This document shows positions 1 through 64,000 of a stretch of DNA of 64,000 bases, in pieces; position 1 is the first letter of the stretch, and each line of letters opens with the position of its first letter. The notes beneath the pieces are model-generated. The model saw only the letters and a list, made by a program, of their open reading frames with translations. It did not search any database and was not told the origin of the DNA. Both the position numbers and the translations under genes were made by a program. This DNA comes from Candidatus Nomurabacteria bacterium (GTDB lineage Bacteria > Patescibacteriota > Minisyncoccia > Phycocordibacterales > UBA918): positions 936,470 through 1,000,469 of the forward strand of contig JACKGH010000001.1 of NCBI GenBank assembly GCA_020632075.1, read 5' to 3'.

Positions 1-1210
1 GGGTGAGTTCGATGAGTTCGGACTCGGTGACTGCGAAGAGTCGTTCACCACTGCGGAGTACGGTGGTTGCCGTAAGTGGCACCGAAAGCATGCTTTCGGT
101 GCCTTGCCGAGAGACGAAGCGCCATAGCCAGTTGCCATTATGCTCTTCCACGATGACCCAGCCGTTGTCACGACTTACCACCGCGACGCGTCCGCTGCTG
201 GTTTGTCTGATGGTGCGCTTGGTAGCGACATCGACCAGTGTGCCAGCATTGGTACGGACTACGCCACACGGCCAGATCGATACGACCTGTTCGCCATGTA
301 CCTCGAGCAATCGCTCGAAGATGAGTCCACCACTTTGCGTGGTGACGACGCGCATGATCTGACCGAGGTTGGTATTGGCTTTGCCGGTCGCTTGCGGCGA
401 GGGTGGCAGCGTCCGTTCACCTTGCGTGAACGTCGCTTGGTACCAATCAAGGAGTGGACCTGGGATGATCCCAAAGTCGCGAACTGCCTTGTTGAGACGA
501 ACGCCTGGTACAAAGACCGACGCGTTGTCTTTCATGCGCTGCTCCAGTTCACCCGGTTTGTAGCCGTCAAGTTTGCCTTTGTACGGGTGGATCCCGGTGT
601 ACAAGAGGAACGTGACGATACCCCAGGAGAACCAATCTGAAGCCTCGCTGATACTTCCGTGCCAATCTCGAATGGATGGCATGATAACGGAAGCTTTGAA
701 GCGGTCGATCTGCCAGGAGTCTACGTCGATGACGTAGGGAGTTGGCTGGCGGACATCTTTGATGTCCGCCAGCCAATTGAGCTCGTTGGCATCGACCAAG
801 AGGGCTCCTTGCCCGTGCGCGTATCCCACGACCTCGTGCATCTTCGTAGCCAGGTGGGTCACACCGGGTGTGTCGATGCCGTTTTGGTTGCGGAAGTCGT
901 TGGTGAAAAGCCTTGGATACGCCTCGCCAGTCACGTAGGGCATGTAGTATCCGATGGCTCCTTTGCTGCCGATCACCAATCCTTTCGGCGTGACGATCGA
1001 CGGATGTGTCAGCGACGATCCCAGGAGACGAACCTTCTCGGGCATGTTGTCTTGCTGCATTTTCTGTGGGTCATGATAGAGCTTGATGATATGGTTTCCT
1101 TTGCGGTAGATCGCTCCTTCGCCACCTTCAGTGACATAGTCAGCTGTCCGCAAGGTGAGGTCACCATGACCTTCAAGCGTTACTTTCGTCGGTCGTTTGA
1201 TCGCTGGCAT
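1..1210 (-). CDS. Hanks-type Ser/Thr protein kinase-like; continues past the window's left edge (stop not in window); absent from supplied ORF track
   Basis: Manual translation of the minus strand in the frame of codons 1208-1210 downward gives an open frame of more than 400 codons with no stop: MPAIKRPTKVTLEGHGDLTLRTADYVTEGGEGAIYRKGNHIIKLYHDPQ...SDWFSWGIVTFLLYTGIHPYKGK... It has a Gly-rich loop (GGEGA), a beta3-like Lys (IIKLY) and a subdomain IX-like DxWSxG (SDWFSWGIV). A perfect AGGAGG lies 6 nt upstream of the ATG at 1208-1210; an earlier in-frame ATG is at 1223-1225. The gene overlaps the 3' end of the PP2C gene. Confidence 0.6.
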   Translation of the reverse strand, partial: MPAIKRPTKVTLEGHGDLTLRTADYVTEGGEGAIYRKGNHIIKLYHDPQKMQQDNMPEKVRLLGSSLTHPSIVTPKGLVIGSKGAIGYYMPYVTGEAYPRLFTNDFRNQNGIDTPGVTHLATKMHEVVGYAHGQGALLVDANELNWLADIKDVRQPTPYVIDVDSWQIDRFKASVIMPSIRDWHGSISEASDWFSWGIVTFLLYTGIHPYKGKLDGYKPGELEQRMKDNASVFVPGVRLNKAVRDFGIIPGPLLDWYQATFTQGERTLPPSPQATGKANTNLGQIMRVVTTQSGGLIFERLLEVHGEQVVSIWPCGVVRTNAGTLVDVATKRTIRQTSSGRVAVVSRDNGWVIVEEHNGNWLWRFVSRQGTESMLSVPLTATTVLRSGERLFAVTESELIELT

Positions 1211-2063
1211 GATCTGCCTCCTCATTGTCTAGGTGAATGACGGCGTACGCGATATCGTCTATCGGTCCGCGGCCGCGTTTCTTGGCGTCTTGCATGAACC
1301 GGTTCATTCGCCGGACCGCGAATTGCCCGCTGACACTCTTGAAGGACAGGAGTGCCTTGATTGCCGGTATGGTTTCGACTTGATCGATCTGCTCGACACC
1401 ATCAGAGAAGAGTGCGACGGTGCGAAGCTTTCCATACTCGGGATGCTCCAAGGCGCCATACACACGCATGCCTTCCATGCCTCGTTCCACGATGAAGCTG
1501 CCAGACTTTGATGTGACTGTGTTGTCAGCATGGATGATGTCATCGGTACGTGTGAAGGGCTCTTGCGAAAGAGCGTGTGCCATTTGGAATTGCTGATCCA
1601 ATTTGCCGAGTCGGTAGGCCGGATAGTACGGCTGATTGTTGTTCCAGTTGAGTGTGGTTACACAGAGTGCGTGTTCGTACTCTAGAGCAACGACACCATC
1701 ACCAGTGACATGCACTGCTGCGCTTCGTTCGTTCACCACTGCCCACATGCTGGTGGCAAGGAGGTCGGCAGTCTCGAGTTTCAGTGAAGTGCGGTATGAC
1801 TCGAGGTACGCGTCACGCGATGGTGCGTTGACCAGGTCGTGGTACATGTTGAACAGTGCACCTTCTTCAAGCGAACGCAGGGTAGCGAGTGCTACCAGCC
1901 GCGAACCAATGTCGGTCATGCCGCCTGAGGAACAGCCGTCACTGACGATCGCGTAGGCAGTTTCACGCCCGAGGTTGCCCGAAAGGGCATAGTCTTGGCA
2001 AGGTTTGCCTTGGCGTAAGTGTTGCTCCCCAATGTGGAAGCTGTGGTCGGTAGAGAGTTTCAT
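1173..2063 (-). CDS. PP2C-family Ser/Thr protein phosphatase
   Basis: A 296-aa ORF with PP2C-like motifs (GEQHLRQGKPCQDYA; SDGCSSGG; LFSDGV). An AAGGAGA RBS precedes the ATG at 2063. Confidence 0.6.
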   Translation of the reverse strand: MKLSTDHSFHIGEQHLRQGKPCQDYALSGNLGRETAYAIVSDGCSSGGMTDIGSRLVALATLRSLEEGALFNMYHDLVNAPSRDAYLESYRTSLKLETADLLATSMWAVVNERSAAVHVTGDGVVALEYEHALCVTTLNWNNNQPYYPAYRLGKLDQQFQMAHALSQEPFTRTDDIIHADNTVTSKSGSFIVERGMEGMRVYGALEHPEYGKLRTVALFSDGVEQIDQVETIPAIKALLSFKSVSGQFAVRRMNRFMQDAKKRGRGPIDDIAYAVIHLDNEEADHASDQTTDESNA

Positions 2064-2144
2064 AGGTTTCTCCTTCGTGTACTTTGTACAATAAAAGGAG
2101 GCGCGAAGCGCCTCCGGTAAAAGAACATGTAGCCGAAGGCTACC

Positions 2145-2900
2145 TCAGATGGTGGCCGAGATGTTTTGGCTCGGTCCGCCGGTTCCCAGTGCCTGGGAGG
2201 TAGACGAGATCGACTGCGAAACAAACTCTGCCAGTTTCGCGAGTTTGCTCTTGGTCGCTTCGCCGGCCCAGATGAACTGGCTCATACCTGCATCACGCTG
2301 GAAGTTGGCGAGGTTTTGTTTATCCCCGCTGTATCCAGTGTCGATCCCGATGAGGATCGACAGATGTGACTCCATCACTTCGCCGGTCACCGATTTCTTC
2401 AGTTCGTCCTTGACCATCTTCGCCGTTGCGACCGAGGCGTTTTCGCCGCCGTCGCTAATGACGAAGGTGATGCCGTTAACGGCAAAGTCGAGATCGACCA
2501 GGCTTTCAGCGTACTGGTTCATAGCGCCAACCGATGAGTAGACACCGTCATTGAGCGGTGTTGCACCACCGCCACGCAGATTGGGGTAGGCGTTCACGTC
2601 GATCTCCGAGAGCGGCTTGAAGCCGTGGATCTCGTCGACGCCGTTGCCATTCTGACGGCTGTACTGTGAGCCGAAACGGATCACACGAATGAGCAGGTTG
2701 TTCGAGTATGGTGAACTGAAGCATGCGCCAACGGCGGCCTTCAGCATGTCCTCGATCTGCGATTCGAATCCACTGATCGAGCCGCTCTCATCGAGGGCGA
2801 TGGTGACCAGGGTGTACTCGGAGGCTTCGAGGTTATCGATGGTGGCGCCAGAGAACTGGAAGCCACTGCCAAAGGAAAAGTCATTCATTGAATCGTTCAT
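2145..2900 (-). CDS. vWA-domain protein (TerY-like), with MIDAS motif DxSGS
   Basis: LVTIALDESGSISG is a MIDAS motif and the protein has a vWA fold-like composition. The ORF track starts it at a GTG at 2960; the ATG at 2898-2900 (MNDSMNDF) has an upstream GAGGA and is preferred. Confidence 0.6.
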   Translation of the reverse strand: MNDSMNDFSFGSGFQFSGATIDNLEASEYTLVTIALDESGSISGFESQIEDMLKAAVGACFSSPYSNNLLIRVIRFGSQYSRQNGNGVDEIHGFKPLSEIDVNAYPNLRGGGATPLNDGVYSSVGAMNQYAESLVDLDFAVNGITFVISDGGENASVATAKMVKDELKKSVTGEVMESHLSILIGIDTGYSGDKQNLANFQRDAGMSQFIWAGEATKSKLAKLAEFVSQSISSTSQALGTGGPSQNISATI

Positions 2901-2967
2901 GGTAGGTTCCTCTTGATCGGAAGTGGTTGTGTGGGCGGCGAGCGTTAGCTCGCCGCCCACTTCAGTT

Positions 2968-3798
2968 TCAGGCCAGAAAGTCGACCGTGCTCGACAGCTT
3001 CATGCCGCGGCTGGCCATGTCCTTGAGGAACTTGTCAGCGATGGCAGGGAAGTCGACAATGATCGAACCATCTGGTGCGGTCACGGCGCCGACCGGTGAC
3101 ATGGCGTCCGTCAGCAGGTGGAACTTTTTGATATGTTCCGCGCCGATGTTATCGGCAACCTGTTCGACGGTCGCTTTCACGCAGTGGCTTGATGCCTCGC
3201 CAGCGACGGCGATAACATCCGCTTCTTGCAGCATCTGCAGGAAGCGGCCGTTGAGTTGTGTCGAAGGATCGTTCGGAATTGGCACTTCAGCCATGAGTGC
3301 GCCGTAGTGCTCCGTGAGCACATTGGTACCCTTGGTGACGTAGTCGATGTTGCGAACACGAGCCTCGCTCCAGCGATCCAGTGCGGCGGAGAGGTCAGCC
3401 TGAATGTTGTGGCCCCAGCTGCCAATGAGGCAGTGGGGCGGCCACACCATCAACTGATATTTTCCGCCGCGTTCCAGATCTTCGGCATAGCCGATAGCGT
3501 AGTCGCGCAGTTCCGGGCGACGCGGTACCCAGGTGCCGTCCTTGATGGCGTCAGACGAGATGATGGTCAACGGATTCGGTGACACACCATTTCCGTCGCG
3601 CCAGAAGGCCGGGTGAGCGATGTCCACCAGGTGGTGGCTGTCGAGGGTCACGTGGATCTTCTGCAGCTTCGCGCCGACGCGGTCGACCATGGCGGCCAAC
3701 CGCTTCATGTCATTCATGGCCCCGGTAACCGGCAGTGCGGCGTTCGGTTGATCCATGAAATCGTTCTGGGGGTCAATGACCAGCAGGTGTACTTTCAT
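2968..3798 (-). CDS. isochorismatase-family cysteine hydrolase (nicotinamidase-like)
   Basis: LLVIDPQNDF N-terminal motif and a VAGEASSHCV catalytic-Cys region. The start is taken at the internal ATG with a GGAGA RBS (MKVHLLVID). Confidence 0.6.
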   Translation of the reverse strand: MKVHLLVIDPQNDFMDQPNAALPVTGAMNDMKRLAAMVDRVGAKLQKIHVTLDSHHLVDIAHPAFWRDGNGVSPNPLTIISSDAIKDGTWVPRRPELRDYAIGYAEDLERGGKYQLMVWPPHCLIGSWGHNIQADLSAALDRWSEARVRNIDYVTKGTNVLTEHYGALMAEVPIPNDPSTQLNGRFLQMLQEADVIAVAGEASSHCVKATVEQVADNIGAEHIKKFHLLTDAMSPVGAVTAPDGSIIVDFPAIADKFLKDMASRGMKLSSTVDFLA

Positions 3799-3944
3799 TA
3801 TCGTTCTCCATTTGAGAAGTAGTGAGGCTACAGCCTCGTTAGGGAAGTGTTGTATGCGGTATGTGATTTTCAAAGAACAGCCTCACCCTTCCGGTGAGGT
3901 GGAGCGCCTTGGGTGAAAAACCCCAAGCGCGCCAGCTCACAAGA

Positions 3945-4130
3945 AGTGTATTACTTACACTAAGTATTCTGATAAAGTATGGTCTCGCTTGAGACCGGCA
4001 TCAGATGACTTATTAACGTATAAAGTACACTAAGTTACGGGAAGATGTGAGGCTGCCTTTGTGGCAACCTTTAGTCTTTTGTAACTGTCTGTAGGTTAGC
4101 AAAGTACTAACTTAGTGTCAAGTATACACA
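3945..4130. promoter_or_regulatory. AT-rich divergent intergenic region carrying three copies (two direct, one inverted) of a TAC(T)NCACTAAGT motif
   Basis: tacttacactaagtat (3953-3968), aagtacactaagttac (4023-4038), and inverted tacttgacactaagttagt (4105-4123). A ggtctc...gagacc palindrome lies at 3980-3995. The region is about 330 bp with no ORF, between divergent genes. Confidence 0.35.
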
Positions 4131-4197
4131 AAGAAAAAAATAATGCAAGTGGGTTATAGGCTTTACACTCACGCAGGGTAGGTACATACTTACATAT

Positions 4198-4500
4198 ATG
4201 AAGCTGTGGAATGATTACCTGGTGTATATCAAGGATAATCCTGAGGGGTATTGGTTCAAACGCAAGCTTTATGGCTACGGTTGGACACCAGCGACACCAG
4301 CTGGTTGGGCGGTACTCTGTGGGTATTTATTGTTTATTCTTATTGCGGTGTTGTACACAGAGTACTCTGGTGGAGTTGAAACTGATCCAACCAAATTCAT
4401 TACACTCGTAGTGGCTGCGACGGTTTTGTTGCTGGTTATTACCTGGAAGACTGGTGAGCCACTGAAGTGGCAGTGGGGTCGAGATCGTGATGAAGAGTAA
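4198..4500 (+). CDS. small membrane protein (two TM helices)
   Basis: A 100-aa ORF with a hydrophobic core (WAVLCGYLLFILIAVLY; LVVAATVLLLVITW). Confidence 0.4.
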   Translation: MKLWNDYLVYIKDNPEGYWFKRKLYGYGWTPATPAGWAVLCGYLLFILIAVLYTEYSGGVETDPTKFITLVVAATVLLLVITWKTGEPLKWQWGRDRDEE

Positions 4501-4762
4501 AGAGCATTTTGTCTACATATTGCGCTGCGCGGACGGTAGTTTGTACACTGGCTATGCTACTGATCTCGAGAAACGAGTGGCTGAGCATAATGGAGAAGGG
4601 CAGACGAAGACCGCGCGGACGGCGGGCGCGCGTTACACGCGCGCCCGCCGTCCGGTCACGTTGGTCTACTCTGAATCCTTCCCGACTCGCTCTGAGGCTA
4701 TGCAGCGTGAAGCAGCGATAAAAAAACTTTCACGCAAGGAGAAGATCGAGCTTGTTGGGTAG
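4487..4762 (+). CDS. GIY-YIG nuclease family protein (YhbQ/UPF0213-like)
   Basis: FVYILRCADGSLYTGYATDLEKRVAEHN is a canonical GIY-YIG core. The protein is 91 aa. Confidence 0.7.
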   Translation: MMKSKEHFVYILRCADGSLYTGYATDLEKRVAEHNGEGQTKTARTAGARYTRARRPVTLVYSESFPTRSEAMQREAAIKKLSRKEKIELVG

Positions 4763-4830
4763 CGGGTGTTGGTGGTTACACAGGCGGACGGCTTGCGCCG
4801 CCCGCCATCGACAGGCATCATAGAGGTACT

Positions 4831-5682
4831 ATGAAAAACAAATTCGAACTCTTCTCCGGATTCATCATTCTTATCTTTATTGGCTATGTCTTTATGCGCG
4901 TAGTTACAACCCCGCCAGTTCCAGAGCCAGTGGTGCCGCAGCCAGTTCCTTCGCCTAGTGAGCCTGCAACAGCACCAAGTGCTGCCTTCAAATTTGAGGT
5001 TGAAGAGGCGGTTCGTATCGAGATCGGAGCGCCGATCGAAGGGTATGAGCCAGCGATGCTGATGCAAGTGTTTCCGGGATTGGTCGCAGCAGATTTCAAT
5101 GAGGTAGACGCGGTGATCGGAAATTACTTTTATGATGCATCGCATGATGAGGTGCGTTACGTTGCGCCAATGAATGAACCAATGCATAGTGCTGGGCCCA
5201 GTATTTCCGAAGCCGGTTTCGATCAATTATTCCAAAATGTAACCGGACGTTTTTTGTCATATTATCCAAACGGAGATGTTGAGACCATGATGGAGTGGCT
5301 CAAGGATGCAGAGTATGGCGTCTTGACGCAACCGCCACTGCTTGAACCAGAGCCAGCGTCACCGCCAGTAGTGGCGTGTACGATGGACGCCAAGATGTGT
5401 CCTGACGGCTCATTTGTTGGTCGTGTCGGACCGAATTGTGAATTTGCTGCGTGTCCTGAGTCTGTCAATGATGAAGTTACGTATTGTCCTGATCGTCCGA
5501 AGGGAGAAGAAATTGCGTGTATCGATCTGTATGCTCCCGTCTGTGGGCAGGTGCAGGTAGAGTGTATTACTACGCCGTGTGACCCAGTTTCGGAGACGTT
5601 CAGCAATAGCTGTTACGCCTGTGCAAATGATCGTGTGGTCTCATATACAGAAGGTGCGTGTGATGATGCATCAGATCAGTAA
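4831..5682 (+). CDS. membrane-anchored exported protein with Pro-rich linker and C-terminal Kazal-like Cys-rich domain
   Basis: N-terminal TM helix (FSGFIILIFIGYVF), a PVPEPVVPQPVPSP linker, and a C-terminal C...APVCG...TFSNSCYACAN pattern resembling Kazal-type inhibitor domains. Confidence 0.45.
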   Translation: MKNKFELFSGFIILIFIGYVFMRVVTTPPVPEPVVPQPVPSPSEPATAPSAAFKFEVEEAVRIEIGAPIEGYEPAMLMQVFPGLVAADFNEVDAVIGNYFYDASHDEVRYVAPMNEPMHSAGPSISEAGFDQLFQNVTGRFLSYYPNGDVETMMEWLKDAEYGVLTQPPLLEPEPASPPVVACTMDAKMCPDGSFVGRVGPNCEFAACPESVNDEVTYCPDRPKGEEIACIDLYAPVCGQVQVECITTPCDPVSETFSNSCYACANDRVVSYTEGACDDASDQ

Positions 5683-5986
5683 CGTGAAATCTGCAGTCTA
5701 CAAACTACAAGAAAAGGTATTCATCTATCCCGGTGATGCCGCGTGGCACTTCTTTCCGATTCCGAAAAAGGTCGGTATTGATATCAAAGAGAAGTACGGC
5801 AAGTATGCAAAAGGCTTTGGTTCGTTGCCGGTCGTAGCTACTGTTGGAAAGACGACCTGGCAAACTTCCATCTTTCCCGAGAAGACATCTGGTTCATACA
5901 TTCTTCCCGTCAAAGCTGCGGTGCGAAAGGCGGAGGCTATCCAGGCGGGAGAGCGAGTCTCGTGCACGATCGAGTTGCGAATTTAA
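5663..5986 (+). CDS. DUF1905-family (YdeI-like) small protein
   Basis: The YKLQEKVFIYPGDAAWHFFPIP motif is typical of DUF1905. The start is taken at the ATG at 5663, overlapping the upstream stop. Confidence 0.4.
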   Translation: MMHQISNVKSAVYKLQEKVFIYPGDAAWHFFPIPKKVGIDIKEKYGKYAKGFGSLPVVATVGKTTWQTSIFPEKTSGSYILPVKAAVRKAEAIQAGERVSCTIELRI

Positions 5987-6018
5987 AAGAGCGTTTGCTG
6001 TACAGCAAACGCTCTTAT

Positions 6019-6570
6019 TTATTCCGGCAACATTTCGCCCGGGTGATCCCAGTCGAAGAAGTGTACGTTTTCGCGATCGGTCACGTCACCATCGAGTTCG
6101 CCGACGTCAGCGCCGGGATACATCGTATGGACCAAGATGATCAGTTTGTTTTTCTGTTCACGAATACTGAACACCAAGGTTACTTCGTTGGTCAGTGGCG
6201 CGAGGACGTCGCTGTTGTACCTGAAGCGCCACGCGATCGCGTGCGCATTCAACATGAACGGTTCGGTCTGGGCGCGCAGTTCAGGGTCAACGGGAATCGT
6301 TGCGCTCCAGCCATAGACTTCATCAAGGTCAAAGAAGGTCTCGCTGAACGTACCTTCGCCATAGCGGAGGAACAGATCTTCGATCGTCTCCATAAGCTCT
6401 GGCAGAAAATGCTGGATGACCTTGTACGGGTGGGTAAAATCAGGGTGGCAAAAATTGCCGGCACAAGCGCAATCGCGCCCACGAAAGTGTTTTTTGGTGA
6501 GATCACCGATTCTTTCTTTGGGAACAATGATGCGTGCCGGTCGGCCTTTAATGTTGATGTCGATCGGCAT
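6019..6570 (-). CDS. hypothetical protein (Cys cluster CACAGNFCHPDF)
   Basis: A 183-aa ORF with no recognizable family. Confidence 0.35.
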   Translation of the reverse strand: MPIDINIKGRPARIIVPKERIGDLTKKHFRGRDCACAGNFCHPDFTHPYKVIQHFLPELMETIEDLFLRYGEGTFSETFFDLDEVYGWSATIPVDPELRAQTEPFMLNAHAIAWRFRYNSDVLAPLTNEVTLVFSIREQKNKLIILVHTMYPGADVGELDGDVTDRENVHFFDWDHPGEMLPE

Positions 6571-6701
6571 CGCGATCTCCTGTGTTGCAGATTAAAATAT
6601 GTAAGAACAGGGAACTAGATTGGTACTACAATACAAGTACTTGTACATTTGTCAATCTTTGGCGTCTTGTAACGTTTTGTAAAACCTGTCACATTGTATA
6701 G

Positions 6702-7235
6702 GTGAATGACACCATGGAGTCAGTCGAAATAAAAGCATTGATAGATCACGCAGTGGCTGATACCAGTCAGGGGTTTGCTGCGCTCTATGAACACACTGTC
6801 GATCGTGTCTTCTCTTTTGTAGCGTTTCGCACGAACAATCATGAAGACGCGAGCGAGGTTACCCAGGACGTGTTCGTAGAGCTCTACAAGTCCCTGTCAC
6901 GATTTACATATCAGTCCGACGCAGCGTTCTACGCGTTTCTCTTTACGATCGTACGCCGGCAACTAGCCTCGTACTACGCGAAGACCAAGAAACATGAAAC
7001 AACCGAGCTCACAGAAGAAGTGCATGGTAGAACTGATTCTCCGGTAGAACAAAATTGCTCGGTCGCGCAGGCACTCGAAACGCTCGATGAGGTTTCGCGC
7101 GAGATCGTTGTGTTGCACCACTGGTCGCGGTATACCTTTGCTGAAATAGGAACCATTATTAACATGACAGAATCGGCAGTACGAGTGCGTCATCATCGGG
7201 CACGCGCGGCACTTGCTTCTATTCTTAACGCATAA
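6702..7235 (+). CDS. ECF-subfamily RNA polymerase sigma-70 factor
   Basis: A region-2 motif (ASEVTQDVFVELYKSL) and a region-4 HTH (YTFAEIGTIINMTESAVRVRHHRA). Confidence 0.75.
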   Translation: MNDTMESVEIKALIDHAVADTSQGFAALYEHTVDRVFSFVAFRTNNHEDASEVTQDVFVELYKSLSRFTYQSDAAFYAFLFTIVRRQLASYYAKTKKHETTELTEEVHGRTDSPVEQNCSVAQALETLDEVSREIVVLHHWSRYTFAEIGTIINMTESAVRVRHHRARAALASILNA

Positions 7236-7237
7236 CT

Positions 7238-8578
7238 ATGTCGAACGATAATCTAGACAACCGAATAGAACAGGAACGACCGACACTCACTGCTGATGAG
7301 AAGGCTGCGATGCTGCGTGCGATTGAAGCAAAAGTAGTTGCGCCAACACTGTCACCGTATTCTGTCTTTCTTTATTTACAAACAAAAACTATGACGGGAG
7401 TACTTGTAGCATTAGTATTGATAGTCGGCACGACGGGGACGGTCGCTGCCTCAAATGACGCGAAACCAGGAGATCTCTTATTCCCGATCGAGCGTGCAAC
7501 CGAACGTGTGCAGCTTGCCTTTGCTGGGGAGGCGCGCGAAGCGGAGCTTCGCGCGCAGTTCTCTGCTGAGCGCTTGGCCGAACTGCGCGAAATTATTGAA
7601 GAAGAAACCGAATCAACCGAAGTCGAAACAACTGCCTCTTCAAGTGCGTCGACTTCAGCTTCAGTGACGGTACGCGAAAGTGGCGAAGAGCGGATCGCAA
7701 GGGCGATCACCGCAGTGCTAGATTCACTCGAGGGATACGAAGATGCTGATGCACGTGTAGAGGTGCTTACTAAACTGCAGACAGATATTGATCACGTGAA
7801 AATTGCCGGCCGCAGTGACAGTACAGTGAACGTAAAAACCGAAGACGGCGCGCGCGTGCAGATCAAGGATGACCGTATTGAGGTACGCGATGATGGCTTC
7901 CGTTTGCGAATTGACGGTGATGGGGAAGTGCGTCTACGAGTAGGTGACGATAGCGATGATGATTCACGTGGTCGAGGCAGCGATGACGACGATGACTCAG
8001 ATGACGATAGTGAAGATGAGTTTCGATCATCGAATTCATTACAGTTTGAAGCTGAAGCAGACGTTTTCTTTGACACGACGATTGTAGAGATTGAAATTAA
8101 TGATCGAAAGAGTACATTTGAAACGACTGCAGATACTCGCTCTGAAGTGATTGATGAAATCGTGAGTCGATATGATGTCGACCGAGCTGCGGTCGACGCA
8201 GTACTTGATTTTGAGATCGAAGACCGGAACAGTCGATCAGATGATTCGGATGATGATGAATGGGAGGGTGAAGACGAATGGGAAGACGAGGATGATCATC
8301 ATAGCGGTCGTGGGAGTGACGACGATGACGAATGGGAAGACAACGATGACTTTGATGACGATAGTGATGATCGGGACGAAGATGAAGGAGTGGCGGTAAA
8401 GAAATTCGAGGTTCGAGTTGAAGGCAGTACGGCAGAAGTGCGAGTCGAGTATGGTAACAAGAAGTTGGAGTATGACACGGTGTACACCACAAAGGCTGCA
8501 TTGATCGCTGAAGTAGCGCTGCGTACCGGACTGACTTCTGCTGAGCTTGGGTCGACTCTTGATCTGGAGATCGACTAG
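7238..8578 (+). CDS. putative anti-sigma factor / DUF5667-like membrane protein with long D/E-rich repeats
   Basis: Immediately downstream of the ECF sigma factor. It has a single TM helix (GVLVALVLIVGTTG), a KPGDLLFPIERATE motif resembling the DUF5667 signature, and an extensive DDSDDDSEDE / DEWEDEDD low-complexity region. Confidence 0.5.
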   Translation: MSNDNLDNRIEQERPTLTADEKAAMLRAIEAKVVAPTLSPYSVFLYLQTKTMTGVLVALVLIVGTTGTVAASNDAKPGDLLFPIERATERVQLAFAGEAREAELRAQFSAERLAELREIIEEETESTEVETTASSSASTSASVTVRESGEERIARAITAVLDSLEGYEDADARVEVLTKLQTDIDHVKIAGRSDSTVNVKTEDGARVQIKDDRIEVRDDGFRLRIDGDGEVRLRVGDDSDDDSRGRGSDDDDDSDDDSEDEFRSSNSLQFEAEADVFFDTTIVEIEINDRKSTFETTADTRSEVIDEIVSRYDVDRAAVDAVLDFEIEDRNSRSDDSDDDEWEGEDEWEDEDDHHSGRGSDDDDEWEDNDDFDDDSDDRDEDEGVAVKKFEVRVEGSTAEVRVEYGNKKLEYDTVYTTKAALIAEVALRTGLTSAELGSTLDLEID

Positions 8579-8590
8579 TGCAACGCCAAT

Positions 8591-8621
8591 AAAAAAAGCC
8601 CGGATCTGTTCCGGGCTTTTG
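8591..8621. terminator. bidirectional intrinsic terminator
   Basis: aaaaaaagcccggatctgttccgggcttttg: a hairpin flanked by an A-tract and a T-tract, between convergent genes. Confidence 0.6.
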
Positions 8622-8636
8622 CGTCACGTTGCTTGC

Positions 8637-8975
8637 TCACGAAGCTGATTTGATCGATTGGTAGTTCATGTAGAGAAACGCCAGCGCGATAGCGGAGATG
8701 ACTCCAAGCAGTCCATGTTGGACATACAGCCAGATCATACAACCGAAGTAGAGCAAGGCGAGTAGAACGGTGAACGCTGCACTGATGTATTTGTCGGAGG
8801 CACTTTCTGCCTCTTTCCCTTTTACAAACAGTGTAGCTACACCGACTGCCAGCGCTACGTATTCCCATAAGCTCATGTTCAGGTAAATGAGCAGGGCAAT
8901 GAAGACAATCCCAACTGCTCCCTGGATCATCATCTCAGGGCGCAGTGATTCTTCACTTTTCTTTGACGTGACCAT
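8637..8975 (-). CDS. small membrane protein (4 TM)
   Basis: Hydrophobic throughout. The start is taken at the internal ATG (MVTSKK) preceded by a GGGGGTG RBS. Confidence 0.4.
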   Translation of the reverse strand: MVTSKKSEESLRPEMMIQGAVGIVFIALLIYLNMSLWEYVALAVGVATLFVKGKEAESASDKYISAAFTVLLALLYFGCMIWLYVQHGLLGVISAIALAFLYMNYQSIKSAS

Positions 8976-9145
8976 GTGCACCCCCGTGCGTTTTTCAAAA
9001 GGTAAAGATCTTGTTATTTTTATAATAACACGAAGTATACTATAAGTCAATTCAGACCCATAGATCTAGCCATACTCCGAGATAGTGTACTGCCACGTAC
9101 AAGAAAAAGGTGTAGTTAAGTACTCACCATTCTCCCTGACACTGT

Positions 9146-9514
9146 CTAAAAATTAGTATCTCCATACCAGTGGCACAGTGTCTTGGTGGCGACGACGAGC
9201 ACGAGCACGTACACGATCTCTGGATAGACCATACCCATCGTGAGGATCTGGTGCGCGATGATCGCGACCAGGCCTGAGACGCTCACAATGTATGATGCAC
9301 GGTGCGCAAATGCTCGCACCTGCACGTCGCGTTCATCGCGCACCTGCTCCTTAAACAGAAGTGCACCATACGCAATGGTCGCGAGCGCAAGTAGTCCGAG
9401 GATGAATTCGGTTCGCATGCCCGGCATCAGCCAGTCAAAGGGGTCAAGAAACGCTAGTGCCAAGAGTGCGACGATGATAGGGAGTAGTAAATGTAGTTTT
9501 GACATACTGATCAA
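9146..9514 (-). CDS. small multi-TM membrane protein co-transcribed with the XRE regulator (DUF2178-like arrangement)
   Basis: Its start abuts the stop of the XRE gene (tgacat junction), and it has 3-4 predicted TM helices. Confidence 0.5.
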   Translation of the reverse strand: MISMSKLHLLLPIIVALLALAFLDPFDWLMPGMRTEFILGLLALATIAYGALLFKEQVRDERDVQVRAFAHRASYIVSVSGLVAIIAHQILTMGMVYPEIVYVLVLVVATKTLCHWYGDTNF

Positions 9515-9721
9515 TTAGCGTTCATAAAATAATTCTTCAACCGACACTCCAAGTGCGTACGCAAGCTTTAGGGCCAGCCTGACCGATGGCTCGTAGTTGC
9601 CTTTTTCGATCGAGATTATAGTTTGCCTGGTTACGCCAACAACATCGGCCAGATCGACCTGCGTGAGATCATTCTTGGTGCGGAAAGAGTGTACGTTATT
9701 TTGTAACGGTGATTGTTTCAT
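9515..9721 (-). CDS. XRE-family helix-turn-helix transcriptional regulator
   Basis: LTQVDLADVVGVTRQTIISIEKG is a classic XRE HTH. The protein is 68 aa. Confidence 0.75.
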   Translation of the reverse strand: MKQSPLQNNVHSFRTKNDLTQVDLADVVGVTRQTIISIEKGNYEPSVRLALKLAYALGVSVEELFYER

Positions 9722-9940
9722 GCGATTGCCAGTGTAACTTAACGGTCTACTTTTTCATAGTAGCATATTGTTAAGTCAACTTTACATACGATACTTCGTA
9801 AATTTTTCTTTCATAACCATTGCCGTTTTAGTATAGATGGAGTATAGTGTGCGCGTCTGGCCAATTGGCCTATTTTTCTATTGCGGGAGGTAACTGCACT
9901 AGGAGGCAAATTATTACATTAGTTATTATCTATATATTGT

Positions 9941-12121
9941 ATGGCACGAGAATTTCCACTCGAAAAACTACGAAACTTTGGTATCGTAGCCCACGTAGAC
10001 GCGGGGAAGACTACTACGTCTGAGCGCGTACTTTTCTACACCGGTATGTCTCACAAGATCGGTGAGGTGCACGATGGTGCAACCGTGACTGACTGGATGG
10101 AGCAGGAGCGCGAGCGTGGTATCACCATCACCGCAGCTGCGATCTCTTGTAACTGGACCAAAACCATGGAGGCAGATCGAACCTCTAAAGAACTGAAGCA
10201 TACCTTTAACATCATCGATACACCAGGTCACATTGACTTTACCGCTGAGGTAAAGCGCTCAATGCGTGTGCTCGACGGTGCGGTGGTAGTGTTCGACGGT
10301 GCTGCCGGTGTAGAACCACAGACCGAAACTAACTGGGGTTATGCTGACGAGGCGAACGTACCACGTATCTGTTTCATCAATAAGATGGATAAGCTTGGTG
10401 CTGACTTTGATGCATCAGTGAAGTCAATTCACGAGCGTCTTTCACCAAAGGCAGTTCGTATCCAGCTTCCGATCGGTGCTGAAGACAATATGTCAGGTGT
10501 GGTAGATCTCATCACCATGAAGGCGTACCGCTTCGGTGGCACCATGGGTATGGATGTGACTGAAGAAGAGATTCCGGCAGATATGGTGGAAGCAGCTCAG
10601 AAGTGGCGTGCAGAACTCATTGAAAAAGTGGTTGAGCACGATGATGCACTCATGGAAGCATACTTCGGTGGGGAAGAGCCGGCAGTGGAAGACCTCAAGC
10701 GAGTGCTCCGCAAGGCGGTGATCGCGAACGAAATCTTCCCAATTATGACTGGTACAGCGCTCAAGAACATCGGCGTACAGCTCGTACTCGACGCGGTGGT
10801 AGACTACCTCCCATCACCGCTTGATCTGCCACCAGTACATGGTGTTGATCCAAAAGATGAGGAAACAGAACTCGAGCGAAAGCCATCTGATGATGAGCCC
10901 TTTGCGGCGCTTGCCTTTAAGCTCCAGGACGACAAGTTTGTGGGGCAGCTCGCGTTCTTCCGTGTGTACTCAGGTACTGTGAAGGCTGGTTCATATATTG
11001 TGAACTCATCAACTGGCAATAAGGAGCGCGTTGGTCGTATTGTACGACTCATGGCTGACAAGCGCACTGAAGTCGAAGAAGTATTTTCTGGAGAAATTGC
11101 AGCGATGGTGGGTCTTAAGGAAGTGAAGACATCACACACACTTTGTGATGTAGACAAGCCGATCATCCTTGAGCAGATCACCTTCCCAGCTCCAGTGGTA
11201 GCAGTGCGGGTAGAACCAAAGACCAAAAATGACCAGGAGAAGATGGGTGTGGCGCTCAAGCGACTTGCGGACGAAGATCCAACCTTCACCGTATCAACCG
11301 ACGAAGAAACTCTCGAAACGATCATCGCCGGTATGGGTGAACTCCACCTTGAGATCATCGTTGATCGTATGAAGCGTGAGTTCGGGGTTGAAGCCAACAT
11401 CGGTGCTCCGCAGGTAGCGTATCGTGAAACCATACAGCGTGAAGCTGAGGCGGAACACAAGTACATCAAGCAGTCTGGTGGTCGTGGTCAGTACGGTCAT
11501 GTGAAGATTCGCATCAAGCCACTTGAGCCACTTGCGATCGATCCAGAAACTGGTGAACCAGCAAAGGTGGCCAAGAACATCACTCGTGAAGAGCATTTCG
11601 AATTCATCAACAATATCAAGGGAGGTGTAGTTCCTCAGGAATACATTCCAGCGGTGATGAAGGGTGCGAAGGAAGCAATGGGTCGTGGTTTCGTTGCGGG
11701 CTACCGCATGGAAGACGTCTCAGTCGAGCTCTTCGATGGTTCATATCACGATGTAGACTCTTCAGAAATTGCCTTCAAGCTTGCTGGTATCAATGCGTTC
11801 AAGGATGCAGCAGCGAAGGCTGGTGCGGTGATCCTTGAACCGATCATGAAGGTAGAAGTGCGTACGCCAGAAGAATACATGGGAGACATCAACGGAAACA
11901 TTTCTTCAAAGCGTGGTCAGGTAGAAGGTACGGAAGAGATGGGAGGCAAGACTATCGTTCACGCGAAGGTACCACTCTCAGAACTCTTCGGATACACCAA
12001 CACCCTCCGCTCAATGACCCAGGGTCGCGCGAGCATGACTATGGAATTTGATCACTATGAGGTGGTACCACCAAACGTAGCTGAGGAGATCAAGAAAGCG
12101 CGTGGTGTAAAAAGTGAGTGA
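9941..12121 (+). CDS. fusA: translation elongation factor G
   Basis: [19 protein letters not shown] and [14 protein letters not shown]-domain motifs in a 726-aa protein. Confidence 0.97.
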
Positions 12122-12144
12122 GTGACACACAAAGCTTAGGTAAG

Positions 12145-12179
12145 AAAACCGGCCGGCCCCTTCGGGGCCGGCCGGTTTT
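12145..12179 (+). terminator. intrinsic terminator after fusA
   Basis: aaaaccggccggcccc-ttcg-gggccggccggtttt: a perfect GC-rich stem with a UUCG loop and a T-tract. Confidence 0.7.
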
Positions 12180-12181
12180 CC

Positions 12182-12443
12182 TTGCAAAATATCCCGTCTT
12201 TGGTACTATTCTCGCACCGCTCGTTAGTCTATGTATGTAGATTTACGAAAGGAAGGTAATATTTGGCTCTTTCCACACGTGCTCGCGTACAAGCGAGACG
12301 CGCCGTTCTCGCGCCGTCTCATTTGCACACGGGATCAAAACGTTGCGAAAGAGCCTGTTGCTACAAAAGTAGTGCAGGCTTTTTCTAACGTGGTGTGTGC
12401 GGTACAAATTAATTATTTATTTAAGATTAACTAATCTACTAAC
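12182..12443 (+). other. structured leader / candidate regulatory RNA upstream of tuf
   Basis: About 260 nt without an ORF. ggctctttc (12264) and gaaagagcc (12348) form a long-range inverted repeat enclosing nested gagacg/cgtctc repeats. No tRNA-like T-loop is present. Confidence 0.3.
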
Positions 12444-13634
12444 ATGGCAGATTTTGATCGTTCAAAGCCGCACATCAACGTAGGTACCATTGGTCACGTA
12501 GACCACGGTAAGACTACTTTGACTGCTGCTATTCTTACTACCCTTAAGGCTAATGAAGCTAATGGGTACGGAGCAAACGTAAAGGCTGTTGAGGATATCG
12601 ACAAGGCCCCAGAAGAAAAGGCTCGAGGTATTACTATCTCACTTTCTCACTCTGAGTACGAGACCCCAAAGCGTCACTACGCGCACATCGACGCGCCAGG
12701 TCACGCTGACTACATCAAGAACATGATTACTGGTGCTGCACAGATGGACGGTGCGGTACTCGTAGTAGCTGCTACAGATGGTGCGATGCCACAGACACGT
12801 GAGCACGTACTGCTTGCAAAGCAGGTTGGTGTACCAAAGATGATCGTATTCCTCAACAAGTGCGACATGGTCGACGATGAGGAAATGATCATGCTTGTGG
12901 AAGAGGAGCTCCGCGAAATGCTTACTTCAGGTGGGTATGATGGTGAAAATGCACCGATCATCCAGGGTTCTGCGCTTAAGGCACTCGAAGGTGATGCTGA
13001 CTACCAGGCGAAGATCATCGAACTCGTTGACGCGATGGATGAATACTTCCCAACACCAGAACGTGAACTCGACAAGCCATTCCTTATGCCAATTGAGGAC
13101 ATCTTCTCAATTGAAGGACGCGGTACAGTAGTAACTGGTCGTGTAGAACGAGGTAAGGTAAAGGTAGGTGAAGAAGTAGAGATCGTTGGTATCAAGGACA
13201 CTGCAACTACAACTGTTACTGGTGTTGAAATGTTCAACAAGCAGCTCGACGCTGCACAGGCTGGTGACAACGCTGGTATTCTTCTTCGCGGTACTAAGAA
13301 GGAAGATGTACACCGAGGTCAGGTACTCGCTGCAAAGGGTTCTGTAACCCCACACACTGAGTTCGAAGCTGAAGTATACGTCCTTTCAAAGGATGAAGGT
13401 GGACGTCACACTCCATTCTTCTCAGGTTATAAGCCACAGTTCTACGTACGTACAACTGACGTAACTGGCGACGTAACTCTCGCAGAAGGAACTGAGATGG
13501 TTATGCCAGGCGACACTGCAACCTTCAAGGTAAAGCTCGTACAGCCAGTTGCGCTCGAAGAGCAGCAGAACTTTGCTATCCGTGAGGGTGGTAAGACTGT
13601 TGGTGCTGGTGTGGTAACCAAGATCATCGCGTAA
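12444..13634 (+). CDS. tuf: translation elongation factor Tu
   Basis: [14 protein letters not shown] and [26 protein letters not shown] in a 396-aa protein. Confidence 0.97.
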
Positions 13635-13694
13635 GCGATACTTGCTAGCACTTCATCAATTCGTTGGTGAAGTAGAAACATGTAACTTATTACC

Positions 13695-14036
13695 ATGGCA
13701 GACACTACAGCTGAAAAAGCCGGTGCTATCAATAAACTCCGCATTCGAGTTCGTGCCTACGAGCACAAGATCCTCGATGCATCAGTGAAGCAGATCATTG
13801 ACACTGCACAGCGTTTCGACGCTACTGTAGTTGGTCCGATCCCGCTTCCTACGGAGATCAAGAAGTACACGGTGAACCGTTCAACGTTCGTGCACAAGGA
13901 CGCGCGAGAACAATTCGAGATGCGAACCCACAAGCGTGTGATCGACATCCTCAATCCGGGTCCGAAGGTAGTGGAAGCTCTCACGAACCTCTCACTCCCG
14001 AGCGGCGTGAACATTGATGTGAAGATGATGGCGTAA
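13695..14036 (+). CDS. rpsJ: 30S ribosomal protein S10
   Basis: KLRIRVRAYEHKILDASVKQI...RSTFVHKDAREQFEMRTHKRVIDI. Confidence 0.95.
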   Translation: MADTTAEKAGAINKLRIRVRAYEHKILDASVKQIIDTAQRFDATVVGPIPLPTEIKKYTVNRSTFVHKDAREQFEMRTHKRVIDILNPGPKVVEALTNLSLPSGVNIDVKMMA

Positions 14037-14070
14037 TAATAGTCACAGACTATCATTTAGAGCCTCACTA

Positions 14071-14093
14071 AAAAGCCCCTGCGGGGCTTTTTG
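14071..14093 (+). terminator. intrinsic terminator directly after rpsJ
   Basis: aaaagcccctgcggggcttttt: a hairpin plus a T-tract. It uncouples rpsJ from whatever follows. Confidence 0.6.
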
Positions 14094-14162
14094 GTTGGTG
14101 TACAGGTGTGGCTCGAGGTTTGTGTTAGTGTGGTATATTGTGTACAAGTCGCGACTATCTTT

Positions 14163-15779
14163 ATGCATATTGAAAACGCCATACAAGAATGGACGCAGCT
14201 CTTGGGTTCTGAGGCGGTGCTCACCGACGCACCAGCGATGAGCATGTATCGCTGCTCAACAGTTTCAGAGGAACGTGAGGTGCCAGCGGTGCTGGTGCCC
14301 AACACGTGCGAGGTTATTTCAGAGCTGGTTGTCATTGCCCGTCGACATGGAGTCTCGCTGTATCCAGTGAGCACGGGCAATAATTGGGGGTATTCCGATT
14401 CGCTTCCCGACACCGACTATACGGTGATCGTTGATCTAAGTAAGCTACAGAATATTTCCTTCGATGCTGATCTTGGAGTAGTTACTGTAGAGCCAGGGGT
14501 GACACAACAGCAATTGTCGGAATATCTAGAAGCACAGCAGGCTCCTTACCTCGTACCGGTGTCTGGTGCTGGGCCACATTGCAGCCTGATCGGCAATGCG
14601 TTGGAGCGTGGGTATGGCATCACGCCGTACGCCGATCACTGGGGAGCTCTGACGTATCTCAAAGCTGTCTTGCCAGATGGTACTCTGTACCAAAATGCGC
14701 TGGCCGATATGGGAGCGCACCAGGTCGCCAAGCTGCATAAGTGGGGTCTGGGTCCGTACCTCGACGGTATCTTTTCCCAAGGGGCGTTCGGGATAGTGAC
14801 CGAAGCGACCTTCTTATTGAAACGAAAGCCTGAAAAGACCATTGAGTTTTTGTTTAACGTGACCGATGATACCTTTGAGTCAGCCGTGGCTGCGGTACAG
14901 AATATGCTGGCTGAACTAGAAGGGGTGGTGAGCGGGGTTAATTTCATGAATGGTCGTCGGGTGCTTTCGATGATCGATGAACGGCTTGGGTCGACCCTCG
15001 GTCCTGTAGTGGTGCCTGATGAAGAGGTCGCAGCTATGCTGCGCTCTAAGCAGCTGACCGAGTGGTCTGGGGTCGGGGCGCTCTACGGGAGTGCTGAGAT
15101 GGTGCGCGCGGCCAAGAAGATTGTCAAGAAGCATTTGAAGCCGCACGCCAAACGGCTCGTGTTTGTCACTCCTGGTATGCTGCGGCTTGCGGCGGCTGGG
15201 CTCGCGGTGCTCCCGAATGTGCAGCTTGTGCGTGAATTTCGTAATCTCGTCGCTTCGACCCGATTAAGTATGCAGATGTTTCAAGGGCAGCCGAGTCAGG
15301 TGGCGATGCCGCTGGCGTACCTGAAGAATACGTATAAACCTACCCGGTTCGACCTACCGCTTGATCCAGCCGAGGATGGTAGTGGACTGGCTTGGTTTAC
15401 CCCGCTCTTGCCAATTAAGCCAGCGGCGGCTCGGGCGTACGTAGAAATTGTGGATCGGGTGTGCAAGAAACACGGCATTGAGCCACTTATCACACTCACT
15501 ACCATTTCTACCGTGCTGTTTGATAGTAGTGTGCCACTCTTGTACAGCAAAGACGATCCTGATGGACTGCAGCGGGTGCGTGATTGTTACGCAGAGCTGG
15601 CATCCGAATGCCTTAAAAATGGTTCGTACGTGTATCGGCTTGGAGTACATTCGATGCGTGCCGTCGCAGATTCAGATGATCACTTTTGGGATATTGTTGC
15701 CGCCATTCAGCAGGCACTCGATCCACAACAAACAATCTCACCGGGACGATATGCCCCGTTGCAACAATCTGATGTCTAA
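14163..15779 (+). CDS. FAD-binding oxidoreductase (PCMH/VAO-type FAD-linked oxidase)
   Basis: VISELVVIARRHGVSLYPVSTGNNWGYSDS is an FAD_binding_4-like motif. The start is taken at the ATG at 14163, downstream of the rpsJ terminator. Confidence 0.65.
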   Translation: MHIENAIQEWTQLLGSEAVLTDAPAMSMYRCSTVSEEREVPAVLVPNTCEVISELVVIARRHGVSLYPVSTGNNWGYSDSLPDTDYTVIVDLSKLQNISFDADLGVVTVEPGVTQQQLSEYLEAQQAPYLVPVSGAGPHCSLIGNALERGYGITPYADHWGALTYLKAVLPDGTLYQNALADMGAHQVAKLHKWGLGPYLDGIFSQGAFGIVTEATFLLKRKPEKTIEFLFNVTDDTFESAVAAVQNMLAELEGVVSGVNFMNGRRVLSMIDERLGSTLGPVVVPDEEVAAMLRSKQLTEWSGVGALYGSAEMVRAAKKIVKKHLKPHAKRLVFVTPGMLRLAAAGLAVLPNVQLVREFRNLVASTRLSMQMFQGQPSQVAMPLAYLKNTYKPTRFDLPLDPAEDGSGLAWFTPLLPIKPAAARAYVEIVDRVCKKHGIEPLITLTTISTVLFDSSVPLLYSKDDPDGLQRVRDCYAELASECLKNGSYVYRLGVHSMRAVADSDDHFWDIVAAIQQALDPQQTISPGRYAPLQQSDV

Positions 15780-16449
15780 GTCTTTTTCCAAGAAAAACCC
15801 ATACGTCGCCGCACTTATCCAGCTACTCGGTACGCTACTGATACTGTGGTTTGCTCCGAATGATGCGGTTGCGCTTGGTGTGCTGCTGGTGTTTTGGTTT
15901 GTGACCTTTCGGCCGATTACGAGGTTTGAAGGAGCGCTTTTTGCGGCTGCTTCGGTGGTTATGGCCGGCGCACAGATTCTGACGCCGGTGCCAACAATAT
16001 TCTATTTTACGCAAGAAACGCTTGGCAACATACCGCTGTATGAGACGGTGATGTGGGGGTTCTATGTACTATTTGTATTTCGGTTAGTGGGTACTCGGTT
16101 TACGTGGGCTGCTTGGTGGAAGTATGTCTTGGCTGTAGGGTCGCTACTTGGGGCATTCGTACTCTGCGCCGGCTCACAGCAGAGCATTTTACCTGCGCTA
16201 CTGGTCGCGGTGGCGCTCATTGTGGCTTTGTTTCACACAAAGTCAGACTGGCAGTACATCACTGTTTTCGTAGTACTGTGTGTCGCCATTGAGGTAGTGG
16301 GTACGGCGCGTGGTCTCTGGGTATACCCCGGTGTCGCAACCAGTGTGCATGTAGGTGGATTGCTGCCAGTATGGATGTTTCTGTACTGGGCGGGGGCTGG
16401 TCTCTTGCTTCTGCGTATACTGCCACCACTCCTGCATCGAGTACGGTGA
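15772..16449 (+). CDS. polytopic membrane protein (6-7 TM)
   Basis: The ATG at 15772 overlaps the oxidase stop by 8 nt, suggesting translational coupling. Hydrophobic throughout. The ORF-track start at 15448 is rejected because it would overlap the oxidase by more than 300 nt. Confidence 0.5.
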   Translation: MSKSFSKKNPYVAALIQLLGTLLILWFAPNDAVALGVLLVFWFVTFRPITRFEGALFAAASVVMAGAQILTPVPTIFYFTQETLGNIPLYETVMWGFYVLFVFRLVGTRFTWAAWWKYVLAVGSLLGAFVLCAGSQQSILPALLVAVALIVALFHTKSDWQYITVFVVLCVAIEVVGTARGLWVYPGVATSVHVGGLLPVWMFLYWAGAGLLLLRILPPLLHRVR

Positions 16450-16473
16450 TAGTAACGTGATGTCGTAACGAGC

Positions 16474-16980
16474 GTGGGTATAATAGATCACATGAAACAC
16501 GTAGAAAAAATATGGGCAGTGCTTCGACTGTTGTTCGGGTGGACTTTTTTGTGGGCGTTTACCGACAAGGTGTTTGGTCTCGGCTTCGCGACTGAGCCAG
16601 GGAAGGGCTGGATCGACGGCGGGTCACCGACGTATGGCTTTCTGCAGTTTGCGACCAAGGGCCCATTCGCTGAATTTTACCAATCACTGTCTGGCAGCGT
16701 CGTGGTGGAATGGTTGTTTATGCTCGGCTTGTTGTTTGTTGGTGTTACGTTACTGCTCGGTATTATGGTAAAGCTGGGTGCATTGGCTGGTATGGCCCTG
16801 TACCTATCATTCTATACGGCGGGATTTATACCCCCTGAACACAACCCGTTCATCGACGAACACATCATCAATGCCGTCATCATGCTTGGTCTCTTTGTCA
16901 CCGTGCCGAGTGAATTCTTGGGGCTTGGTAAATCGTGGAAGCGACAAGCTCTAGTACGACGTTACCGCTGTTTGGTGTAG
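16474..16980 (+). CDS. DoxX-family membrane protein
   Basis: LLFGWTFLWAFTDKVFGLGFA ... LGLLFVGVTLLLGIMVKLGALAGMALYLSFY resembles the DoxX/TQO small-subunit family. Confidence 0.55.
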   Translation: MGIIDHMKHVEKIWAVLRLLFGWTFLWAFTDKVFGLGFATEPGKGWIDGGSPTYGFLQFATKGPFAEFYQSLSGSVVVEWLFMLGLLFVGVTLLLGIMVKLGALAGMALYLSFYTAGFIPPEHNPFIDEHIINAVIMLGLFVTVPSEFLGLGKSWKRQALVRRYRCLV

Positions 16981-17054
16981 GCTGAAGTGGCGGATCGACT
17001 GTTATCCACAGGTGCCCCTTGCATGATTTGATGAAGGGTTCATAATGTAATTAA

Positions 17055-17117
17055 CAGGAGGCGAATCGCGCAAGCGATTCGCCTTTCTCGTCGTTATCGT
17101 CGACGCGATTCGCCTCC
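17055..17117 (+). promoter_or_regulatory. palindromic element/terminator: AGGAGGCGAATCGC-gcaa-GCGATTCGCCT followed by a second direct copy GCGATTCGCCTCCT
   Basis: Arm A (17055-17068) can pair with the near copy B (17073-17083; 11 bp, GCAA loop, followed by tttctcg) or the far copy C (17104-17117; 14 bp). The A:B hairpin probably terminates the DoxX gene. Confidence 0.4.
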
Positions 17118-17457
17118 TGTGCTTGCTCCACTCCCCCTCGGGAATACAGCAGGTATTAGTAAATTGTTCTTTTAGAAAGAAGTTGCCTAAGTTCTCACCG
17201 TAGAATCTAAACTCGGTGAGATAAAACAAAGTAAACACCAGAGAAACGTACAACGTAGACTCATGGTGAGAGTTTAGGTAACTTCTACAGTTCTTTTAAC
17301 TTTAAGCTAAGTATGAATGATTTAGCACCAAATAAGATGACCTTCCAGAGCGAAAATGCCTGGATGGTACAGTGTTTGAGTCTTGCCGCAGTCGGCGTAC
17401 TCGCATATCTACATATGGCACCGATCTTCGCTGCCTAGTCATCTTATCAACTAATCA

Positions 17458-17487
17458 AAGCCGGACCGAACAGGTTCGGCTTTTTTG
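17458..17487 (+). terminator. orphan plus-strand terminator-like hairpin plus T6 with no upstream plus-strand CDS
   Basis: agccggaccgaacaggttcggcttttttg. The nearest plus-strand gene ends at 16980, which suggests an unannotated small transcript in 17120-17460. Confidence 0.35.
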
Positions 17488-17510
17488 TACGACACGACAA
17501 TTGTCAGATC

Positions 17511-17540
17511 AAAAAAGCCCGAGTTGTACTCGGACTTTCG
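17511..17540 (-). terminator. intrinsic terminator for minus-strand gene 17551..18588
   Basis: The minus strand reads cgaaagtccgagtacaactcgggctttttt. Confidence 0.5.
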
Positions 17541-17550
17541 TGCATAATGT

Positions 17551-18588
17551 TTATCCTTGAGTAGGCGGCGGAAGAGTAGGGATGGTTGTGATGAGTTTCT
17601 GCACTAGGTCAGGTCGAGCTTCCAAGTACTTGTATCGGCCGAGTGAGAGACCTTCGTACTCGGTGATGTATGCGCGGATCATAGGACGAAGGTCACTGGC
17701 AAGGAATTCGTCAATTGCCTCTTCAGCTTGTTCAGTTTCACCGATCTTGAGCAGGTAGTCGATTCGAGCAATCTTGATAAAATCTCGCGTGGTACAGCGT
17801 GGTGAAATATACACTGATGCGTCACACATACTCTCGCCTTGATCGTAGAGACTAAGTACATTCTCAGGTACTACGACACTCACTGGGATGCTGACATTAT
17901 CGATGAGGGAGATCAAATTACCAGCATGCATGTAGAGGTCTGGGGTCAGGTTTGCGAGATGTGGATGCTTCATGTACTCCTCAACATCAGCATCAAGTTT
18001 CTCATAGGTGTCCATGTAGATAGCGTGACGGTTGAACTCATCGCCACGGAGAATCTCATGTAGTCGAAGGTCCATGTAGACAATACCCATTGGGTACAGG
18101 TCATAGATCTTTTGATTCATGAGATAGTTTTTTGCACCAGGTTCCAGTGTACTTGCTTCCGGTGGTAAGAATTCATCAAGTAGATCAAAACGATTGTACC
18201 CGTTTGCCTGCTGGGAGATCTTGAAGAGTGCGAGAGCTCTCTCTTGGTCGTTGAGATCTGAGTTGTTGTAGATATTCCGATATGCTGATACAAGTCCTTC
18301 GAGATCGTATGGGTCAACACGCTTTGCGAGGTCTACGATGCGCAGTAAATGATTAGCTTTATGCTCTGGGTCTGTTGTTTGAGCTGCGAGTTTCGCGACT
18401 TCTTCTGTCGGCAATGTCCAGTAGTTTGCGTTGCTTGGTAAGCCGTCACTGCCGATGATGTAGCCAACTTCAGCAACCTCCTGTTCTAGTGCGGTCTCAC
18501 GCTGTGTGTATTCGTAGACAAATAGAAAGAGTATGGCCAAAATAACTACCACGAGAAGCGCTAGGGTATATTTTATGATTTGATTCAT
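17551..18588 (-). CDS. N-terminally membrane-anchored exported protein, unknown function
   Basis: A 345-aa protein with an N-terminal TM helix (ALLVVVILAILFLFVY) and the remainder hydrophilic. Confidence 0.5.
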   Translation of the reverse strand: MNQIIKYTLALLVVVILAILFLFVYEYTQRETALEQEVAEVGYIIGSDGLPSNANYWTLPTEEVAKLAAQTTDPEHKANHLLRIVDLAKRVDPYDLEGLVSAYRNIYNNSDLNDQERALALFKISQQANGYNRFDLLDEFLPPEASTLEPGAKNYLMNQKIYDLYPMGIVYMDLRLHEILRGDEFNRHAIYMDTYEKLDADVEEYMKHPHLANLTPDLYMHAGNLISLIDNVSIPVSVVVPENVLSLYDQGESMCDASVYISPRCTTRDFIKIARIDYLLKIGETEQAEEAIDEFLASDLRPMIRAYITEYEGLSLGRYKYLEARPDLVQKLITTIPTLPPPTQG

Positions 18589-18614
18589 AGATCGATGTTT
18601 ATGTACTTGTAAAG

Positions 18615-18830
18615 TTAGATGCCTCCACCATCATCGTCACCATCACTGGTACCCCATAAGTCAACGAATGCGTCAGCAGACACGTCTCGTACTTCGGGTG
18701 AGAAATCAGTTGATAGTTCTGTTGAGAATTCCTTTTTTTTAAGGAATGGAATTAAAGCGATCAGTGCTCCAACAACTACAATAAAGCCATAGACTGCTAC
18801 TCGGATAACTTTTTTAAGGTTTACGTCCAT
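18615..18830 (-). CDS. small membrane protein with acidic C-terminus
   Basis: 71 aa; one TM helix (VAVYGFIVVVGALIALIPF); the C-terminus is DGDDDGGGI. Confidence 0.4.
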   Translation of the reverse strand: MDVNLKKVIRVAVYGFIVVVGALIALIPFLKKKEFSTELSTDFSPEVRDVSADAFVDLWGTSDGDDDGGGI

Positions 18831-19035
18831 AATGCTGATTAGTTTTTTTAAGGTCTCGCAATGTAGGGATAATTATATAGTAGGTCGCGAGAATCACAAT
18901 GACCGTAAGCCACACTGTCCACCAGAGAACAATAAGAATATCTACGTATGGTGCAAGCCAGGTCTGAGTAGGAAGGAGTGAAACCGGGTCGTTACCAGCG
19001 AGCATATCCGGGATATAGTATATTTTTTCGTCCAT
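18814..19035 (-). CDS. small membrane protein
   Basis: 73 aa; TM helix VDILIVLWWTVWLTVIVILATYYIII. It overlaps the downstream gene and lies in the same operon. Confidence 0.4.
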   Translation of the reverse strand: MDEKIYYIPDMLAGNDPVSLLPTQTWLAPYVDILIVLWWTVWLTVIVILATYYIIIPTLRDLKKTNQHYGRKP

Positions 19036-19046
19036 AATTAAGGTGT

Positions 19047-20378
19047 TTAGAAGTAAAGGTTTTTAACAGGATAAGCGATTATCTCAGGTGTGTCTTTTGG
19101 TAATTTGATCCACTCATTATGGGAGAAAGGTTGATACTGAATCTCGCACGCATTGTTAATGTCTACAATTCGGTAAAATGGTCCCCCGTTAATTGAGTGG
19201 TCAAATTGCCAGGCAACTGATTCAATCTGGTCATTTCGCTTGCAGAGTTGGTTGATACGAAACCAGCTTTTGTATAGGTCGCATCGACTTCGTGATGATA
19301 CGGTTTCTCTTCGGAGATCGGCAATACTGCCGTTTTTATAGTGCACTTGAGCTTGAGAGAGACATTGGTGGTTTGCCTCAAACATAAAGAGGCCAATACG
19401 GTTGCCTTCCTGCGTCATGCGATGGTCACCTTCAATAGTGTATGGAAAGAGTTGCCAACAGAGAAGTAGTAGGAAAAAGAACCATGCCACTATCGATCGC
19501 CTGTCACGAGGGACTGGTGATGGCCTGAAGGCTGGTCCGAACAAGATCATCAAGAGTGGAATGGTTGATAATAAATAGCGGTAGTGCACAATTAGTCCTG
19601 AATACAAGTGAAATGTTAAAAAGTAGACCACCGCGCCACGTTGTAGTAGCTTGTTTGAACTGAGAAGAAACCAGGTGCCAATGATCTGCATGAAGATCAC
19701 AAAATTAGTAATAAATGGTGTGGCGATGTCAGGGAAAATCGGTAATCCGGTTTGAAGCGACGAGAAGTATGTTCCCAACACCCAACCCTCATCCAATTTT
19801 ATGGTTGCAGCTAAAAAGTACAGGAAGACAAAGCCTAGTCTTAAGAAGAAGATCTTATACGGCAGTGCCAGCAGAATGATAGAAAAGATAAGGTCAAAAT
19901 AATCGTAGTTTCCGCCAAAGCTAGCGGTGAGAAAGAAGGTGAGTACAAATTTCCAGATAAAAAGCACACTTAAAAGCATGTGTGCAAGGACCCAATCTTT
20001 CCGCCACATAAGATACGTGATGACGCCCATTATCCCCAAAAAGAAGACATAGAGTAAGGGCTGGGTGTGACCATAAGGTAAGTTAGAAAGAAAAAAATAT
20101 TCACCACAATTTTGAAAATATGGCCAGCATAAATATGCGTTGTTCAGATAAGCCTCCACGGTGGTATAGTGGGATTCTGCGTAGAAAGCAAAACTGATTA
20201 CATAGGTAAGCAAAAGAGCGCCAAAAGACCATTGAAGTGTGCCGCTTCTTTCAATTTCAAAAATTGAGAAAAAAGATCGATACCAACACAAGAAACGTTG
20301 CTCAATTTTGTGGGTAAAAATTTGATCTCGTAAAGGGGTGATGTTGGAGTCACTACTGCTTGTTTGTTCTCTGTCCAT
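19047..20378 (-). CDS. large polytopic membrane protein (8 or more TM) with a C-terminal Cys-containing soluble domain; possibly HTTM-like (speculative)
   Basis: A 443-aa protein with multiple hydrophobic helices and a soluble C-terminal region of about 130 aa. It is the first gene of a four-gene minus-strand operon. Confidence 0.5.
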   Translation of the reverse strand: MDREQTSSSDSNITPLRDQIFTHKIEQRFLCWYRSFFSIFEIERSGTLQWSFGALLLTYVISFAFYAESHYTTVEAYLNNAYLCWPYFQNCGEYFFLSNLPYGHTQPLLYVFFLGIMGVITYLMWRKDWVLAHMLLSVLFIWKFVLTFFLTASFGGNYDYFDLIFSIILLALPYKIFFLRLGFVFLYFLAATIKLDEGWVLGTYFSSLQTGLPIFPDIATPFITNFVIFMQIIGTWFLLSSNKLLQRGAVVYFLTFHLYSGLIVHYRYLLSTIPLLMILFGPAFRPSPVPRDRRSIVAWFFFLLLLCWQLFPYTIEGDHRMTQEGNRIGLFMFEANHQCLSQAQVHYKNGSIADLRRETVSSRSRCDLYKSWFRINQLCKRNDQIESVAWQFDHSINGGPFYRIVDINNACEIQYQPFSHNEWIKLPKDTPEIIAYPVKNLYF

Positions 20379-20398
20379 ATACGGGTATTATAGGACAG

Positions 20399-22045
20399 AT
20401 GTTAGACAAAAAGACAGCCCGTTTGAAACAATTGATTGAAGCTGAGGTCTTCGTGACTAAAGAACGGCAGCGAATCGTGTCAGCTCAGGGTACCGAATCA
20501 AACTGGCTGTTTGATTTTCGTCGTATTCTCATGCGCGGGGAAGTTTTGGAATTGTTGGGAGATGTGTTTTGGGAACGGTACAATAGCAAGTTTCCACTTC
20601 AGCTCGGTTGTCTTGAAGTGGCTGGGATTCCAATGGTGACTGGGATTGCTTGCCGTCTGCATGCGTTAGAGCATCCGGTGAATGCATTTTTCATTCGTAA
20701 ATCACGAAAGAAGCATGGATTACTTAACATGATCGAAGGAGAGATTGATGACACCAAAATCATATTGGTCGATGACATTATCAACTCTGGCAAGAGCTTC
20801 ATGCGTCAAGTAGAAGTGCTTGAGTCACTCGGAAAAAAAGTTGATACAATTTTTACGATATTGCAGTTTCGTGATGAAAGCTTCTATAGTTATTTTCTTG
20901 AAAAGGGAATTGCCGTCGAGTCTTTGTTCACGTTGGATGATTTTTCCGATTCTCTCGGTTTACACAACCTAGGTATCAGAGAAGAAAAGCGAGTGTCGAC
21001 GCCGTTTACGGTGGAGTGGTACTTCAAGAGCGAGAACCCAAATTATTTTTACGTGGTACCTAAATCTGCCCCTGCAGTCGATGATACAAAATTATACTTC
21101 GGCAGCGACTCAGGTAATTTCTGGGCATTGAACCAGCGTGATGGTTCAGTTACCTGGAAATTCAAAGTTGGCCTACATGCAAAAGGGAAAAATATCTTCT
21201 CGTCACCGGTCGTACATAAAGGGGTAGTGTATTTTGGTGCGTACGATGGTAATTTCTACGCCCTCGATACTGCAACAGGAAAGCCAAAATGGATATTTAT
21301 GGAGGCCGACTGGATTGGTTCTTCGCCGGCAATTGCGCCTAAGCTAGGGTTGGTGTTTGTGGGGCTTGAGTTTGGGTTTTGGAAAAAGAAGGGCGGAATC
21401 GTGGCGCTTCGTGTCGATACGGGAGAAAAAGTGTGGGAGTACACAACACCGGACTATGTACATTCTTCTCCCGCGTATGACACAAAGAGTGCTCTGGTAG
21501 TTTGCGGTTCGAATAATAATGCTACATATGCTTTGCATGCTAAGACGGGCAAAGTGGTTTGGAAATTTCAGACTGAAGGTGAAGTGAAGGCCTCCTTTGC
21601 ATTCTATGATAAGAAAAAGTACGTAGTATTTGCCTCCCATGATTCATACATATACATACTGAAAGTGAAGACGGGTGAGTTGGTTAAGAAGATCAAGACT
21701 GAATTTGCGATCTATTCGACCCCGTTAGTGTACGGCGATCGTGTGTATGTTGGGGCTCTCGACAAAAAGTTGTATTGTATTGATCTGAATACTCTAGAGA
21801 TCTCATGGGAGTTTCTGACCAGTGGTCGAATCTTCGCTTCCCCTTTTGAGTGGCGTGGGCACATCTACATTGGCTCGAATGATGCTCGATTGTATGAGCT
21901 AGATCCTGTGTCAGGCAACAACACCGCGGTATTCCAAGCGACCGAGCGGATCACCAACGCGGCAACCGTAAGTTCGGACGGCAAAAGATTGTTGTTGCCG
22001 ACGTTTGCAAACGAGATCTTTTGCTTGAAGCGAGACGAATTGTAG
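20399..22045 (+). CDS. fusion protein: type-I phosphoribosyltransferase (OPRTase-like) N-domain plus PQQ-repeat beta-propeller (BamB/YfgL-like) C-domain
   Basis: PRTase PRPP-binding motif KIILVDDIINSGKS. At least five PQQ-like blades follow (FYALDTATGKPKWIF, YALHAKTGKVVWKFQ, LYCIDLNTLEISWEF, LYELDPVSG...). There is no signal peptide. The start is taken at the ATG at 20399. Confidence 0.6.
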   Translation: MLDKKTARLKQLIEAEVFVTKERQRIVSAQGTESNWLFDFRRILMRGEVLELLGDVFWERYNSKFPLQLGCLEVAGIPMVTGIACRLHALEHPVNAFFIRKSRKKHGLLNMIEGEIDDTKIILVDDIINSGKSFMRQVEVLESLGKKVDTIFTILQFRDESFYSYFLEKGIAVESLFTLDDFSDSLGLHNLGIREEKRVSTPFTVEWYFKSENPNYFYVVPKSAPAVDDTKLYFGSDSGNFWALNQRDGSVTWKFKVGLHAKGKNIFSSPVVHKGVVYFGAYDGNFYALDTATGKPKWIFMEADWIGSSPAIAPKLGLVFVGLEFGFWKKKGGIVALRVDTGEKVWEYTTPDYVHSSPAYDTKSALVVCGSNNNATYALHAKTGKVVWKFQTEGEVKASFAFYDKKKYVVFASHDSYIYILKVKTGELVKKIKTEFAIYSTPLVYGDRVYVGALDKKLYCIDLNTLEISWEFLTSGRIFASPFEWRGHIYIGSNDARLYELDPVSGNNTAVFQATERITNAATVSSDGKRLLLPTFANEIFCLKRDEL

Positions 22046-22049
22046 TATC

Positions 22050-22787
22050 ATGTACAGCATGCTTCTTACTGGCGGTCGCATTCTTATTGTTAAGCAAATT
22101 ATCGCTATAAGCTTTCTTGTGGCTGTTGCGTACGTGCTCACCGCACCTGCTACGTACTATAAGCTCGGAAAGGTGGTGTTTGGTGATGTGCCGGAGTTTT
22201 ACAATGTCGAGTTGGCACACTATCTATTTTCCTATGCTGCGTATCCACCAATTGGTACAGCACCTGAATTTGCACACTATCAGCTTTCGCGCACCTACTT
22301 TATTAGGGGGCAGCTCATTGCGGCAGTGAAGGAGGCGAAGAAGGAGCTTGAGCTGTATCCTGACAATAAACGAACCTACTACATCCTGGGCCTTACCTAC
22401 GGATATCTAGAGTTGCGACAGGAAGCGGTGCTTTCTTTCATGCAGTTTATTGAAGCGTATCCGAATTCTTGGGCGGCACGCAATGATATCGCGTGGATCC
22501 TTTTCCAGTCAGGAGATATTGCGGGGGCACGATACTACATAGAGCCAGTTGCAACCGTACACAACCCTTGGGTACAAAATACGTACGGTACCATTCTTCT
22601 GAATCAGGGTGAGTACGACAAAGCAAAGGAAGCGTTCCTGATCGCCGAACGTGAAGCAGCAGCCATGACAGAGGAAGAGTGGGGTAGTGCATATCCAGGC
22701 AATGACCCACGTATTTACGGAACGGGTCTTTCGGCGATGCGTAGATCGATCGCGGCCAACCTAGCACTGCTCGAAGGATTGAAATAG
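22050..22787 (+). CDS. TPR-repeat protein with N-terminal TM anchor
   Basis: An N-terminal TM helix (IIAISFLVAVAYVLTA) is followed by TPR-like repeats (YYILGLTYGYLELRQEAVLSFMQFIEAYPNSWAARNDIAWILFQSGD...). Confidence 0.55.
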   Translation: MYSMLLTGGRILIVKQIIAISFLVAVAYVLTAPATYYKLGKVVFGDVPEFYNVELAHYLFSYAAYPPIGTAPEFAHYQLSRTYFIRGQLIAAVKEAKKELELYPDNKRTYYILGLTYGYLELRQEAVLSFMQFIEAYPNSWAARNDIAWILFQSGDIAGARYYIEPVATVHNPWVQNTYGTILLNQGEYDKAKEAFLIAEREAAAMTEEEWGSAYPGNDPRIYGTGLSAMRRSIAANLALLEGLK

Positions 22788-22898
22788 GTATTACACAGTT
22801 ATTGCTGAACCTGACAAAATCACATGGTATGCTTTTTGTAAGGAAGTATATCCGGCAAATTTTACTACTGGCTATTAAGCCGAGTCATCTATTACAAC

Positions 22899-24452
22899 AT
22901 GATCAATCCATTTCGTTCACTATCTACAAAGCCACTGCTCTCACTGGTGGTACTGACGCCTATCGCGGTACTGCTTTTGTTTGCAGCTCTCACCGCAGCA
23001 TATTTTGCAACTCATGCTACCGATCCATACGCAGCTGAGCTTGCCTTCATTGAGTACTCAAGCGATGATAATGTTGAAGGCTCGCTTGTGCCAGCGAGTT
23101 GTGAAAGTTCCGATGCAGTCAATCACTTCCCAGGTGATTGTGCTTGCAGTATTGGGTATTCTGATCCGTGTATTGGAGCGGCTTGCAACCGTACTATCAC
23201 ATGGAATGTGGGAGTAGCCGGCTCGTTTAATCTATGGATGACCGGTGCTGGTAATTTAGGTCCTAAAATACCTAATGGTAACCAGTTAATTGCAATTCCG
23301 CCTGGAGGTGCGACTTTTAGAGCTCGTCGTGCAGATATGACAGTACTATGTAGCCAGTTTGTCCCAGGATACCCGGCGCCAACACTTGTCTTCACTGGTA
23401 CAGACGGTGTGGTGAGTGGACCAAACATCACTGCTGATCCGTTCGATGACATTCAGTTGAATTGGACAGTCACAAACGCAGCTACCTGTAACGCTAGCAA
23501 CGGCTGGGCTGGTGCACAAGCAGCTGCAGACGGTGCGCACTCAAGTCCATGGTTTATCCCGCCGGGAGACAGTACCTATACCCTGACCTGTACTGGTCCA
23601 GGAGGTTCCGTTTCACGATCAGTGGTAGTAGATGTGCGTTCACCAGTGGTGACATTGAATGCGGTGCCGGATCATATTGGGCCTGGTATGGTTTCAAATC
23701 TCAACTGGACGGTTTGGGGAGCTACTAGCTGTTCAAAAGCAGAAACTACTCCTACAGGTTTTATGGGTCTTACACCACCGGTTGACGATAACCAAAATGT
23801 TTCACCACTCCTAACAACTAATTATACTTTGACCTGTACTGGGCCAGGAGGTGTTACTCCTGCAACAGAGCAAGTATTAATGCCGTCTGGCATACTCACT
23901 GCAACTGACTGTGTAGTAGCAGATTTTGACACTTCGTGTGATAGTACGGTGTTTTGGATTGCAAATAATTTTCTTGGTGCACCCTCATTGTTGCAAGGAG
24001 CTATCGAGTTTTCAAATGCGGTGACTGATACAATGCCTATACCAGTAAATCCATCGAGTCACACGGTGAGATTGGAAGATACTGGAAGTGCATTCTTCCT
24101 GGAACGAAATCCATTGGCTGAATGTTTGCCAGACTCTGTGTGGGCGGGCGGTCGTTGTTGGCCGCGTCCTGATATCAGTCTGCCTATCGATAGTGTGATC
24201 CGAAGTGGCTCGCAGTTTGAGATTGAGGCAGAGATCACAGCCAATTACCCAACAACCTGTACGATGGATGATGGTGTTCCGCAAGGATTTGTGCACGCAG
24301 CGTCGGCAGGCCCAGTCGTACATACTTTAACAACTCGAGTGCTCCGAAATGCACAAGTGGTCACTTTCGAATGTCATCACACTTTGTACCCGACAGTGAA
24401 TCGACAGGCGAGTATGCGAATCGAAGTGGTGCCAAATGTCCAAGAGATCTAG
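22899..24452 (+). CDS. large membrane-anchored exported protein with repeated Ig-like domains (YTLTCTGPGG repeats)
   Basis: An N-terminal TM helix (LLSLVVLTPIAVLLLFAALTAAYF) and repeated modules carrying STYTLTCTGPGGSVSRSVVVDV and TNYTLTCTGPGGVTPATE. Confidence 0.5.
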   Translation: MINPFRSLSTKPLLSLVVLTPIAVLLLFAALTAAYFATHATDPYAAELAFIEYSSDDNVEGSLVPASCESSDAVNHFPGDCACSIGYSDPCIGAACNRTITWNVGVAGSFNLWMTGAGNLGPKIPNGNQLIAIPPGGATFRARRADMTVLCSQFVPGYPAPTLVFTGTDGVVSGPNITADPFDDIQLNWTVTNAATCNASNGWAGAQAAADGAHSSPWFIPPGDSTYTLTCTGPGGSVSRSVVVDVRSPVVTLNAVPDHIGPGMVSNLNWTVWGATSCSKAETTPTGFMGLTPPVDDNQNVSPLLTTNYTLTCTGPGGVTPATEQVLMPSGILTATDCVVADFDTSCDSTVFWIANNFLGAPSLLQGAIEFSNAVTDTMPIPVNPSSHTVRLEDTGSAFFLERNPLAECLPDSVWAGGRCWPRPDISLPIDSVIRSGSQFEIEAEITANYPTTCTMDDGVPQGFVHAASAGPVVHTLTTRVLRNAQVVTFECHHTLYPTVNRQASMRIEVVPNVQEI

Positions 24453-24469
24453 AGGAGATTGAGACGATG

Positions 24470-24500
24470 AAAACGGCCGCCCCGAAGGGGCGGCCGTTTT
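24470..24500 (+). terminator. intrinsic terminator
   Basis: aaaacggccgcccc-gaag-gggcggccgtttt. Confidence 0.7.
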
Positions 24501-24581
24501 GCTTGCCAAAAGGTGAAAAATCAGTATACTGTGCGCAGCTTTTTAAGACCTATGTACGGAGCATGCTCCGGACCAATGGGC

Positions 24582-24644
24582 ACAAACCGCGCGAAATTTT
24601 TTAGTGCGAGCTGTGCTCGCGCCAAAAAATTTCGCGCGGTTTGT
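24582..24644 (+). promoter_or_regulatory. long perfect hairpin in the rplC 5' leader (21-bp inverted repeat plus nested 6-bp palindrome)
   Basis: acaaaccgcgcgaaatttttt (24582-24602) and aaaaaatttcgcgcggtttgt (24624-24644) are perfect reverse complements. The central agtgcgagctgtgctcgcgcc contains a gcgagc/gctcgc palindrome. The hairpin lies about 45 nt upstream of the rplC ATG. Confidence 0.5.
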
Positions 24645-24687
24645 CGTATGGGTCTAAAGCTACTTTATTCACTCATACATATAAATA

Positions 24688-25308
24688 ATGAAATTTATTG
24701 TAGGAACTAAGACCGGTATGACACAAGTCTTCGATGCAGAAGGTGTGTGTCGTGCAGCAACCGTTCTCAAGGTTACACCAGCGACTGTGTCACAGGTGAA
24801 GACTGAAGAAAAGGATGGCTACGCTGCAGTCCAGCTTGCCTTTGGTGAGCAGAAGGACCACCGTGTCAACAAAGCAACAAAAGGTCACTTCGGCGCGTCA
24901 GTTGCTGGTGCTGTCGAGTTTCGTCCACGTGAAGTGTACGGCGAGACGATCGACGGTGTCGAAAAGGGCGCAACGCTCGATGTGACTGTGTTCGAACCAG
25001 GTGATGACATCTCAGTCTCTGCTACCTCAAAGGGTAAGGGATTCCAGGGTGTCGTGAAGCGTCATGGCTTTGCTGGTGGTCGCCGATCACACGGTCAGAA
25101 GCATTCTGAGCGTGAACCAGGTTCAATCGGAGCAACCGGTAACAATCGCGTTCTCAAGGGAACACGCATGGCCGGACGCATGGGTAGCGATACTGTTACC
25201 GTGAAGGGACTTAAGGTCCTTCAAGTTAATGCAGCCGAAAATACCCTCGTGGTGTCAGGTGCTGTACCAGGTCGAAAGGGAACATTAGTAGAGGTCTACG
25301 GGGCCTAA
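24688..25308 (+). CDS. rplC: 50S ribosomal protein L3
   Basis: FQGVVKRHGFAGGRRSHGQKHSEREPGSIGATGNNRVLKGTRMAGRMG. Confidence 0.95.
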   Translation: MKFIVGTKTGMTQVFDAEGVCRAATVLKVTPATVSQVKTEEKDGYAAVQLAFGEQKDHRVNKATKGHFGASVAGAVEFRPREVYGETIDGVEKGATLDVTVFEPGDDISVSATSKGKGFQGVVKRHGFAGGRRSHGQKHSEREPGSIGATGNNRVLKGTRMAGRMGSDTVTVKGLKVLQVNAAENTLVVSGAVPGRKGTLVEVYGA

Positions 25309-25322
25309 GTAACAAATAGAAT

Positions 25323-26003
25323 ATGGACGCAAAAGTATTTTCTAAAGATGGAAAAGAAACTGGTAAGGTGACCCTTCCAGAAGCAGTGTTCGGGGTTGCT
25401 TGGAATCCAGATCTCGTACACGAAGTAGTTGTTGGTATGCAGGCAAATGCCCGCGAAGGCAACGCACACACAAAGGATCGTTCTGAAGTACGCGGTGGTG
25501 GTAAGAAGCCATGGCGTCAGAAGGGTACCGGTCGTGCTCGTCACGGTTCACGTCGATCTCCGATCTGGACTGGTGGTGGTGTGACTTTTGGACCACGTAA
25601 CGAAAAGGATCATTCAGTGAAGATCAACAAGAAGGTAAAGGCCAAGGCGCTTGCGTCTGTCCTCACCAAGAAGTTGGCTGATGCTGAAGTGATCTTCGTT
25701 GATTCACTCAAGATGGATGAGCCAAAGACCAAGGATGCAAAGGCAGTATTCACTGCAATTGCAACTGGTTCAGGTAACGAAGCAATGGCGCGAAAGCGCA
25801 AGAACGCTGCAGTGGTAGTGCTCGCGGAGCGCAATCTTGCAACTGAAAAAAGTTTCCGAAACTTCGGCAACATCGAAGTCATCCAGGCAAAGGATGTTAA
25901 CCCAGTTGACCTCCTCACTTACAAGTACGTAGTGGTCGCAGATGCACCAGCTGCAGTCGAAGTACTCGCTGGACGTATCGCACCAACTACTAAGTCAAAG
26001 TAG
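25323..26003 (+). CDS. rplD: 50S ribosomal protein L4
   Basis: GGGKKPWRQKGTGRARHGSRRSPIWTGGGVTFGP. Confidence 0.95.
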   Translation: MDAKVFSKDGKETGKVTLPEAVFGVAWNPDLVHEVVVGMQANAREGNAHTKDRSEVRGGGKKPWRQKGTGRARHGSRRSPIWTGGGVTFGPRNEKDHSVKINKKVKAKALASVLTKKLADAEVIFVDSLKMDEPKTKDAKAVFTAIATGSGNEAMARKRKNAAVVVLAERNLATEKSFRNFGNIEVIQAKDVNPVDLLTYKYVVVADAPAAVEVLAGRIAPTTKSK

Positions 26004-26004
26004 T

Positions 26005-26376
26005 ATGGCTCTCTTTGGAAAGAAAAAAGAAACCAAGGAAGAGGCGTCTGTTGAGGCTCCAAAGGCAACTGCTCCAAAAGCACTTGCAACTGACCGAGAC
26101 CTCGCGACTGTGATCGTTGGTCCTCGCATCACTGAGAAGTCAGTGATGATGGGTGACAACAATGTGTACACTTTTACGGTTCGCCGTGATGCAACTAAGT
26201 TTGATGTACGCGATGCAGTGAAGGCCCTCTACAACGTGACGCCGATGAAGGTAAACATCGTGAACAAAAAGCCAGCCAAGCGCATGGTGGGAAGCCGCAA
26301 TCGCGCAAAGCATGTAAAGGGAGTAAAGAAGGCGTACGTGTACCTCAAGAAGGGTGACACGATCAACCTTGTCTAA
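26005..26376 (+). CDS. rplW: 50S ribosomal protein L23 (with Lys/Ala-rich N-terminal extension)
   Basis: VIVGPRITEKSVMMGDNNVYTFTVRRDATKFDVRDAVKALYNVTP. The start is taken at the ATG at 26005 (MALFGKKK). Confidence 0.9.
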   Translation: MALFGKKKETKEEASVEAPKATAPKALATDRDLATVIVGPRITEKSVMMGDNNVYTFTVRRDATKFDVRDAVKALYNVTPMKVNIVNKKPAKRMVGSRNRAKHVKGVKKAYVYLKKGDTINLV

Positions 26377-26463
26377 TCTCTAATTACCAGTTAGGAAGAT
26401 AAGGAGGTAGGGGCGGCGGCTTCGCCACCGCCCAGGCCACCACTATTTTCTAACCATTCAGTT

Positions 26464-27324
26464 ATGAAAAAATATAAACCAACATCAGCGGGTCGTCGTG
26501 ACGGCTCGGTGATCGAGTACAAGAAGAAGCTTTCTTCTACCAAGAGCAATCCGCTCAAGTCGCTCACCAAGGGTAAGCGAAGTACTGGTGGTCGTAACAG
26601 CGCTGGTCGCATTACTACTCACTACCGTGGGGCAGGTAACAAGCGAACCTTCCGCGAGATCGACTTCAAGTACAACAAGAAGGATGTTCCTGCTAAGGTA
26701 GAGACTATCGAGTACGATCCAAACCGTTCAGGTTTCATTGCGCTCGTATGTTACGCCGACGGTGAACGCAGGTACATTCTTGCACCTCGCAACCTCGAGG
26801 TAGGTGATGAGATCATTGTCTCAGAAAAGGCAAAGGTCAAGACAGGTAACCGTTTGCCACTTGCAGCTATCCCAGTTGGTACCTTCGTATACAACGTGGA
26901 GATCAACCCAGGAGCAGGTGCAAAGCTTGGCCGTTCTGCTGGTAACGCGATTGAAGTCGTTGCACAGGACAGCAAGCACACCACCCTCAAGATGCCATCA
27001 ACTGAAATCCGTAAGGTGCTAAACACTGCATGGGCTTCAATCGGTGAGGTGTCAAACGAGGAATACCGTCTCGTGAGTATTGGTAAGGCAGGACGCGCAC
27101 GTCACATGGGTCTTCGTCCGAAGAACCGTGGTGCGGCTCGTAACGCCGTAGACCACCCACACGGAGGTGGTGAAGGACGCTCACCGCGTGGTCATCGCCG
27201 ACAGCGAACCAAGCAGGGTCGTCCAACCGGAAAGGGTCAGAAGACTCGTTCACCAAAGAAGTACTCAAACAAGCTTATTGTTTCTCGCCGCAAGCCAGGT
27301 CGCTTGATGCGGGGAAATAAGTAA
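26464..27324 (+). CDS. rplB: 50S ribosomal protein L2
   Basis: HYRGAGNKRTFREIDFKY... and RNAVDHPHGGGEGRSPRG. Confidence 0.95.
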   Translation: MKKYKPTSAGRRDGSVIEYKKKLSSTKSNPLKSLTKGKRSTGGRNSAGRITTHYRGAGNKRTFREIDFKYNKKDVPAKVETIEYDPNRSGFIALVCYADGERRYILAPRNLEVGDEIIVSEKAKVKTGNRLPLAAIPVGTFVYNVEINPGAGAKLGRSAGNAIEVVAQDSKHTTLKMPSTEIRKVLNTAWASIGEVSNEEYRLVSIGKAGRARHMGLRPKNRGAARNAVDHPHGGGEGRSPRGHRRQRTKQGRPTGKGQKTRSPKKYSNKLIVSRRKPGRLMRGNK

Positions 27325-27329
27325 AACTA

Positions 27330-27355
27330 AAAAACACCCATCTAGGGTGTTTTTT
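27330..27355 (+). terminator. intrinsic terminator after rplB
   Basis: aaaaacaccc-atcta-gggtgttttt. It separates rplB from rpsS, which lies 5.5 kb downstream. Confidence 0.65.
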
Positions 27356-27465
27356 AGTTTTAGCACCTGAACTGTTTCAGGTGCGTACTTATTTCCCGGC
27401 CGGAGCTATGTCGGACGAAGCGAAGCGAGTACGACGAGCGGTGAAAAGTGACATTGAGTCACTTT

Positions 27466-27810
27466 TCACGGATCGCGAGTCCAGAAAATAACGACGAAGG
27501 AGTATATTTTCTGAGAACTTGTGATGTAACAAGTAGTCGTTAGAGATTCTATACAAAACAGCCGCGGGCCCATAGGGCCCGCGGCTGTTTTGTGCTCGTT
27601 CGCTGCCAAGTGTTCTATCTGATCAACTAAGCAAGGCTCAGGTGGTGTTTGCGGTAAATGATATGGCTGTAAGTGGGAGAATTGCACTGAATCTACTGCA
27701 GTACAGCTGTGTGTGGCGACAAATTCAGTCAGGGCGCCATTTAGTCCCTTTGCGAGTCCGAACACGGTAAACAGTAATAACAGAAAAAGAATGCGAATAA
27801 GTGATTTCAT
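27466..27810 (-). CDS. possible small secreted protein (low confidence; ORF reads through a palindromic terminator)
   Basis: A convincing signal peptide (MKSLIRILFLLLLFTVFGLAKG), but the 3' half of the ORF overlaps the GC-rich hairpin at 27558-27588. Confidence 0.25.
   Translation of the reverse strand: MKSLIRILFLLLLFTVFGLAKGLNGALTEFVATHSCTAVDSVQFSHLQPYHLPQTPPEPCLVDQIEHLAANEHKTAAGPMGPRLFCIESLTTTCYITSSQKIYSFVVIFWTRDP
27553..27593. terminator. bidirectional GC-rich hairpin terminator
   Basis: aaaacagccgcgggccc-atag-ggcccgcggctgtttt, with an A-tract upstream and a T-tract downstream. Confidence 0.5.
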
Positions 27811-28027
27811 GCGACAAGGTGATCATGGTGTGGGACCGATCTGGTAAGTGGGAGGTATATAGAGTAACAAGAGGTTGTTTAAATCGTAATCAAATCACCG
27901 TTGATAACCACTATAAACATTGAGTGCGATACACAAAACGCTGCCGTCAATATCATCTGAAGCGGGGAGTGAGTGGTATCTGAATAATCTGATACAATAG
28001 TACTAACTACAAAGTAATTAGTTTTTT

Positions 28028-29539
28028 ATGAACGCGTCAGTATCTTTTCGATCACTTCTTGTTTTTATCAGTGTGGCAGTCATTGCTACTTTCTTAGTAC
28101 CGTTTGTGTCGCATGCTCAAACGACCTGTACTTTCACTCGTACACTATCGCTTGGTGATGAGGGTGAGGATGTGCTCTGTCTTCAGAAGTATTTGAATAC
28201 GACTGATCACAAGATCGCGGCGGCTGGTGTTGGCTCGCCAGGAAACGAGACGACTTCGTATGGAAGTCTCACCGAAGCGGCTGTGCTAGCCTGGCAACAG
28301 GCAAATGGTGTAGCAGGAGCAAATGGAAACTTTGGACCTGGCTCACAAGCAAAGTACAAAGAGGTTAGTGCTGCCGCTCCGGTAGCTCAAAACGAAAGTG
28401 AAGTCGATCACCTGCTGAGCATTGTTAGTGGCCTCCAGGCGCAGCTTGACGCGGCTACACCACAGCCAACTGTTCCAGCAACGGTGACTACGCCAACTCC
28501 ACAAGTGGCAGGAGCTTCAACCTACGCGAAAAGCGAAGCGCAGAAGGGAGCTGAGAAGCGCATCATGGATGCGGTCGAGATGATCCTTGACGCGTTTGGT
28601 GAAGTTGATGATCTCCGAGAAGATGATCCAGACGAAGCGTCTGACATTGACGAAGACGTACGCGACGCGATCGAAACGCTCTTTGACTCGCTTGAAAGTT
28701 ACTTTGATGAAGACTACTCTTCGGCCGAAGAAGACGCTGATAGTGCACTTGACGACGCAACAAGTGCCTTTGAAGATGCTGGTGGCGAATCTGATGCGAC
28801 TGAAGCCGAGGATCTGCTTGACGACGTAGAAGATCTCTATGACGACGTGGTAGATCTCTTTGAAGAAGCCGAAGATAAAGATGAAGATACTGGCGATGCA
28901 GAAGATTTGATCGACGAAGCTGCTGATCTCCTTGATGATGCGCAGGAAGCGTTTAAGGACAAGGTGTATCGACAAGCGATCAGTGATGCACTTGATGCGC
29001 AGGAGCTTCTTGAGGATGCAGAAGATGAGATCGATCTCGTTTCCGACAAAGATGCAGAAAAGTATGTTGAAGACATCTGGGATATGTACGATGATGCTGA
29101 AGAAGAGATCGATGATGCAGATGCTGATGGAGAAGATGTTGATGATTCACTCGACTTACTCGATGATGCGAAACGAGCGTTAAAGCGAGCAGATATAGCT
29201 GTCGATGAGGAAGAGTTTGAAGATGCGATCGACGAAGCTGAAGAGGCAGAGGATCTCATTGATGAAGCGCTTGATGCGATCGGTGGTTCAAAGGGAGACG
29301 AGAGTGATGCAGAAGAGGCGCTTGACGATGCATGGAAAGAATACAAGGATGCGCGAGATGAACTGTACAACGCGGAAGACGATGATGAAGATGTTGGTGA
29401 CGCGTGGGATTACCTCGGTGACGCCAAGGATGCACTCAATGACGCAGAAGATGCAATGGAAGATGAGGACTATGATGAAGTAATGGATCTCGTCGACGAT
29501 GCGCTCAAGGCGATCGAGGATGCACTTGATGAGCTCTAA
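28028..29539 (+). CDS. secreted peptidoglycan-binding-domain protein with about 330 aa of D/E-rich helical repeats
   Basis: A signal peptide/TM (LLVFISVAVIATFLVPFVSHA), a PG_binding_1-like motif (LSLGDEGEDVLCLQKYLN...GSLTEAAVLAWQQANG), and then degenerate DD(A/V)EDLxDDxxDxF repeats through the C-terminus. Confidence 0.6.
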   Translation: MNASVSFRSLLVFISVAVIATFLVPFVSHAQTTCTFTRTLSLGDEGEDVLCLQKYLNTTDHKIAAAGVGSPGNETTSYGSLTEAAVLAWQQANGVAGANGNFGPGSQAKYKEVSAAAPVAQNESEVDHLLSIVSGLQAQLDAATPQPTVPATVTTPTPQVAGASTYAKSEAQKGAEKRIMDAVEMILDAFGEVDDLREDDPDEASDIDEDVRDAIETLFDSLESYFDEDYSSAEEDADSALDDATSAFEDAGGESDATEAEDLLDDVEDLYDDVVDLFEEAEDKDEDTGDAEDLIDEAADLLDDAQEAFKDKVYRQAISDALDAQELLEDAEDEIDLVSDKDAEKYVEDIWDMYDDAEEEIDDADADGEDVDDSLDLLDDAKRALKRADIAVDEEEFEDAIDEAEEAEDLIDEALDAIGGSKGDESDAEEALDDAWKEYKDARDELYNAEDDDEDVGDAWDYLGDAKDALNDAEDAMEDEDYDEVMDLVDDALKAIEDALDEL

Positions 29540-29544
29540 GTGGT

Positions 29545-29578
29545 AAAAAACCGGCGGCCCTTCGGGCCGCCGGTTTTT
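29545..29578 (+). terminator. intrinsic terminator
   Basis: aaaaaaccggcggccc-ttcg-ggccgccggttttt. Confidence 0.7.
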
Positions 29579-29605
29579 AATGCGTGATAGTATATCTGTA
29601 TAGTT

Positions 29606-30892
29606 ATGGAAGAAATGAATAATAGCCAGACACCAAGGATCGAAGGTGGACCAGACACTTCTGCAAAATTTGATCAGAATGATCTCCAGGAAGTACAGGC
29701 GGGGGAGGGTAAACATGTAGATGCGGAGCTAGAAAGAGATGAACCAGATGAAGTGAGTAGAGAAGTATCGTATGATCAAGATAATACTAATCTAGAGAAG
29801 GCTGCGGAAATTGAGCGTCAGGAAAGTCTAGACGTGACCCGTATGTGGTATGAACGTGCATGTGATCAGGCGCAATCATATATTGACGCTCACGGGTATC
29901 TGTACGATGTTTCTTATTATGATGCAGAAGTCAAACTAGATAATGGTGAGGTGACAGAAAGTTTGGTACTTCGTTTTTCGCATCGTACTGGAGGCACCGC
30001 TAAAGACTGGACGATGTCGATTAAGATGACTGATGAGTATTTGGACGATCAATTTGAAACAGTGATCGAACACGTTATTCTAAGTAAAAATTTTGAAACA
30101 GAAATAGATGAGCGATCTGAGGGGGGAGATGATGGATTTGGAGAGCAGGAGTTTGAGGAACTAAAGGGTAAAGACCGAGACAAGACAGGAGAAGAGTTGG
30201 CGCTGCTCAAGCAGACGAATGAAGATATAAATCGACTGAGGACTGAATATGGCCTGTCAGAATTTATTGTTCCGGAACGTGCAGTGCATGTGATTAAACA
30301 AGAACATTGGGTCTTAAATGAAAAGGCGATTTATAATCCTCGTCTCAAAGGTATTGGGATAAGAGAGACGCCAGCAAACATTGTTTTTTATGCTCTAGCA
30401 ACACACGAATCGTTACACGCCAATGTCAACAATTATTTACTGCCAATCATGTTAACTGAGGCGTTAGTTGAGGCAACTACTATCGAGATGGTTAGGAATC
30501 AGCGTAATGCTACGATTGACCGCGATAGGAAGAATGCTAATGCAGTAATGTGGCAGCATGAAGATGCTCTAAACGAATATGGTGATCCTCTCTATTCGGA
30601 AGAAACATACTATGCATATGTTGATGATGTTGGTCAGTTGCGATCAATTGAGTTCGGGTATCAATTAGAGCGAGATGCCTTGCAAATGTTGCTGAAAAAA
30701 GTGGTAGAGCGAGATGGTGGAGTAAGGTTCAAAGATGAAAAGGAAGTGCAGAAAGAACTATTACATGCACTCATGGCAGACGATCCTAGTATGCTCAATT
30801 TCATTAATGATCTGTTTGGTTCAGACGCAATGGATAAATTGCAGTTTGCTCAAAGCGCACGTGATCTACTAAGGATCGTAGCTGAATTGTAG
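29606..30892 (+). CDS. hypothetical protein with HExxH motif (candidate zincin-like metallopeptidase); acidic N-terminus, no signal peptide
   Basis: ALATHESLHANVNNYLLPIMLTEALVE contains HESLH, and a Glu about 18 residues downstream is a possible third ligand. The protein is 428 aa. Confidence 0.4.
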   Translation: MEEMNNSQTPRIEGGPDTSAKFDQNDLQEVQAGEGKHVDAELERDEPDEVSREVSYDQDNTNLEKAAEIERQESLDVTRMWYERACDQAQSYIDAHGYLYDVSYYDAEVKLDNGEVTESLVLRFSHRTGGTAKDWTMSIKMTDEYLDDQFETVIEHVILSKNFETEIDERSEGGDDGFGEQEFEELKGKDRDKTGEELALLKQTNEDINRLRTEYGLSEFIVPERAVHVIKQEHWVLNEKAIYNPRLKGIGIRETPANIVFYALATHESLHANVNNYLLPIMLTEALVEATTIEMVRNQRNATIDRDRKNANAVMWQHEDALNEYGDPLYSEETYYAYVDDVGQLRSIEFGYQLERDALQMLLKKVVERDGGVRFKDEKEVQKELLHALMADDPSMLNFINDLFGSDAMDKLQFAQSARDLLRIVAEL

Positions 30893-30906
30893 AGTTTCAG
30901 TATGGT

Positions 30907-31209
30907 TTGAAGGGTCACCGGTTATTTTTATGCATGCTACCATACAGCCACATGAAAAAGTTACTGCAGAAACTGTTTGGTACACATCGTGAGTTTGTGG
31001 GTAATTTTATTGAGACGGGTGAAGCGTTGATTGCATTGGCTGCGTCAAATCAGATCGTCGCAGCAGAGCTTGAAGATTTCTCACAGAAGGCACGCACACT
31101 AAAAAGTGACAACTTATTGGAAGCTGCGGAATTGTCAGCCAATGCGCTTAGTGGTTATGGTATCTCGGTGCGATCAAAGGCATTTTTGGAAACCTTGACG
31201 GAGGAGTAG
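30907..31209 (+). CDS. small hypothetical protein (true start possibly the internal ATG, MKKLLQ)
   Basis: Lies 15 nt downstream of the HExxH gene and is followed by a strong terminator. Confidence 0.35.
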   Translation: MKGHRLFLCMLPYSHMKKLLQKLFGTHREFVGNFIETGEALIALAASNQIVAAELEDFSQKARTLKSDNLLEAAELSANALSGYGISVRSKAFLETLTEE

Positions 31210-31210
31210 T

Positions 31211-31247
31211 CAAAACAGGCCGGTCCCGAAGGGACCGGCCTGTTTTG
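31211..31247 (+). terminator. intrinsic terminator
   Basis: caaaacaggccggtccc-gaag-ggaccggcctgttttg. Confidence 0.7.
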
Positions 31248-31276
31248 ACAGTATTTGCGTGCTACACTAAAAATAC

Positions 31277-31699
31277 ATGCAACGGCTACTTCCATTTCTT
31301 TTTCTGTTTGGTGTCATACTGGTAACGTCTGTTATTTCGCTGCTTGCTTCGTGGCTGCTTACACATGTGGCTGGTGTAAGTACCGCTGCACCACTTCGAT
31401 ACGCAACTATGTTTGCTGAGTTGTTGGCTTGGTTGTTCTCACTCACCGTTGCGTTTTATCTGGCAGCAGAAACAAAACTCTTATACACCCACGCTTTGCC
31501 GAAGGGTTTTGGGCTGTACATTGCATTTGGTTTTCTGTGTGTGCAGCTTGCTTTTTTAATGGTGTTACCGATCACGCTTGGTTCCATGAATGTGTTCGCC
31601 TTTTTTACAGTATCAAGTTTGGTTTACATTGCTGGTTCGTTTGTGATAACAGCTCTGTACACCAGCTTCCTGTTACGAAAATTTCAAGTGAACACTTAA
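31277..31699 (+). CDS. membrane protein (4 TM)
   Basis: A 140-aa protein that is hydrophobic throughout. Confidence 0.45.
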   Translation: MQRLLPFLFLFGVILVTSVISLLASWLLTHVAGVSTAAPLRYATMFAELLAWLFSLTVAFYLAAETKLLYTHALPKGFGLYIAFGFLCVQLAFLMVLPITLGSMNVFAFFTVSSLVYIAGSFVITALYTSFLLRKFQVNT

Positions 31700-32013
31700 G
31701 TCCCCGGTTTTCGTTCGCGCTCTTTAAAGGTAAACTCACGTAATTTCTTGCTGGCTTTGAGTGTCGCGAAGATGGCTTCTGATCGCTTTGTCGTATGTAC
31801 GGCAACTTTCTGCGCACTCTGTCCACTAATAATGAGTTCAAAGCCAGCGTTTGTGTATACACAGGTCACAAACCGTCCGCTGGCGCCACGCGCATTGGTA
31901 CGGATCTCGCCGGGGGCGATCATTTTGATTCCAGGAATTTTCTCAAGCTCACGCACGACAAATGTCGCAGTTTCGGTAAGGGTGCTGTGTTCTCGTCCGC
32001 GGGATCGGGGCAT
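31696..32013 (-). CDS. hypothetical small protein
   Basis: A 105-aa ORF convergent with the previous gene. It is preferred over the overlapping plus-strand ORF 31748..32098 only weakly. Confidence 0.3.
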   Translation of the reverse strand: MPRSRGREHSTLTETATFVVRELEKIPGIKMIAPGEIRTNARGASGRFVTCVYTNAGFELIISGQSAQKVAVHTTKRSEAIFATLKASKKLREFTFKERERKPGT

Positions 32014-32122
32014 ATGGGGTAGGGTAGCACTAATTTATAAAAAAGGTCCAGGAATTTTGCCTAGGAAAGGGCTAAATTCTGACATAAATTCACAATAGTC
32101 GCTGCGCTTGTTTGTTCATTTA

Positions 32123-32155
32123 AAAAAGCCGGAAGCGCGCGAACGCGTTTCCGGA
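32123..32155 (-). terminator. intrinsic terminator for 32162..32452
   Basis: The minus strand reads ccggaaacgcgttcgcgcgcttccggctttttt. Confidence 0.55.
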
Positions 32156-32161
32156 TTTTGG

Positions 32162-32452
32162 TTAGTTTCCTGAGGACTCAAGCTCTCGACTGAGTCTCAC
32201 AAACTCATTGCGATGTTCTTCGATTTGTCCCTTAGACTTTTTGACCAGGAGTTGTAGACTGAGGCCGATGCTAATCATCACGACGCACGCGATGAGATTG
32301 CTTGGCTCTAGAGCATTTTTAGTGAATAGAGCGAGTAGCGCGACCGCACCGCCGCCCAGTAACCCCAGCGAGAAAAGTTCACTCAGGGCGTTCACCCAAA
32401 GCCAGATATTCTTCCCGGTGAGGTGGTGTTTAATCAATTCGTCATTGGTCAT
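32162..32452 (-). CDS. small membrane protein (2 TM)
   Basis: 96 aa. A TTGACA-17-TATAAA promoter lies about 40-70 nt upstream on the minus strand (32490-32520). Confidence 0.45.
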   Translation of the reverse strand: MTNDELIKHHLTGKNIWLWVNALSELFSLGLLGGGAVALLALFTKNALEPSNLIACVVMISIGLSLQLLVKKSKGQIEEHRNEFVRLSRELESSGN

Positions 32453-32539
32453 GACGTACCCCTTTAGTTACGTGCCTTTAAAATTTATATCGTATAATAT
32501 ACTACATGTCAATGTTATTCGGTGTAGATGGTTTGACTT

Positions 32540-32879
32540 TCCAGCGTATTTCCGGTATTCTCATGCCGTTCCAACCTCAAGTCGTTTCCCTGGCAGGAAA
32601 CGCATGAAATACGAACGAAGTAGGTGACCACAAGAGAAATCTGGCCGTTACCAGGATTCTCGGGAATCTCACAAGCCGCCACTGACGGTGCGAATGCACT
32701 AGCTACAAGCGGTATTTACTAACAACAAAGCTACACAAGCATTTTTTGCTGTAGTGCAGCTTTACATTAATTTGGATCGTGGTGGTTTTTGGATTTATGG
32801 TTCCAGGAATCGGCGGCGGGCTAAAGCCGCCGATTCGGAACTAAGTTCTGAATAGTCGCTACGCTCCTTTCATCACTTA
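32540..32879 (+). other. long structured 5' leader of the rpsS-...-rplE operon
   Basis: About 340 nt without a credible ORF. Hairpins cgtttcc-ctggca-ggaaacg and gaatcggcggc-gggctaaa-gccgccgattc (32818-32848). Confidence 0.3.
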
Positions 32880-33206
32880 ATGTCACGATCATTATATAAG
32901 GGACCGTACGTAGACGAACGTCTCCTCAAGAAGATCGCCGGGAAGAAGCCCGGAGAAGGCGGTGTCATCAAGACTTGGGCTCGAGGCTCAGTGATCTCTC
33001 CAGAAATGGTAGGATTCACCTTTGGTGTACACAACGGCCGCGATCACATTGAAGTACTGGTTGCAGAAGAAATGGTGGGCCACAAGTTCGGTGAATTTTC
33101 ACCAACGAAGAAGTTCTGGCGCCACGGAGGTAAGATGCAGAAGGAACTTGATCAGAAGAAGAAGGAAGCTGAAATTGCAGCTGCTAAGGCTGCTAAGGCT
33201 GCGTAA
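32880..33206 (+). CDS. rpsS: 30S ribosomal protein S19 (with Lys/Ala-rich C-terminal extension)
   Basis: [16 protein letters not shown]...[25 protein letters not shown]. Confidence 0.95.
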
Positions 33207-33218
33207 TAAGACTGATAT

Positions 33219-33545
33219 ATGAAAGCAATTCTCAAAAACTATCGTCAGTCTCCACGCAAGGTTCGTCTTCTCGCAGATCTTGTACGCGGTAAAAAAGCAA
33301 CTGACGCACTTACCACACTCCGTTTTGTAGACAAGCGAGCATCTGGTCCATTTGCAAAGGTGATCTCATCAGCGATTGCAAATGCCAAGCAGCATGGCGC
33401 AAAGGAAGAAGAGCTCTTTATCAAGGCTGTACAGGTCAATAAGGCTCCTACTTTCAAGCGCTTCATGCCACGAGCTCGTGGTTCTGCATCACGAATTAAC
33501 AAGCGTAACAGCCACATCTCAGTTGAGCTGGGCGTAAAGAAATAA
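33219..33545 (+). CDS. rplV: 50S ribosomal protein L22
   Basis: AILKNYRQSPRKVRLLADLVRGKKATDALTTLRF. Confidence 0.95.
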   Translation: MKAILKNYRQSPRKVRLLADLVRGKKATDALTTLRFVDKRASGPFAKVISSAIANAKQHGAKEEELFIKAVQVNKAPTFKRFMPRARGSASRINKRNSHISVELGVKK

Positions 33546-33549
33546 GGAT

Positions 33550-34257
33550 ATGACACACGTAGCACATCCATATATTCAACGCATTGGTGTAAACCGTGAC
33601 TGGAAGAGTCGTTGGTTCACAACAAGTCCGGAGAAGTTCCGCGAATACCTCCGCGTTGATGCTGCGCTCCGCAAGATGCTCAAGACACGCCTCAAGGGTA
33701 TGTCAGTTGATGCGGTTGAAATCGAACGCAGCGAAAAAGATATTCGTATTATTATCAAGACTTCACGTCCTGGTCTTATCATCGGACGAAGCGGTGAAGG
33801 TATCTCAAACCTGAAGAAGGAGATCGATCTGTTCTTGCGCAAGCAGAAGATGACCGACAAGCCTGAACTCAAGATCGATATCGAAGAGATCCGTTCACCA
33901 GAATCATCAGCTCGCATCGTGGGCCAGATGATCGCTGAAGGTCTTGAAAAGCGCATGACATTCCGTCGTGTGATGAAGCAGACCGTTGAAAAGGTAATGG
34001 CTAACCGTGACGTTGAGGGTGTACGTATCATCCTTTCTGGTCGACTCGGTGGTGCTGACATGGCGCGCAAGGAGGAGCTTAAGAAAGGACGTATTCCACT
34101 GCAGACACTCCGCGCTGACATTGACTTCGCTCGAGTTGAAGCAAATCTCCCATATGGTGTGATCGGTATCAAGGTATGGATCTACCGTGGAGAAGTATTC
34201 GCAGATCGTAAGGCAGGTCAGGAAGCACAGGAAGCACGCCAGAATCGTAATCGATAA
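33550..34257 (+). CDS. rpsC: 30S ribosomal protein S3
   Basis: A KH domain plus a C-terminal S3 domain (IRIIIKTSRPGLIIGRSGEGI...ILSGRLGGADMAR). Confidence 0.95.
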   Translation: MTHVAHPYIQRIGVNRDWKSRWFTTSPEKFREYLRVDAALRKMLKTRLKGMSVDAVEIERSEKDIRIIIKTSRPGLIIGRSGEGISNLKKEIDLFLRKQKMTDKPELKIDIEEIRSPESSARIVGQMIAEGLEKRMTFRRVMKQTVEKVMANRDVEGVRIILSGRLGGADMARKEELKKGRIPLQTLRADIDFARVEANLPYGVIGIKVWIYRGEVFADRKAGQEAQEARQNRNR

Positions 34258-34266
34258 TCACTGCGT

Positions 34267-34701
34267 ATGTTATTCCCAAAGAAAGTTAAGCACCGCAAGT
34301 GGCAGATCGGTCGAAAGAACGAAGAAAAGCTCAATCGACCAGATACCCGTGGTATCACCGTGTCATACGGTTCATACGGGCTCAAGGCTACTACTGCGTC
34401 ACGTGTGAAATCAAACCAGATCGAAGCTGCTCGTCGTGTGATTTCTCGTACGATGGGTAAGACTGGTAAGTCATGGATCCGTATCTTCCCAGATCGTCCA
34501 GTAACCAAAAAGGCTGCTGAAGTACCGATGGGTAAGGGTAAGGGTGATCCAGATCACTTCGTATTCGAAGTACGCCCAGGCCGAATTCTCTTCGAGATCG
34601 AGGGTGTACCTGAAGACATTGCTCGCGAAGCCTTCCGTAAGGCAACTGCGAAGCTCCCATTACAAGCTAAGTTCGTGCGTCGCGAAGATACAAGAGTGTA
34701 A
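34267..34701 (+). CDS. rplP: 50S ribosomal protein L16
   Basis: MLFPKKVKHRKWQ...KGKGDPDHFVFEVRPGRILFEI. Confidence 0.95.
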   Translation: MLFPKKVKHRKWQIGRKNEEKLNRPDTRGITVSYGSYGLKATTASRVKSNQIEAARRVISRTMGKTGKSWIRIFPDRPVTKKAAEVPMGKGKGDPDHFVFEVRPGRILFEIEGVPEDIAREAFRKATAKLPLQAKFVRREDTRV

Positions 34702-34731
34702 AGACACTCTTGTATCGGGTCTAATTCAAAA

Positions 34732-34938
34732 ATGATTATGACAAAGATGGAAGACATCAAGAAAAAGTCTGATGCAGAATTGACCGAATTGGTTCAGTCT
34801 GCTCGAGAGACCGTGCGTCAGGAACGTTTTAAGGATAAGTTCAGTCGCAAGGCTAGTGTGATCCAGGGCAACAAGCTCGAGATCGCTCGCGCCCTCACTG
34901 AGCTATCTGCTCGCCGACGTAACCCACAAACTAAATAG
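34732..34938 (+). CDS. rpmC: 50S ribosomal protein L29
   Basis: KSDAELTELVQSARETVRQERFKDKFS. Confidence 0.9.
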   Translation: MIMTKMEDIKKKSDAELTELVQSARETVRQERFKDKFSRKASVIQGNKLEIARALTELSARRRNPQTK

Positions 34939-34941
34939 CGT

Positions 34942-35193
34942 ATGAGTACCGAAACAAAAAGTAACGGTCGTGTGCTCCGCGGTACAGTAGTTGCATCTAA
35001 GATGACTGACACCTGTACTGTCGCAGTAGAGCGATACGTGAAGCACCCAAAGTACAAAAAGTTCATGCGTCGCACGAAGAAGTACTTAGTGCATGACGCT
35101 GGGAACACCGCCAAGGTAGGCGACAAGGTCGAAATTGTAGAAGTTAAGCCGATCTCAAAGCGTAAAAGCTTTAAGCTCGTAACCAGCAAGTAG
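34942..35193 (+). CDS. rpsQ: 30S ribosomal protein S17
   Basis: LRGTVVASKMTDTCTVAVERYVKHPKYKKF. Confidence 0.95.
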   Translation: MSTETKSNGRVLRGTVVASKMTDTCTVAVERYVKHPKYKKFMRRTKKYLVHDAGNTAKVGDKVEIVEVKPISKRKSFKLVTSK

Positions 35194-35194
35194 T

Positions 35195-35566
35195 ATGATT
35201 CAGCCACAGACACTCGTGAAGATCACCGACAACTCAGGTGGTAAGATGGGCCGAGTCTTTAAGGTACTTGGCGGTTCAAAGAAGCGCTATGCTGAACTCG
35301 GCGAGATGGTGGTACTTGCGGTCCAGACTGCAGAACCACGCAAGCAGGTAAAGAAGAAGGATGTCGTGTACGGAGTAATTGTGCGTCAGCGCAAGCCATT
35401 CCGTCGTAAGGATGGTTCATATGTAAGCTTCGATGACAACGCCGTAGTGCTTGTCGACAAGGAGAAGAAAGAACCAAAGGCAAACCGCGTGTTTGGTCCA
35501 ATCCCACGTGAGCTCGCCGAAGCAGGTTATCAGAAGATCGTCTCACTTGCCCCAGAGGTGGTGTAA
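35195..35566 (+). CDS. rplN: 50S ribosomal protein L14
   Basis: MIQPQTLVKITDNSGGK. Confidence 0.95.
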   Translation: MIQPQTLVKITDNSGGKMGRVFKVLGGSKKRYAELGEMVVLAVQTAEPRKQVKKKDVVYGVIVRQRKPFRRKDGSYVSFDDNAVVLVDKEKKEPKANRVFGPIPRELAEAGYQKIVSLAPEVV

Positions 35567-35587
35567 CGAATAATCTAAGATAATCCT

Positions 35588-35899
35588 ATGAAGATTCGAA
35601 AAGGAGATACTGTCAAAGTAATCGCTGGTAAGGACAAAGGAAAGACCGGAACCGTGCTGATGACCATCAAGGAGACCGAACAGGTAGTCATTGAAGGTGT
35701 GCACGAAGTGAAGCGTCACCAGAAGAACCGCCGTATGCGTTCACAGGGACAGATCGTTGAAAAGAGCATGCCGATCCACGTTTCAAACGTTGCGCTCATG
35801 GAAGGTGACAAGACCGTACGTGTTGGGTACACCTTTGAAGGAGAAGGCGAGAAGCGAAAGAAGGTTCGTGTTGCACGACCAAGTGGAAAGAAAATTTAA
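35588..35899 (+). CDS. rplX: 50S ribosomal protein L24
   Basis: A KOW motif (KIRKGDTVKVIAGKDKGKTGTV). Confidence 0.95.
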   Translation: MKIRKGDTVKVIAGKDKGKTGTVLMTIKETEQVVIEGVHEVKRHQKNRRMRSQGQIVEKSMPIHVSNVALMEGDKTVRVGYTFEGEGEKRKKVRVARPSGKKI

Positions 35900-35945
35900 A
35901 TTAACATTTAATTTTGGAGCCTGAATGCTGAGTGAATTTCGCGAA

Positions 35946-36006
35946 GCGGTGGCTGCGGACGAGAGAAACGTACAGTTCGTACGATGACCGAGGACGCAGC
36001 CACCGC
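35946..36006 (+). promoter_or_regulatory. stem-loop in an unusual 180-nt spacer between rplX and rplE (12-bp perfect stem, about 37-nt loop)
   Basis: gcggtggctgcg (35946-35957) pairs with cgcagccaccgc (35995-36006). Confidence 0.45.
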
Positions 36007-36078
36007 GAGAAAGTACCCCAGGGTATTTTCTCTTGCTACGCAATTCACCTTAAAATTCGCTGGCAGACAGCTCCCAAA

Positions 36079-36633
36079 ATGGGTATGGAAACAGTACAGA
36101 CTCAATTGAAGACAGTATTCGATTCTCTCAAGGGAGAATTCGGATACGCAAACGTTCATCAGGCACCAACGATCGAAAAGGTAGTGGTGTCTGTAGGAAC
36201 TGGTCGTGTAGACGACAAGCAGAAGATCGCGCTTATCCAGGACCGTCTTGCACAGATCACTGGACAGAAGGCCGCTCCTCGAGCAGCTCGTCAGTCAATC
36301 GCATCATTCAAGCTTCGCGAGGGTGATACGATCGGCTACCAGGTAACCCTTCGTGGTGCACGCATGAATGACTTCCTCAACAAGCTCATCCACATCGCAT
36401 TGCCACAGACTCGTGACTTCCGCGGTCTCAAGACCTCATCGATCGATGAAATGGGTAACTACACACTGGGTATCAAGGAACACACGATCTTCCCTGAAAC
36501 TCACGATGAAGAACTTAAGGATGTCTTTGGTATGTCGATCACGATCGTGACCACTGCCAAGACCAAGCCAGAAGCAGAAGCGCTTCTACGTCATGTAGGA
36601 ATGCCACTCCAGAAGGCAGACGAAGCAAAATAA
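36079..36633 (+). CDS. rplE: 50S ribosomal protein L5
   Basis: ANVHQAPTIEKVVVSVGTGR...TLRGARMNDFLNKLI. The start is taken at the ATG at 36079/36085, not the ORF-track start at 35932. Confidence 0.95.
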   Translation: MGMETVQTQLKTVFDSLKGEFGYANVHQAPTIEKVVVSVGTGRVDDKQKIALIQDRLAQITGQKAAPRAARQSIASFKLREGDTIGYQVTLRGARMNDFLNKLIHIALPQTRDFRGLKTSSIDEMGNYTLGIKEHTIFPETHDEELKDVFGMSITIVTTAKTKPEAEALLRHVGMPLQKADEAK

Positions 36634-36646
36634 TTGCTTTGGAAAA

Positions 36647-36684
36647 GAAACGGCCGGCCCCGAAGGGGCCGGCCGTTTCTTTTC
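36647..36684 (+). terminator. intrinsic terminator after rplE (rpsN does not follow)
   Basis: gaaacggccggcccc-gaag-gggccggccgtttctttt. Confidence 0.7.
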
Positions 36685-36736
36685 TATACATACAAAAACT
36701 CCCCCAAACTGGGGGAGTGAGAACCTGACAGGTTCT

Positions 36737-37342
36737 CTAGGAAAGGTGCTGTCCGACAAACCGGTCGAGGGCATGCATGAGTGACTCACGGCCACGTTCA
36801 GCGCAGCCATCAAGGAATGCGCGGTAGTCGTCGCAAGTGACGGTGTTGATGTCTTCAGGTTGCTGGCGGTCAGTCACGGTGCCAGCATGGTCGTTCTCGT
36901 ACGAGCGCAGCGTCGTGTGCAAGTAGGCGAGCAGTGCCTCGGCTGTCGGATAATCCCACTGTTCTTCTCCGGGGTTCAGGCGAGGTTGGTTGCCCCACGT
37001 GAGCCAGTACTGAATGGCCGGAAGTGGTATCAGGCCAGCTTCACGGCAGCAATCCTGGATCTCTGGCGTGATGCCTGCGGTCGATGTCTCGGTGATCTGA
37101 TCTGGCGGCAACGCGTTTTTAACGGGGACGAATTCCCGATTGTTTGCCTCTGAAATTTGGGTTATCCGCTCGACAGCGGGCGTACCGTCTGCCGACAGGT
37201 AACGGCTCGTTGTCACTCTCATGCCGAGCTGGTCAAACAGGTTGGGGATCTCTTTGGTCGTGTCTTCAGACATCGATTCTATTCTCCATAGTTGTGTTGA
37301 TCGTCCGTAGGTATTTAAAACATTTTTTGATCCATTCCGCAA
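36737..37342 (-). CDS. hypothetical protein
   Basis: A 201-aa ORF with no family recognized. Confidence 0.35.
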   Translation of the reverse strand: MRNGSKNVLNTYGRSTQLWRIESMSEDTTKEIPNLFDQLGMRVTTSRYLSADGTPAVERITQISEANNREFVPVKNALPPDQITETSTAGITPEIQDCCREAGLIPLPAIQYWLTWGNQPRLNPGEEQWDYPTAEALLAYLHTTLRSYENDHAGTVTDRQQPEDINTVTCDDYRAFLDGCAERGRESLMHALDRFVGQHLS

Positions 37343-37383
37343 TGATACAAAAACCCCGGCAAGTATTGCCGGGGTTGTGAAGG

Positions 37384-38448
37384 TTAAGATTCTGCTTGTT
37401 CGGTCAGCCTGATTCGCGTTTGTGCGAGGGTGCCGATCTCTGCTACAGCTGCGAAGGCTTGCTGTAGTTCATCATCAACCTTGGTGAGGTCTTTCCAGTA
37501 TCCAGACAGATCTGACGGATCATTGTCTTCAAGCTGAGTACGAGCCTCGGTGATCACGTCTTCGATATGATCACCATTAGTCGGATGCCGAAGCGTTTCG
37601 ATCATTGTTTCGAGGGACTGTAGATCCTGCTGCACCTTTTCAACGCGTGCCACAACTGTGGCCGGGTCGCCTGTTTGGTGCAGTGTCTCTATCACATTCT
37701 CCTCGAGCACACTCAGCTCATCGAGCTTTGCTTGCAGATCATTCAGCTTATCGCGTAGATCGCGGTATAGGGTAGACAGACTGATGAGTTCTTCTGCATC
37801 TTTTACCGCAGCACTCACATCTACTTCGAGCTGCCATACACGTGCCAGTTCTTCCGTGTAAGCGAGATACCTTTCAGCGATCAGTCCACGGACTTTGGCG
37901 ACATTTTCTTCAGCGTTTCCGAGTGTCCGGAACGAAGTGCGAGATCCTTCGAGCACATCGGTCAGATCGCTCAGTACAGCGTAGACCCCGTCTTTCTCCA
38001 TACGCAACTTCGGCCGCTGCTCGTTCAACAGCTTCAGATGATCGTTTAGGGTACGAGCTGCGTCGAAGGAAAAGTACCGGTCGATCACTTGCTCGCCAAG
38101 CTCGTATCGATCGACTTGCCGCCGAAAAAGTGCGGTTGCGAGAGCTCCGACGACTGTGATCAGAAAGCTAAGGAGACTCACGCCGACCCAGACGAGCATA
38201 TCGCTCGGCTGGTCGGTCAGATCGACTCCCATGCTTTGCGGCAGCCAGCCGCCGAGCATATCGTAGTAGTTGCCCGTCAGAAACGGGGGGTCGACCGCGT
38301 ATGTGTCGAGAGCGATCAGAACGACCATAGCGATGCTGTAGAGTCCGATCGCCAGAAAAGCCCAGGCCAAGGTCTTGGTGAGTGTGTACACACGATTCTC
38401 CTTTTGGTGGTTGCGTAAGGTGCTCAAAAGAGCAAACTGGCAAAACAA
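37384..38448 (-). CDS. membrane-anchored coiled-coil protein
   Basis: N-terminal TM helices (AWAFLAIGLYSIAMVVLIAL; VWVGVSLLSFLITVVGALATALF) followed by a long heptad-like region (LRDKLNDLQAKLDELSVLEEN...). Confidence 0.45.
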   Translation of the reverse strand: MFCQFALLSTLRNHQKENRVYTLTKTLAWAFLAIGLYSIAMVVLIALDTYAVDPPFLTGNYYDMLGGWLPQSMGVDLTDQPSDMLVWVGVSLLSFLITVVGALATALFRRQVDRYELGEQVIDRYFSFDAARTLNDHLKLLNEQRPKLRMEKDGVYAVLSDLTDVLEGSRTSFRTLGNAEENVAKVRGLIAERYLAYTEELARVWQLEVDVSAAVKDAEELISLSTLYRDLRDKLNDLQAKLDELSVLEENVIETLHQTGDPATVVARVEKVQQDLQSLETMIETLRHPTNGDHIEDVITEARTQLEDNDPSDLSGYWKDLTKVDDELQQAFAAVAEIGTLAQTRIRLTEQAES

Positions 38449-38509
38449 TACTATGTTTTCTTAATTAATCAATGCTTTGGCATAAGTTTATGGAGATACA
38501 GAAATACTA

Positions 38510-38537
38510 TTGACTTATGCAAAAAATTTAGTATAAA
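38510..38537 (+). promoter_or_regulatory. sigma70-like promoter TTGACT-16-TATAAA for the small gene at 38601
   Basis: ttgacttatgcaaaaaatttagtataaa, with an AAAGGAGA RBS before the ATG at 38601. Confidence 0.45.
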
Positions 38538-38600
38538 TTAGTTTTAGAAGTAAGCTGGATATGCCAGCAATACACAGCAACGCTCAACCAACAAAAGGAG

Positions 38601-38882
38601 ATGAGCATGGGGAATCCCGAAAAAAACGTGATCGACGCCGGCGACCAATTCCCGGGCGATTCGCATGATGACGAAGTTCAAAAGGGAGGCGGCGGTCGGT
38701 TTTTCTATCTGAAGGAGGCGACGACGTTCCTGATACCGGAAATGGGTGTCAGCAGTGCGTTGGTGCCGCTTCAGGTGCGGCTCAAGAAGTCGATCAGTCA
38801 GACCGGTCGACGCAATGCAGAAGACGGCGAAGCTCGCGTCTTCATCTGTGCGCAACGCACAACGCCGCTAGGTACTCCCTAG
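38601..38882 (+). CDS. small hypothetical protein
   Basis: 93 aa, with its own promoter/RBS and a downstream hairpin plus T7. Confidence 0.45.
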   Translation: MSMGNPEKNVIDAGDQFPGDSHDDEVQKGGGGRFFYLKEATTFLIPEMGVSSALVPLQVRLKKSISQTGRRNAEDGEARVFICAQRTTPLGTP

Positions 38883-38896
38883 CGGTGTTTTTTTGT
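38866..38896 (+). terminator. intrinsic terminator
   Basis: cgctagg-tactc-cctagcg followed by ttttttt. Confidence 0.5.
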
Positions 38897-38900
38897 ATAA

Positions 38901-38930
38901 AAAAGCCGGCGCGCAAGCGCCGGCTATGTT
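38901..38930 (-). terminator. intrinsic terminator for 38939..39370
   Basis: The minus strand reads agccggcgcttgcgcgccggctttttt. Confidence 0.5.
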
Positions 38931-38938
38931 CAACTCTC

Positions 38939-39370
38939 TCACTTTGCGTGAGGTTTGATAGTCATCATCATCCCTTGCCCGAGCTCGTAGAGCGTTTCGG
39001 AAAAGATGATCTGCTCGACAGGATCATCGATTAGTTCCTGGTAGGTGATGGTCACCTCAACCCCGGCTTCATCTTTGCGAGACTGCATGCCGTGGAACTC
39101 CTGCGCTTTTGTATCGTTGCGGGTGATGGTGATCCAGCGCGATGTGCCGTCGATCTTTTCGAGTCCGAGCACGATACCAGGTTGTACCTGCTCAAGCACT
39201 TGTACGAGCCGAGCCCGACGAGCTGCGTCGAGCTCTGCGTTTGTCGGTAGGTTCGCCAGAGAATCCCTATCGACACCTGCCACTATGAGCAGGACGCCGA
39301 GAATGAATACCACCGTTAAGGCAACACCCAAAGTGGTGAAAATCTTATTCATGTGCTCTTGTCGAGTCAT
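38939..39370 (-). CDS. small N-terminally anchored/secreted protein
   Basis: The start is taken at the internal ATG (MTRQEHMNKIFTTLGVALTVVFILGVLLIVAGV). Confidence 0.45.
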   Translation of the reverse strand: MTRQEHMNKIFTTLGVALTVVFILGVLLIVAGVDRDSLANLPTNAELDAARRARLVQVLEQVQPGIVLGLEKIDGTSRWITITRNDTKAQEFHGMQSRKDEAGVEVTITYQELIDDPVEQIIFSETLYELGQGMMMTIKPHAK

Positions 39371-39425
39371 GTTCGTCTCCTTGGCAAAGCCAAAAGTTGC
39401 GATAGTACAGAATTTTGCTTGTAAT

Positions 39426-39453
39426 ATAATACAACTTTTTAACAAAAAGTCAA
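39426..39453 (-). promoter_or_regulatory. promoter TTGACT-16-TATTAT (minus strand) for 38939..39370
   Basis: The minus strand reads ttgactttttgttaaaaagttgtattat. Confidence 0.45.
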
Positions 39454-39457
39454 TAAA

Positions 39458-39483
39458 ATGCCCGAGCTTTTTAGCTCGGGCAT
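39458..39483 (-). terminator. terminator of cassette gene P1 (conserved CCCGAGC/GCTCGGG hairpin)
   Basis: atgcccgagctttttagctcgggcat. Confidence 0.55.
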
Positions 39484-39516
39484 TAGTCTGCGTTGTGTTG
39501 CAGAAAGGGAACTTCT

Positions 39517-40326
39517 TCAGCGAGGTATGGTCGTGTGCCGCTTGCGCCACCACTCCTTAAAGGCAACGATCGGTCTCCGCCACTTTTCTCGGTGTACGAG
39601 TGCTCGGCGGTGTACACCTCGTTTGAACAGATGCCATTCTGTCTGTGGGAGTCGCAGTGCTCGAAAGCGTTTGACACGCATCGGTACTCGCTCCCACAGC
39701 GTGGGTAGAGCTCGATTGTTAAACCAATCTGCGATCTTTCCGAAAACCAGCTTGAGTTCGATATCATCAAGCATCGACAAGAGTCGCCACACAGCTCGGA
39801 AGACTGGCACCGCCACAAAGACCAGCACTGCAACGATCGCATCGTACACATCAAACGCATCAAAGATGAGTATGCTGGCGATGATCAGGATCGTCGCGAG
39901 TACACCGACCACGAACATGATCTGCTGGTGTTCGGTTTTGCCTCGCCACCATGCAGCCGGGCGTTCAAAAGTGTACTTTCGAAATGCTGCCGTCGCTGCT
40001 GCAGTTGCCTCTTCCTTGCCGTGCTTGATCGCTTCTTTTTCGTCTGGGTCGAGCAGCCAACGCGTAGGAATGAATAGCAGCCAGCGTAGCCACCGGATCG
40101 CAAAGGCTCTGGCCATGAGCGAAGGTGCGACTCGGGCGAGTGCAGCACCCCATTCAGGTAGGGTATCGAGCACGAATGCACGAAAGAAGGCTGGCGCCGT
40201 AAAGACGTCCCAGTAGTGATGCACTGCAAATGAGACTGCGCCAACGACACTCAATACAAGTAGTGTTCGCGGCAAAAACAACCAGGTGACTCCTCGCAGG
40301 AGGAGCTCGCGTAGTATCTGTATCAT
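39517..40326 (-). CDS. paralogous membrane protein P1 (novel family; F..TLPxW and ERPxxWW motifs)
   Basis: 269 aa: an N-terminal amphipathic segment, TM helices, FVLDTLPEWG, FERPAAWWRGK, and a basic C-terminal tail. Confidence 0.55.
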   Translation of the reverse strand: MIQILRELLLRGVTWLFLPRTLLVLSVVGAVSFAVHHYWDVFTAPAFFRAFVLDTLPEWGAALARVAPSLMARAFAIRWLRWLLFIPTRWLLDPDEKEAIKHGKEEATAAATAAFRKYTFERPAAWWRGKTEHQQIMFVVGVLATILIIASILIFDAFDVYDAIVAVLVFVAVPVFRAVWRLLSMLDDIELKLVFGKIADWFNNRALPTLWERVPMRVKRFRALRLPQTEWHLFKRGVHRRALVHREKWRRPIVAFKEWWRKRHTTIPR

Positions 40327-40365
40327 GCGTCTCTCTCCTCGAGAGTGTTTGTGAAGAACTATTAT

Positions 40366-40394
40366 GATTATGTCACATTTTGCTAGAAAATCAA
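40366..40394 (-). promoter_or_regulatory. promoter TTGATT-17-ATAATC (minus strand) for P1
   Basis: The minus strand reads ttgattttctagcaaaatgtgacataatc. Confidence 0.45.
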
Positions 40395-40401
40395 TAAAAA
40401 A

Positions 40402-40427
40402 GCGCCCGAGCAGTCCATGCTCGGGCG
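40402..40427 (-). terminator. terminator of cassette gene P2
   Basis: gcgcccgagcagtccatgctcgggcg abuts the stop codon. Confidence 0.55.
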
Positions 40428-41240
40428 TTAGTCTTTGAGGGTGATCATGATCTCGATCTCTAGCACTTCATCTATTTTTTGATGAAGGATCTCCATGAGT
40501 CGGACACGATCATCCAGATTTTTTGCGGTGTTCAGTTTTAGTTCTGCTGCTTTGGCGTGAATCTTTCTCTGGCGCAGCAGCATCGCGCGCAGATTTTTCC
40601 ATTTACGTTTGACTCGCTCTTCAGGAGCGGTGAAGCGATTGCGGACATTGGCAAAGCCTCGCTCGATGCGGTCGACTAGCGCTCCGGCACCGATCCTCGG
40701 CACCACGAACCTGAACGCGCCGACCAGCATTTGCTTCAGAATTGCCAGGGGGATGAGCAGCAAGCCCAAGAAGTGCAGGCTCGGTATCGATATGATGATC
40801 GCACCAATGCCTGCTGCCACCAATATCTTTCCGGTTAGGGTGAGACTTTTCCACCAAAGAACAGGACGTTCAATCAGGTGGTACTTTGCTCGTGCAAAGA
40901 CGTGTCGTTTCCGATGACGGAACCGCAGCTTGTACTCCTTCGCGAGGAAGTGTAAGCCGAGGTAGACTGCGAGCAGCCTAACCGACTTTTTCTTGGCAGC
41001 GTTTGAGATGGCTACTGCAGCTTTCGGGGCGAATTTGACCGCCAGCTTTACACCAGCCTGCCACCACTTAGGTAGTGTTTTGAGCACGAATTTCTTCAGT
41101 GCCACTCCGATGGTGGGGACGTCATAGAGCATCCATGCCACTCCACCGATGATCAAAAAGACGATGATCAACAGAATGATGCGAGGCCGCAAGAGCCAGA
41201 CGATAATTCCCTCAAGGAGGGAAGCGAGTAGTCGCAACAT
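40428..41240 (-). CDS. paralogous membrane protein P2
   Basis: 270 aa: LLASLLEGIIVWLL, FVLKTLPKWW, IERPVLWWKSL, and a basic C-terminal tail. Confidence 0.55.
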   Translation of the reverse strand: MLRLLASLLEGIIVWLLRPRIILLIIVFLIIGGVAWMLYDVPTIGVALKKFVLKTLPKWWQAGVKLAVKFAPKAAVAISNAAKKKSVRLLAVYLGLHFLAKEYKLRFRHRKRHVFARAKYHLIERPVLWWKSLTLTGKILVAAGIGAIIISIPSLHFLGLLLIPLAILKQMLVGAFRFVVPRIGAGALVDRIERGFANVRNRFTAPEERVKRKWKNLRAMLLRQRKIHAKAAELKLNTAKNLDDRVRLMEILHQKIDEVLEIEIMITLKD

Positions 41241-41277
41241 GATTCCTCCTAAAGAGACTGTGAAGAACTATGTTTAT

Positions 41278-41305
41278 ATTATAGCATAAAAATAGAAAAA
41301 ATCAA
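41278..41305 (-). promoter_or_regulatory. promoter TTGATT-16-TATAAT (minus strand) for P2
   Basis: The minus strand reads ttgattttttctatttttatgctataat, then an AGGAGG RBS. Confidence 0.5.
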
Positions 41306-41312
41306 TAAAAGA

Positions 41313-41336
41313 CACCCGAGCATCATTGCTCGGGTG
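41313..41336 (-). terminator. terminator of cassette gene P3
   Basis: cacccgagcatcattgctcgggtg abuts the stop codon. Confidence 0.55.
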
Positions 41337-42155
41337 TTAGTCTGTCTCTTCAACAGTTTCCTGTTTGAGGGCTTTAGCTGCTTTTGCGGCGGTCTGCTTA
41401 TCGCGCCAGGCGCGAATGTGTGTACGAACGACAAGACTCTTCTTGTCGAGCCAACCTTTGATCTTTTCGGTTGTGACGAAATGATGGGTGGCTAAGAAGT
41501 GAATACACCTTGAGTGTTTGACCCAGTTTGGAACAAGGTTGCTCAAAAAGGGCGCGACTCTATCGTGGACAAAGCCAGTGATTGCTGCTGACGTAAACGC
41601 CGGAGCAAATTGCTGAATGATCCAGAGGATAACGCCTGCGATGGAGCGCCAGAAGAAAAATATCGCATAGAGGACAGCTTCAGTCTTTGAAAAGTATGGA
41701 CTGATAGCCAAGACGGTAAGTGTCGCCAGGGTCAGTGTCGACACGATAATCGTGCGGGTGCGCGGTGACTTCCGGCGCCACCAAAGCTGCGGCCGTCTGA
41801 TCGTGTACTTGTGTGCTGCTCTGATCGCTCTGTCCTTGCTGGCCAAGATCTGTCGCTTTTCTTCGCGACTGAGATAGCTCAGTATGACAAAGGCCAGAAA
41901 TGCTCGCAAATACTTCGAGGCGAGTGCTCGTGGTATGAGCGGTAAGCTCGACTTGATCGTGAGCTTGATCCACTGTGGGAAGGTCTTGGTAGCAAAGGCT
42001 TTCACCGAGGTGAAAAATACCGGGGTGAAAAGAATGTGCCAAAATGCCATGGCGACACCGACTGCGGTCAGGAAGACCGTGACCCAGATAATGCCATGGA
42101 GTGAGATTGCCCATGCTGCGATGCCCTCAAGGAGGGCAGCGATAGCTTTGCGCAT
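41337..42155 (-). CDS. paralogous membrane protein P3
   Basis: 272 aa: AIAALLEGIAAWAI, FATKTFPQWI, IRRPQLWWRRK. Confidence 0.55.
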   Translation of the reverse strand: MRKAIAALLEGIAAWAISLHGIIWVTVFLTAVGVAMAFWHILFTPVFFTSVKAFATKTFPQWIKLTIKSSLPLIPRALASKYLRAFLAFVILSYLSREEKRQILASKDRAIRAAHKYTIRRPQLWWRRKSPRTRTIIVSTLTLATLTVLAISPYFSKTEAVLYAIFFFWRSIAGVILWIIQQFAPAFTSAAITGFVHDRVAPFLSNLVPNWVKHSRCIHFLATHHFVTTEKIKGWLDKKSLVVRTHIRAWRDKQTAAKAAKALKQETVEETD

Positions 42156-42194
42156 GCAGCCTCCTTATAGGAACGATGTGAAAGAACCGGAAAT

Positions 42195-42222
42195 ATTATA
42201 GCACAAAAGTGAGTAAAATCAA
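42195..42222 (-). promoter_or_regulatory. promoter TTGATT-16-TATAAT (minus strand) for P3
   Basis: The minus strand reads ttgattttactcacttttgtgctataat, then an AAGGAGG RBS. Confidence 0.5.
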
Positions 42223-42327
42223 TGATATGAAGATAGCAGAATAGATGACTGAAACATTGACTTTTTTACAAAATATGTAATAATACTTCAGGTTCTTTAA
42301 CGTTGCTCAAAAACCGTAGGAGGTAGC

Positions 42328-43278
42328 ATGGCAACAGCTCAGCAAGCAGCGGCAGCACAGCCGCAGGCACGTCGCCAGGGTCCGGGAGCGATTTCTCGCT
42401 TTGTGAGAACTCCCTGGATCAACAACAAGTACTTCTGGCTTTTCGTCAGTACGCTGGTTGCGTTCGGTATCTGGAACCGGTGGAGCTTCTCGCTCACACA
42501 TGCGTTCAAGGAGATTCTCATCAGCATTTACCAGATGAATGAGTCGGCCGACTGGTCGACGATCTTCTCGGCTCATGCTGGAGAGATCATGACCATGATG
42601 GGGATTCTGGGCGTCGTGCTCGGACTCTCCATCTGGTTCGTAGTCTATCAGGTGCGCAGAGAGCAGCATATGAAAGCGATTCGTGGCGCACTGTTTGCCA
42701 TGTCGGTGGCTATCATGCTGATCATCTACGCCTGGAGTAAGGGGATCATTCAGGGTGAGTGGTATGACGTCTTCTTGTTGACGGTCGTCGGTATCCTCAT
42801 CATCGGTCTCACTGGTTTTGGTGCCTGGATGGTCGGTATCGCGATCAATGGCCTCGATTGGGGTCATTTTGCCACCGTAATGATCGGTGGCTTGGTCGGC
42901 ATGCTGATTTTCGTAGCCGCCCCATCCATGCCCATCCTTGCAGACTGGTGGTTCGAGCCGAGTCGTGAAAATATCTCGGTGTATGTACAGATCGTGCTCG
43001 TGCTCTGGCTGACTGCTGGCTTTCGTGCCAAGAAGTTCGAACTGGCAGCGACTGGTCAACGGACCATCAGTTCGTCGAGTGGCGGTGTCACTATCCAGGA
43101 CTTCGGTCGTGATGCTGAGCAGGACTTGCATGCAGGTCACGATCATCATACCCACGATGAGCCGTTCGATCTGGGTAGCATCGGTCATGATCACGACGAC
43201 CAGCAGCTGCTCGAAGATGGCGACATCGTTGACCAGCAGCTGCTGGATCGCGATGACGATGACGACGATCGCCGGTAA
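42328..43278 (+). CDS. polytopic membrane protein with His/Asp-rich C-terminal tail
   Basis: 6-7 TM helices. The tail reads DLHAGHDHHTHDEPFDLGSIGHDHDDQQLLEDGDIVDQQLLDRDDDDDDRR. Confidence 0.5.
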   Translation: MATAQQAAAAQPQARRQGPGAISRFVRTPWINNKYFWLFVSTLVAFGIWNRWSFSLTHAFKEILISIYQMNESADWSTIFSAHAGEIMTMMGILGVVLGLSIWFVVYQVRREQHMKAIRGALFAMSVAIMLIIYAWSKGIIQGEWYDVFLLTVVGILIIGLTGFGAWMVGIAINGLDWGHFATVMIGGLVGMLIFVAAPSMPILADWWFEPSRENISVYVQIVLVLWLTAGFRAKKFELAATGQRTISSSSGGVTIQDFGRDAEQDLHAGHDHHTHDEPFDLGSIGHDHDDQQLLEDGDIVDQQLLDRDDDDDDRR

Positions 43279-43408
43279 CCGGTAAGGAGTAACAACCTGG
43301 CACAAGGAAGTGCCAAGCCCGTCTAAATGACGGGTTTTTTCTTGTCTCAACTTTCAGTTTAAAACAAAAAATCGCTGGCAGACGTGTGTCTACCAGCGGG
43401 TGGATATG

Positions 43409-44095
43409 CTAGATTCTTTCTCTTATTCCTCCACGACGACTCCTGAACGTTACAGGGATCTTCGTTTTTGGAGTAACGACTGCACCAGTGTCGCCGGGTT
43501 TGTCGGCTTCTTCGTCCATCTCTGCGAGCGTGCTTGCGAATTCCTGCAGGCCTTCAGGCAGTTTGCCGCTGGTGTCCAGCAATGCTTCCAAGACCGCGTC
43601 GCGAACCTGCAAAATAAGCGAGTCGTCAGGATCGTCGGTCGAGAGCAGGTCCCGATACAGCGCCTGGTTGAGTCTCTCGGCCTGGTCAGTGTATTGCTTC
43701 AGTACATCTCGCGCCACTGCGATAGCGTCTGCTTGACGTTGCTTCTGCCCATCGCTTGCTGCTTGCAGGTCTGCCTTAAGGCTCATGTTCTCGTTCTCCA
43801 GATTGATCATCCGGAGTTTGTCGAGCTCATCGTCGACCAGGTCACGCAGCCAGTAGCGCACGATGACGAGCACTGCGAGTGCTGCCGGTACTGCCAGGAT
43901 GGTGATGGTTGCCCATGGGTGGGCGGCCAGCCAACCGAACGGATCAGCGTAGTAGGTCGACATGGCGCCGGTCACGGCATTGAACTTCTCACGGATACCA
44001 GCGATCGACACCAAGCCGAAGTGCAAGCCGATAGCGGTAGCGATAGCACCGAGAATAACGAGCAAGCCGAAATTTCTCAGAAATTTTGCCAACAT
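43409..44095 (-). CDS. membrane protein with cytoplasmic coiled-coil region
   Basis: 228 aa with two N-terminal TM helices. Confidence 0.45.
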   Translation of the reverse strand: MLAKFLRNFGLLVILGAIATAIGLHFGLVSIAGIREKFNAVTGAMSTYYADPFGWLAAHPWATITILAVPAALAVLVIVRYWLRDLVDDELDKLRMINLENENMSLKADLQAASDGQKQRQADAIAVARDVLKQYTDQAERLNQALYRDLLSTDDPDDSLILQVRDAVLEALLDTSGKLPEGLQEFASTLAEMDEEADKPGDTGAVVTPKTKIPVTFRSRRGGIRERI

Positions 44096-44281
44096 GGCGT
44101 TCTCCTTCTGGGTGGGTGGAACAGTGTGTACAGCAAATGCTGTAGTTACAACTGGGCAAAATAATACCTAAAAAACTACGTTTGTAAATATTTTGAAAAT
44201 AAAAAAACGACCCAAGCTCATATAGAGCAAGGGCCGTCGTGAGAAGTGTGAGGCTCACGCCCCACGTTGGACTCAGGATGT

Positions 44282-45271
44282 TTACCTGGCGACGATGCTT
44301 TCGGCAGTTTTCATTGCCGACCGGTATGCACGGGCAGCCAGTGCAGCCGGGGTGTCGGCGGGCAGCAGGTCAGGGTCCTGCACGATTTTGGTGAGCTTCG
44401 ACATCACCTCATCGGTCATAACCTTGCTTTCCAGGTTGACGTACACGGATACCGGCGTATGCGGCACACGCACCAGGTCACCTTTACCGATCCACACCAT
44501 CAGTCGATTGCCGCCGATGGTCGCATCCGCGCTGGTGTAGGCCTGATTCCCCTTTTTGTCCTTGATGCCTTCGACAGCAGACGAATCGATGGTCAGCCAG
44601 CTCAGTTGCTTGTCCTGGTTAACCAGGGCGATGAAGCCTTCGGTAGCCAGGGGATCGGGGGTCAGCACCATGCAGACCAGGTCACGCTTGCCGCTTCGCA
44701 GGCGACTCAGTTCACGAGCGACGCCGTACTCACGACCTTTTTCCTCCGGCATGTAGATCTCGGTGGAGGCAGTGATCGCGGGAATGTTGTTTCGGATCGT
44801 GTTGACAGAGAAACGTGTCCCTGAACTGGCCGTGTCAGCACTGATCTTGTAGGCCTTGTCGGGAGCTTCGGTGTCTTCGACCTCGCCCCATTCCTTCAGG
44901 CGACCAGTTGTGTTGTAGGCACAGAGCAGCGCCTCGGATCCAACGACGCCGAGCGAGGCGACAACCTCGCCGAATTCGTCATCAGCCATGGACTTGGCCA
45001 CGTGTACGTCGCCCTGAGCCAGGCCGACATCGATCTCGCCGTTATAGAGTCCGTCCAGGTTCTTGCCGCTGTTGCCGTAGACCAGCTCGATATTGATGCC
45101 GACCTCGGCAGCGCGCTTCTTGATGGCTGCACCGTAGGTATTGGTGTAGGCACTGGTTTTGTTGTTACCTCCCACACCAAGCTTGACGGTCACGGCAGCA
45201 GCGGCCGAGCTGGTCGCCATATAGAGTGCGATGCCGGCAGCAATCGCGAGTTGCTTCAGGTGATTCCGCAT
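44282..45271 (-). CDS. periplasmic substrate-binding protein (TAXI-TRAP / PhnD-like) with no adjacent permease
   Basis: A signal peptide (LAIAAGIALYMATSSAAAA) and LGVGGNNKTSAYTNTYGAAI...VGINIELVYGNSGKNL, resembling the TAXI/PhnD family. Confidence 0.45.
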   Translation of the reverse strand: MRNHLKQLAIAAGIALYMATSSAAAAVTVKLGVGGNNKTSAYTNTYGAAIKKRAAEVGINIELVYGNSGKNLDGLYNGEIDVGLAQGDVHVAKSMADDEFGEVVASLGVVGSEALLCAYNTTGRLKEWGEVEDTEAPDKAYKISADTASSGTRFSVNTIRNNIPAITASTEIYMPEEKGREYGVARELSRLRSGKRDLVCMVLTPDPLATEGFIALVNQDKQLSWLTIDSSAVEGIKDKKGNQAYTSADATIGGNRLMVWIGKGDLVRVPHTPVSVYVNLESKVMTDEVMSKLTKIVQDPDLLPADTPAALAARAYRSAMKTAESIVAR

Positions 45272-45585
45272 GGATATTCCTCCGTTTTGCGGTTTACAGA
45301 AAGTCTTTGCTATTTCACGAAATAGCTTGAGTCCAATAGATTGAAATGTACTAGAGAACCCAAAGCTGCGGAGAACACTATCATACTTTAAAAAAATGTC
45401 AACCCCTTAGGAGGGGTTTGTGGTTGGGGGGGTAACTGGGCGGCGGGCGAAGCCCGCCGCCCTCTCACGAAAAGAAAACGTCACAAAACATTGACAAATA
45501 CTAAATAAATGTTACTCTGTAAGGTAGGATTCTTTGTAAATTCACTATCTTTTTTACCATCGTCAAATTGACATAGGGGGTTGTT

Positions 45586-46899
45586 TTGGAAACTCAAAAC
45601 ACAAATGTAGTCGAGTCGGAGACAGAAAAGTCCTCCGAAGAGGCAGGCCTGCTGACTGAAGCCGTCGAAGAGACGAAGAGTGTCGGCTGGGTTGCGAAGG
45701 CGTACGTGGCATTGGTGGCAACTCTCACTGGTGTGGCAACGTACTATTTTGGTCCGGTCGGACTGATCACGCTGCTCCTCATGGGGCTGATGTCTCGCAT
45801 CGACGCTGGTGATCCGATGTCGATGGCTATCGATAAATGGGTGTACAAGCTCATCGTGAGCACGGTCACCCTACTGCTCGTCTCTGTCTATGGCTTCTGG
45901 TTCCTGCCGCTCTTGCTTCTGCTTGGCGGTCGGAAGCTGCTCGGGTGGGTTGCTACCCTCCAGGGGCAGTTCTGGAAACTCGTGTTGATCGCGATTGCGT
46001 ACAAACCGTTCCCGATAGGGCTAGCCAACAAGCTGGCCTCTAGGAAATCAGTTGAGGAGGTGTTGTTCGGTTCGCCGGCAGACGCCAAGTCATTCCTTCG
46101 CAGTGATGCATGGAATACAACGAAGGAAATGTACGACACGCTGATGCCAGAGCAACAGGGCGATCAGTCTACGTGGGCCAACGTGCTTTCGTATGTGATC
46201 GTTCTCGGTGTCATTGTGCCTGGTACTATCTGGGCAGCTGACTACCACTGGGATCATGTCCTGAAGTTCTACGATCTCCTGTCGGAGTTCGTTTCAGGCA
46301 CGCTCTCGGGTATCGGCGGTGCGGTCTTGGCGATCGGCAGTGGTCATATTCTCGACCTATTTGGCGAGACCTGGAACCTGCTCAAGGTGGTAGCGACAAC
46401 AATCAGTGCTTTTATCGGCCTGATTATCTTCGACTTCACGATCAACATCTTCTTGCACCTGATGATCCTCATTGGTGCGGAACGGCTTTACAGCAAAAGT
46501 GAGTCTTTCCGTAACTGGGTGCATCGGACGTTCAATCAAGTCAAGGAGCTCTTTAAGAAGAGTAAGGGTGGCATCGTGACGTTCCTCCGTCGCCAGCCTC
46601 GGCTGGTGCAAGGGGCTTTGATCGCTATGTCTGGTCCGGCAGTGCTGGTTGTTGCTATGGTCATCTGGCTGTGGCAGGTCGCAAGGCTCTTCGTCTTGAA
46701 GAAGCTGGCGATCGTGCTCATGAAACAGCCGGTCTTGAAGGCTCGCAAGAGCGAACGGCTTCGCAACTTCCTGTCAAAGCAGCGAGAAAATCTGCTGGCA
46801 CGGATCAAGGGCGAATCGTCCACCAAAGAAGATGTTGTAGAACTGTCACCTGACATGCCTGCACATAGAGAAGCGGAGAACAGCTCGGTCTCGAAGTAA
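45586..46899 (+). CDS. polytopic membrane protein
   Basis: A 437-aa protein with many TM helices and an unknown family. Confidence 0.45.
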   Translation: METQNTNVVESETEKSSEEAGLLTEAVEETKSVGWVAKAYVALVATLTGVATYYFGPVGLITLLLMGLMSRIDAGDPMSMAIDKWVYKLIVSTVTLLLVSVYGFWFLPLLLLLGGRKLLGWVATLQGQFWKLVLIAIAYKPFPIGLANKLASRKSVEEVLFGSPADAKSFLRSDAWNTTKEMYDTLMPEQQGDQSTWANVLSYVIVLGVIVPGTIWAADYHWDHVLKFYDLLSEFVSGTLSGIGGAVLAIGSGHILDLFGETWNLLKVVATTISAFIGLIIFDFTINIFLHLMILIGAERLYSKSESFRNWVHRTFNQVKELFKKSKGGIVTFLRRQPRLVQGALIAMSGPAVLVVAMVIWLWQVARLFVLKKLAIVLMKQPVLKARKSERLRNFLSKQRENLLARIKGESSTKEDVVELSPDMPAHREAENSSVSK

Positions 46900-47046
46900 C
46901 ACTCAACGTAAACGAGAGAGAAAGTATTGTGAAGAAGCAGCCCGCGGTGGGGAACACCGCGGGCTTTTTGTTTTTGTATGAAAAATAGAAAGTGGCCAAG
47001 AGCGTTGCTCTTGGCCACTGAAGGTGCTGGTGAGGCGAAGCTGTGT

Positions 47047-47553
47047 TCAGCAGATCTTGTCGATCAGCTTCGATGCAGTCTCTTTGATGCTTTGGAAGGT
47101 GTGCTTGATCTTGTCGATCAAGATCTGACGCGCTTCTTCGCGGGACAGGAACTTGTCCTTGTCTGTCACGATGTCATGGAACGGCTGCTGTGCCGCGATG
47201 AGTGCAGCACGTTGTTCATCGGTGACTTTGCCGAGTGCGACCATCGCGTCTGCGAAGTTGTCTTTGCTACGGTTCTCCCAGATGTTGATTGTCTTCACAG
47301 GCGCGAGTACTGCCAGAATGGCAAGGCCGAAAATTTTGACAGAGCCGTAGAACATTGGCCAGAACGATTTGCTCAAGAGCAGCAGAAAGAAGGCCAGTAA
47401 GCCTTTCAGGCCAAACGCGAAAATCAGAAGTGCCACGAATGCCGCAGTTCCAGCCAGAATGACCTGACACTTGGTGAGGCCGTAGTACAGCTTCTTCTCG
47501 ACGACAGTTGCTTCGACGGCAGAAGTAGTGTCCTGAGTGGTCTCGTCGACCAT
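47047..47553 (-). CDS. small membrane protein
   Basis: 168 aa with two TM helices. Confidence 0.4.
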   Translation of the reverse strand: MVDETTQDTTSAVEATVVEKKLYYGLTKCQVILAGTAAFVALLIFAFGLKGLLAFFLLLLSKSFWPMFYGSVKIFGLAILAVLAPVKTINIWENRSKDNFADAMVALGKVTDEQRAALIAAQQPFHDIVTDKDKFLSREEARQILIDKIKHTFQSIKETASKLIDKIC

Positions 47554-47662
47554 GCTTCACCTCCTCGGTGATGGTTGTTTGAAAGAATCCTGTGTAAATA
47601 ATAACATAAATAACACTTTTGTCAAAGATTTATGTAAGAGTTACACCGCAATTATTTCAATT

Positions 47663-47694
47663 AAAAAGCTCCCAGCCGTGTGGCTGAGAGCTTT
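47663..47694 (-). terminator. intrinsic terminator for 47715..48390
   Basis: The minus strand reads aaagctctcagccacacggctgggagcttttt. Confidence 0.5.
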
Positions 47695-47714
47695 GGTTGC
47701 TTGAACCGCGAGGG

Positions 47715-48390
47715 TCAGAAAATCGGTGTGCTGATGCTCATTCCGACGACCCAGTGCGAATCCTCACGCTCGCGCATCGTGTACGTAGTCTCAAGGAATG
47801 TCAGCGTGGTGTCGCCGAGCGCGATGCTCGGTGCCAGGGAGAGTTCTCCGAACCAGACCTCCTCTTCGTACGTGGTGTCGTACCCGGCACGAATGCTGGG
47901 TGTCAGAGTCACGGTATCGAGCGAAAAGTCCTTGCTGACCCCACCGTGGAAGATGAAGCCGTTGCTGGCGCTGTCGTCGATGATCTTCCAGTACTCGACA
48001 CCGACGAAGCCGGACATGTCCATGAAGTCATGATCGATCCGCGCTGCAGCGACGATCGCATCGCCGGTCGTGTTGTTCATGTCCGGGATGTTGAACCAGC
48101 TGACCGACAGGTCGAGCGAGGTTCCTTCGTCGATCTCGATGATCTTCCCGACGGTACCGTCGATCTCCTCGAAGTCGATGACGTCGTTGAGAGCGAACCA
48201 GCCGTTGAGATAGAAGCCGCTGTCGTGTTCGACGTATGCGTTGGCTTCTCCGAGCGGGTTGTCACGCACCTCGTAGCCGTTGTAGACGTACTTGCTCTTC
48301 CCACCAAGGGAAAGCTCTCCCGACAAATCGGCCAGGGAGGTGAGCGGTGCGAGGATGAGAATTGCAGCTGCAATGATGATCTTGTTCAAG
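47715..48390 (-). CDS. signal-peptide protein with alternating beta-strand pattern and C-terminal Phe (MipA/OmpV-like outer-membrane beta-barrel candidate); TTG start
   Basis: A TTG start at 48388-48390 gives MNKIIIAAAILILAPLTSLA. The protein has alternating hydrophobic residues and ends ...SISTPIF. Confidence 0.4.
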
Positions 48391-48527
48391 AGCGTAGCAC
48401 TCCAGTAGATTTGGGCGAAGTGCCGTTGATTACTATATAACATATTTACAAAAATCAAGTATTTGGCATACTGATACTTTACAAAACATACTTTATGTAG
48501 TTTGATCTTACCTAGATTTTACGGTAT

Positions 48528-49655
48528 TTGCTGAAGGAGGCAATCTTGAAAGAATCACTACCTACTGTGGACAATCAAGTATTGGAAGCGGTGCAAGTTG
48601 TGAAGGAGACGTTCGCGTTTGATTTTTGGGGCACTGATGGCTCCAAGATACTGATCTGCTTTCTGCTCACACTCTTCCTGTTTATCTTGTCTGAGCCGGT
48701 GCGCGCATACCTGCGCAAACGAAACGGTGACGAGGGCAAGACGATCCGCTTGATGCAGGGGAAGGCTGGCTGGGTGTCGCTCGGGATCATCTTGGTAACA
48801 TCGTACGCTGCTGCGTACTACCTCAAGAATGCGATCGATGTGATCGAGATCCCCACCTATCTACTCGGCATCATTGTCTTGGTGCGGTGGATCAACGGTA
48901 TGATCCGTGGTCCGCTGCTCAAGGCAGCTAAGTTGATCTGGGATACGCAAACGAATGATCACTTGCGAAAGGTCGGCATGCTCGCCACGTATGCGGTGAT
49001 ATCGTTTGGGGTGTATTTGGCACTCAGTGTGCTTAGCTACAACATCCAGGATCTGGTCGATCTTGGTCTGCCTGACTGGGTAACAGCGACGGCATCGGCA
49101 CTGGTATTCTTGCCGTTCTTGCAAGCGTTGGTGCAAAGTCTCGCGCTCTCCAATGACCGCAAGATGGAAGTGGGTGAGTGGGTGAAGATCGGCGACGTCG
49201 TCGCAAAGCTTAAGTGGAGCACGTTGCGTGGTTTAGTCCTTGAGGACGCGGAAGGAGTTGAGGTGGTCATACCAAACTCCATAGTGGAGAAAAGTGAATT
49301 CCGCAATCTGAGCAAGCGTAAGCGCTGGCGTGATACGTTCACGTTCTATGTCAGTGCTCAGGTGCCACCGGCCGCTCTCAGTGAACTTCGTAGCAGTGTG
49401 CTCACGCATATTGCTCAAGACTCGGAGTGCAAGCCGCAGCGGTGCTGGTTTCAGCAAGAATATCCTGGCGTGATCACGTTGCGGGTAATCGTCGATATCG
49501 AACCGCCAAGGAATGCGCCAGATCGTGGCGCTCTCCGAGACGAGAAGTACGACAAGGTATTTCAGCTGGTGGGTACGCTGATCGACTCGAGTGGTCAGGT
49601 GAACATGTTTCAACTTCAGCCACCGATCACTGGCGCACTGCCGCAATTGCCGTAA
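48528..49655 (+). CDS. MscS-family mechanosensitive channel
   Basis: VGEWVKIGDVVAKLKWSTLRGLVLEDAEGVEVVIPNSIV matches the MscS beta-domain signature (GDxVxIG...G.VE.I.....IR..DG.....PNS), with TM helices upstream. Confidence 0.7.
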   Translation: MLKEAILKESLPTVDNQVLEAVQVVKETFAFDFWGTDGSKILICFLLTLFLFILSEPVRAYLRKRNGDEGKTIRLMQGKAGWVSLGIILVTSYAAAYYLKNAIDVIEIPTYLLGIIVLVRWINGMIRGPLLKAAKLIWDTQTNDHLRKVGMLATYAVISFGVYLALSVLSYNIQDLVDLGLPDWVTATASALVFLPFLQALVQSLALSNDRKMEVGEWVKIGDVVAKLKWSTLRGLVLEDAEGVEVVIPNSIVEKSEFRNLSKRKRWRDTFTFYVSAQVPPAALSELRSSVLTHIAQDSECKPQRCWFQQEYPGVITLRVIVDIEPPRNAPDRGALRDEKYDKVFQLVGTLIDSSGQVNMFQLQPPITGALPQLP

Positions 49656-49812
49656 GTTCGTTTGTCGACTGTTCGACGAAGCCCCGACCACATGGTCGGG
49701 GCTTTTATATTGACAAAATTGATTTTTATAGTAATTTTTCTGCAGCGTTTGTCGCTATTTAAGACAAAAAGTACACCTGTTCATAGACATCACTGTGTAA
49801 GGAGTGTGAAAT

Positions 49813-51027
49813 ATGCGAACAGATTCAAACCCAGCCAACACGGCAATTTCGCTGACGGTGGTAGCGGTAATCTTTCTATCGATCAGTCTGAAGATCTTCG
49901 CGCCGTATCTGACCCCGGTGGTCGTTGCGGCTACGATGGGTATTCTGACCTGGGGAGCGTTCACGCGGTTGCGTGACCTGCTTGCCAGATCGCGCTGGCT
50001 GAAACCGTATTCGCCTGCTGCCGCAGCCTTCATTATCTGGCTGCTGACGACGAGTGTGGTAATCCTGCCAGGGTTCTTCCTTGGTAATTACGCACTCGTA
50101 AGCGGTATCGGTACGATTCGCGAGTTTATTGGTGACTTCCTGCTCGAGCATGAGTCGATCAATGCCTTCCTGCAAACACAGATCAGCAATCTGGTTTCAA
50201 TGCTGCCTGAAGAGGTGGTGCCAACGGTGCAAGAACGTCTCGGCGAGTTTGCTACCGTCGGTGCGCTGTTCAGTGGCAAGATGGGTGGAGCCGCCTTTGG
50301 TTTCATCTCTTCGGCTTCGGTCAGTGTGCTCGGTGCGGTGGGGACACTCGCGTTCTCGCTCTTGTTGTTTTTCTTCGTACACACCGATGGACCTGCATTC
50401 CTGAAGTGGATGAACGAGAAGCTGTATCTGCGCGAGCGTGGCGATGATATGTTCACCGAGGTGGCTGGTCTGATCAAGGGCATTGTCCTTGGATCAGTAC
50501 TGGTGCAGTTTATTCAAGCTTCGGCGTATAGTCTGACGCTGTTTGGCATCTCGCTGTTCGTGGACATTCCGAACCTCGGTGTGTGGATCGCAGTCATCAT
50601 GATCGCAGGCACCATTATTCCGGTGGTCGCCACTGCCGGAATGGCAATCGCGGTGGGAATGCTGTTCTACTCGGGCGCATTCATCCCCGGCATTGTCGGT
50701 GTGGTGGTCATTGCGATCTTCTCTACCGTCGACGGGATCATCCGTGGCTGGTTCGTGGGTTCACAGGTAAAGATCCCGGTTTCACTGATCGTCTTCTCGA
50801 CGATCTTTGGCCTCGGCTTGTTCGGATTCGTGGGTTTGATCCTTGGTCCGGCAGTTGTCGCCTTGGGTAAATCAGCAGCCGGTCATGCAACTGAAGCGTT
50901 TGCCGAGTGGCGGCAGTTCAACGCTGAACGTGAAGCAGAAAAAATGCAGATCAAAGTCGAACAGCTCGATGAGACACGCAAGCTGCGCGAAACTATGGAG
51001 CGGCTTCTGGAAGCACAAAAACAGTAA
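49813..51027 (+). CDS. AI-2E family transporter (UPF0118/PerM-like)
   Basis: 8 TM helices with a characteristic topology; C-terminal LGLFGFVGLILGPAVVALGKS. Confidence 0.65.
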   Translation: MRTDSNPANTAISLTVVAVIFLSISLKIFAPYLTPVVVAATMGILTWGAFTRLRDLLARSRWLKPYSPAAAAFIIWLLTTSVVILPGFFLGNYALVSGIGTIREFIGDFLLEHESINAFLQTQISNLVSMLPEEVVPTVQERLGEFATVGALFSGKMGGAAFGFISSASVSVLGAVGTLAFSLLLFFFVHTDGPAFLKWMNEKLYLRERGDDMFTEVAGLIKGIVLGSVLVQFIQASAYSLTLFGISLFVDIPNLGVWIAVIMIAGTIIPVVATAGMAIAVGMLFYSGAFIPGIVGVVVIAIFSTVDGIIRGWFVGSQVKIPVSLIVFSTIFGLGLFGFVGLILGPAVVALGKSAAGHATEAFAEWRQFNAEREAEKMQIKVEQLDETRKLRETMERLLEAQKQ

Positions 51028-51138
51028 CGATGTATTCGATCGCCTTGGGGTAACCCGAGGCGATTTTTTATTTATAAACATGTAAAAAGGGCGCATGCGG
51101 ATGCATGCGCCCTTGGTGGTTGGAGAAATGTGAACTGA

Positions 51139-52314
51139 TCAGGCTTGCCGTGCTACCGAAGACTTGGCCGGTTCGGCGGGCTGCAGCTGTACTTCCATGA
51201 TTGGCGGCTTGTGCTTGGTGATCAGAGACAGGCTGCCACGAAGGGCCGCCAGGATACGATCGCGATCGGCAGTGATTCGTCCGAGCTTTTCGGCATCGAT
51301 CCTTGCCTGATAGACGTACCAGTGTTCGTCGACTTGGATCGAGAGCAGATCTCCCTCGAGCGAGAACACGGTTACCGTTGGACGCTTGCGAAACGCACGA
51401 TCACCAAGTCGCACTTCACCATCGTTCTCTTTGTCGCCTGGGTGCGCGATCTGCAGAAGCAGATTCTTGGCGTCTGCCGGCAGCATGCGCGATGGAACAG
51501 TGGTGCGGTAGGTTGTCTTGTAGGCCTGTTCGCCAACACCCCCTTCCGTCGTGACCTGCTCCTGGTCTACGAGGCCGTGGGCCGCGTTGACCATACGGGG
51601 CAGCATGGCACCGAGCTGTGCTTCGAGCACGGTGGACAATTGCGCGATGGCAGCTTCGCCAAACGGAAGTTCGGTCGGGGCTGCTGCCGGTTGCGGAATG
51701 CGGGATACGATCGACTCGATGATCTGATCGACCGGGATCGGCTTGAAGCTGGCGTCTCCCTTGGGGAGCTTGAGCGCTGCGAGGGCTGCTTCGAGACGTT
51801 CGGTCATAAGCGCCTTCGTCTCTTCGTTCCAGTTCCTCATCTCGTCTTCCAGCTGTTTGTTCCGGTCGATTGCCTTCGACAGTTGGAAGTGAAGCGATTC
51901 GTTGGAGGCGTTCAACTTTTGACGCTCTTCAATGAGATTTGCGATTCGCTCATCTGAGTCTCGTTCATTCTTGTCCATCTCCTCAGCTTGCTGATAGAGT
52001 CGCTCGTTGAGCGCCTTTTCGATTCGGCTGCTCGACACTGCGACAGCGATCAGGCTAACCACTGAGATACACACGACCAGGCTACCGAGGATGATCGTTG
52101 TGCCAGGGTGAGCAGTGACCACTTCGGTCGCGCGCTCCCACTGGTTGCGGGCAGGTTGAGTCAGTTCGGCGGTTTTCGTCTGCGCCAAGTTGATGGTATC
52201 TTGAACCGAAAGGCCCTTTTGTTTGGCGTACAGACCACCGATCAGTGCCGTTGTGATCCCTACGACCAACAGAAGCATCAATGCAAAAAAGCTTGCGAGT
52301 AGGATTCTTTTCAC
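51139..52314 (-). CDS. membrane-anchored coiled-coil protein (GTG start)
   Basis: 391 aa; N-terminal TM helices, a coiled-coil region, and an AAGGAGA RBS. Confidence 0.45.
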   Translation of the reverse strand: MKRILLASFFALMLLLVVGITTALIGGLYAKQKGLSVQDTINLAQTKTAELTQPARNQWERATEVVTAHPGTTIILGSLVVCISVVSLIAVAVSSSRIEKALNERLYQQAEEMDKNERDSDERIANLIEERQKLNASNESLHFQLSKAIDRNKQLEDEMRNWNEETKALMTERLEAALAALKLPKGDASFKPIPVDQIIESIVSRIPQPAAAPTELPFGEAAIAQLSTVLEAQLGAMLPRMVNAAHGLVDQEQVTTEGGVGEQAYKTTYRTTVPSRMLPADAKNLLLQIAHPGDKENDGEVRLGDRAFRKRPTVTVFSLEGDLLSIQVDEHWYVYQARIDAEKLGRITADRDRILAALRGSLSLITKHKPPIMEVQLQPAEPAKSSVARQA

Positions 52315-52420
52315 GTATTTCTCCTTGTATAGGAACGGGGGAGCTAAATGTCACCAAAAAGGTGGTGACGACCTGCGCAATTTTTACTGTATGTAAGGCA
52401 CCTTGTCAATGTTAGGTGTG

Positions 52421-52451
52421 GCGCGCGAGGCTTTAGCCGAGCGCGCTTTTT
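52421..52451 (+). promoter_or_regulatory. terminator-like hairpin plus T5 in the leader upstream of rpsN (possible attenuator or small-RNA terminator)
   Basis: ggcgcgcgaggctttagccgagcgcgcttttt; there is no plus-strand CDS upstream. Confidence 0.3.
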
Positions 52452-52624
52452 CTATTGCTTTTTATACATATTCTGGTATTCTTGCCCGCAAGACGAACGG
52501 TCATTGTTCTCATATATATGAGTGACCCGACGTTGAAGGTGAACACGCATGCGTGTAAGCCGGATTTATTCACGAGTAAGTCGTCGATTCTAGGCGATAC
52601 TGCTCACAATTTAATACTTGGTAC

Positions 52625-52810
52625 ATGGCTAAAAAGTCAATGATCATCAAGGCGCAACGAGCGCCTAAGTTCAAGTCACGTGTCGTACGACGCTGTACAC
52701 TTTGTGGACGTCCACACGGCTACCTTCGTGACTTCGGCATGTGTCGTATTTGCTTCCGTGAACAGGCACACGAAGGACATATACCAGGCGTAAGGAAATC
52801 ATCATGGTAG
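52625..52810 (+). CDS. rpsN: 30S ribosomal protein S14, zinc-binding type Z
   Basis: 61 aa; [23 protein letters not shown] has four Cys. Confidence 0.9.
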
Positions 52811-53199
52811 GCGATACTATTGGCGATCTCATCATTCGCCTGAAGAACGCCGGTGCAGTGAATAAGGATACTGTTTCAGCTCCGTATTCAAAGCTCCGTT
52901 TAGCAGTTCTCACAAAGCTTGCAGATGCTGGCTACATTGAGTCAGTAACTGAAAAGGGCAAGCAGGTACAAGAAAAAACCCTCGAAGTGACACTTCGCTA
53001 CGAGAATGGTTCACCACGCATCAGCGGCGTGAAGCGTATCTCAAAGCCAGGTCGACGTCTCTACACGAAGGTGACGGATCTTCATCCGGTTAAGTTTGGA
53101 AAGGGGCACATGATCCTCTCAACTCCAGCAGGTATCCTCACCAATGAGGAAGCCAAGGAGAAGAAGGTGGGTGGTGAGCAGCTTTTCATTATTTGGTAA
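52804..53199 (+). CDS. rpsH: 30S ribosomal protein S8
   Basis: [16 protein letters not shown]...[30 protein letters not shown]. Confidence 0.95.
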
Positions 53200-53203
53200 G
53201 CGT

Positions 53204-53737
53204 ATGTCACGACTAGGAAAACAACCAGTGGCCATCCCAAGCGGGGTTGAGATCAAGCTTGAGAATGGTGTACTGACAGTGAAAGGTCCAAAGGCGACAC
53301 TTTCACGACCAGTGCGTGAGCAGGATGTGACTTTCACGATTGAAGGAAACACCATCACGCTTGAACCAACCAAGACCGAAGCAGCTCCAGCAATGTGGGG
53401 GACCTATGCTGCGCACGTGCGCAACATGATCACTGGTGTTACTGAAGGATACGAAAAGATCCTTCAGATCGAAGGTGTGGGGTACCGCGCTGAGGTAAAG
53501 GGTAACGAGATCGTCCTCAACGTAGGATTCTCACACCCAGTACCACTCACTATTCCAGAAGGAATTTCTGCAGAGGTAGTGAAGAACGAGATCAAGCTCA
53601 CTGGATCAGACAAAGATGCACTCGGACAGTTCGCTGCCAACGTGCGTAAGGTGAAGAAGCCTGAGCCATACAAGGGTAAGGGTATTCGCTACCAGGGAGA
53701 ATTCATTATTCGCAAGCAAGGTAAGAAGGCTGTATAG
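53204..53737 (+). CDS. rplF: 50S ribosomal protein L6
   Basis: [31 protein letters not shown]. The start is taken at the ATG at 53204. Confidence 0.95.
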
Positions 53738-53748
53738 GCTACTCATAT

Positions 53749-54099
53749 ATGGAAAAGTCACAATACAAAACACAGATGCGTGCCAAGCGACACAATCGTT
53801 TGCGTCACAAGGTATCTGGTACAGCTGCACGCCCTCGCTTGGCTGTATTTCGTAGCAATAAGTTTGTGTACGCACAGCTTATTGATGACACAGCAGGAAA
53901 GACCATTGCGTCTGCAGATTCTCGCAAGGGTGCAAAAGGCACCGCAGTAGAGAAAGCAAAGGCAGTTGGTACTGAGATCGCAAAGAAGGCAAAAGACGCA
54001 AAGATCGAAACAGTAGTCTTCGACCGCGGTGGCTTCCAGTACGCTGGAATTGTCGCTGCACTCGCAGACGCTGCTCGTGAAGGAGGACTCCGCTTCTAG
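53749..54099 (+). CDS. rplR: 50S ribosomal protein L18
   Basis: [20 protein letters not shown]...[12 protein letters not shown]. Confidence 0.95.
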
Positions 54100-54136
54100 A
54101 TAGTGCGGAATATTACTAAAATCTAAACATTGCAAA

Positions 54137-54784
54137 ATGTCAGAAAAAGAACAGCAGGAAGCTACAACTGACGTGAAGTCAGATGCTGCTACTACAGCAG
54201 CTGCTCCAACTGAAAAGGGAGCTACCGATGCACCGGCTGCCGAAGGTGATCAGCGTGGTCCACGTCGCCGTGGTCCAGGTGGTCGCCGCGGTGGAAATGA
54301 TCGCCGAGGTGGACGTCGTCCACGTCGCGGTGGTCGTCCCGAGCGAGTGCGTCCAGAATTTGATCAGAAGATCGTCAGTATCCGTCGAGTTACTCGTGTG
54401 ATGGCTGGTGGCCGCCGCTTCTCATTCTCAGTATCAATGGTGATCGGAGACAAGAAGGGTAAGGTTGGTGTTGGTATCGGTAAGGCCGGTGACACACAGC
54501 TTGCGATCGAAAAGGCAGTACGCGACGCAAAGAAGAATATGATCGTGGTACCAATGGACAAGGATGCACGCATCCCACACGATGTACACGTGAAGTATGC
54601 ATCATCAGAAGTGATGATCATGCCAGCACCAGGTCGTGGACTCGTCGCTGGTTCGTCAGTACGTACTGTACTTGAACTCGCTGGAGTAAAGGATGTAACT
54701 GCAAAGATCTTCTCTCGTTCAAAGAACAAGCTTAACAATGCTCGCGCTGCTGTCGAAGCGCTCAAGCAACTTAAGAAAGGCTAG
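54137..54784 (+). CDS. rpsE: 30S ribosomal protein S5 with an Arg/Gly-rich N-terminal extension of about 75 aa
   Basis: The S5 core is IRRVTRVMAGGRRFSFSVSMVIGDKKGKVGVGIGKAG. The N-terminal extension reads RGPRRRGPGGRRGGNDRRGGRRPRRGGRP. Confidence 0.95.
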   Translation: MSEKEQQEATTDVKSDAATTAAAPTEKGATDAPAAEGDQRGPRRRGPGGRRGGNDRRGGRRPRRGGRPERVRPEFDQKIVSIRRVTRVMAGGRRFSFSVSMVIGDKKGKVGVGIGKAGDTQLAIEKAVRDAKKNMIVVPMDKDARIPHDVHVKYASSEVMIMPAPGRGLVAGSSVRTVLELAGVKDVTAKIFSRSKNKLNNARAAVEALKQLKKG

Positions 54785-54787
54785 TCT

Positions 54788-55237
54788 ATGCAACTTCATG
54801 AACTTCAGCCAAGCACCCCGCGAAAGAGCGCAAAGCGCATCGGTCGTGGTGGAAAGCGAGGCAAGACCTCAGGAAAGGGTCACAAGGGACAGAAGGCACG
54901 AGCTGGTAACAGCATGCGCCCAGAAATGCGTGACATCATCAAGAAGCTGCCAAAGCTCCGTGGTCATGGTAAGAACCGTGCTCGTACTGTGAATGCAGAA
55001 AAGGTGCGACCAATGGTAGTAAATCTTGCTGCGCTCGAAACAGCCTTTGAAGCTGGTGCAACTGTTACGCCAAAGACACTCGTGTCTGCTGGTGTGATCA
55101 CTACCAAGGCACGATGTGCTCCAGCAGTGAAGATCCTTGGTAACGGTGAACTTAAGAAGAAACTAGTTGTAGAAGATTGTCAGGTTTCAGGTTCTGCCAA
55201 AGAGAAGATTGAAGCGGCTGGCGGGAGTGTGAAATAA
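54788..55237 (+). CDS. rplO: 50S ribosomal protein L15
   Basis: RIGRGGKRGKTSGKGHKGQKAR. Confidence 0.95.
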   Translation: MQLHELQPSTPRKSAKRIGRGGKRGKTSGKGHKGQKARAGNSMRPEMRDIIKKLPKLRGHGKNRARTVNAEKVRPMVVNLAALETAFEAGATVTPKTLVSAGVITTKARCAPAVKILGNGELKKKLVVEDCQVSGSAKEKIEAAGGSVK

Positions 55238-55254
55238 GCGATAAGATACAGCTT

Positions 55255-56532
55255 ATGCAAACATTCCTTCACAAACTCAAAGTAATCTTCACTGAACCAG
55301 CTATCCGTAACCGTGTACTCTTTGTGCTTGGTGCGTTGGTAGTCTTCCGTGCACTTGCTTCGATCCCGATCCCGGGCATCAATCAGGCAGTGCTCCAAGA
55401 GTTTTTTAACAACAACCAATTCTTTGGTCTGTTGAACATCTTTTCAGGTGGTGGACTCACTAACCTGTCGATCGTGATGCTTGGTGTTGGTCCGTTTATT
55501 ACGGCATCGATCATCATGCAGCTTTTGACGGTAATGTCGCCAAAGCTCAAGAGCCTCTACACTGAAGAAGGAGAGGCGGGGCGTGCACGCTTTACACAGT
55601 ACAGCCGTATGCTCACTTTGCCACTTGCGATCTTGCAAGGCTTCGGTTTCCTTACTCTTTTGCAGAGTCAGGGAGTGATCACAGACCTGACTCAGTTCCA
55701 GATGGCAACAAACATCATACTGATCGTAGCTGGTTCAATGCTCCTCATGTGGATCGGTGAGTTGGTAACTGAGTACGGTGTTGGTAATGGTGTGTCCATC
55801 ATTATCTTCGCTGGTATCGTGGCAACTCTGCCATCGACAGCGAGTCAACTCTTATTCGGATATCAGGCTACAGAGCTGCCGTTCTATGTTGGCTTTGGTG
55901 TTGTCGCTCTTGCGATCATCTACGCTGTCGTGGTCATGACTGAAGCAGAGCGACCAGTGCCGATCACCTATGCGAAGCAGAGTCGTGGGGGAGCGACCTA
56001 TGGAAAGAGTCAGTCATACCTGCCAATGCGTCTCAATCAGGCTGGTGTGATTCCGATCATTTTCGCCCTCTCGATCATTCTCTTCCCGCAGATGGTGCTC
56101 AATATCTTGTCAGCGATAATGACTGGTGAGCCATGGGTAGAGACTGCAACGCTGATGGTGAACAACTTTATGGCTAATCAGTGGGCATACGGAGGCGTCT
56201 ACTTTGTGCTCGTGTTCCTCTTCACCTTCTTCTACACTGCAGTCACCTTTGACCCAGATTCTGTGGCAAAGAACTTGCAGCGAAGCGGTGGATTCATTCC
56301 TGGTATTCGTCCAGGCGGACACACAGCAGAATACCTTGGTAATCTCGTTACCCGACTTACCTTGGTGGGTGCGCTCTTTCTTGGTGCGATCGCGGTACTC
56401 CCAGTGGGTATGCAGATCGCTACCGGTAAGCCACAGCTCGCGATCGGTGGTACTGCGGTACTCATTGTGGTATCGGTGGTGCTTGACCTGATCCGTCGAC
56501 TCGACGCACAGGTATCGATGCGGGAGTACTAA
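55255..56532 (+). CDS. secY: preprotein translocase subunit SecY
   Basis: 425 aa and 10 TM helices; LGVGPFITASIIMQLL. Confidence 0.95.
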   Translation: MQTFLHKLKVIFTEPAIRNRVLFVLGALVVFRALASIPIPGINQAVLQEFFNNNQFFGLLNIFSGGGLTNLSIVMLGVGPFITASIIMQLLTVMSPKLKSLYTEEGEAGRARFTQYSRMLTLPLAILQGFGFLTLLQSQGVITDLTQFQMATNIILIVAGSMLLMWIGELVTEYGVGNGVSIIIFAGIVATLPSTASQLLFGYQATELPFYVGFGVVALAIIYAVVVMTEAERPVPITYAKQSRGGATYGKSQSYLPMRLNQAGVIPIIFALSIILFPQMVLNILSAIMTGEPWVETATLMVNNFMANQWAYGGVYFVLVFLFTFFYTAVTFDPDSVAKNLQRSGGFIPGIRPGGHTAEYLGNLVTRLTLVGALFLGAIAVLPVGMQIATGKPQLAIGGTAVLIVVSVVLDLIRRLDAQVSMREY

Positions 56533-56552
56533 ACTTAAATGTAAAGTTTCAA

Positions 56553-56618
56553 AAAGACCCTTTCGAGGGTCTTTTTGTTTTACCGGCCGGGTCCCCTTCG
56601 GGGACCCGGCCGGTTTTT
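56553..56618 (+). terminator. tandem pair of intrinsic terminators after secY
   Basis: aaagaccctttcgagggtctttttg, followed by accggccgggtcccc-ttcg-gggacccggccggttttt. Confidence 0.7.
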
Positions 56619-56670
56619 AGCCCGGATCACATGCTACACTTTAGGGAGTTATTTCTAACGCAATACATCC

Positions 56671-58431
56671 ATGTTTTCATTTATTCTTTTGATCGCGCTG
56701 GTGGTCGTTTGGATCAAATTCGACCGACGCATCGAGCGCCTCGAAATGCTCTTGCGCCAGCGTGGTAATGCTCCCACTGAGCAGGTGCCAGTACCGCGTC
56801 CGATGCCGACGGCAGAAACTGCATTTACTCGCCGCCTTTCAGAAGAGGAGATCAGTGAATATGGCCCAACGATGTATGAGCCAAGTGGTCCTTCTGCGAT
56901 CAGCCGTTTTATTGACTGGGTCAAGAAAGACTTCATGGTGAAGTTGGGGGCATTTCTCCTACTCCTTGCGTTCGGCTGGTTTGTGAGTTACGCGATCATG
57001 GAAGAGTGGATCGGTCCAGCAGGGCAGATCGCACTTGGTTTGCTGGCCGGAGTATTCTTTCTTGGTCTGGGTGTGTGGCGCATCGAGTCATACCGACACC
57101 AGGGAGGGATCTTCACGGTGCTTGGCGCTTCGATCGTACTCTTTACTTTGTTTGCAGCTCGTGAGATCTATGACATGTTCACGCCAGCGTCGGCACTCTT
57201 TGTGATGTTCATGGCAGTCGTGTTTGTTGCGTTTGTGAGTGTGCGGTATCAGAGTGAGAAGTTGGCACACGCTGGCCTGCTACTGGGTAGTGCAGCACCA
57301 CTCTTTACTGGTGTGCTTGCTGACGCGCCGACACATTTCATGTACTTACTCATCGTGGCCCTTGGTAGCTTGTGGGTGGTCTGGAATACGGGTTGGACAC
57401 GACTTATTCTTGTATCGCTCGTGGTCACGTACTTCTACAGTGTTGCATTTATGATCGATGGATTCCGAGCCGATCGCGACGTTGTCCTGCTATTCTCATT
57501 TATCTTTGTCAGTATGTACTTTGCTGCCAACATGGTCAGCTTGGTTCGTCGACATGTCGAAGGAGTGAAACATATGCTCACTCACACCCTTGTCGCGCTC
57601 GGTACGGCCATCTTCCTCTTTACCTGGATCGAGGTGGCAGTGGATGCTGAGTGGAAGAGTATTCTGTATGTTGCTTGGGCAATGATCTTTGCGGTCGGTA
57701 CGTACATTGTGTATTCGTTCACTGCCAACAAACCAGCTTTTTACCTCTATGGTGCGACAGCAGCAGCTCTCATTGGGGTAGCGACCGCGGCTGAGCTCGA
57801 TGGGCCAGTCCTGACGCTCGCGTACCTCTTCGAGATCTGCGTGCTTCTTCTGGCTGCTGGACGACTCGGTCTTCGGGCTCGGACCCTGTCTCGTATGAGT
57901 CTCTTGCTGACGGTGCCAGTGCTCTTATCGCTTGAGAGCTTTGGTTCATCAGCGTGGCGACAGGGTGTTTTTCATGAAGATTTTGTAGTGCTTGGCCTCA
58001 CGATGTTTGTGCTTGGTACTATCGGATTATTGCTCCATGCCAAGAGTGCTGAAGCCGAAGACGAAGTTGCTTTGATCACTGCACAAGGTCACTTGGCCGT
58101 GTCTGGGCTCTACGCCACAGCACTCGTTTGGTTGATATTGCATGCTGCTGTTGCCTCTGATGATCTGGCAACTATGCTGTCGCTCATTATCTACACCGTG
58201 GTGGGTATTGGACTGTTCGTGGCAGGTACCGCACGATCGATTGATTGGCAGCGATTGGTGGGGAGTATCCTGATCGGCTTTGTGGTGTTGCGGTTGTTGT
58301 TTGTTGAGGTGTGGGATATGAATCTTGAAGGACGTATCATCACCTTCTTGATCATCGGTGTGCTGCTGATCTCGACTGCATTCTTACATAAGAATCGGAA
58401 GCAGACAGATGACGTAATTGTGAGCGAGTAA
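56671..58431 (+). CDS. large polytopic membrane protein (DUF2339-like)
   Basis: 586 aa: an N-terminal TM helix, a short soluble segment, and then about 16 TM helices. Confidence 0.45.
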   Translation: MFSFILLIALVVVWIKFDRRIERLEMLLRQRGNAPTEQVPVPRPMPTAETAFTRRLSEEEISEYGPTMYEPSGPSAISRFIDWVKKDFMVKLGAFLLLLAFGWFVSYAIMEEWIGPAGQIALGLLAGVFFLGLGVWRIESYRHQGGIFTVLGASIVLFTLFAAREIYDMFTPASALFVMFMAVVFVAFVSVRYQSEKLAHAGLLLGSAAPLFTGVLADAPTHFMYLLIVALGSLWVVWNTGWTRLILVSLVVTYFYSVAFMIDGFRADRDVVLLFSFIFVSMYFAANMVSLVRRHVEGVKHMLTHTLVALGTAIFLFTWIEVAVDAEWKSILYVAWAMIFAVGTYIVYSFTANKPAFYLYGATAAALIGVATAAELDGPVLTLAYLFEICVLLLAAGRLGLRARTLSRMSLLLTVPVLLSLESFGSSAWRQGVFHEDFVVLGLTMFVLGTIGLLLHAKSAEAEDEVALITAQGHLAVSGLYATALVWLILHAAVASDDLATMLSLIIYTVVGIGLFVAGTARSIDWQRLVGSILIGFVVLRLLFVEVWDMNLEGRIITFLIIGVLLISTAFLHKNRKQTDDVIVSE

Positions 58432-58433
58432 GT

Positions 58434-59645
58434 ATGATCACTATGTTTCAGAAAAATATTGTCATCACAGGATCACTCCTGTTTGTCGTACTTGGTCTTG
58501 GACTTTGTACCGCAGAAGCGCGGACACCACAGATTGCAGAGATGGAGGAAGCACCCGAAACCGCCTTTATGAAAATGATCCCGGTGCCAGCTGTTGATGT
58601 GGTAGTGCCGACTGTCGTCGAAGTGCCGATCGGCGAGCGGGTCTGGGATGATGAGACTTTCTTAGTCAAAGAGCGAGCAACCGGGCGATATATTGGTTCA
58701 TACTTGTCGTCGAAAACAGCAGTTGGTCTCACGCCAGTGTCAGTCAGTAGTGTGCCAAATGTAACTTCAGTGAACCGGCTAAATGATGGCAAGTTGGATA
58801 CCTTTACTGACTTTGATCTGCCAGCCGAAGGGGTGGGACAGGTGTCACTTACACTTAGTGCAAACAGCCCGATCACGTCATCACAGTTACGATTACGACT
58901 GGCACAGTATGTAGCTCTACCACTTACGGTGCAGGTGCAATACCAACGTCCTGGTGAGGATACCCTGCAGACGGCAGTTGCAACCACACGTATGACTGGT
59001 ACGACCGTGACCTTTCCCGAAGTAACTGCAACTCGATTTGTCGTTACCTTTACCTACGGTCAGCCACTGCGCATTACTGAACTATCGTTCGATCAGAAGA
59101 ATGCAGCTGTTACAGAAGAACAACGACTACGCTTCCTGCTGCAGCCGGGGGAGGACTATGATATTTACTACGATGCCGATCGCTCAGTACGAGTATCAAC
59201 GAGTGAGGTTGGTAACTTGTACAACGATAAGGAGGTGCTCTTGGTGTATGGCGGCTCACCTCGGGCTAATCAGCTGTATGTACCAGCTGACAGTGATGGT
59301 GATGGGGTGCGTGATACATTTGATAACTGTGTACAGATGTCGAATGAAGATCAGGTTGATATCGATGGTAATGGCCGCGGAGATGTGTGTGATGATTGGG
59401 ACCGAGATGGTCGTCTGAACAGTGCAGATAACTGCGTGAATGAGCCAAACCGAGATCAGCGAGATGAAGATCATGATGGTATCGGAGATGTGTGTGATGA
59501 GGAAGAGAGTCGCTTTACCGAAGCAAATCCGTGGGTGCCGTGGGTCGGTATCGGATTTGCAGGGTTAGTGCTGTTGCTACTCTTCACGTTGGTTGCTAAG
59601 CGGCCGGCTATACAAGCTGGTGAGGAAAAGAGAGAGGGAGAATAA
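58434..59645 (+). CDS. exported protein with thrombospondin type-3 (DxDxDG Ca-binding) repeats and a C-terminal TM anchor
   Basis: A signal peptide, then DSDGDGVRDTFDNCVQMSNEDQVDIDGNGRGDVCDDWDRDGRLNSADNCVNEPNRDQRDEDHDGIGDVCDEEE, and a C-terminal helix (GIGFAGLVLLLLFTLVA). Confidence 0.6.
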   Translation: MITMFQKNIVITGSLLFVVLGLGLCTAEARTPQIAEMEEAPETAFMKMIPVPAVDVVVPTVVEVPIGERVWDDETFLVKERATGRYIGSYLSSKTAVGLTPVSVSSVPNVTSVNRLNDGKLDTFTDFDLPAEGVGQVSLTLSANSPITSSQLRLRLAQYVALPLTVQVQYQRPGEDTLQTAVATTRMTGTTVTFPEVTATRFVVTFTYGQPLRITELSFDQKNAAVTEEQRLRFLLQPGEDYDIYYDADRSVRVSTSEVGNLYNDKEVLLVYGGSPRANQLYVPADSDGDGVRDTFDNCVQMSNEDQVDIDGNGRGDVCDDWDRDGRLNSADNCVNEPNRDQRDEDHDGIGDVCDEEESRFTEANPWVPWVGIGFAGLVLLLLFTLVAKRPAIQAGEEKREGE

Positions 59646-59653
59646 GTGGAACT

Positions 59654-59690
59654 AAAACTGGCCGGGCCCCGAAGGGGCCCGGCCAGTTTT
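59654..59690 (+). terminator. intrinsic terminator
   Basis: aaaactggccgggcccc-gaa-ggggcccggccagtttt. Confidence 0.7.
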
Positions 59691-59694
59691 AGTC

Positions 59695-60252
59695 ATGGAC
59701 AAACCACCTTATTTGTGGTTTTCTATCTACGGAAATAGTAGTTTCAGTGTGGAGAGTACCGCTGTGTACAAAATTATAATCACTGCAAAACCAGCCGGTC
59801 ACGCCCTCTTGTATGAGCGTCTTGGCCGGTCTGGTCGTCGGAAGCGAGTGCGCGCGTATGAGGCGATCGTAAGTATGCCGGATGGCACACAACACTCGTT
59901 CATGTTCACGCGTGATGTGTCCGATATAGTCTTTGGTGGTTTGCGGCAGCATTTCGGAGTAGGAGGTGAATGTCCGCCGAATCGAATTGACCTTCCATAC
60001 ACTGGCGTGCTGCATCGATCAGCGAACATTCCGTTCGCGATCAAGTTGTTTGATCAGCCAGATCAGACATTGCTTGGTGCTGGTGTGGTGGTGCGTAGGA
60101 ATCTGTTGATCCATCATGGTCCTGCTCGGAGCGAGGGATGTTTCACGATCGCTGGTGGCAAGAGGCACTTCAAACGGTTCAGGAGGCTACTTGAGCCCAT
60201 ACTGCACCGAGGTGTTCATATCGAAGTCGTTGTAGAACCAAGAGACAAGTAA
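59695..60252 (+). CDS. candidate L,D-transpeptidase-fold protein (YkuD/Tlde1-like His...Ser-x-Gly-Cys), no signal peptide
   Basis: NLLIHHGPARSEGCFTIAGG resembles the catalytic His / S-x-G-C core of L,D-transpeptidase-like domains. The spacing is shorter than in canonical YkuD, so the call is tentative. Confidence 0.35.
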   Translation: MDKPPYLWFSIYGNSSFSVESTAVYKIIITAKPAGHALLYERLGRSGRRKRVRAYEAIVSMPDGTQHSFMFTRDVSDIVFGGLRQHFGVGGECPPNRIDLPYTGVLHRSANIPFAIKLFDQPDQTLLGAGVVVRRNLLIHHGPARSEGCFTIAGGKRHFKRFRRLLEPILHRGVHIEVVVEPRDK

Positions 60253-60281
60253 AAAGCCGGCCCATATGGAGCCGGCCCATT

Positions 60282-60914
60282 TTAATATTGATTCTTTAAA
60301 GAATATCCGAGTGGTACCTCGTGTCGTCGCGGTTCCCACACTTCTGCATCAAGCCATTCCTTATAGGCATCAAAGATAGCGATCGCTACCGACTGGACAT
60401 TTTGACGTGAAGTATCGAGCACGAAGTCAAAGTGATTGGTGTCGTACGGATCGACACCATAGAGTCGTTTAAAACGATTTTGTTCGGTGAGCATTCGTTC
60501 TCGTACTTGTCGTGATACGGTGCCGAGAGAGGTGCTGCTTGTACCGACCGCCGAGCGGCTGGCGTTGGTCACGGCGTCTTTGAAGATGCGCGCGGTGGCG
60601 AGTTCGATATCGAGGTCGAGGTACACTTTGAATGATTCAGGGATCCAGTAGAAGCCAAGACGTGAGTCCACGATGATATCGTCCTTTTCGCGAAGTTTGC
60701 GAAGGGACTCGTCGACCTGATGGTCCATTTCATGGTTCTCAACTGCGCGCTTATTGTACTCCTCAAGAGTCATTTTTTTCTTGGTGAGGATCTGTCGAAC
60801 GAAGTCACCGGAAGAGTGTCGTGTGTAGCCAAGTAGTTCTGCCACACGGTCGGCAGTAGAGGACTTACCGCTACCAGGCTTGCCAGAGATCGTGATGATG
60901 TGTTTCTTTTCCAT
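60282..60914 (-). CDS. cytidylate kinase-like NMP kinase (archaeal-type cmk / AAA-kinase)
   Basis: The start is taken at the internal ATG (MEKKHIITISGKPGSGKSSTADRVAELLGY...SGDFVR). It has a P-loop and an NMP-binding region. Confidence 0.55.
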   Translation of the reverse strand: MEKKHIITISGKPGSGKSSTADRVAELLGYTRHSSGDFVRQILTKKKMTLEEYNKRAVENHEMDHQVDESLRKLREKDDIIVDSRLGFYWIPESFKVYLDLDIELATARIFKDAVTNASRSAVGTSSTSLGTVSRQVRERMLTEQNRFKRLYGVDPYDTNHFDFVLDTSRQNVQSVAIAIFDAYKEWLDAEVWEPRRHEVPLGYSLKNQY

Positions 60915-61049
60915 GCAGAGTATAAGCATACCATGAACGAAACCTGATCATACAACTATTGACAGATTATAGAAATGCGTGTTTACTATTTTCAGTGGCC
61001 AGTCGGCCCATCTGTACACTCACTACTTTGATGATCTTGGAGGTATATC

Positions 61050-61346
61050 ATGGCTCTGGCCAAGAAACTGATCGTTGCTCTGTTCGCAGCTTCGCTGCTC
61101 GGCCTCGGTGGCTGCGCCACTGCGGAAAAAGGCTGGGACAAGACTAAGGCTGGTTTTAACAGCGTCAAGTCTGGTATCAGCAAAACCTTCTCTGGTTCTG
61201 GTTCCACGTCAGGAATCAAGACGCCGTGGAGTGAAGCGAAGAAAGGTATCGTCTGGCCCTGGGACGCACTCCGCGACACCAAGTCGCAGGATGCCTACCG
61301 TCGAGGACTGACACCTGCCGAAGCGGCAGCAGAAATGGGACGATGA
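61050..61346 (+). CDS. small lipoprotein
   Basis: A lipobox (LLGLGGC) follows a signal peptide; the protein is 98 aa. Confidence 0.5.
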   Translation: MALAKKLIVALFAASLLGLGGCATAEKGWDKTKAGFNSVKSGISKTFSGSGSTSGIKTPWSEAKKGIVWPWDALRDTKSQDAYRRGLTPAEAAAEMGR

Positions 61347-61460
61347 GTCCAATGATGCACGCGCTGTGGTTTTACACCACAGCGCGTTCCATGTTTAGAG
61401 TAAAATAACCAATAAAATAAATTGCATTCACTCGCAAAAGTTGGTACTCTCCCTACATCT

Positions 61461-62033
61461 ATGGAACATAATACGAAGTATCTGAGTGTGGTCTTGATGG
61501 GAAAGATCGCGTCGGGTAAGGGGACACAGGCCTCTGAAATTGCGCACGAATTTGGTGGTGTCGTGTACTCAAACGGGAACAAGTTGCGCGAGGTCATCCA
61601 ACACCCAACACCGTTTGGCCGCAAGATGAAAGATATGTACGAGGAAGGCTATCTTATGCCAGAGTGGGTAGCTTCGTATTGGATGACACATGCGCTCGTA
61701 TCTCAGTATGAGAACGAACGGGTGATCTTTGAAGCAGTGGCGCGCAAGCCAAACGAAGCAGAGCTCTTCCATGAGATCCATGAGTGGGTAGAGCGACCAT
61801 ATATTGTATTCAACCTAGATGTGCCTGATGATGTTGTGCGAGAACGAAGCTTGAGTCGTGCGCGTGACGTGGTGGATTCCGCCGAAAAGATCGAGAAGCG
61901 ACTTGATGAATACCGCACGTACACCACGAAGTCGATCGAGTTCTTCCGTGAACAAGGCACCTTGATCGACATTGATGGAACACTATCTCCGGAAGAAGTG
62001 AAGCAACACATTTTTAATCATTTGCAGCAGTAG
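61461..62033 (+). CDS. divergent adenylate-kinase-like NMP kinase paralog (lacks the DGFPR motif)
   Basis: A P-loop (LMGKIASGKGTQ), but the NMP-bind/LID segment reads VIFEAVARKP instead of the conserved LIDGFPRT. The start is taken at the ATG at 61461. Confidence 0.5.
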   Translation: MEHNTKYLSVVLMGKIASGKGTQASEIAHEFGGVVYSNGNKLREVIQHPTPFGRKMKDMYEEGYLMPEWVASYWMTHALVSQYENERVIFEAVARKPNEAELFHEIHEWVERPYIVFNLDVPDDVVRERSLSRARDVVDSAEKIEKRLDEYRTYTTKSIEFFREQGTLIDIDGTLSPEEVKQHIFNHLQQ

Positions 62034-62042
62034 CGATAATAT

Positions 62043-62639
62043 ATGCAACCAACAACCGTTATTTTTATTGGTCCACAGGGAAGTGGAAAGGGGACTCAGA
62101 TCGAGCTTTTGTATAAAGTGATGACCGAGAAAGACCCGGCTCGTCGAGTGGTAGATATCCAAACCGGTCGCCGGTTTCGTGCACTAGCTGCAAAGCATGA
62201 GACCTTTGCTGAACGAAAGATCAATGCGACGCTCGACTCTGGAGTGCTTCAGCCAGACTTTTTAACGCACGTACTTTGGGGACAGGCGATGCTCGATCAG
62301 TTGGACGCAAAGAGTCACTTGCTTATTGATGGTTTTCCACGCACGGTGCCACAAGCAGAAGTGCTTGATGACGCGCTTGCGTTTTTTGAGCGTGATATGC
62401 TTCATGTGATCAATCTCGACACGCCGGAAGAAGTCGTACGGAAGCGCATGTACGAACGGGCGCGAGCAGATGACACTGATGAATCGATCGAAGAGCGCCT
62501 GCGGTGGTATCGTGAAGAGACGTTGCCGGTGCTTGACTACTACCGGGTGCGGCCAGACACTGAAGTGCATGATCTCGAAGGGACTGACACAATTGAAGGT
62601 GTGCACGCACAGATCTTGACTGCGCTCAAGTTAACCTAA
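62043..62639 (+). CDS. adk: adenylate kinase
   Basis: IFIGPQGSGKGTQ P-loop and a canonical LLIDGFPRTVPQAEVLD. Confidence 0.85.
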   Translation: MQPTTVIFIGPQGSGKGTQIELLYKVMTEKDPARRVVDIQTGRRFRALAAKHETFAERKINATLDSGVLQPDFLTHVLWGQAMLDQLDAKSHLLIDGFPRTVPQAEVLDDALAFFERDMLHVINLDTPEEVVRKRMYERARADDTDESIEERLRWYREETLPVLDYYRVRPDTEVHDLEGTDTIEGVHAQILTALKLT

Positions 62640-62644
62640 AACAT

Positions 62645-63418
62645 ATGATTACCAAGAAAACTCCAGAAGAGATCGAGACCCTTAAGGAAGCGGGATCTAT
62701 TCTTGCTAAGATCCTCAAGGGTGTGGCTGCCGAGATCAAACCAGGTGTAACTACCTTGTCGCTAGATGATCGTGCGATGGATTTGGCTGAAGAGTACGGG
62801 GTTGAGCCGGTACTCCTCGGCTATCATCCCGGATTTGCGGATCGTCCGTATCCAGCAGCGATTTGTGTGTCGGTGAACAACTGTGTCCAGCATGGTATTC
62901 CGTCTGAAGATTTCGTGCTCGAAGAGGGCGATGTGGTGAACATCGACATGTCGATCGCACATAAGGACATGATCGTTGACTCAGGACTCACTGTCGGAGT
63001 GGGGGAGATCAGTGATGAGGCGCGCAAACTACTAGCTGTCACTGAGGAGGCGCGAGCGATCGGTATCAAGGAAGCAAAGCCGGGTAATCACATTGGTGAT
63101 ATCAGTGCCGCGATCCAGAAGCATGTGGAGTCGCGTGGTTTCTCGGTCGTGCAGGTGCTCTGTGGTCATGGGGTTGGGTATGCCGTGCATGAAGATCCGA
63201 CGATCCCAAACTACGGCAAGGCTGGAACTGGTCCGCTTATCGAAGTGGGGCATGTGTATGCGATCGAACCAATTGTAAATATCGGCAAGCCCGATGTGGT
63301 ATTTGATGATGAAGGTGATGGCTACAGTGTATATACGACTGACGGTAGCTGGAGCGCACACTTTGAACATACGGTAGCGATCACTGAGGATGGTCCGCTC
63401 ATTTTGACTAAGGAATAG
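62645..63418 (+). CDS. map: type I methionine aminopeptidase
   Basis: VNNCVQHGIPS...VNIDMSIAHKDMIVDSG...LCGHGVGYAVHEDP. Confidence 0.9.
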   Translation: MITKKTPEEIETLKEAGSILAKILKGVAAEIKPGVTTLSLDDRAMDLAEEYGVEPVLLGYHPGFADRPYPAAICVSVNNCVQHGIPSEDFVLEEGDVVNIDMSIAHKDMIVDSGLTVGVGEISDEARKLLAVTEEARAIGIKEAKPGNHIGDISAAIQKHVESRGFSVVQVLCGHGVGYAVHEDPTIPNYGKAGTGPLIEVGHVYAIEPIVNIGKPDVVFDDEGDGYSVYTTDGSWSAHFEHTVAITEDGPLILTKE

Positions 63419-63454
63419 AAAAAGCGGCGGGCCCCAAAGGGGCCCGCCGCTTTT
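63417..63454 (+). terminator. intrinsic terminator after map
   Basis: aaaaagcggcgggcccc-aaa-ggggcccgccgcttttt. Confidence 0.7.
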
Positions 63455-63475
63455 TCACTCAACACCAAACTCACC

Positions 63476-64000
63476 ATGAAAAACTACCAAAGCTACTCTG
63501 GTCGCGGCATGGATATTGCCGAAAATCGCGCCGACGATCTCGATCGTCGATCCTTGGCGTATTTGGCAGAAAAGGACGATCCGTATGTGTTTGAGCTTGG
63601 TAGTGGATCCGGTGGACAGGCAGTGCGCATGGTAGCAGCAGGCGCGTGCGTCGTGGCGCTTGATGTGCACGACTTCACGAGTGACTATCAGGCAAAGCGA
63701 TCTATAAAAAACATCGACGCAGCAAGACTCCGGTTTATCTCGGCTGACATGCGTCATGCGCCACAGCTGTTCAAGGGCATATCATTTGACGCTATCATTA
63801 TGCAGCGCGTCATTCACTATCTTTCTTATCAAGAGGCACTGCAGTTACTCAGCGAACTCCGCGCGCTGACGTCTGGGTCATTATTCATCTCTGTCACCGG
63901 TCTTGATTCGATGGTTGGAGATTCATACCCGCTTCGAGATGAGCCGCTAGAGAGTCGATTCGGGAAAGTGACAGACCTCGGACAAGATATGTTTGGTATT
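63476..64000 (+). CDS. class I SAM-dependent methyltransferase (3'-partial, runs off window; absent from ORF track)
   Basis: The ATG at 63476 opens an ORF that continues to the window end. Motif I is VFELGSGSGGQAVRMV, and an acidic motif-II-like VVALDVHD follows. Confidence 0.55.
   Translation, partial: MKNYQSYSGRGMDIAENRADDLDRRSLAYLAEKDDPYVFELGSGSGGQAVRMVAAGACVVALDVHDFTSDYQAKRSIKNIDAARLRFISADMRHAPQLFKGISFDAIIMQRVIHYLSYQEALQLLSELRALTSGSLFISVTGLDSMVGDSYPLRDEPLESRFGKVTDLGQDMFGI

Follow-up and report, generated by a model that had tools for sequence, protein, structure and literature searches.

The ribosomal-protein supercluster in the window (the whole 64,000-nucleotide stretch that was analysed) keeps its gene order but is cut into modules separated by gaps of several kilobases. 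This arrangement very probably goes back to an ancestral re-partition of the cluster into self-regulated modules, with junctions that act as cargo slots and of which this genome is an extreme case. We infer that the break points are ancestral, the modules self-regulated and the gaps permissive from the open junctions shared by relatives, the terminators at block ends, the turnover of the cargo and the conservation of the leaders.

Results

Gene order is retained across multi-kilobase gaps

Gene identities in the window were assigned with Pfam profiles, and every gene named by an earlier sequence-only reading was confirmed. The blocks follow one another as fusA / tuf-rpsJ / rplCDWB / rpsS…rplE / rpsN…secY / adk-adk-map:

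9941-12121, +: fusA, a stand-alone unit with a promoter-like site at 9820-9848 (Pfam)
12444-14036, +: module tuf-rpsJ, with tuf at 12444-13634 and rpsJ at 13695-14036 (Pfam)
24688-27324, +: module rplC-rplD-rplW-rplB, with rplC at 24688-25308 and rplB at 26464-27324 (Pfam)
32880-36633 (end of rplE), +: module rpsS-rplV-rpsC-rplP-rpmC-rpsQ-rplN-rplX-rplE, with rpsS at 32880-33206 (Pfam)
52625-56532, +: module rpsN(Zn)-rpsH-rplF-rplR-rpsE-rplO-secY, without L30, with rpsN (zinc type, 61 aa, CxxC…CxxC) at 52625-52810 and secY at 55255-56532 (Pfam)
61422-63455, +: module adk-like, adk, map and terminator (Pfam, NCBIfam), with two adk-like genes at 61422-62033 and 62043-62639 (Pfam, NCBIfam) and map at 62645-63418 (Pfam)

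The retained order (rpsJ, rplC, D, W, B, rpsS, rplV, rpsC, rplP, rpmC, rpsQ, rplN, X, E, and after rplE rpsN, H, rplF, R, rpsE, rplO, secY, adk, map) is that of the canonical S10-spc supercluster, but near-contiguity is lost. In window coordinates the gaps measure 10,651 bp (rpsJ-rplC), 5,555 bp (rplB-rpsS), 15,991 bp (rplE-rpsN) and 4,889 bp (secY-adk), in agreement with the 10.6, 5.5, 16 and about 4.9 kb first read from the sequence. The canonical S10/spc operon boundary, between rpsQ and rplN, is fused here, the two genes lying 1 bp apart. As had also been noticed, L30 is absent, since rpsE and rplO are separated by 3 bp; CPR bacteria all share this absence (PMC5220378). Likewise, rpsL and rpsG are not upstream of fusA in the window, where an E. 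coli RpsL probe found no match anywhere. The lack of L30 and a DUF5667 gene at 7238-8578 place the host in the Paceibacteria (Parcubacteria/CPR), and all 80 best rplB loci come from Patescibacteria/Paceibacteria MAGs.

The same junctions are open in relatives

The break-up had been taken for a feature of this genome, and this did not hold: almost every one of the ~160 sampled Paceibacteria loci, which come from more than 100 species or assemblies and include one closed chromosome (CP060229.1), has these junctions open as well. The break points are thus lineage-wide, the very arrangement that the sequence-only reading had set against its own claim, while the cargo is not. Each scan contributed its 80 best hits to this sample, so that clade depth is approximate.

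rpsJ>rplC: median 1552 bp, above 500 bp in 48/54
rplB>rpsS: median 2473 bp, above 500 bp in 46/49
rplE>rpsN: medians 1079 and 803 bp, above 500 bp in 18/26 and 20/33
secY>adk: median 1292 bp, above 500 bp in 47/50

All other junctions are tight in relatives (medians 10-64 bp, maximum at most 331 bp): the tuf>rpsJ gap spans 23-310 bp in 53/53 of them, and the gaps inside rplC-rplD-rplW-rplB have medians of 14-18 bp. Modules can also move, as two loci (L139 and L159) have no rplCDWB block between rpsJ and rpsS. In a quick NJ tree built from four proteins, the basal taxa have rpsL upstream of fusA and rpsJ contiguous with rplC, and the leader motifs of rplC, rpsS and rpsN are missing from them but present in the crown clade (the tuf leader was left out of this scoring). 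This genome has the largest gap fillings among the sampled loci.

Each block has its own promoter and terminator

G+C-rich hairpins with T-runs lie 3' of fusA, rpsJ, rplB, rplE, secY and map, and promoter-like sites precede the ribosomal blocks:

12142-12177, +: intrinsic terminator after fusA, present in 23/30 relatives
14070-14092, +: intrinsic terminator after rpsJ, present in 31/55 relatives
27323-27361, +: intrinsic terminator after rplB, present in 53/57 relatives
36642-36684, unstranded: bidirectional terminator hairpin after rplE, at which short-read contigs end
56551-56618, +: two tandem terminator hairpins after secY, present in 35/81 relatives
63419-63455, +: terminator after map
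12182-12209, +: promoter-like site of tuf-rpsJ
24503-24530, +: promoter-like site of rplC
32533-32561, +: promoter-like site of rpsS
52455-52482, +: promoter-like site of rpsN

Terminators 3' of fusA, rpsJ, rplB, rplE and secY are found in 43-93% of loci, versus 0-2% after 14 internal genes. The sigma-70-like promoters upstream of tuf, rplC, rpsS and rpsN share the form TTGC/ACnn-N16-17-GTATxCT; these calls are based on position and conservation, the overall promoter scan showing no enrichment over shuffles. The claim that each ribosomal block has a leader and a terminator of its own is borne out: the blocks have the appearance of independent transcription units, and probably are truly transcribed separately.

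Covarying leader RNAs precede the four ribosomal blocks

A conserved, covarying leader RNA sits between the conserved promoter-like site and the first gene of all four ribosomal-protein blocks (tuf-rpsJ, rplC, rpsS and rpsN):

12182-12443, +: tuf-rpsJ leader region including the promoter, structured and conserved across relatives
12265-12279, +: BoxA-like GGCTCTTTCCACACG of the tuf leader
12305-12315, +: apical GTTCTCGCGCC of the tuf leader
12392-12402, +: GGTGTGTGCGG of the tuf leader
24535-24687, +: structured rplC leader RNA, a candidate new ribosomal-protein leader
up to 32879, downstream of the promoter at 32533-32561, +: rpsS leader, with conserved 5' GTTCCAACC
32623-32672, +: rpsS leader hairpin, with invariant apical GGCCGTTACC
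52455-52624, +: rpsN leader region including the promoter, containing an S8-site-like hairpin at 52573-52607

The hairpin already noticed ahead of rplC folds at -69.6 kcal/mol (z = -10), 89.8% of the cells of its alignment are paired against at most 53% in slid controls, 39/47 pairs show double changes, and its model finds one match per locus, immediately 5' of rplC, in ~65 loci. Compensatory changes affect 15/20 predicted pairs of the tuf leader and 12/16 pairs of the rpsS leader, and 7/10 pairs of the rpsN leader covary. None of the four leaders matched Rfam, even at E<5, and no Rfam family reached its gathering score in the window. An L20_leader match at 36566-36687 (29.8 bits, threshold 58.7) corresponds to the rplE terminator.

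The rpsN leader is the only one of the four with a recognisable rRNA counterpart. Its hairpin (CGAGUAAGUCGUCGAUUCUAGGCGAUACUGCUCAC), with a conserved core AGUC / GAUAC between two helices that both covary, resembles the site that S8 binds in helix 21 of 16S rRNA (UAAGUC…GAUACUG), the comparison being made with E. coli helix 21 (UUAAGUCAGAUG…CAUCUGAUACUGG, verified as 16S) and not with the host's own rRNA. The motif occurs in 42/71 rpsN leaders versus 0.0027 times per 160 nt elsewhere. The gene of S8, rpsH, is the second of this module, which puts the S8-like site on the mRNA that encodes S8. Judging from this resemblance, S8 is a candidate ligand of the rpsN leader.

Cargo turns over while two residents persist

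The four slots contain the following:

14093-24500, unstranded: slot 1 cargo (island 1), with a FAD_binding_4 oxidoreductase, membrane proteins, PRTase+PQQ beta-propeller, a TPR protein and a 517-aa secreted protein (Pfam), and a terminator at its end (24470-24500)
27362-32532, unstranded: slot 2 cargo (island 2), the remainder being unknown proteins and a TM protein (Pfam)
28028-29539: acidic PG_binding_1 repeat protein, slot 2
31696-32013, -: DUF2103 gene, slot 2, conserved
32162-32452, -: small membrane protein, slot 2
36685-52454, unstranded: slot 3 cargo (island 3), ~15 genes, mostly on the - strand and mostly without a Pfam family
39517-42155, -: three diverged membrane-protein paralogues, slot 3
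48528-49655: MscS-like gene, slot 3
49813-51027: AI-2E transporter, slot 3
56619-61421, unstranded: slot 4 cargo (island 4), with species-specific DUF2339, TSP3-repeat and 185-aa unknown proteins (Pfam)
60282-60929, -: archaeal-type (d)CMP-kinase-like (cmk) gene, slot 4, conserved (NCBIfam TIGR02173, 96.3 bits, below the cut-off of 102.1)
61050-61346: small ORF, slot 4

As first described, the islands are rich in membrane and secreted unknowns, most of their proteins having no Pfam family or being membrane or secreted. Their description as accessory stands for most of the cargo, which is specific to this species, but not for two fixed reverse-strand residents, DUF2103 before rpsS (rplB-rpsS slot, - strand, in 36/49 set-1 loci) and the archaeal-type cmk, which follows secY in 55 loci. 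Of 195 large slot ORFs, 118 lack a homologue among the slots of any other species. Since this kinase is functionally related to adk, the genes between secY and adk, read as unrelated, are so only in part. The acidic PG-binding protein occupies the rplB-rpsS slot in 14 of the set-1 loci, the membrane-protein paralogue family is shared with L005/L122 in the same slot, and partial homologues of island 1 are found only in L044, L035, L032 and L009. On the tree, a sub-clade is the first to have DUF2103, and the innermost clade the first to have the PG-acidic protein.

Discussion

We propose that the str-S10-spc supercluster was divided anew in the common ancestor of a large clade of Paceibacteria, giving independent modules (fusA; tuf-rpsJ; rplC-D-W-B; rpsS…rplE; rpsN…secY; adk-map), each with its own sigma-70-type promoter, conserved structured 5' leader and intrinsic terminator. 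The classical S10 and spc operons would have been cut internally, and the boundary between them fused. Having lost co-transcription, a junction would have become a neutral, insulated slot, in which genes could be quickly gained, lost and replaced and a few residents, such as DUF2103 and cmk, fixed. Each leader would serve autoregulation by binding a protein encoded in the same module: S8 on the rpsN leader and, by analogy, L4 as the candidate target protein of the rplC leader.

It is extremely improbable that the islands were joined to the ribosomal blocks by chimeric assembly or mis-binning. The window belongs to the same species as NCBI assembly GCA_020428695.1, whose contigs are identical to it, and contigs obtained independently, in other runs and with other assemblers, agree with it at 100% identity over 13439-25296 (rpsJ-island 1-rplC) and 31101-34513 (island 2-rpsS), as do a 16.5-kb contig over 36665-53189 (island 3-rpsN/rpsH) and another over 55188-62071 (secY-island 4-adk). 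Misassembly is thus excluded at most borders. However, the hairpins after rplB and rplE are precisely where short-read contigs of the species end, so that islands 2 and 3 have no independent contig across their left borders and these two joins depend on the window's assembly alone. At the rplE junction, two contigs end at most 8 nt apart within one hairpin, and the more than 100 other assemblies gapped at the same junctions also speak against an artefact. Nor is it at all likely that recent mobile islands, unique to this genome, split a formerly intact cluster. Most of the cargo has no homologue in the slots of the ~160 related loci, GC3 is 0.64 in island 3 and 0.50 in the ribosomal-protein genes, and the G+C content is lower in parts of islands 1 and 2; but composition is not diagnostic, because GC3 varies between 0.43 and 0.73 among the window's other genes. 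Pfam finds no integrase, recombinase or transposase among the ~45 island proteins, the window has no tRNA, and the island borders have no flanking direct repeats, the only repeats there being terminator hairpins. Furthermore, the crown-clade ancestor already had open junctions and the rplC, rpsS and rpsN leaders, and close relatives share some of the cargo in the same slots.

Alternatively, the interruption could be physical and not transcriptional, with processive antitermination or read-through across the gaps and "leaders" that are in fact processing or antitermination sites. We regard this as unlikely. The BoxA-like element of the tuf leader matches in relatives (GCTCTTTCACA) 10/11 positions of the gammaproteobacterial consensus GYTCTTTAANA (PMC5725501), and read-through of concatenated ribosomal operons is documented in Proteobacteria in the excerpt of PMC6735719. 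The copy in the window (GCTCTTTCCAC), however, matches only 8/11 and may pair with a downstream GUGUGCGG, apparently within a helix. Also, every gap holds reverse-strand genes, strong bidirectional hairpins and kilobases of unrelated genes, a module has been relocated altogether in some genomes, and island 3 is dense in terminators, with 47 terminator-like sites in 33001-53000 (rpsS-rplE block included) versus 19±4 expected.

A re-partition into self-regulated modules has to be compared with the classical str-S10-spc-alpha cluster, with which it shares the order of the ribosomal genes and a control logic based on structured 5' operon RNA resembling an rRNA site. In E. coli, L4 acts on the S10 leader and S8 on the spc mRNA, at the start of rplE. 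Here the S8-like site, with the same core as the helix 21 site, lies ahead of rpsN, S10 is split from L4 by the cut at rpsJ/rplC (the others being rplB/rpsS and rplE/rpsN), kilobases of unrelated genes separate the units, L30 is missing and rpsL/rpsG lie elsewhere. Covarying leaders in the 5' UTR, with a likely ligand encoded downstream, are known from Rfam and from Eckert & Weinberg (2020, PMC7247131), among them an Archaeoglobi L4 leader upstream of rplC-rplD-rplW-rplB and an Alphaproteobacteria L2 leader. Ours differ in sequence and fold and match no Rfam model, and the Table 1 excerpt of that paper does not have Paceibacteria among its lineages.

For Gammaproteobacteria and Bacilli, the excerpts of Brandis (2021, PMC8046335) and Brandis, Cao & Hughes (2019, PMC6735719) describe a disconnection model in which a few genes invade a junction, selection for adjacency relaxes and full separation follows. 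The order of events matches ours, the stages here being small fillings, large fillings and the relocation of rplCDWB. However, most events highlighted in those excerpts lie between classical operons, whereas the cuts here are inside S10 and spc, fixed throughout a CPR clade and each provided with a conserved leader of its own. Integrative genomic islands resemble our slots as species-specific accessory blocks at recurrent chromosomal positions, but here integrase, tRNA target and att repeats are all lacking, and the recurrent sites are the terminator/promoter spacers between ribosomal modules. In these bacteria, the gaps between modules would then be permissive cargo slots that collect fast-changing accessory genes.

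Organization of the ribosomal cluster and support for its assembly

The ribosomal-protein supercluster of the window is interrupted at four places, and the block-end terminators and leaders described by the sequence-only reading are seen directly at the junctions. The layout below combines a gene map built from six-frame ORFs and Pfam scans with a direct reading of the junction hairpins.

Features of the window (genes by Pfam; each terminator is a G+C-rich hairpin followed by a T-run; "family" marks members of the hairpin family described below)
9941-12121, +, fusA
12142-12177, terminator after fusA, family
12182-12209, +, promoter-like site of tuf, TTGCAA-N16-TACTAT
12444-13634, +, tuf
13695-14036, +, rpsJ
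14070-14092, terminator after rpsJ
14.1-24.5 kb, island 1
24469-24500, terminator after the last island 1 gene, family
24503-24530, +, promoter-like site of rplC, TTGCCA-N16-TATACT
24688-27324, +, rplC, rplD, rplW, rplB
27323-27361, terminator after rplB
27.4-32.5 kb, island 2
29546-29577, hairpin, family
31209-31249, hairpin, family
32533-32561, +, promoter-like site of rpsS, TTGACT-N17-TATTCT
32880-36633, +, rpsS, rplV, rpsC, rplP, rpmC, rpsQ, rplN, rplX, rplE
36642-36684, terminator after rplE, family
36.7-52.4 kb, island 3
52455-52482, +, promoter-like site of rpsN, TTGCTT-N16-TATTCT
52625-56532, +, rpsN, rpsH, rplF, rplR, rpsE, rplO, secY
56551-56576 and 56582-56618, two terminators after secY, the second of the family
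56.6-61.4 kb, island 4
59651-59693, hairpin, family
60246-60281, hairpin, family
61422-62639, +, two adk-like genes, starting at 61422 and 62043
to 63418, +, map
63417-63455, terminator after map, family

The four gaps measure 10,651, 5,555, 15,991 and 4,889 bp, identical to the sizes first reported, and each contains reverse-strand genes. L30, also said to be missing, is absent from the window since rpsE and rplO lie only 3 bp apart; its loss is common to all CPR (PMC5220378). The claim that rpsL and rpsG do not stand ahead of fusA holds as well: an E. coli RpsL (S12) probe found no match in the whole window, and other genes precede fusA. At 6702-8578 lie an ECF-type sigma factor and, after it, a DUF5667 protein whose acidic repeats are long; the two probably form a sigma/anti-sigma pair and, taken with the lack of L30, indicate a CPR/Patescibacteria genome. 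The 1.4 kb from the DUF5667 gene to the start of fusA hold two membrane genes on the reverse strand and an HTH regulator, with no rpsL-rpsG. The rpsN product is of the zinc form (61 aa, four cysteines), and the S5 gene (54137-54784) encodes 215 aa with a low-complexity, Arg/Gly/Pro-rich N-terminal extension of ~70 aa. Searches of the window found no tRNA, and no Rfam family at gathering score.

This arrangement is not a misassembly. We looked up the exact proteins of the window in public assemblies and compared the contigs with it; independent contigs are 100% identical across most island borders, and chimeric joins, the objection foreseen by the sequence-only reading, are not indicated.

Contigs 100% identical to the window
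12153-24036, GCA_020428695.1, JAGQMK010000013
13439-25296, Logan SRR14234114: rpsJ, whole island 1, rplC
17217-26002, SRR15882951
31101-34513, ENA ERZ28655870: TM protein, DUF2103, small membrane protein, rpsS, rplV, rpsC
33840-36672, SRR14234114
36665-53189, SRR14234114: whole island 3 to rpsN, rpsH
55188-62071, SRR15882951: secY, whole island 4, adk

A spanning independent contig is missing only at the left-hand borders of islands 2 and 3, because of the repeated palindromic hairpin found there: both SRR14234114 contigs at the rplE junction terminate within one terminator hairpin, and contigs of the species also end directly past rplB.

Break points shared with related genomes

The relatives were drawn from two scans. 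Set 1 comprises the best 80 loci (63-88% identity) found with the L2 of the window against one genome per GTDB species, all of them Patescibacteria/Paceibacteria MAGs with labels including Kaiserbacteria, Nomurabacteria, OLB19 and UBA3466, and the closed chromosome CP060229.1 is among these loci; set 2 comprises the best 80 further loci of a metagenome scan with SecY. The ribosomal proteins of the window were placed in all of them by tblastn.

Junctions in relatives (gap; loci with a terminator, by a simple detector applied to the 110 nt 3' of the upstream gene; slot ORFs without a homologue in the slots of other species, among non-overlapping ORFs of at least 150 aa in species representatives)
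fusA>tuf: variable, up to 4.5 kb; terminator 23/30; ORFs 23/33
rpsJ>rplC: median 1552 bp, range 74-6432, >500 bp in 48/54; terminator 31/55; ORFs 29/52
rplB>rpsS: median 2473 bp, range 260-9937, >500 bp in 46/49; terminator 53/57; ORFs 46/89
rplE>rpsN, set 1: median 1079 bp, range 221-3999, >500 bp in 18/26; set 2: median 803 bp, range 197-5626, >500 bp in 20/33; terminator 29/49; ORFs 20/21
secY>adk: median 1292 bp, range 44-2350, >500 bp in 47/50; terminator 35/81

The seven junctions tuf>rpsJ, rplC>rplD, rplW>rplB, rpsS>rplV, rplX>rplE, rpsN>rpsH and rplO>secY stay tight, with medians of -7 to 64 bp and a maximum of 331 bp. The sequence-only reading had taken the four accessory islands as a dismantling particular to this genome, and this does not stand, since relatives have the same open junctions and only the cargo varies. 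The synteny comparison that it proposed shows lineage-wide break points, with most cargo lacking homologues in related slots. The modular architecture belongs to the clade as a whole, with a cargo that varies. At rpsJ>rplC, rplE>rpsN and secY>adk none of the loci has a larger gap than the window; at rplB>rpsS its 5,555 bp are surpassed in several relatives (up to 9,937 bp). Its slots from rpsJ to adk add up to ~37 kb; this genome would simply carry the most cargo.

These events were ordered on a quickly made NJ tree for which L3, L4, L23 and L2 were concatenated. The basal group consists of the most distant loci (L076, L078-L082); three of its loci retain rpsL upstream of fusA, and rpsJ and rplC are near-contiguous (74-375 bp) in four of the five that have both genes, the fifth (L082) having 5,075 bp between them. 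The rplC, rpsS and rpsN leader motifs are absent from this group; a large crown clade possesses all three, along with every cut. Within it, a sub-clade carries a reverse-strand DUF2103 gene in the rplB|rpsS gap, and the innermost clade, that of the window, has an acidic PG_binding_1 protein alongside. In two metagenomic loci, L139 (1-3500) and L159 (1-3800), tuf-rpsJ is directly followed by DUF2103 and rpsS, so that the rplCDWB module, absent from its place, must have another location in the two genomes.

This order of events fits the two-step model proposed for Proteobacteria and Bacilli, in which a junction is first entered by a small number of genes, after which the selective pressure to stay adjacent weakens and the units can part, as set out in the available portion of PMC8046335. 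The events highlighted in that portion fall mostly between classical operons. The cuts of this clade are internal to S10 and spc as classically defined, and the boundary between these two operons, rpsQ|rplN, is a 1-bp spacer in the window.

Terminators and promoters at module borders

In relatives, terminators were called 3' of 14 internal genes at a rate of 0-2%. Terminators restricted to block ends across relatives make the predicted modular transcription layout a property of the clade. In the window, many gene ends carry very similar bidirectional terminator hairpins of one family, AAAAC(C)GGCCGGCCCC-GAAG/TTCG-GGGGCCGGCC(G)GTTTT, and 33001-53000 (mostly island 3) contains 47 terminator-like sites against 19±4 expected. 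The promoter-like sites of the tuf, rplC, rpsS and rpsN blocks share one common form; a promoter scan of the whole window gave no enrichment over shuffles, so the weight of these calls rests on their conservation in relatives. After rplB, a perfect hairpin with 19-nt arms (27553-27593) lies inside a 114-aa ORF without family (27466-27810, -), which is probably not a gene; the stretch of 27.4-28.0 kb may hold an RNA or only terminators.

Leader RNAs

Ahead of each ribosomal-protein block, sequence conservation extends well past the promoter. The rplC leader of the window is predicted to fold into a long branched hairpin (-69.6 kcal/mol, z = -10) and includes the element CAAUGGGCAC. The hairpin regions were misaligned in the raw MAFFT alignment, from which RNAalifold did not recover the long helices, and we used instead a covariance model for which eight closely related leaders were taken. 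It gives exactly one strong + strand match per locus, always abutting rplC, in ~65 loci; neither the basal group nor the rest of the window gives a match. In the model-guided alignment of 58 matches (57 leaders and one reverse-strand echo of the hairpin of locus L009), 89.8% of cells pair, against at most 53% when partners are slid; both sides change in 39 of the 47 pairs, and the covariation score is 0.374 versus at most 0.068 in slid controls. A conserved single-stranded GGGCACA (24579-24585) is complementary to UGUGCUC (24612-24618) in the inner hairpin loop and 3' arm. One clade (L038, L039, L074) shows a compensatory change, GGGCAGA with UCUGCUC/UCUGUCC, and CUC>UCC changes keep both pairings via G-U; this pairing may represent an alternative fold or a pseudoknot.

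The rpsS leader has a conserved 5' GUUCCAACC and a hairpin with compensatory change in 12/16 pairs; 38 of 40 sequences carry its apical GGCCGUUACC unchanged. Compensatory change affects 15/20 pairs of the tuf leader, where a BoxA-like GCUCUUUCACAC (10/11 in relatives, 8/11 in the window, against a consensus that is gammaproteobacterial; PMC5725501) is a weak lead. The rpsN leader hairpin (52573-52607) has two covarying helices (7/10 pairs) around a nearly invariant core, [A/C]GUC…GA[U/A]AC, which in the window reads UAAGUC-GUCGAUUCUAGGC-GAUACUG. It resembles helix 21 of 16S rRNA, the S8 site, which is UUAAGUC-AGAUG…CAUCU-GAUACUGG in E. coli, the comparison being with E. coli 16S; the helix 21 string was confirmed as 16S rRNA in all 5426 E. 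coli genomes. A stricter first version of the S8-site pattern missed most leaders, including that of the window; the relaxed pattern, then compared with background, matches 42 of 71 rpsN leaders versus 0.0027 per 160 nt elsewhere in 4.3 Mb. S8 is encoded by rpsH, the second gene of the rpsN module.

None of the four leaders matches an Rfam family at E<5, the search returning terminator-like matches only. Leaders ahead of rplC (Archaeoglobi) or rplB (Alphaproteobacteria) have been published in other lineages, as far as the available portion of PMC7247131 goes.

Cargo of the slots and fixed antisense residents

When ~40 island proteins were searched by tblastn against all loci, most had no homologue in any related slot. 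Some cargo does recur: part of island 1 is found upstream of rplC in L044, 14 close species have the acidic PG-binding protein between rplB and rpsS, and in L005 and L122 the rplE|rpsN slot holds, after rplE, homologues of three tandem membrane-protein paralogues (39517-42155, -; 25-30% identity to each other, each with a terminator and a promoter-like site, TTGATT-N16-TATAAT or CATAAT). The gene shared with L044 upstream of rplC (20360-22045) is an unusual fusion of an orotate-phosphoribosyltransferase-like domain and a PQQ/BamB-like beta-propeller. The PG-binding protein (28028-29539) is secreted, with an N-terminal PG_binding_1 domain and an extremely acidic, repetitive, D/E-rich C-terminal half of ~330 aa that corresponds to DNA repeat families D2, D3 and D10. 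At 42307-43350, long ORFs occupy both strands (316 aa, +; 347 aa, -); one public gene call is the + strand ORF, which has no Pfam match.

Pfam, tRNA and repeat searches found no integrase, transposase, tRNA or flanking direct repeats at the islands, and the search for att-like flanks by repeats returned only the terminator-hairpin family and the internal repeats of the acidic protein. Composition was rejected as a sign of foreign origin: GC3 is 0.50 in ribosomal genes and 0.50, 0.46, 0.64 and 0.51 in islands 1 to 4, and GC/GC3 is indecisive as to the origin of the cargo because other window genes span 0.43-0.73.

Two reverse-strand genes are fixed residents. The ORF at 31696-32013 (-), of 105 aa, belongs to DUF2103 (PF09876, E = 5e-7; "predicted metal-binding"), has no NCBIfam family and gave nothing significant in a PDB sequence search. 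It lies on the reverse strand of the rplB|rpsS gap in 36 set 1 loci (36 or more species) with identity of at most 85%, a position that suggests a link to translation. The other (60282-60929, -) encodes an archaeal-type (d)CMP kinase-like protein (TIGR02173, 96.3 bits, below the cut-off of 102.1); in 55 related loci it lies antisense past secY, at a distance of 49-1700 bp (median 178). With the one or two adenylate-kinase-like genes and the map that follow, it forms a small nucleotide-kinase neighbourhood at the cluster end.

Discussion

Put together, our results describe six units with their own predicted promoters and terminators. Four of these units have conserved leaders that covary, the break points and two antisense residents are fixed, and the cargo turns over fast. 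Every leader would be an autogenous operator of its own unit. S8 is the likely ligand of the rpsN…secY leader, the best supported case, judging from its resemblance to helix 21, and the analogy to E. coli and to the leader of Archaeoglobi makes L4 a likely ligand of the rplCDWB leader. Insertions at the junctions would be nearly neutral, because a terminator and a promoter already insulate each of them, and the junctions could thus serve as slots for accessory genes. Our joint reading, which we hold tentatively and somewhat short of probable, is that a large Paceibacteria clade re-engineered the control of ribosomal-protein synthesis: S10 and spc were cut at new fixed points, each unit received its own leader (four undescribed classes, one an S8/helix-21 mimic ahead of rpsN), the spacers became integration hot spots of long standing, a testing ground for surface and membrane genes beside the genes that a tiny genome expresses most strongly, and the antisense DUF2103 and archaeal-type cmk may be tied to translation.

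Fragmentation of the ribosomal supercluster in other groups and ribosomal-protein leaders were already known. New are the cut positions, their fixation across a CPR clade and the slot behaviour, as well as four undescribed leaders, one of them a putative S8 mimic in a new location. We found no prior description of the arrangement in CPR/Parcubacteria in a literature coverage that is incomplete, so that absence is not proven.

CPR phylogenies are built on "16 syntenic ribosomal proteins". Short-read contigs of this species end inside terminator hairpins and so fragment the ribosomal cluster; because of these breaks and separations of up to 16 kb, the marker proteins of a single genome end up spread over several contigs, which affects binning and single-scaffold marker schemes.

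Few gene arrangements in prokaryotes are as conserved as the S10-spc cluster, and a whole clade with cuts inside S10 and spc means that the operon interior is not inviolable. In these genomes one can follow, as in a natural experiment, how autogenous control is shared out anew once an operon has been divided; one of the four leaders has a recognisable candidate ligand (S8). Their slots also mark places in very small genomes where a high turnover of accessory genes can be predicted.

Follow-up and report, generated by a model that had tools for sequence, protein, structure and literature searches.

A conserved fusion of an orotate phosphoribosyltransferase-like domain and a PQQ-type β-propeller, with a possible role in small-peptide maturation

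In the 64-kb stretch of DNA analyzed here (herein the window), a single gene encodes an orotate phosphoribosyltransferase (OPRTase)-like type I PRTase domain joined to a PQQ-type β-propeller. Our leading reading is a tentative one, to which we give somewhat less than an even chance: the protein would be a cytoplasmic, PRPP-dependent two-domain enzyme of small-peptide (RiPP-like) maturation and not of nucleotide metabolism. It builds on direct observations of the architecture, the conservation of the PRPP site, the gene neighborhoods and enzyme fusions of the family, an accompanying small-peptide family, and the GGCX-like fold modeled for a neighboring protein. The architecture belongs to a large, conserved family whose members sequence databases already contain, though under names that say little; new here are the YcaO/SagB neighborhood, the small-peptide family, the fusions to tailoring enzymes, and the near-invariant PRPP site.

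Results

The Fusion Is a Single Gene with Many Full-Length Homologs

The gene and the parts of its product are as follows.

20399 to 22045, + strand: PRTase-propeller fusion gene, 548 aa (uninterrupted ORF, domain matches, AF2 model, >100 full-length homologs)
20399 to 20956, + strand: N-terminal OPRTase-like type I PRTase domain, residues 1 through 186 (TIGR00336 match, E 8.7e-22)
20696 to 20719, + strand: flexible catalytic loop RKSRKKHG (from the translation; aligned to RKSAKAHG of Mycobacterium tuberculosis OPRTase)
20759 to 20797, + strand: PRPP-binding loop IILVDDIINSGKS (from the translation; fits the type I PRTase PRPP-loop pattern)
21005 to 22036, + strand: eight-bladed PQQ/BamB/YxaL-type β-propeller, residues ∼203 through 546 (PF13570, PF13360, Foldseek)

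The ORF runs on the + strand from a TTG at 20360 or an ATG at 20399 to 22045. The ATG is the likely start, based on an AGGA at 20392 through 20395, just 5′ of it, and on the same start point in homologs. An earlier note, made from the sequence alone, had described the gene as a PRTase-propeller fusion, and the 548-aa frame, the domain matches, and the full-length homologs bear this out. At least 120 homologs among the matches listed cover 98 to 100% of its length at 50 to 68% identity, and 78 species-representative loci encode the full-length fusion. With full-length homologs this abundant, a frameshift or assembly error, which the note had raised as a possible source of the fusion, is ruled out.

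The family comprises >100 full-length relatives, in Patescibacteria, Acidobacteriota, and Chloroflexota, and its sole database label is “PQQ-binding-like beta-propeller repeat protein.” A search of a literature library for the PRTase-propeller architecture, or for a PRTase or propeller partner of YcaO/RiPP enzymes, found no description; the note's view that the architecture is undescribed is partly right, the family being already in the databases. A promoter and terminator scan of positions 17300 through 24700 gave no excess over the shuffled expectation, and a search for tRNA and Rfam features in the 64-kb window found none.

The AF2 model of the fusion protein (pLDDT 92.1) has a pTM of 0.90, which indicates that the PRTase and propeller are held in a fixed mutual arrangement in the prediction. 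The propeller (residues ∼220 through 545) matches PF13570 (E 4.6e-57) and PF13360 (E 7.5e-33). In Foldseek comparisons the model superposes on the designed eight-bladed Cake8 (TM 0.94, rmsd 1.9 Å) and also on BamB and YxaL, from which we assign eight blades; the note had recognized a PQQ/BamB-like propeller but gave the count as five or more. A scan of residues 1 through 35 found no hydrophobic signal-like stretch, in agreement with the note's statement that there is no signal peptide, and in the model these residues are occupied by the OPRTase N-terminal helix.

The eight-bladed PQQ-repeat fold is shared with BamB, YxaL, and PQQ-dependent dehydrogenases. Unlike BamB-type propellers, the fusion protein is cytoplasmic and carries neither a lipoprotein signal nor one for secretion. 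The profiles for BamB (TIGR03300, 107.4 bits; cutoff 285.2) and PQQ-dependent dehydrogenases (TIGR03075, 71 bits; cutoff 480) both score below their cutoffs, the signal peptide is absent, and the N terminus is an enzyme domain; a BamB or quinoprotein identity was therefore rejected. The modeled arrangement follows the same logic as prolyl-oligopeptidase-type enzymes, with an α/β catalytic domain apparently packed rigidly on a propeller. The propeller of prolyl oligopeptidase admits peptides. That enzyme combines a serine hydrolase with a seven-bladed propeller, whereas the fusion combines a PRTase with an eight-bladed one of the PQQ type.

The PRPP Site Is Near-Invariant across the Family

The PRTase domain (residues 28 through 186) matches the pyrE family TIGR00336 with 77.7 bits, short of the curated cutoff of 106.8, and Pfam Pribosyltran with 23.3 bits, under the cutoff of 26.3. 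Its nearest solved relatives are the M. tuberculosis and Corynebacterium OPRTases (E 3e-12). With short actinobacterial and archaeal PyrE proteins (M. tuberculosis 5HKF, Corynebacterium 2P1Z) it shares the type I PRTase fold, the PRPP loop (hydrophobic x4-DD-x-x-N/T-x-G-x-S), the flexible loop R-K-S-x-K-x-x-G, and the hood motif D-x-R-R. The PRTase signature quoted in the earlier note is the PRPP loop listed above and is present at 20759 through 20797.

Residue conservation was counted over 115 diverse family members of ∼40% overall identity. D39, R100, K101, R103, K104, E113, G114, D125, and D126 are kept in 111 to 115 of the 115 sequences. Within the flexible loop, R100 is found in all 115, K101 in 113, and K104 in 111, and R103 is also near-invariant; in the PRPP loop, D125 and D126 are universal, N129 occurs in 103 members, and G131 in 106. 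The propeller keeps mainly structural positions and the PRTase keeps its PRPP-site residues, and conservation of the latter at this level argues for retained ligand binding or catalysis. Both loops are intact and near-invariant; the note's worry that the domain might lack PRPP-binding residues is dispelled by D125 and D126. W36, Q68, and E73 are invariant residues specific to the PRTase-propeller proteins.

The features expected of an orotate site are less uniform. The OPRTase flexible-loop pattern R-K-x-x-K-x-H-G fits RKSRKKHG of the window protein, and family-wide the His position is variable (H106 is not conserved across the 115 members). Orotate contacts in the Escherichia coli OPRTase are K26 and R156. 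Judged by eye, the fusion protein has no Lys at the position equivalent to K26, and R158, the equivalent of R156, is kept in 70 of 115 members. The hood region resembles that of short actinobacterial OPRTases, so orotate could still be a substrate.

A housekeeping orotate PRTase (PyrE) with an incidental propeller, set in the inherited gene order of compact CPR genomes, would explain why the best family match is pyrE, why the nearest solved structures are OPRTases, and why the flexible and PRPP loops are intact. We consider this reading very improbable. Besides the subcutoff pyrE score and the poor conservation of R158 and H106, no pyr gene was found among the recurrent neighbors of the fusion gene, which is instead placed among peptide-modifying genes; the module is also carried, as a hydroxylase fusion, by large Acidobacteriota genomes, and its adjacency to YcaO and SagB is found in several orders and orientations with differing outer flanks.

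CPR Relatives Adjoin YcaO and SagB Genes

A SagD-type YcaO (TIGR03604, E 1e-37) lies beside the fusion gene in 39 of 68 CPR loci, and a SagB family dehydrogenase (TIGR03605, 129 bits; above the cutoff of 78) is present in 30. The three genes are adjacent and co-directional in the order YcaO, SagB, fusion in 11 of the 68; they also adjoin one another in other orders and orientations, and the outer flanks vary between loci. At least one of the small peptide described below, the u376 family, YcaO, and SagB is present in 63 of the 68. Many of the neighborhood counts come from related Patescibacteria, and inherited gene order could inflate them. LAP clusters in CPR, including YcaO plus nitroreductase clusters in Parcubacteria, have been reported, with no mention of a PRTase-propeller protein (Sharrar et al. 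2020, PMC7298704).

As in the TOMM/LAP synthetases (SagBCD, McbBCD), these operons hold a SagD-type YcaO and a SagB dehydrogenase, and adjoining Gly/Ser/Cys-rich small peptides are reminiscent of microcin B17. The third place in a canonical TOMM/LAP synthetase belongs to an RRE-bearing, E1-like “C” protein; here the PRTase-propeller takes that position. The precursors also differ in having a membrane-anchor-like N terminus, and the window lineage differs in lacking YcaO and SagB: homologs of YcaO (by tblastn with a family query), SagB, rhodanese, Dsb-like, and AMMECR1 proteins were not found within its 64 kb. For this genome the link to peptide maturation thus rests on the peptide, u376, TPR, and GGCX-like neighbors.

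Azoline-forming YcaOs normally require an E1-like or Ocin-ThiF-like partner. No E1-like or Ocin-ThiF-like/RRE family was found among the recurrent neighbors in the CPR loci, the YcaO proteins are only 470 to 540 aa, and besides YcaO the fusion protein is the only other recurrent cytoplasmic component. The missing partner and the short YcaO favor an alternative that we rate as rather unlikely, in which the module is a noncatalytic partner or scaffold and does for YcaO, and for the other tailoring enzymes, what an E1-like/RRE protein would otherwise do. The propeller would read the leader, the module would activate the partner enzyme, and the PRPP pocket would be kept only to bind a poly-acidic peptide tail or, as an allosteric ligand, either PRPP or a nucleotide. 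Propellers are common as peptide-binding platforms, PRTase folds serve as PRPP sensors in PurR and PyrR, and fusion to many unrelated enzyme classes (see below) is RRE-like. Weighing against it, residues of the catalytic loop and of the Mg/ribose site hardly vary at 40% overall identity, unlike the decayed nucleotide sites of E1-like partner proteins, and the module persists in YcaO-less lineages such as that of the window.

The same neighborhoods bear on an anti-phage defense role, in which the PRTase would be an effector like retron type III-A PRTase or ShosT. Such a role could be read into marginal PADLOC matches to PRTase_III-A and ShosT (E about 1e-3, 14 to 16 bits) and a faint match to Pfam PRTase-CE (E 0.0037). 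It is extremely improbable in our judgment, as the PADLOC matches span only the generic PRPP loop, the retron, reverse transcriptase, and Shosta partner genes are absent, none of the neighbors matches PADLOC, and the gene context is one of YcaO, SagB, and peptide.

A Small-Peptide Family and a GGCX-Like Protein Accompany the Fusion

A family of small peptides accompanies the fusion gene in 44 of 68 CPR loci, in some of them encoded directly after YcaO. Its members consist of a membrane anchor, an A-x-A-D-V-P motif, and a Gly/Asp/Ser/Cys-rich tail (36% Gly, 15% Ser, 15% Asp, 6% Cys). Peptides of loci with a nearby YcaO carry 1 to 8 Cys; across the CPR loci the mean is 3.6 Cys per peptide near YcaO versus 1.5 otherwise (p = 1e-4). 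A search of the Acidobacteriota loci for a conserved small peptide yielded only one convincing case (L082).

The window holds one member of this family among the neighbors of the fusion gene.

17551 to 18588, − strand: 345-aa membrane-anchored protein of the u376/u391 family (follows the peptide gene; u376 profile, E 5.6e-6)
18615 to 18830, − strand: candidate precursor peptide, 71 aa (member of the small-peptide family)
18814 to 19035, − strand: conserved small membrane partner, 73 aa (gene immediately follows the GGCX-like one)
19047 to 20378, − strand: 443-aa multipass membrane protein, “TM432” family, GGCX structural homolog (AF2 and fold search)
22050 to 22787, + strand: 245-aa membrane-anchored TPR protein (TPR Pfam matches; starts 4 nt past the fusion stop)
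22899 to 24452, + strand: 517-aa membrane-anchored protein with Ig-like repeats (after the TPR gene; clusters with post-TPR repeat proteins elsewhere)

As the earlier note had it, the fusion gene is divergent from a minus-strand set of genes (443, 73, 71, and 345 aa), from which it is separated by a 20-bp spacer, and co-directional with the TPR gene 4 nt past its stop. Its description of the set as an operon of membrane proteins is apt but incomplete, since the set includes a GGCX-like enzyme and a candidate precursor peptide. The 71-aa peptide has a basic N terminus, a hydrophobic helix, a VSAD motif, and an acidic tail DAFVDLWGTSDGDDDGGGI with no Cys, one Thr, and two Ser; its gene is in the conserved position directly upstream of the u376-like gene. 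The N-terminal helix suggests that the peptide is exported, whereas the fusion protein is cytoplasmic, a mismatch in timing and topology that weighs against our leading reading.

In a fold search with the AF2 model of the 443-aa protein (pLDDT 88.5), GGCX structures make up the whole of the top 15 PDB matches (E 7e-9 to 5e-4, TMq 0.52 to 0.59), and beyond GGCX no PDB fold matched below E 0.4. The protein is thus predicted to share the fold of vitamin K-dependent γ-glutamyl carboxylase, a peptide-modifying enzyme class; its enzyme activity is putative. The modeled likeness extends over the whole protein, with a membrane domain and a β-rich extracytoplasmic domain, and the gene adjoins that of the acidic-tailed peptide. 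Relative to GGCX the protein is only ∼14% identical and ∼230 residues shorter, and it has no match to the Pfam HTTM/VKGC domains. The relationship is visible only by fold comparison: the TM432 profile has no match among PDB sequences, none of 591 relatives carries a Pfam domain, and a faint VKGC_lumenal_dom match (E 0.075) appears in 2 of 18 family members.

TM432 proteins are encoded next to the fusion gene in 21 of 68 CPR loci, and ORFs of 60 to 73 aa follow the TM432 gene in L007, L008, L021, L022, L032, L035, L039, L052, and L062. Peptide tails may be slightly more acidic in loci with a GGCX-like gene than in those lacking one, but the difference is weak (0.20 versus 0.17, p = 0.04). The u376 family is found in 42 of the 68 loci, and the 345-aa protein is the only window ORF that matches its profile. 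A TPR/Ig cluster is present in 45 of the 68; TPR orthologs (35 to 43% identical) adjoin the fusion gene in L001, L003, and L005. Pfam and NCBIfam searches with the 443-, 345-, 73-, 71-, and 517-aa proteins were uninformative.

The Module Is Fused to Further Enzymes

An Asp/Asn β-hydroxylase is fused to the module in at least three Pfam-checked loci (L070, L073, and L076) and in the database representatives P0254 and P0261; long ORFs of 741 to 771 aa are found in eight Acidobacteriota/Chloroflexota loci. Other fusion partners are a B12-type radical SAM enzyme, an HlyC acyltransferase, an Stf0-like sulfotransferase, an Fmt/ArnA-like formyltransferase, and a C39 peptidase-ABC exporter. The PRTase-propeller is comparable to the RRE (PqqD-like) and other leader-binding partner domains in that a single module turns up, as a fusion or as a neighbor, with a range of tailoring enzymes that are unrelated to one another (YcaO, radical SAM, hydroxylase, acyltransferase, exporter). 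The RRE is a winged helix of ∼90 aa; the PRTase-propeller has ∼550 aa and another fold, and it retains an enzyme active site. The earlier note had pictured a nucleotide-salvage domain coupled to a protein-interaction scaffold, which misses the YcaO/SagB and peptide-modification gene sets as well as these fusions.

For several of the partners (B12-type radical SAM, sulfotransferase, formyltransferase), small molecules are substrates too, which weighs against our leading reading. An improbable alternative is that the PRTase makes a nucleotide-like or ribosylated metabolite that the fused and adjacent enzymes tailor, with a structural or regulatory propeller and unrelated peptide genes. All characterized type I PRTases use small nucleophiles, and the partners include relatives of Stf0 trehalose sulfotransferase, ArnA/Fmt formyltransferase, and HpnJ/KedN5-type radical SAM enzymes. 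However, YcaO/SagB, HlyC, the Asp/Asn β-hydroxylase, and the C39-ABC exporter all work on peptides or proteins, and the peptide family is present in 44 of 68 loci with a Cys content that tracks YcaO. Peptide-specific partners mixed with sugar-type ones are what would be expected around a ribosylated peptide.

Discussion

Under our leading reading of a peptide-maturation enzyme, we infer phosphoribosyl transfer as the chemistry and the peptide as the substrate, bound by the propeller. The OPRTase-derived domain would keep a working PRPP/Mg site, in which D125 and D126 would bind the ribose and N129 through S133 the 5′-phosphate, with the R100-K101-x-R103-K104 loop closing over the pyrophosphate. 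The rigidly attached eight-bladed propeller would dock the precursor peptide, partner enzymes, or both, and the module would then transfer ribose-5-phosphate from PRPP, the acceptor being either the peptide itself or a group that partner enzymes have made on it.

The partners would differ between lineages. In most Patescibacteria, Cys/Ser-rich peptide tails would be worked on by a SagD-type YcaO together with a SagB dehydrogenase, and in Acidobacteriota and Chloroflexota the partner would be an Asp/Asn β-hydroxylase fused to the module. In the window lineage the fusion would be paired with the acidic, Cys-free 71-aa peptide, the GGCX-like membrane enzyme, and its 73-aa partner, and the TPR and Ig-like proteins, both membrane-anchored, would presumably deal with the peptide after its export.

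A bolder form of this proposal, which is possible but doubtful, is that the module defines an unrecognized RiPP enzyme class of >500 species that attaches ribose-5-phosphate from PRPP to ribosomal peptides and combines with modules of the YcaO/SagB, hydroxylase, radical SAM, acyltransferase, and exporter kinds. In the window lineage it would act with the GGCX homolog, and their substrate would be a poly-Asp/Gly peptide anchored in the membrane; these ultra-small CPR bacteria would thereby make surface or secreted peptides that are heavily anionic and probably bind metal. We are aware of no other case of a ribosomal peptide modified in a PRPP-dependent way, which weighs against the proposal in either form.

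If the peptide-maturation reading is right, it would add to RiPP biosynthesis a new class of enzyme and, possibly, PRPP-dependent peptide ribosyl-phosphorylation as a new post-translational chemistry, or at least a new kind of leader-recognition or partner module, and it would give a function to a protein family of hundreds of uncultivated species. It would also mean that tiny CPR genomes maintain conserved multigene peptide maturation, including a bacterial relative of the vitamin K carboxylase. Given how small these genomes are, such a system would likely matter for the CPR cell surface or for host interactions.

Domain architecture and active site of the PRTase-propeller protein

The fusion gene is one uninterrupted frame of 548 codons. 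An AGGA at 20392-20395 precedes the ATG at 20399, a start with which the N termini of homologues agree; an alternative TTG start at 20360 leads to overlap with the divergent upstream gene.

Features of the fusion gene and protein
20399-22045 (+), fusion ORF
residues 28-186, orotate phosphoribosyltransferase (OPRTase) match (TIGR00336, E 8.7e-22; 77.7 bits, below the curated cutoff of 106.8)
20696-20719, OPRTase flexible loop RKSRKKHG
20759-20797, PRPP loop IILVDDIINSGKS
residues ~220-545, PQQ-type propeller (PF13570, E 4.6e-57; PF13360, E 7.5e-33)

These matches within a single ORF bear out the earlier note, which had read the gene as a PRTase domain joined to a PQQ-repeat propeller; the Pfam Pribosyltran match to the N-terminal domain lies slightly below the family cutoff. 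The gene neighbours are those named there, and the predicted lack of a signal peptide agrees with our finding no hydrophobic segment at the fusion N terminus. The AlphaFold2 model (76 sequences) is confident (pLDDT 92.1, pTM 0.90) and so implies that the two domains would be held in a fixed mutual arrangement. Because the C-terminal domain superposes on the designed eight-bladed Cake8 (TM 0.94, rmsd 1.9 Å), and also on BamB and YxaL, the propeller stands and its blade count, first put at five or more, becomes eight.

Conservation was counted in an alignment of 115 diverse full-length members. D39, R100, D125, and D126 are present in all 115; E73, E113, and G114 in 114 each; K101 in 113, R103 in 112, and K104 in 111; W36 and Q68 in 109 each, G131 in 106, and N129 in 103. 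The PRPP-binding residues recognized in the single sequence are near-invariant in this alignment, as are the PRTase ligand-binding residues generally, and in the propeller the conserved positions are for the most part structural Gly, Trp, and Asp. Among solved structures, the short OPRTases of M. tuberculosis and Corynebacterium come closest (E 3e-12); their RKSAKAHG aligns to RKSRKKHG of the fusion. The His of this loop, however, is not conserved across the family, and the Arg equivalent to E. coli R156, an orotate-contacting residue, is kept in only 70 of the 115 members. Since the PRPP residues are near-invariant and these two are not, the PRPP half of the site is strongly constrained and the nucleophile half appears unlike that of a bona fide PyrE; a housekeeping PyrE role, for all the OPRTase likeness, is less likely than a role in peptide maturation.

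Family size and distribution

Each of the top 120 database relatives spans the full length (98-100% coverage, 50-68% identity, about 545-555 aa), and a scan of species-representative genomes yielded at least 553 candidate fusion loci, the best 78 of which are essentially full length; a frameshift or assembly artefact is thereby ruled out. Among the loci listed, most are from Patescibacteria (Paceibacteria, Kaiserbacteria, Wolfebacteria, Moranbacteria, Nomurabacteria, Giovannonibacteria, and Gracilibacteria), and the fusion also occurs at ~40% identity in Acidobacteriota (Terriglobia, Bryobacterales, Solibacteraceae) and Limnocylindrales. What had looked like an isolated oddity is a large family. 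The PRTase domain by itself, used as query in an exhaustive search, gave 581 clusters at 50% identity (E<1e-10); 114 of the best 150 are at least 500 aa long, so this PRTase clade is almost always propeller-fused. The literature searched holds no published description of the architecture, as the earlier note supposed, but it is already in databases, unnamed, its relatives labeled only ‘PQQ-binding-like beta-propeller repeat protein’ or ‘BamB/orotate phosphoribosyltransferase’.

Conserved neighbourhood in CPR genomes

ORFs were called within 10 kb on either side of all loci and clustered by BLASTP, and families were counted over the 68 CPR-type (Patescibacteria) loci.

Neighbouring families in the 68 CPR loci
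39/68, YcaO, SagD-type (PF02624; TIGR03604, E 1e-37)
30/68, SagB family dehydrogenase (TIGR03605, 129 bits against a cutoff of 78)
45/68, TPR protein (TPR Pfam matches) and a following Ig-like repeat protein
42/68, membrane-anchored u376/u391 family, without Pfam match
21/68, TM432, multi-pass membrane family, without Pfam match
13/68, membrane-anchored rhodanese (PF00581)
10/68, thioredoxin-like protein (NF041057, below cutoff)
8/68, long AMMECR1 protein (PF01871)

The commonest layout, with YcaO, SagB, and fusion adjacent and codirectional in this order, occurs in 11 loci; other orders and orientations are also seen and the outer flanks vary, which speaks against synteny through inheritance alone. 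Where the YcaO and SagB genes do not overlap, the gap between them is at most 19 nt. At 470-540 aa, YcaO has no fused E1-like partner, and no recurrent E1-like family was found among the clustered neighbours. It is here that the main rival to a catalytic role arises: the fusion protein would be a noncatalytic partner that takes the place of the absent E1-like/RRE protein and binds PRPP without using it in catalysis. Sharrar et al. 2020 (PMC7298704) already described ‘LAP’ clusters of YcaO and a nitroreductase in CPR genomes, 51 of them Parcubacteria; the PRTase-propeller gene is absent from that account.

A candidate precursor peptide

The u376 gene is immediately preceded by a small ORF (64-120 aa) with a basic N terminus (often KK-x-K-x-x-Y), a hydrophobic helix, a conserved A/S-x-A-D-V/A-P motif, and a tail of 36% Gly, 15% Ser, 15% Asp, and 6% Cys. 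Filtering on composition and helix, blind to the motif, found such peptides in 41 loci, nearly all with the motif; a looser filter placed the family in 44 of the 68 CPR loci. In several loci the peptide gene is directly 3′ of YcaO. Peptide Cys content (mean of per-locus maxima) is 3.6 with YcaO within 10 kb vs. 1.5 without (one-sided Mann-Whitney, p = 1e-4).

Two paralogous peptide genes are present in several CPR loci (L024, L047, L055, L078), one of which, L047, also has the rhodanese/Dsb-like/u376 set in a second copy; this suggests duplication of the module. One family peptide (L012, 6604-6843, -) has a faint match to the Pfam YxzE-like putative bacteriocin family (E 0.0016; 19.8 bits against a cutoff of 40). 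The only clear analogue found outside the CPR is a 93-aa ORF in Sulfotelmatobacter (L082, 4792-5073, +), with a signal-like N terminus and the tail ...CDGDGDGDGGDGDGGGGDGGCNSCPCS, immediately 3′ of a hydroxylase-PRTase-propeller gene.

A GGCX-like neighbour in the window

The 64-kb window as a whole contains no homologue of YcaO, SagB, rhodanese, the thioredoxin-like protein, or AMMECR1. Its layout, TM432 divergent from the fusion and a codirectional TPR gene, is common to the closest relatives (L007, L008, L022), as is the minus-strand order TM432, small TM protein, peptide, u376.

Minus-strand features beside the fusion gene
19047-20378 (-), TM432 protein, 443 aa, membrane, annotated ‘hypothetical’
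18814-19035 (-), 73-aa membrane protein
18615-18830 (-), 71-aa member of the peptide family, ...VSADAFVDLWGTSDGDDDGGGI, no Cys

The 345-aa ORF after the peptide is the sole window ORF matching the u376 profile (E 5.6e-6). The TM432 protein has no Pfam or NCBIfam match, and its 591 CPR-wide ‘hypothetical’ relatives are likewise without a Pfam domain. Its AlphaFold2 model (pLDDT 88.5) matches only vitamin K-dependent gamma-glutamyl carboxylase (GGCX) in the PDB (top 15 matches: E 7e-9 to 5e-4, TMq 0.52-0.59, about 465 columns); the first non-GGCX match has E 0.4. Invariant Cys residues in the C-terminal β-rich domain suggest that this domain is extracytoplasmic. Many loci have a 60-73-aa ORF next after the GGCX-like gene, in some cases fused to it; the 73-aa protein is probably a conserved subunit. 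In the window lineage, an acidic, Cys-free peptide is thus flanked by two candidates for its modification, one cytoplasmic (the PRTase-propeller) and one in the membrane (the GGCX-like enzyme).

The divergent GGCX-like and fusion genes have their start codons only 20 bp apart (20379-20398), so any promoters must sit within the adjoining coding sequences; a promoter scan around the spacer gave nothing above background. In other loci the slot of the GGCX-like gene is often taken by the divergent gene for the long AMMECR1 protein (~645 aa; L019, 8014-9951, -, and eight other loci), with AMMECR1 at residues 140-288 and a C-terminal extension of ~350 aa without a match. Elsewhere in the window, a 562-aa FAD_binding_4 oxidase (14091-15779, +; E 2.5e-18) is followed by two small membrane proteins, and a ribosomal protein operon (L3, L4, L23, L2) starts at 24688. 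All 2-kb bins have a positive GC skew, and the window has no tRNA genes or Rfam families at gathering threshold.

Fusions to other enzymes and proposed role

In longer members of the PRTase clade the PRTase-propeller module is joined to further enzyme domains.

Domains fused to the module (representative proteins)
Asp/Asn β-hydroxylase, at either end (P0261, P0254)
HlyC-type acyltransferase (P0207)
Stf0-like sulfotransferase (P0258)
Fmt/ArnA-like formyltransferase (P0137)
B12-type radical SAM (P0245)
N-terminal C39 peptidase-ABC exporter and C-terminal HlyC around the PRTase-propeller (P0259, 1425 aa, JGI 3300047160 contig)

The P0259 gene adjoins HlyD-like and TraB/PrgY genes and an 81-aa ORF. 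Eight Acidobacteriota/Limnocylindrales loci have fusion ORFs of 741-771 aa, with an N-terminal hydroxylase domain confirmed by Pfam in all three examined. In one Gracilibacteria locus (L075, 6812-11632), the fusion gene is immediately preceded by three radical SAM genes in a row (323, 286, and 467 aa), of which the last is B12-type and overlaps the fusion start; this locus has neither YcaO nor a small G/D-rich peptide.

YcaO/SagB, HlyC, Asp hydroxylase, and the C39 exporter are peptide- or protein-specific partners. The remaining fusion partners resemble sugar or small-molecule tailoring enzymes. Such a mixed set is what a ribose-phosphate-bearing peptide would be expected to have around it. 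A small-molecule role for the fusion is less likely than a role in peptide maturation, and a defence role very unlikely. We infer all functional steps for the fusion, and the best-supported statement is that it is likely a component of peptide-maturation (RiPP-like) systems. Within these, the invariant PRPP site favours catalysis over a ligand-only role, and we put forward tentatively, from residue conservation, that the PRTase domain might transfer phosphoribosyl onto the peptide, or onto a group placed on it, with the propeller as docking platform.

To our knowledge, the link of the fusion family to the CPR LAP clusters, the module's fusions to other tailoring enzymes, the accompanying peptide family, and the GGCX-like neighbour are new. 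The fusion belongs to known kinds, a type I PRTase and a RiPP-like cluster; there is a fair chance that its chemistry is new.

Follow-up and report, generated by a model that had tools for sequence, protein, structure and literature searches.

A conserved structured RNA upstream of a detached rplC-rplD-rplW-rplB operon in Paceibacteria, a probable ribosomal protein leader

The rplC operon and its promoter

The Candidate Phyla Radiation (CPR) is a very large assemblage of uncultured, ultra-small bacteria with unusual ribosomes. The stretch of DNA analysed here, 64 kb in length and referred to as the window, belongs to a CPR/Paceibacteria genome, its L3 protein being 81-84% identical to those of Paceibacteria/Nomurabacteria MAGs; an L3 identical to that of the window is on record in GCA_020428695.1 under the name 'Candidatus Kaiserbacteria bacterium' (P0001). 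The ribosomal protein supercluster of the window is split by inserted genes into the following blocks, as given by gene annotation:

9941-14036, the fusA-tuf-rpsJ block
24688-27324, the rplC-rplD-rplW-rplB block
32880-36633, the block from rpsS to rplE
from ~52617, the block from rpsN/rpsH to secY

The original prediction held that rplC has been uncoupled from rpsJ, and rpsJ (13695-14036) indeed lies 10.6 kb upstream of rplC in the window. At the other end of the block, rpsS, at 32880, does not directly follow rplB. The transcription unit comprising rplC and its three companion genes is bounded and occupied by the following features:

24470-24500, + strand, terminator-type hairpin AAAACGGCCGCCCC-GAA-GGGGCGGCCGTTTT at the end of the upstream 517-aa gene (14-nt arms, 100% complementary)
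24503-24530, + strand, sigma-70-type promoter, TTGCCA, 16-nt spacer, TATACT (10/12 consensus matches)
24688-25308, + strand, rplC (L3, 206 aa), the first gene downstream of the leader (Pfam Ribosomal_L3)
25323-26003, + strand, rplD (L4, 226 aa), candidate ligand by precedent (Pfam Ribosomal_L4)
26005-26376, + strand, rplW (L23, 123 aa; gene annotation)
26464-27324, + strand, rplB (L2, 286 aa), the fourth and final gene (gene annotation)
27322-27362, + strand, hairpin TAAAACTAAAAAACACCC / GGGTGTTTTTTAGTTTTA at the end of rplB (inverted-repeat search)

The terminator-type hairpin at 24470-24500 marks the 5' boundary of this transcription unit, and the hairpin at 27322-27362 is the probable 3' end of the four-gene operon. 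Transcription is predicted from the promoter sequence to start near 24537. The hairpin on which this study centres, at 24582-24644, thus lies in a genuine, promoter-proximal rplC leader, as had been proposed, with the predicted promoter on one side and the rplC AUG, at 24688, 43 nt past it on the other. In relatives, a GTATACT -10 box is found 14-17 nt 5' of AGACC in most members, with outliers to 20. Shine-Dalgarno sequences are absent from the genes in the window. As a separate observation, hairpins of the 24470-24500 type are found after many genes of the window.

The 63-nt hairpin is one arm of a three-way junction

The original prediction described a 63-nt stem-loop containing a 21-bp exact inverted repeat with a nested palindrome. 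The inverted repeat is present, without a mismatch in the outer 21 nt: the 21-mer ACAAACCGCGCGAAATTTTTT occurs once on the + strand, at 24582-24602, and once on the - strand, at 24624-24644, and no third copy exists in the 64-kb window when up to 3 mismatches are allowed. None is expected by chance (100 shuffles). An inverted-repeat search extends the arms to 24582-24611 and 24615-24644, 30 nt each and 93% complementary around a 3-nt loop, making this the longest inverted repeat of the 64-kb window. The RNA is predicted to fold into 21 bp, a 1x1 A/C mismatch, and 8 bp capped by a UGU loop, for a total of 29 bp and -45.9 kcal/mol. Since the 21 bp, the mismatch and the 8 bp adjoin one another in the fold, the sequence of the nested palindrome, GUGCGAGC/GCUCGCGC including one U-G pair, is there as described, but it is the apical end of one continuous helix and not a separate element.

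This hairpin forms one arm, P3, of a three-way junction of ~125 nt that occupies 24537-24661; the other arms are P1/P1b and P2. The proposal of a regulatory leader for the uncoupled rplC operon was right in kind and, as the hairpin makes up just one arm of the junction, incomplete in extent. The elements of the leader, all on the + strand, are as follows:

24537-24542, + strand, 5' strand of P1, AGCUUU, with which the predicted mRNA begins (minimum free energy [MFE] fold, covariation)
24545-24557, + strand, invariant block X, AAGACCUAUGUAC (invariant columns)
24557-24570, + strand, P2 hairpin, CGGAG-CAUG-CUCCG (covariation, per-sequence folds)
24571-24581, + strand, conserved junction strand J2/3, GACCAAUGGGC, the core common to a short leader variant (alignment)
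24582-24644, + strand, P3, the 63-nt hairpin (inverted repeat, folds, covariation)
24645-24655, + strand, block Y, CGUAUGGGUCU, 3' strand of P1b and alternative partner of Z (folds)
24656-24661, + strand, 3' strand of P1, AAAGCU (MFE fold, covariation)
24664-24678, + strand, UUUAUU box and block Z, ACUCAUAC (Z = 24671-24678), complementary to Y (folds)

The junction begins at the predicted transcription start, 7 nt past the promoter and coinciding with the first base of P1, and ends 26 nt 5' of the rplC AUG. In the MFE structure of 24537-24705, P1 pairs 24537-42 with 24656-61, P1b pairs 24546-54 with 24647-55, and P2 pairs 24557-61 with 24566-70, while 24571-81 is single-stranded and leads into P3. 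The 171-nt leader has an MFE of -69.7 kcal/mol, compared to -40.7 +/- 3.9 kcal/mol for shuffled sequences (z = -7.4), none of 200 shuffles being as stable. Block X has two possible partners. In the MFE structure, 24546-24554 pairs with Y to form P1b; alternatively, CCUAU (24549-24553) can pair with AUGGG (24576-24580) of J2/3 in an extension of P2, here called P2ext, a register that is also available in the short variants. P2ext is the predicted co-transcriptional fold, and P1b belongs to the final MFE structure.

The leader is conserved upstream of rplC

In L001-L004, the nearest genomes at species level (L3 identity 66-84%), the region preceding rplC has the same architecture, built from other helix sequences. 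GCA_020632135.1 is among the MAGs that bear the leader. Additional members were obtained by scanning metagenomes with the conserved 16-mer GACCAATGGGCACAAA. Of the 120 loci returned, 29 have an rplC start ~70-195 nt downstream of the 16-mer; the other 91 matches were discarded as chance, those inspected lying mostly within coding sequence, such as that for an NWDQWAQ motif. A covariance model, R1 (alignment A1), was built from 22 sequences. Ahead of rplC it scores 62-136 bits in the window, in L001-L004 and in 29-30 metagenome contigs, apart from a single outlier at 38 bits (L114). Nothing comparable to the R1 structure occurs outside rplC leaders in the ~1.7 Mb searched, the rest of the window included, and there is no second copy in the window, whether upstream of rpsJ or elsewhere.

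The 16-mer query itself forces conservation of J2/3 in the 29 metagenome sequences that it retrieved. Four further relatives were picked by L3 protein similarity alone (79-89% identity) and are therefore free of this bias; the leader is present in each of the four and scores 92-114 bits. Among protein-selected relatives, the structure stands directly upstream of rplC in eight of eight, and J2/3 differs only in L209 (CACUGG for CAAUGG). The arrangement of promoter, structure and rplC is common to ~40 loci. Conservation upstream of rplC in relatives, which the original prediction called for, thus holds in the eight protein-selected genomes as well as in ~30 metagenome contigs.

The leader resembles no catalogued RNA among those compared. 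A search of the whole window against Rfam 15 at gathering thresholds gave no hits, and at E <= 10 the leader returned only hairpin-like matches far below threshold, for instance 34 bits for a miRNA model whose threshold is 114. Blastn found no match to the leader in 5,426 E. coli genomes or among phages and plasmids, and R1, run with filters off, found none on the E. coli rpsJ leader or rrnB. Our literature searches found no r-leader described for CPR. Taken together, these results point to a new motif within the known class of r-leaders and outside the described families.

Compensatory changes support P1, P2 and P3

Covariation among leader homologues had been set beforehand as a test of the hairpin, and compensatory changes were found in P1, P2 and P3. 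RNAalifold applied to the raw MAFFT alignment recovered P2 and the base of P3 and missed P1 and the middle of P3 because their lengths vary; we therefore used covariance-model alignment together with counting anchored at the helix base. The resulting alignment, A2, has 35 distinct rows. Pairing is intact in 93.5% of its cells, and both sides have changed in 18 of the 26 pairs; because the sequences are related, such cell counts overstate the number of independent events, and the number of distinct pair types is unaffected. The covariation score of A2 is 0.419, compared to 0.131 +/- 0.011 for shuffles (0/500) and at most 0.093 for slid registers.

Each helix contributes to this signal. P1 is recovered in nearly all members in covarying versions (GCUUU/AAAGC, GUUUC/GAAAC, GCUUC/GAAGC and AGCUG/CAGUU), some members having an additional hairpin inserted on its 3' side. 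P2 ranges from 11 to 57 nt across the family and is variable in sequence, and all four of its counted pairs change on both sides (CG/GC/AU/UA). P3 is 16-33 bp long in all 33 members examined, typically 20-29. When P3 positions are numbered outward from the helix base, 82-100% of the 33 distinct sequences are paired at positions 1-16; positions 3-5 are invariant, and from position 6 outward each position is occupied by 2-5 pair types. At positions 11-16 the paired fraction is 0.884, compared to 0.547 +/- 0.028 when the 3' arms are permuted (maximum 0.641 in 1000 permutations). In terms of the window, the base of P3 (ACAAACCGCG/CGCGGUUUGU) is conserved, the middle (GAAAUUUUUU/AAAAAAUUUC) varies in sequence with compensation, and the apex, GAGC-UGU-GCUC, is conserved, with family forms GAGC-UUGU-GCUC or GGAC-(C)UUGU-GUCC. 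The 'perfect' A/U-rich middle of P3 that is so conspicuous in the window is thus its least sequence-conserved portion.

The junction strands, in contrast to the helices, are nearly invariant across the family. Because X, J2/3 and most of Y do not vary, P1b and P2ext are unproven by covariation. The invariant nucleotides, at 24545-24557, 24571-24581 and 24645-24655, lie mostly outside the 63-nt hairpin and probably carry the specificity of the element.

These patterns bear on whether the palindrome acts as DNA, as a protein operator or cruciform, or as a transcription terminator. A perfect 21-bp inverted repeat adjoining a promoter is what a DNA-level element would look like. However, the middles of the arms preserve pairing and not sequence, G-U pairs are tolerated on the + strand only, and the reverse-strand R1 score is far lower (33 versus 114 bits), the ~30 bits still seen on that strand arising because P3 is nearly symmetric. 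The G-U pairs and the weak reverse-strand score indicate constraint at the level of RNA, on the mRNA strand, and we regard a DNA-level role or a terminator as scarcely credible. P3 was also considered as an intrinsic terminator and rejected: the apical stem has its T-run on the 5' side and its A-run on the 3' side, and no terminator-like site was called in 24300-24800 on either strand.

A second possibility is that P3 is the relic of a small inverted-repeat mobile element of the MITE or REP type, either neutral or later domesticated. Like such repeats, the hairpin is a perfect intergenic inverted repeat with short flanking direct repeats: its arms could be read as terminal inverted repeats, the direct repeat AUGGG (24576-24580 and 24649-24653) resembles a target-site duplication, and one public assembly contig (L082) starts ~11 nt before the hairpin. 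Unlike them, it is single-copy, fixed in position, covarying and strand-specific. No P3-like match was found off rplC leaders in the ~1.7 Mb of related and unrelated loci, phages, plasmids and E. coli genomes hold no match to the leader, and the element occupies the same position in relatives down to ~57% L3 identity with change that is compensatory and not neutral. A mobile origin, which the original prediction had also disfavoured, is in our estimation very improbable, and an ancient insertion that had turned into P3 would leave its present function unchanged.

The leader tracks the separation of rplC from rpsJ

We surveyed 46 genome loci bearing an L3 relative for the relationship between the leader and operon structure. 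The core GACCAATG occurs within ~180 nt upstream of rplC in 10 of them. At nine of these ten, rpsJ is at least 865 nt away or is not seen in the available upstream sequence (<=1.5 kb); the tenth, L032, offers just 85 nt of upstream contig, too little to assess the distance to rpsJ. Conversely, the conserved core GACCAAUGG is absent from all 22 loci in which rpsJ ends <150 nt before rplC. The presence of the leader therefore tracks the loss of rpsJ-rplC adjacency, as would fit the need for a new leader after the split.

The genes that follow the leader are rplC-rplD-rplW-rplB at every leader-bearing locus, and rpsS is detached by at least 770 nt wherever there is enough sequence. Since this cargo of L3, L4, L23 and L2 is constant, gene content cannot narrow the choice of ligand. 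Nor do the lengths or extensions of these four proteins differ between genomes with and without the leader.

A short variant couples the same core to a terminator-like hairpin

Six more distant loci (L005, L009, L010, L024, L032 and L038; L3 identity 52-60% where measured, L032 excluded) carry a shorter version of the leader. The short variant retains (G)CUANGU-P2-ACCAAUGG, and in place of the long P3 it has two hairpins, the first short and the second terminator-like with a T-run, ending ~11-22 nt before the AUG. The terminator-like hairpin with its T-run was called in L005, L010 and L024. Its loop or 5' half (CCAUUG, CUAUUG or ACCA) is complementary to CAAUGG of the core, which sets up a choice between antiterminator and terminator. 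In the short variants GU and AC directly adjoin P2, with CUA able to pair with UGG. P2ext has C-G as its outermost pair in the long form and G-C or G-U in the short forms, a sequence change that lends modest support to the predicted P2ext helix.

The leader could be a cis-regulatory RNA whose cue is not a protein encoded by the operon. It might be a riboswitch for a small molecule, ion or alarmone, or it might respond to a different RNA-binding protein or to temperature. Its anatomy is aptamer-like, in that a three-way junction combines invariant junction strands with helices that vary, and one core serves two expression platforms. Mimicry of E. coli ribosomal RNA was not detectable. The best alignment of the leader to E. 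coli 23S or 16S rRNA, at 23S 566-595, is equalled in 108 of 500 shuffles and so is not significant. The leader words TACGTAC and TTTGT...ATGGGTC occur at E. coli 23S 521 and 567, flanking H25, and the words that it has in common with 23S 312-350, which we take to be the L4-binding region, are too short to be meaningful (CGCGCG, GUAC and CACAAA). R-leaders often, but not always, mimic the rRNA site of their protein. Against a sensor of another kind, every instance of the leader is tied to one ribosomal protein operon, its appearance coincides with the loss of the upstream rpsJ linkage, and Rfam contains no similar riboswitch. Exclusive association with ribosomal protein operons is a signature of r-leaders, unlike metabolite riboswitches, and this exclusivity makes a riboswitch-type sensor unlikely; we give the whole group of such sensors little chance.

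Alternative folds in the long form and a model for autogenous control

In the long form of the window, Y can pair with Z in place of X. The resulting hairpin spans 24646-24678 and ends 9 nt before the AUG; the fold containing it has an energy of -70.3, compared to -72.9 kcal/mol for the MFE. This difference of 2.6 kcal/mol increases to 6.9 +/- 1.0 when Z is shuffled (0/60). The Y:Z pairing is also significant in L001, L207, L210 and the L087/L175/L099 type, and members of the L179/L208, L195 and L175 types possess differing but complementary Y/Z pairs. In the L003, L004, L138, L149 and L151 types, it is no better than shuffles. A sequestering Y:Z helix was accordingly dropped as a feature of the whole family and, its support being clade-specific, is retained as an inference for the subgroup of the window only.

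The leader might also determine the stability or processing of the operon mRNA without sensing any ribosomal protein, either because a 5' end closed by P1 blocks 5'-end-dependent decay, or because RNase III acts on the P3 duplex (16-33 bp) and thereby determines the half-life of the mRNA, or both. P1 begins at the predicted +1, which places the 5' end of the mRNA in a helix; in nearly all members P3 forms an almost perfect duplex about two helical turns long, a typical length for an RNase III substrate, and its middle is conserved as a helix and not as sequence. A stability or processing element, however, has no need of ~35 invariant unpaired or junction nucleotides, of a conserved apical loop, or of a core in common with a terminator-coupled variant, and it leaves the complementarity of Z unexplained. 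As a full account of the leader we find it unlikely, and such a role may coexist with that of an r-leader.

We consider it probable that the hairpin is an arm of a new r-leader for autogenous control of rplC-rplD-rplW-rplB, in a CPR/Paceibacteria clade in which this block is separated from rpsJ and is served by a promoter of its own. In such an r-leader, an operon-encoded protein present in excess over free 23S rRNA would bind the conserved core, consisting of the P2 hairpin and the flanking strands CCUAYGU...ACCAAUGGG, which can pair with one another as P2ext and would be stabilised in this pairing by the ligand. By precedent L4, the protein named in the original prediction, is the most likely ligand; L3, L23 and L2 would be equally compatible with the data presented here. 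In the long form, binding would lock X onto J2/3 and free Y (GUAUGGGUC), and the freed Y would pair with Z just 5' of the AUG. In this mRNA, which lacks a Shine-Dalgarno sequence, the A/U-rich region where ribosomes load would thereby be closed. Without protein, X:Y (P1b) would form, leaving the junction closed and Z open. In the short form, the same core would be coupled to the choice between antiterminator and terminator, with the ligand favouring terminator formation. The ligand-induced outcome would in both forms be repression of the operon. The long P3 may serve as a rigid scaffold, its conserved apical loop being a possible second contact.

More tentatively, we propose a specific history and mechanism, which we put forward as a possibility and would not yet expect to be correct in every part. 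A new autoregulatory RNA may have arisen for the orphaned L3-L4-L23-L2 block after the ancestral S10 operon broke between rpsJ and rplC in a Paceibacteria lineage. It would consist of one protein-binding core (P2 and CCUAYGU/ACCAAUGGG) with two read-outs, a terminator/antiterminator in the short form and, in the long form, a three-step strand-exchange relay in which X pairs with J2/3, Y is released, and Y:Z closes the loading site.

Discussion

Feedback on ribosomal protein synthesis by r-leaders has been worked out well in just a few model bacteria, and most known leaders are lineage-restricted. If the strand-relay reading is true, the rplC leader would be the first cis-regulatory RNA controlling ribosomal protein synthesis to be characterised in the CPR, as well as a natural case of a regulatory RNA born in response to operon fragmentation. 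The presence of a regulatory RNA exactly where an operon was split bears on the origins of r-leaders, and the occurrence of one core with two expression platforms helps to define ligand recognition. As a structured RNA with good support, the motif lends itself to the Rfam-type annotation of CPR genomes, and it offers a testable protein-RNA pair in organisms that cannot be cultured. It also holds a caution for assemblers and annotators, in that a perfect palindrome is here a functional RNA and not a repeat artefact.

In E. coli, L4 represses the S10 operon via its leader. The E. coli leader and the one described here are both multi-helix 5' leaders preceding an operon that contains rplC-rplD-rplW-rplB, and a similar feedback logic would be expected. 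The E. coli leader acts by transcription attenuation as well as on translation, and termination would likewise be the expected read-out of the short variant. The two differ in that they have no detectable similarity in sequence or structure, and the leader described here precedes rplC and not rpsJ and is found only where rpsJ is separated. According to one report, the S10 leader is confined to Gammaproteobacteria (PMC3616713).

For the short variant, a mechanistic analogue is the infC-rpmI-rplT (L20) leader of Bacillus subtilis, a terminator/antiterminator switch controlled by a ribosomal protein, which one study describes as long and structured, at ~200 nt (PMC1865079). This likeness is one of inferred function only, as the L20 leader differs from that of rplC in protein, operon and fold.

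A parallel in gene content is an r-leader candidate of Archaeoglobi located upstream of rplC, rplD, rplW and rplB, which was assigned to L4 'by prior' (Eckert & Weinberg 2020, PMC7247131) and rated '?' by its authors (PMC7247131). The Archaeoglobi candidate belongs to another domain of life, and the leader described here differs from it in displaying strong covariation and in matching no r-leader in Rfam 15 at E <= 10. The two nevertheless have in common the same four genes, detection by comparative genomics and the assignment of L4 by precedent, and the Archaeoglobi candidate is the sole other leader that has been proposed to precede rplC-rplD-rplW-rplB.

Division of the ribosomal-protein supercluster

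The str/S10/spc ribosomal-protein supercluster is contiguous as a rule, and in the window (9941-56532) it is divided into at least four blocks separated by inserted genes, most of which could not be annotated.

Inserts within the supercluster
rpsJ/rplC: ~10.6 kb
rplB/rpsS: ~5.5 kb
rplE/rpsN-rpsH: ~16 kb

No L30 gene lies between rpsE and rplO in the window. On one metagenome contig (L138), tuf-rpsJ-rpsS sit 3' of the leader-rplC-rplD-rplW-rplB block, a further rearrangement of the cluster.

The gene directly 5' of the structured rplC leader (22899-24452) encodes a 517-aa protein that is predicted to be membrane-anchored or secreted and has homologues at the same position in several relatives (L100, L003, L149 and L112; 29-39% identity). 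Other relatives possess an interval of ~0.9 kb between rpsJ and the leader that holds small ORFs only. When an ENA contig (L083) is compared with window 24440-24470, the leader and L3, the rplC product, are identical, whereas the gene 5' of the terminator hairpin differs; the junction therefore differs from strain to strain. Additionally, the NCBI assembly contig JAGQMK010000060.1 starts ~11 nt 5' of P3, the 63-nt hairpin of the leader, which suggests that assemblies are broken by the palindrome or by the variable junction.

Terminators, additional leaders and start regions

Many perfect 15-20-bp hairpins of a single style are located at gene ends in the window, each running from an A-run through a G+C-rich stem to CCC(C), with GGG(G) and a T-run on the far side of a 3-nt loop. 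They look like bidirectional terminators characteristic of the genome.

Examples of gene-end hairpins (window coordinates)
12144-12180
27553-27593
31209-31249
36642-36684
59651-59693
63418-63456

The first of these, of terminator type, lies in the 320-nt fusA-tuf spacer (12122-12443) together with a long leader. By eye, a terminator-like hairpin with a T-run can also be read at ~52420-52450, and 3' of it a leader of ~170 nt precedes rpsN-rpsH (region ~52420-52620). In the leader that precedes the detached rpsS block (~32805-32850) there is a long hairpin, GGUUCCAGGAAUCGGCGGC-GGGCUAAA-GCCGCCGAUUCGGAAC, and no T-run follows it; this leader may be another new one arising from the operon split.

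The 30-nt regions upstream of 20 start codons in the window are A/U-rich and contain no Shine-Dalgarno-like GGAGG, so translational control in the window would probably operate through occlusion of an unstructured loading site rather than of a Shine-Dalgarno sequence.

Relatives of the leader core

A short leader variant is present upstream of rplC in L005 (5900-6000), L009, L010, L024, L032 and L038, and has in common with the long leader of the window only the core, comprising (G)CUANGU, a hairpin and ACCAAUGG. At its 3' end stands a hairpin resembling a terminator, and either the loop or the 5' half of that hairpin is complementary to CAAUGG. In L013, L016 and L051, a hairpin followed by GACCUCUGG / GGUCCUCUGG lies at most 100 nt upstream of rplC. 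These words are reminiscent of the core GACCAAUGG, the counterpart of which in L209, a relative chosen by L3 similarity, is GACCACUGG; the three elements may be its still remoter relatives in other CPR classes.

Resemblance to 23S rRNA and a possible origin of P3

The conserved leader words UACGUAC and UUUGU-NNN-AUGGGUC are both present in E. coli 23S rRNA, a match that as an alignment has no statistical support, at positions 521-527 and 567-581, one on each side of helix 25.

A direct repeat, AUGGG, stands on either side of P3, at 24576-24580 in the junction strand J2/3 and at 24649-24653 in the 3' block Y. The same repeat would also be the basis of the proposed strand exchange. Its placement around P3 resembles a target-site duplication, and P3 could conceivably have been derived from an ancient insertion.
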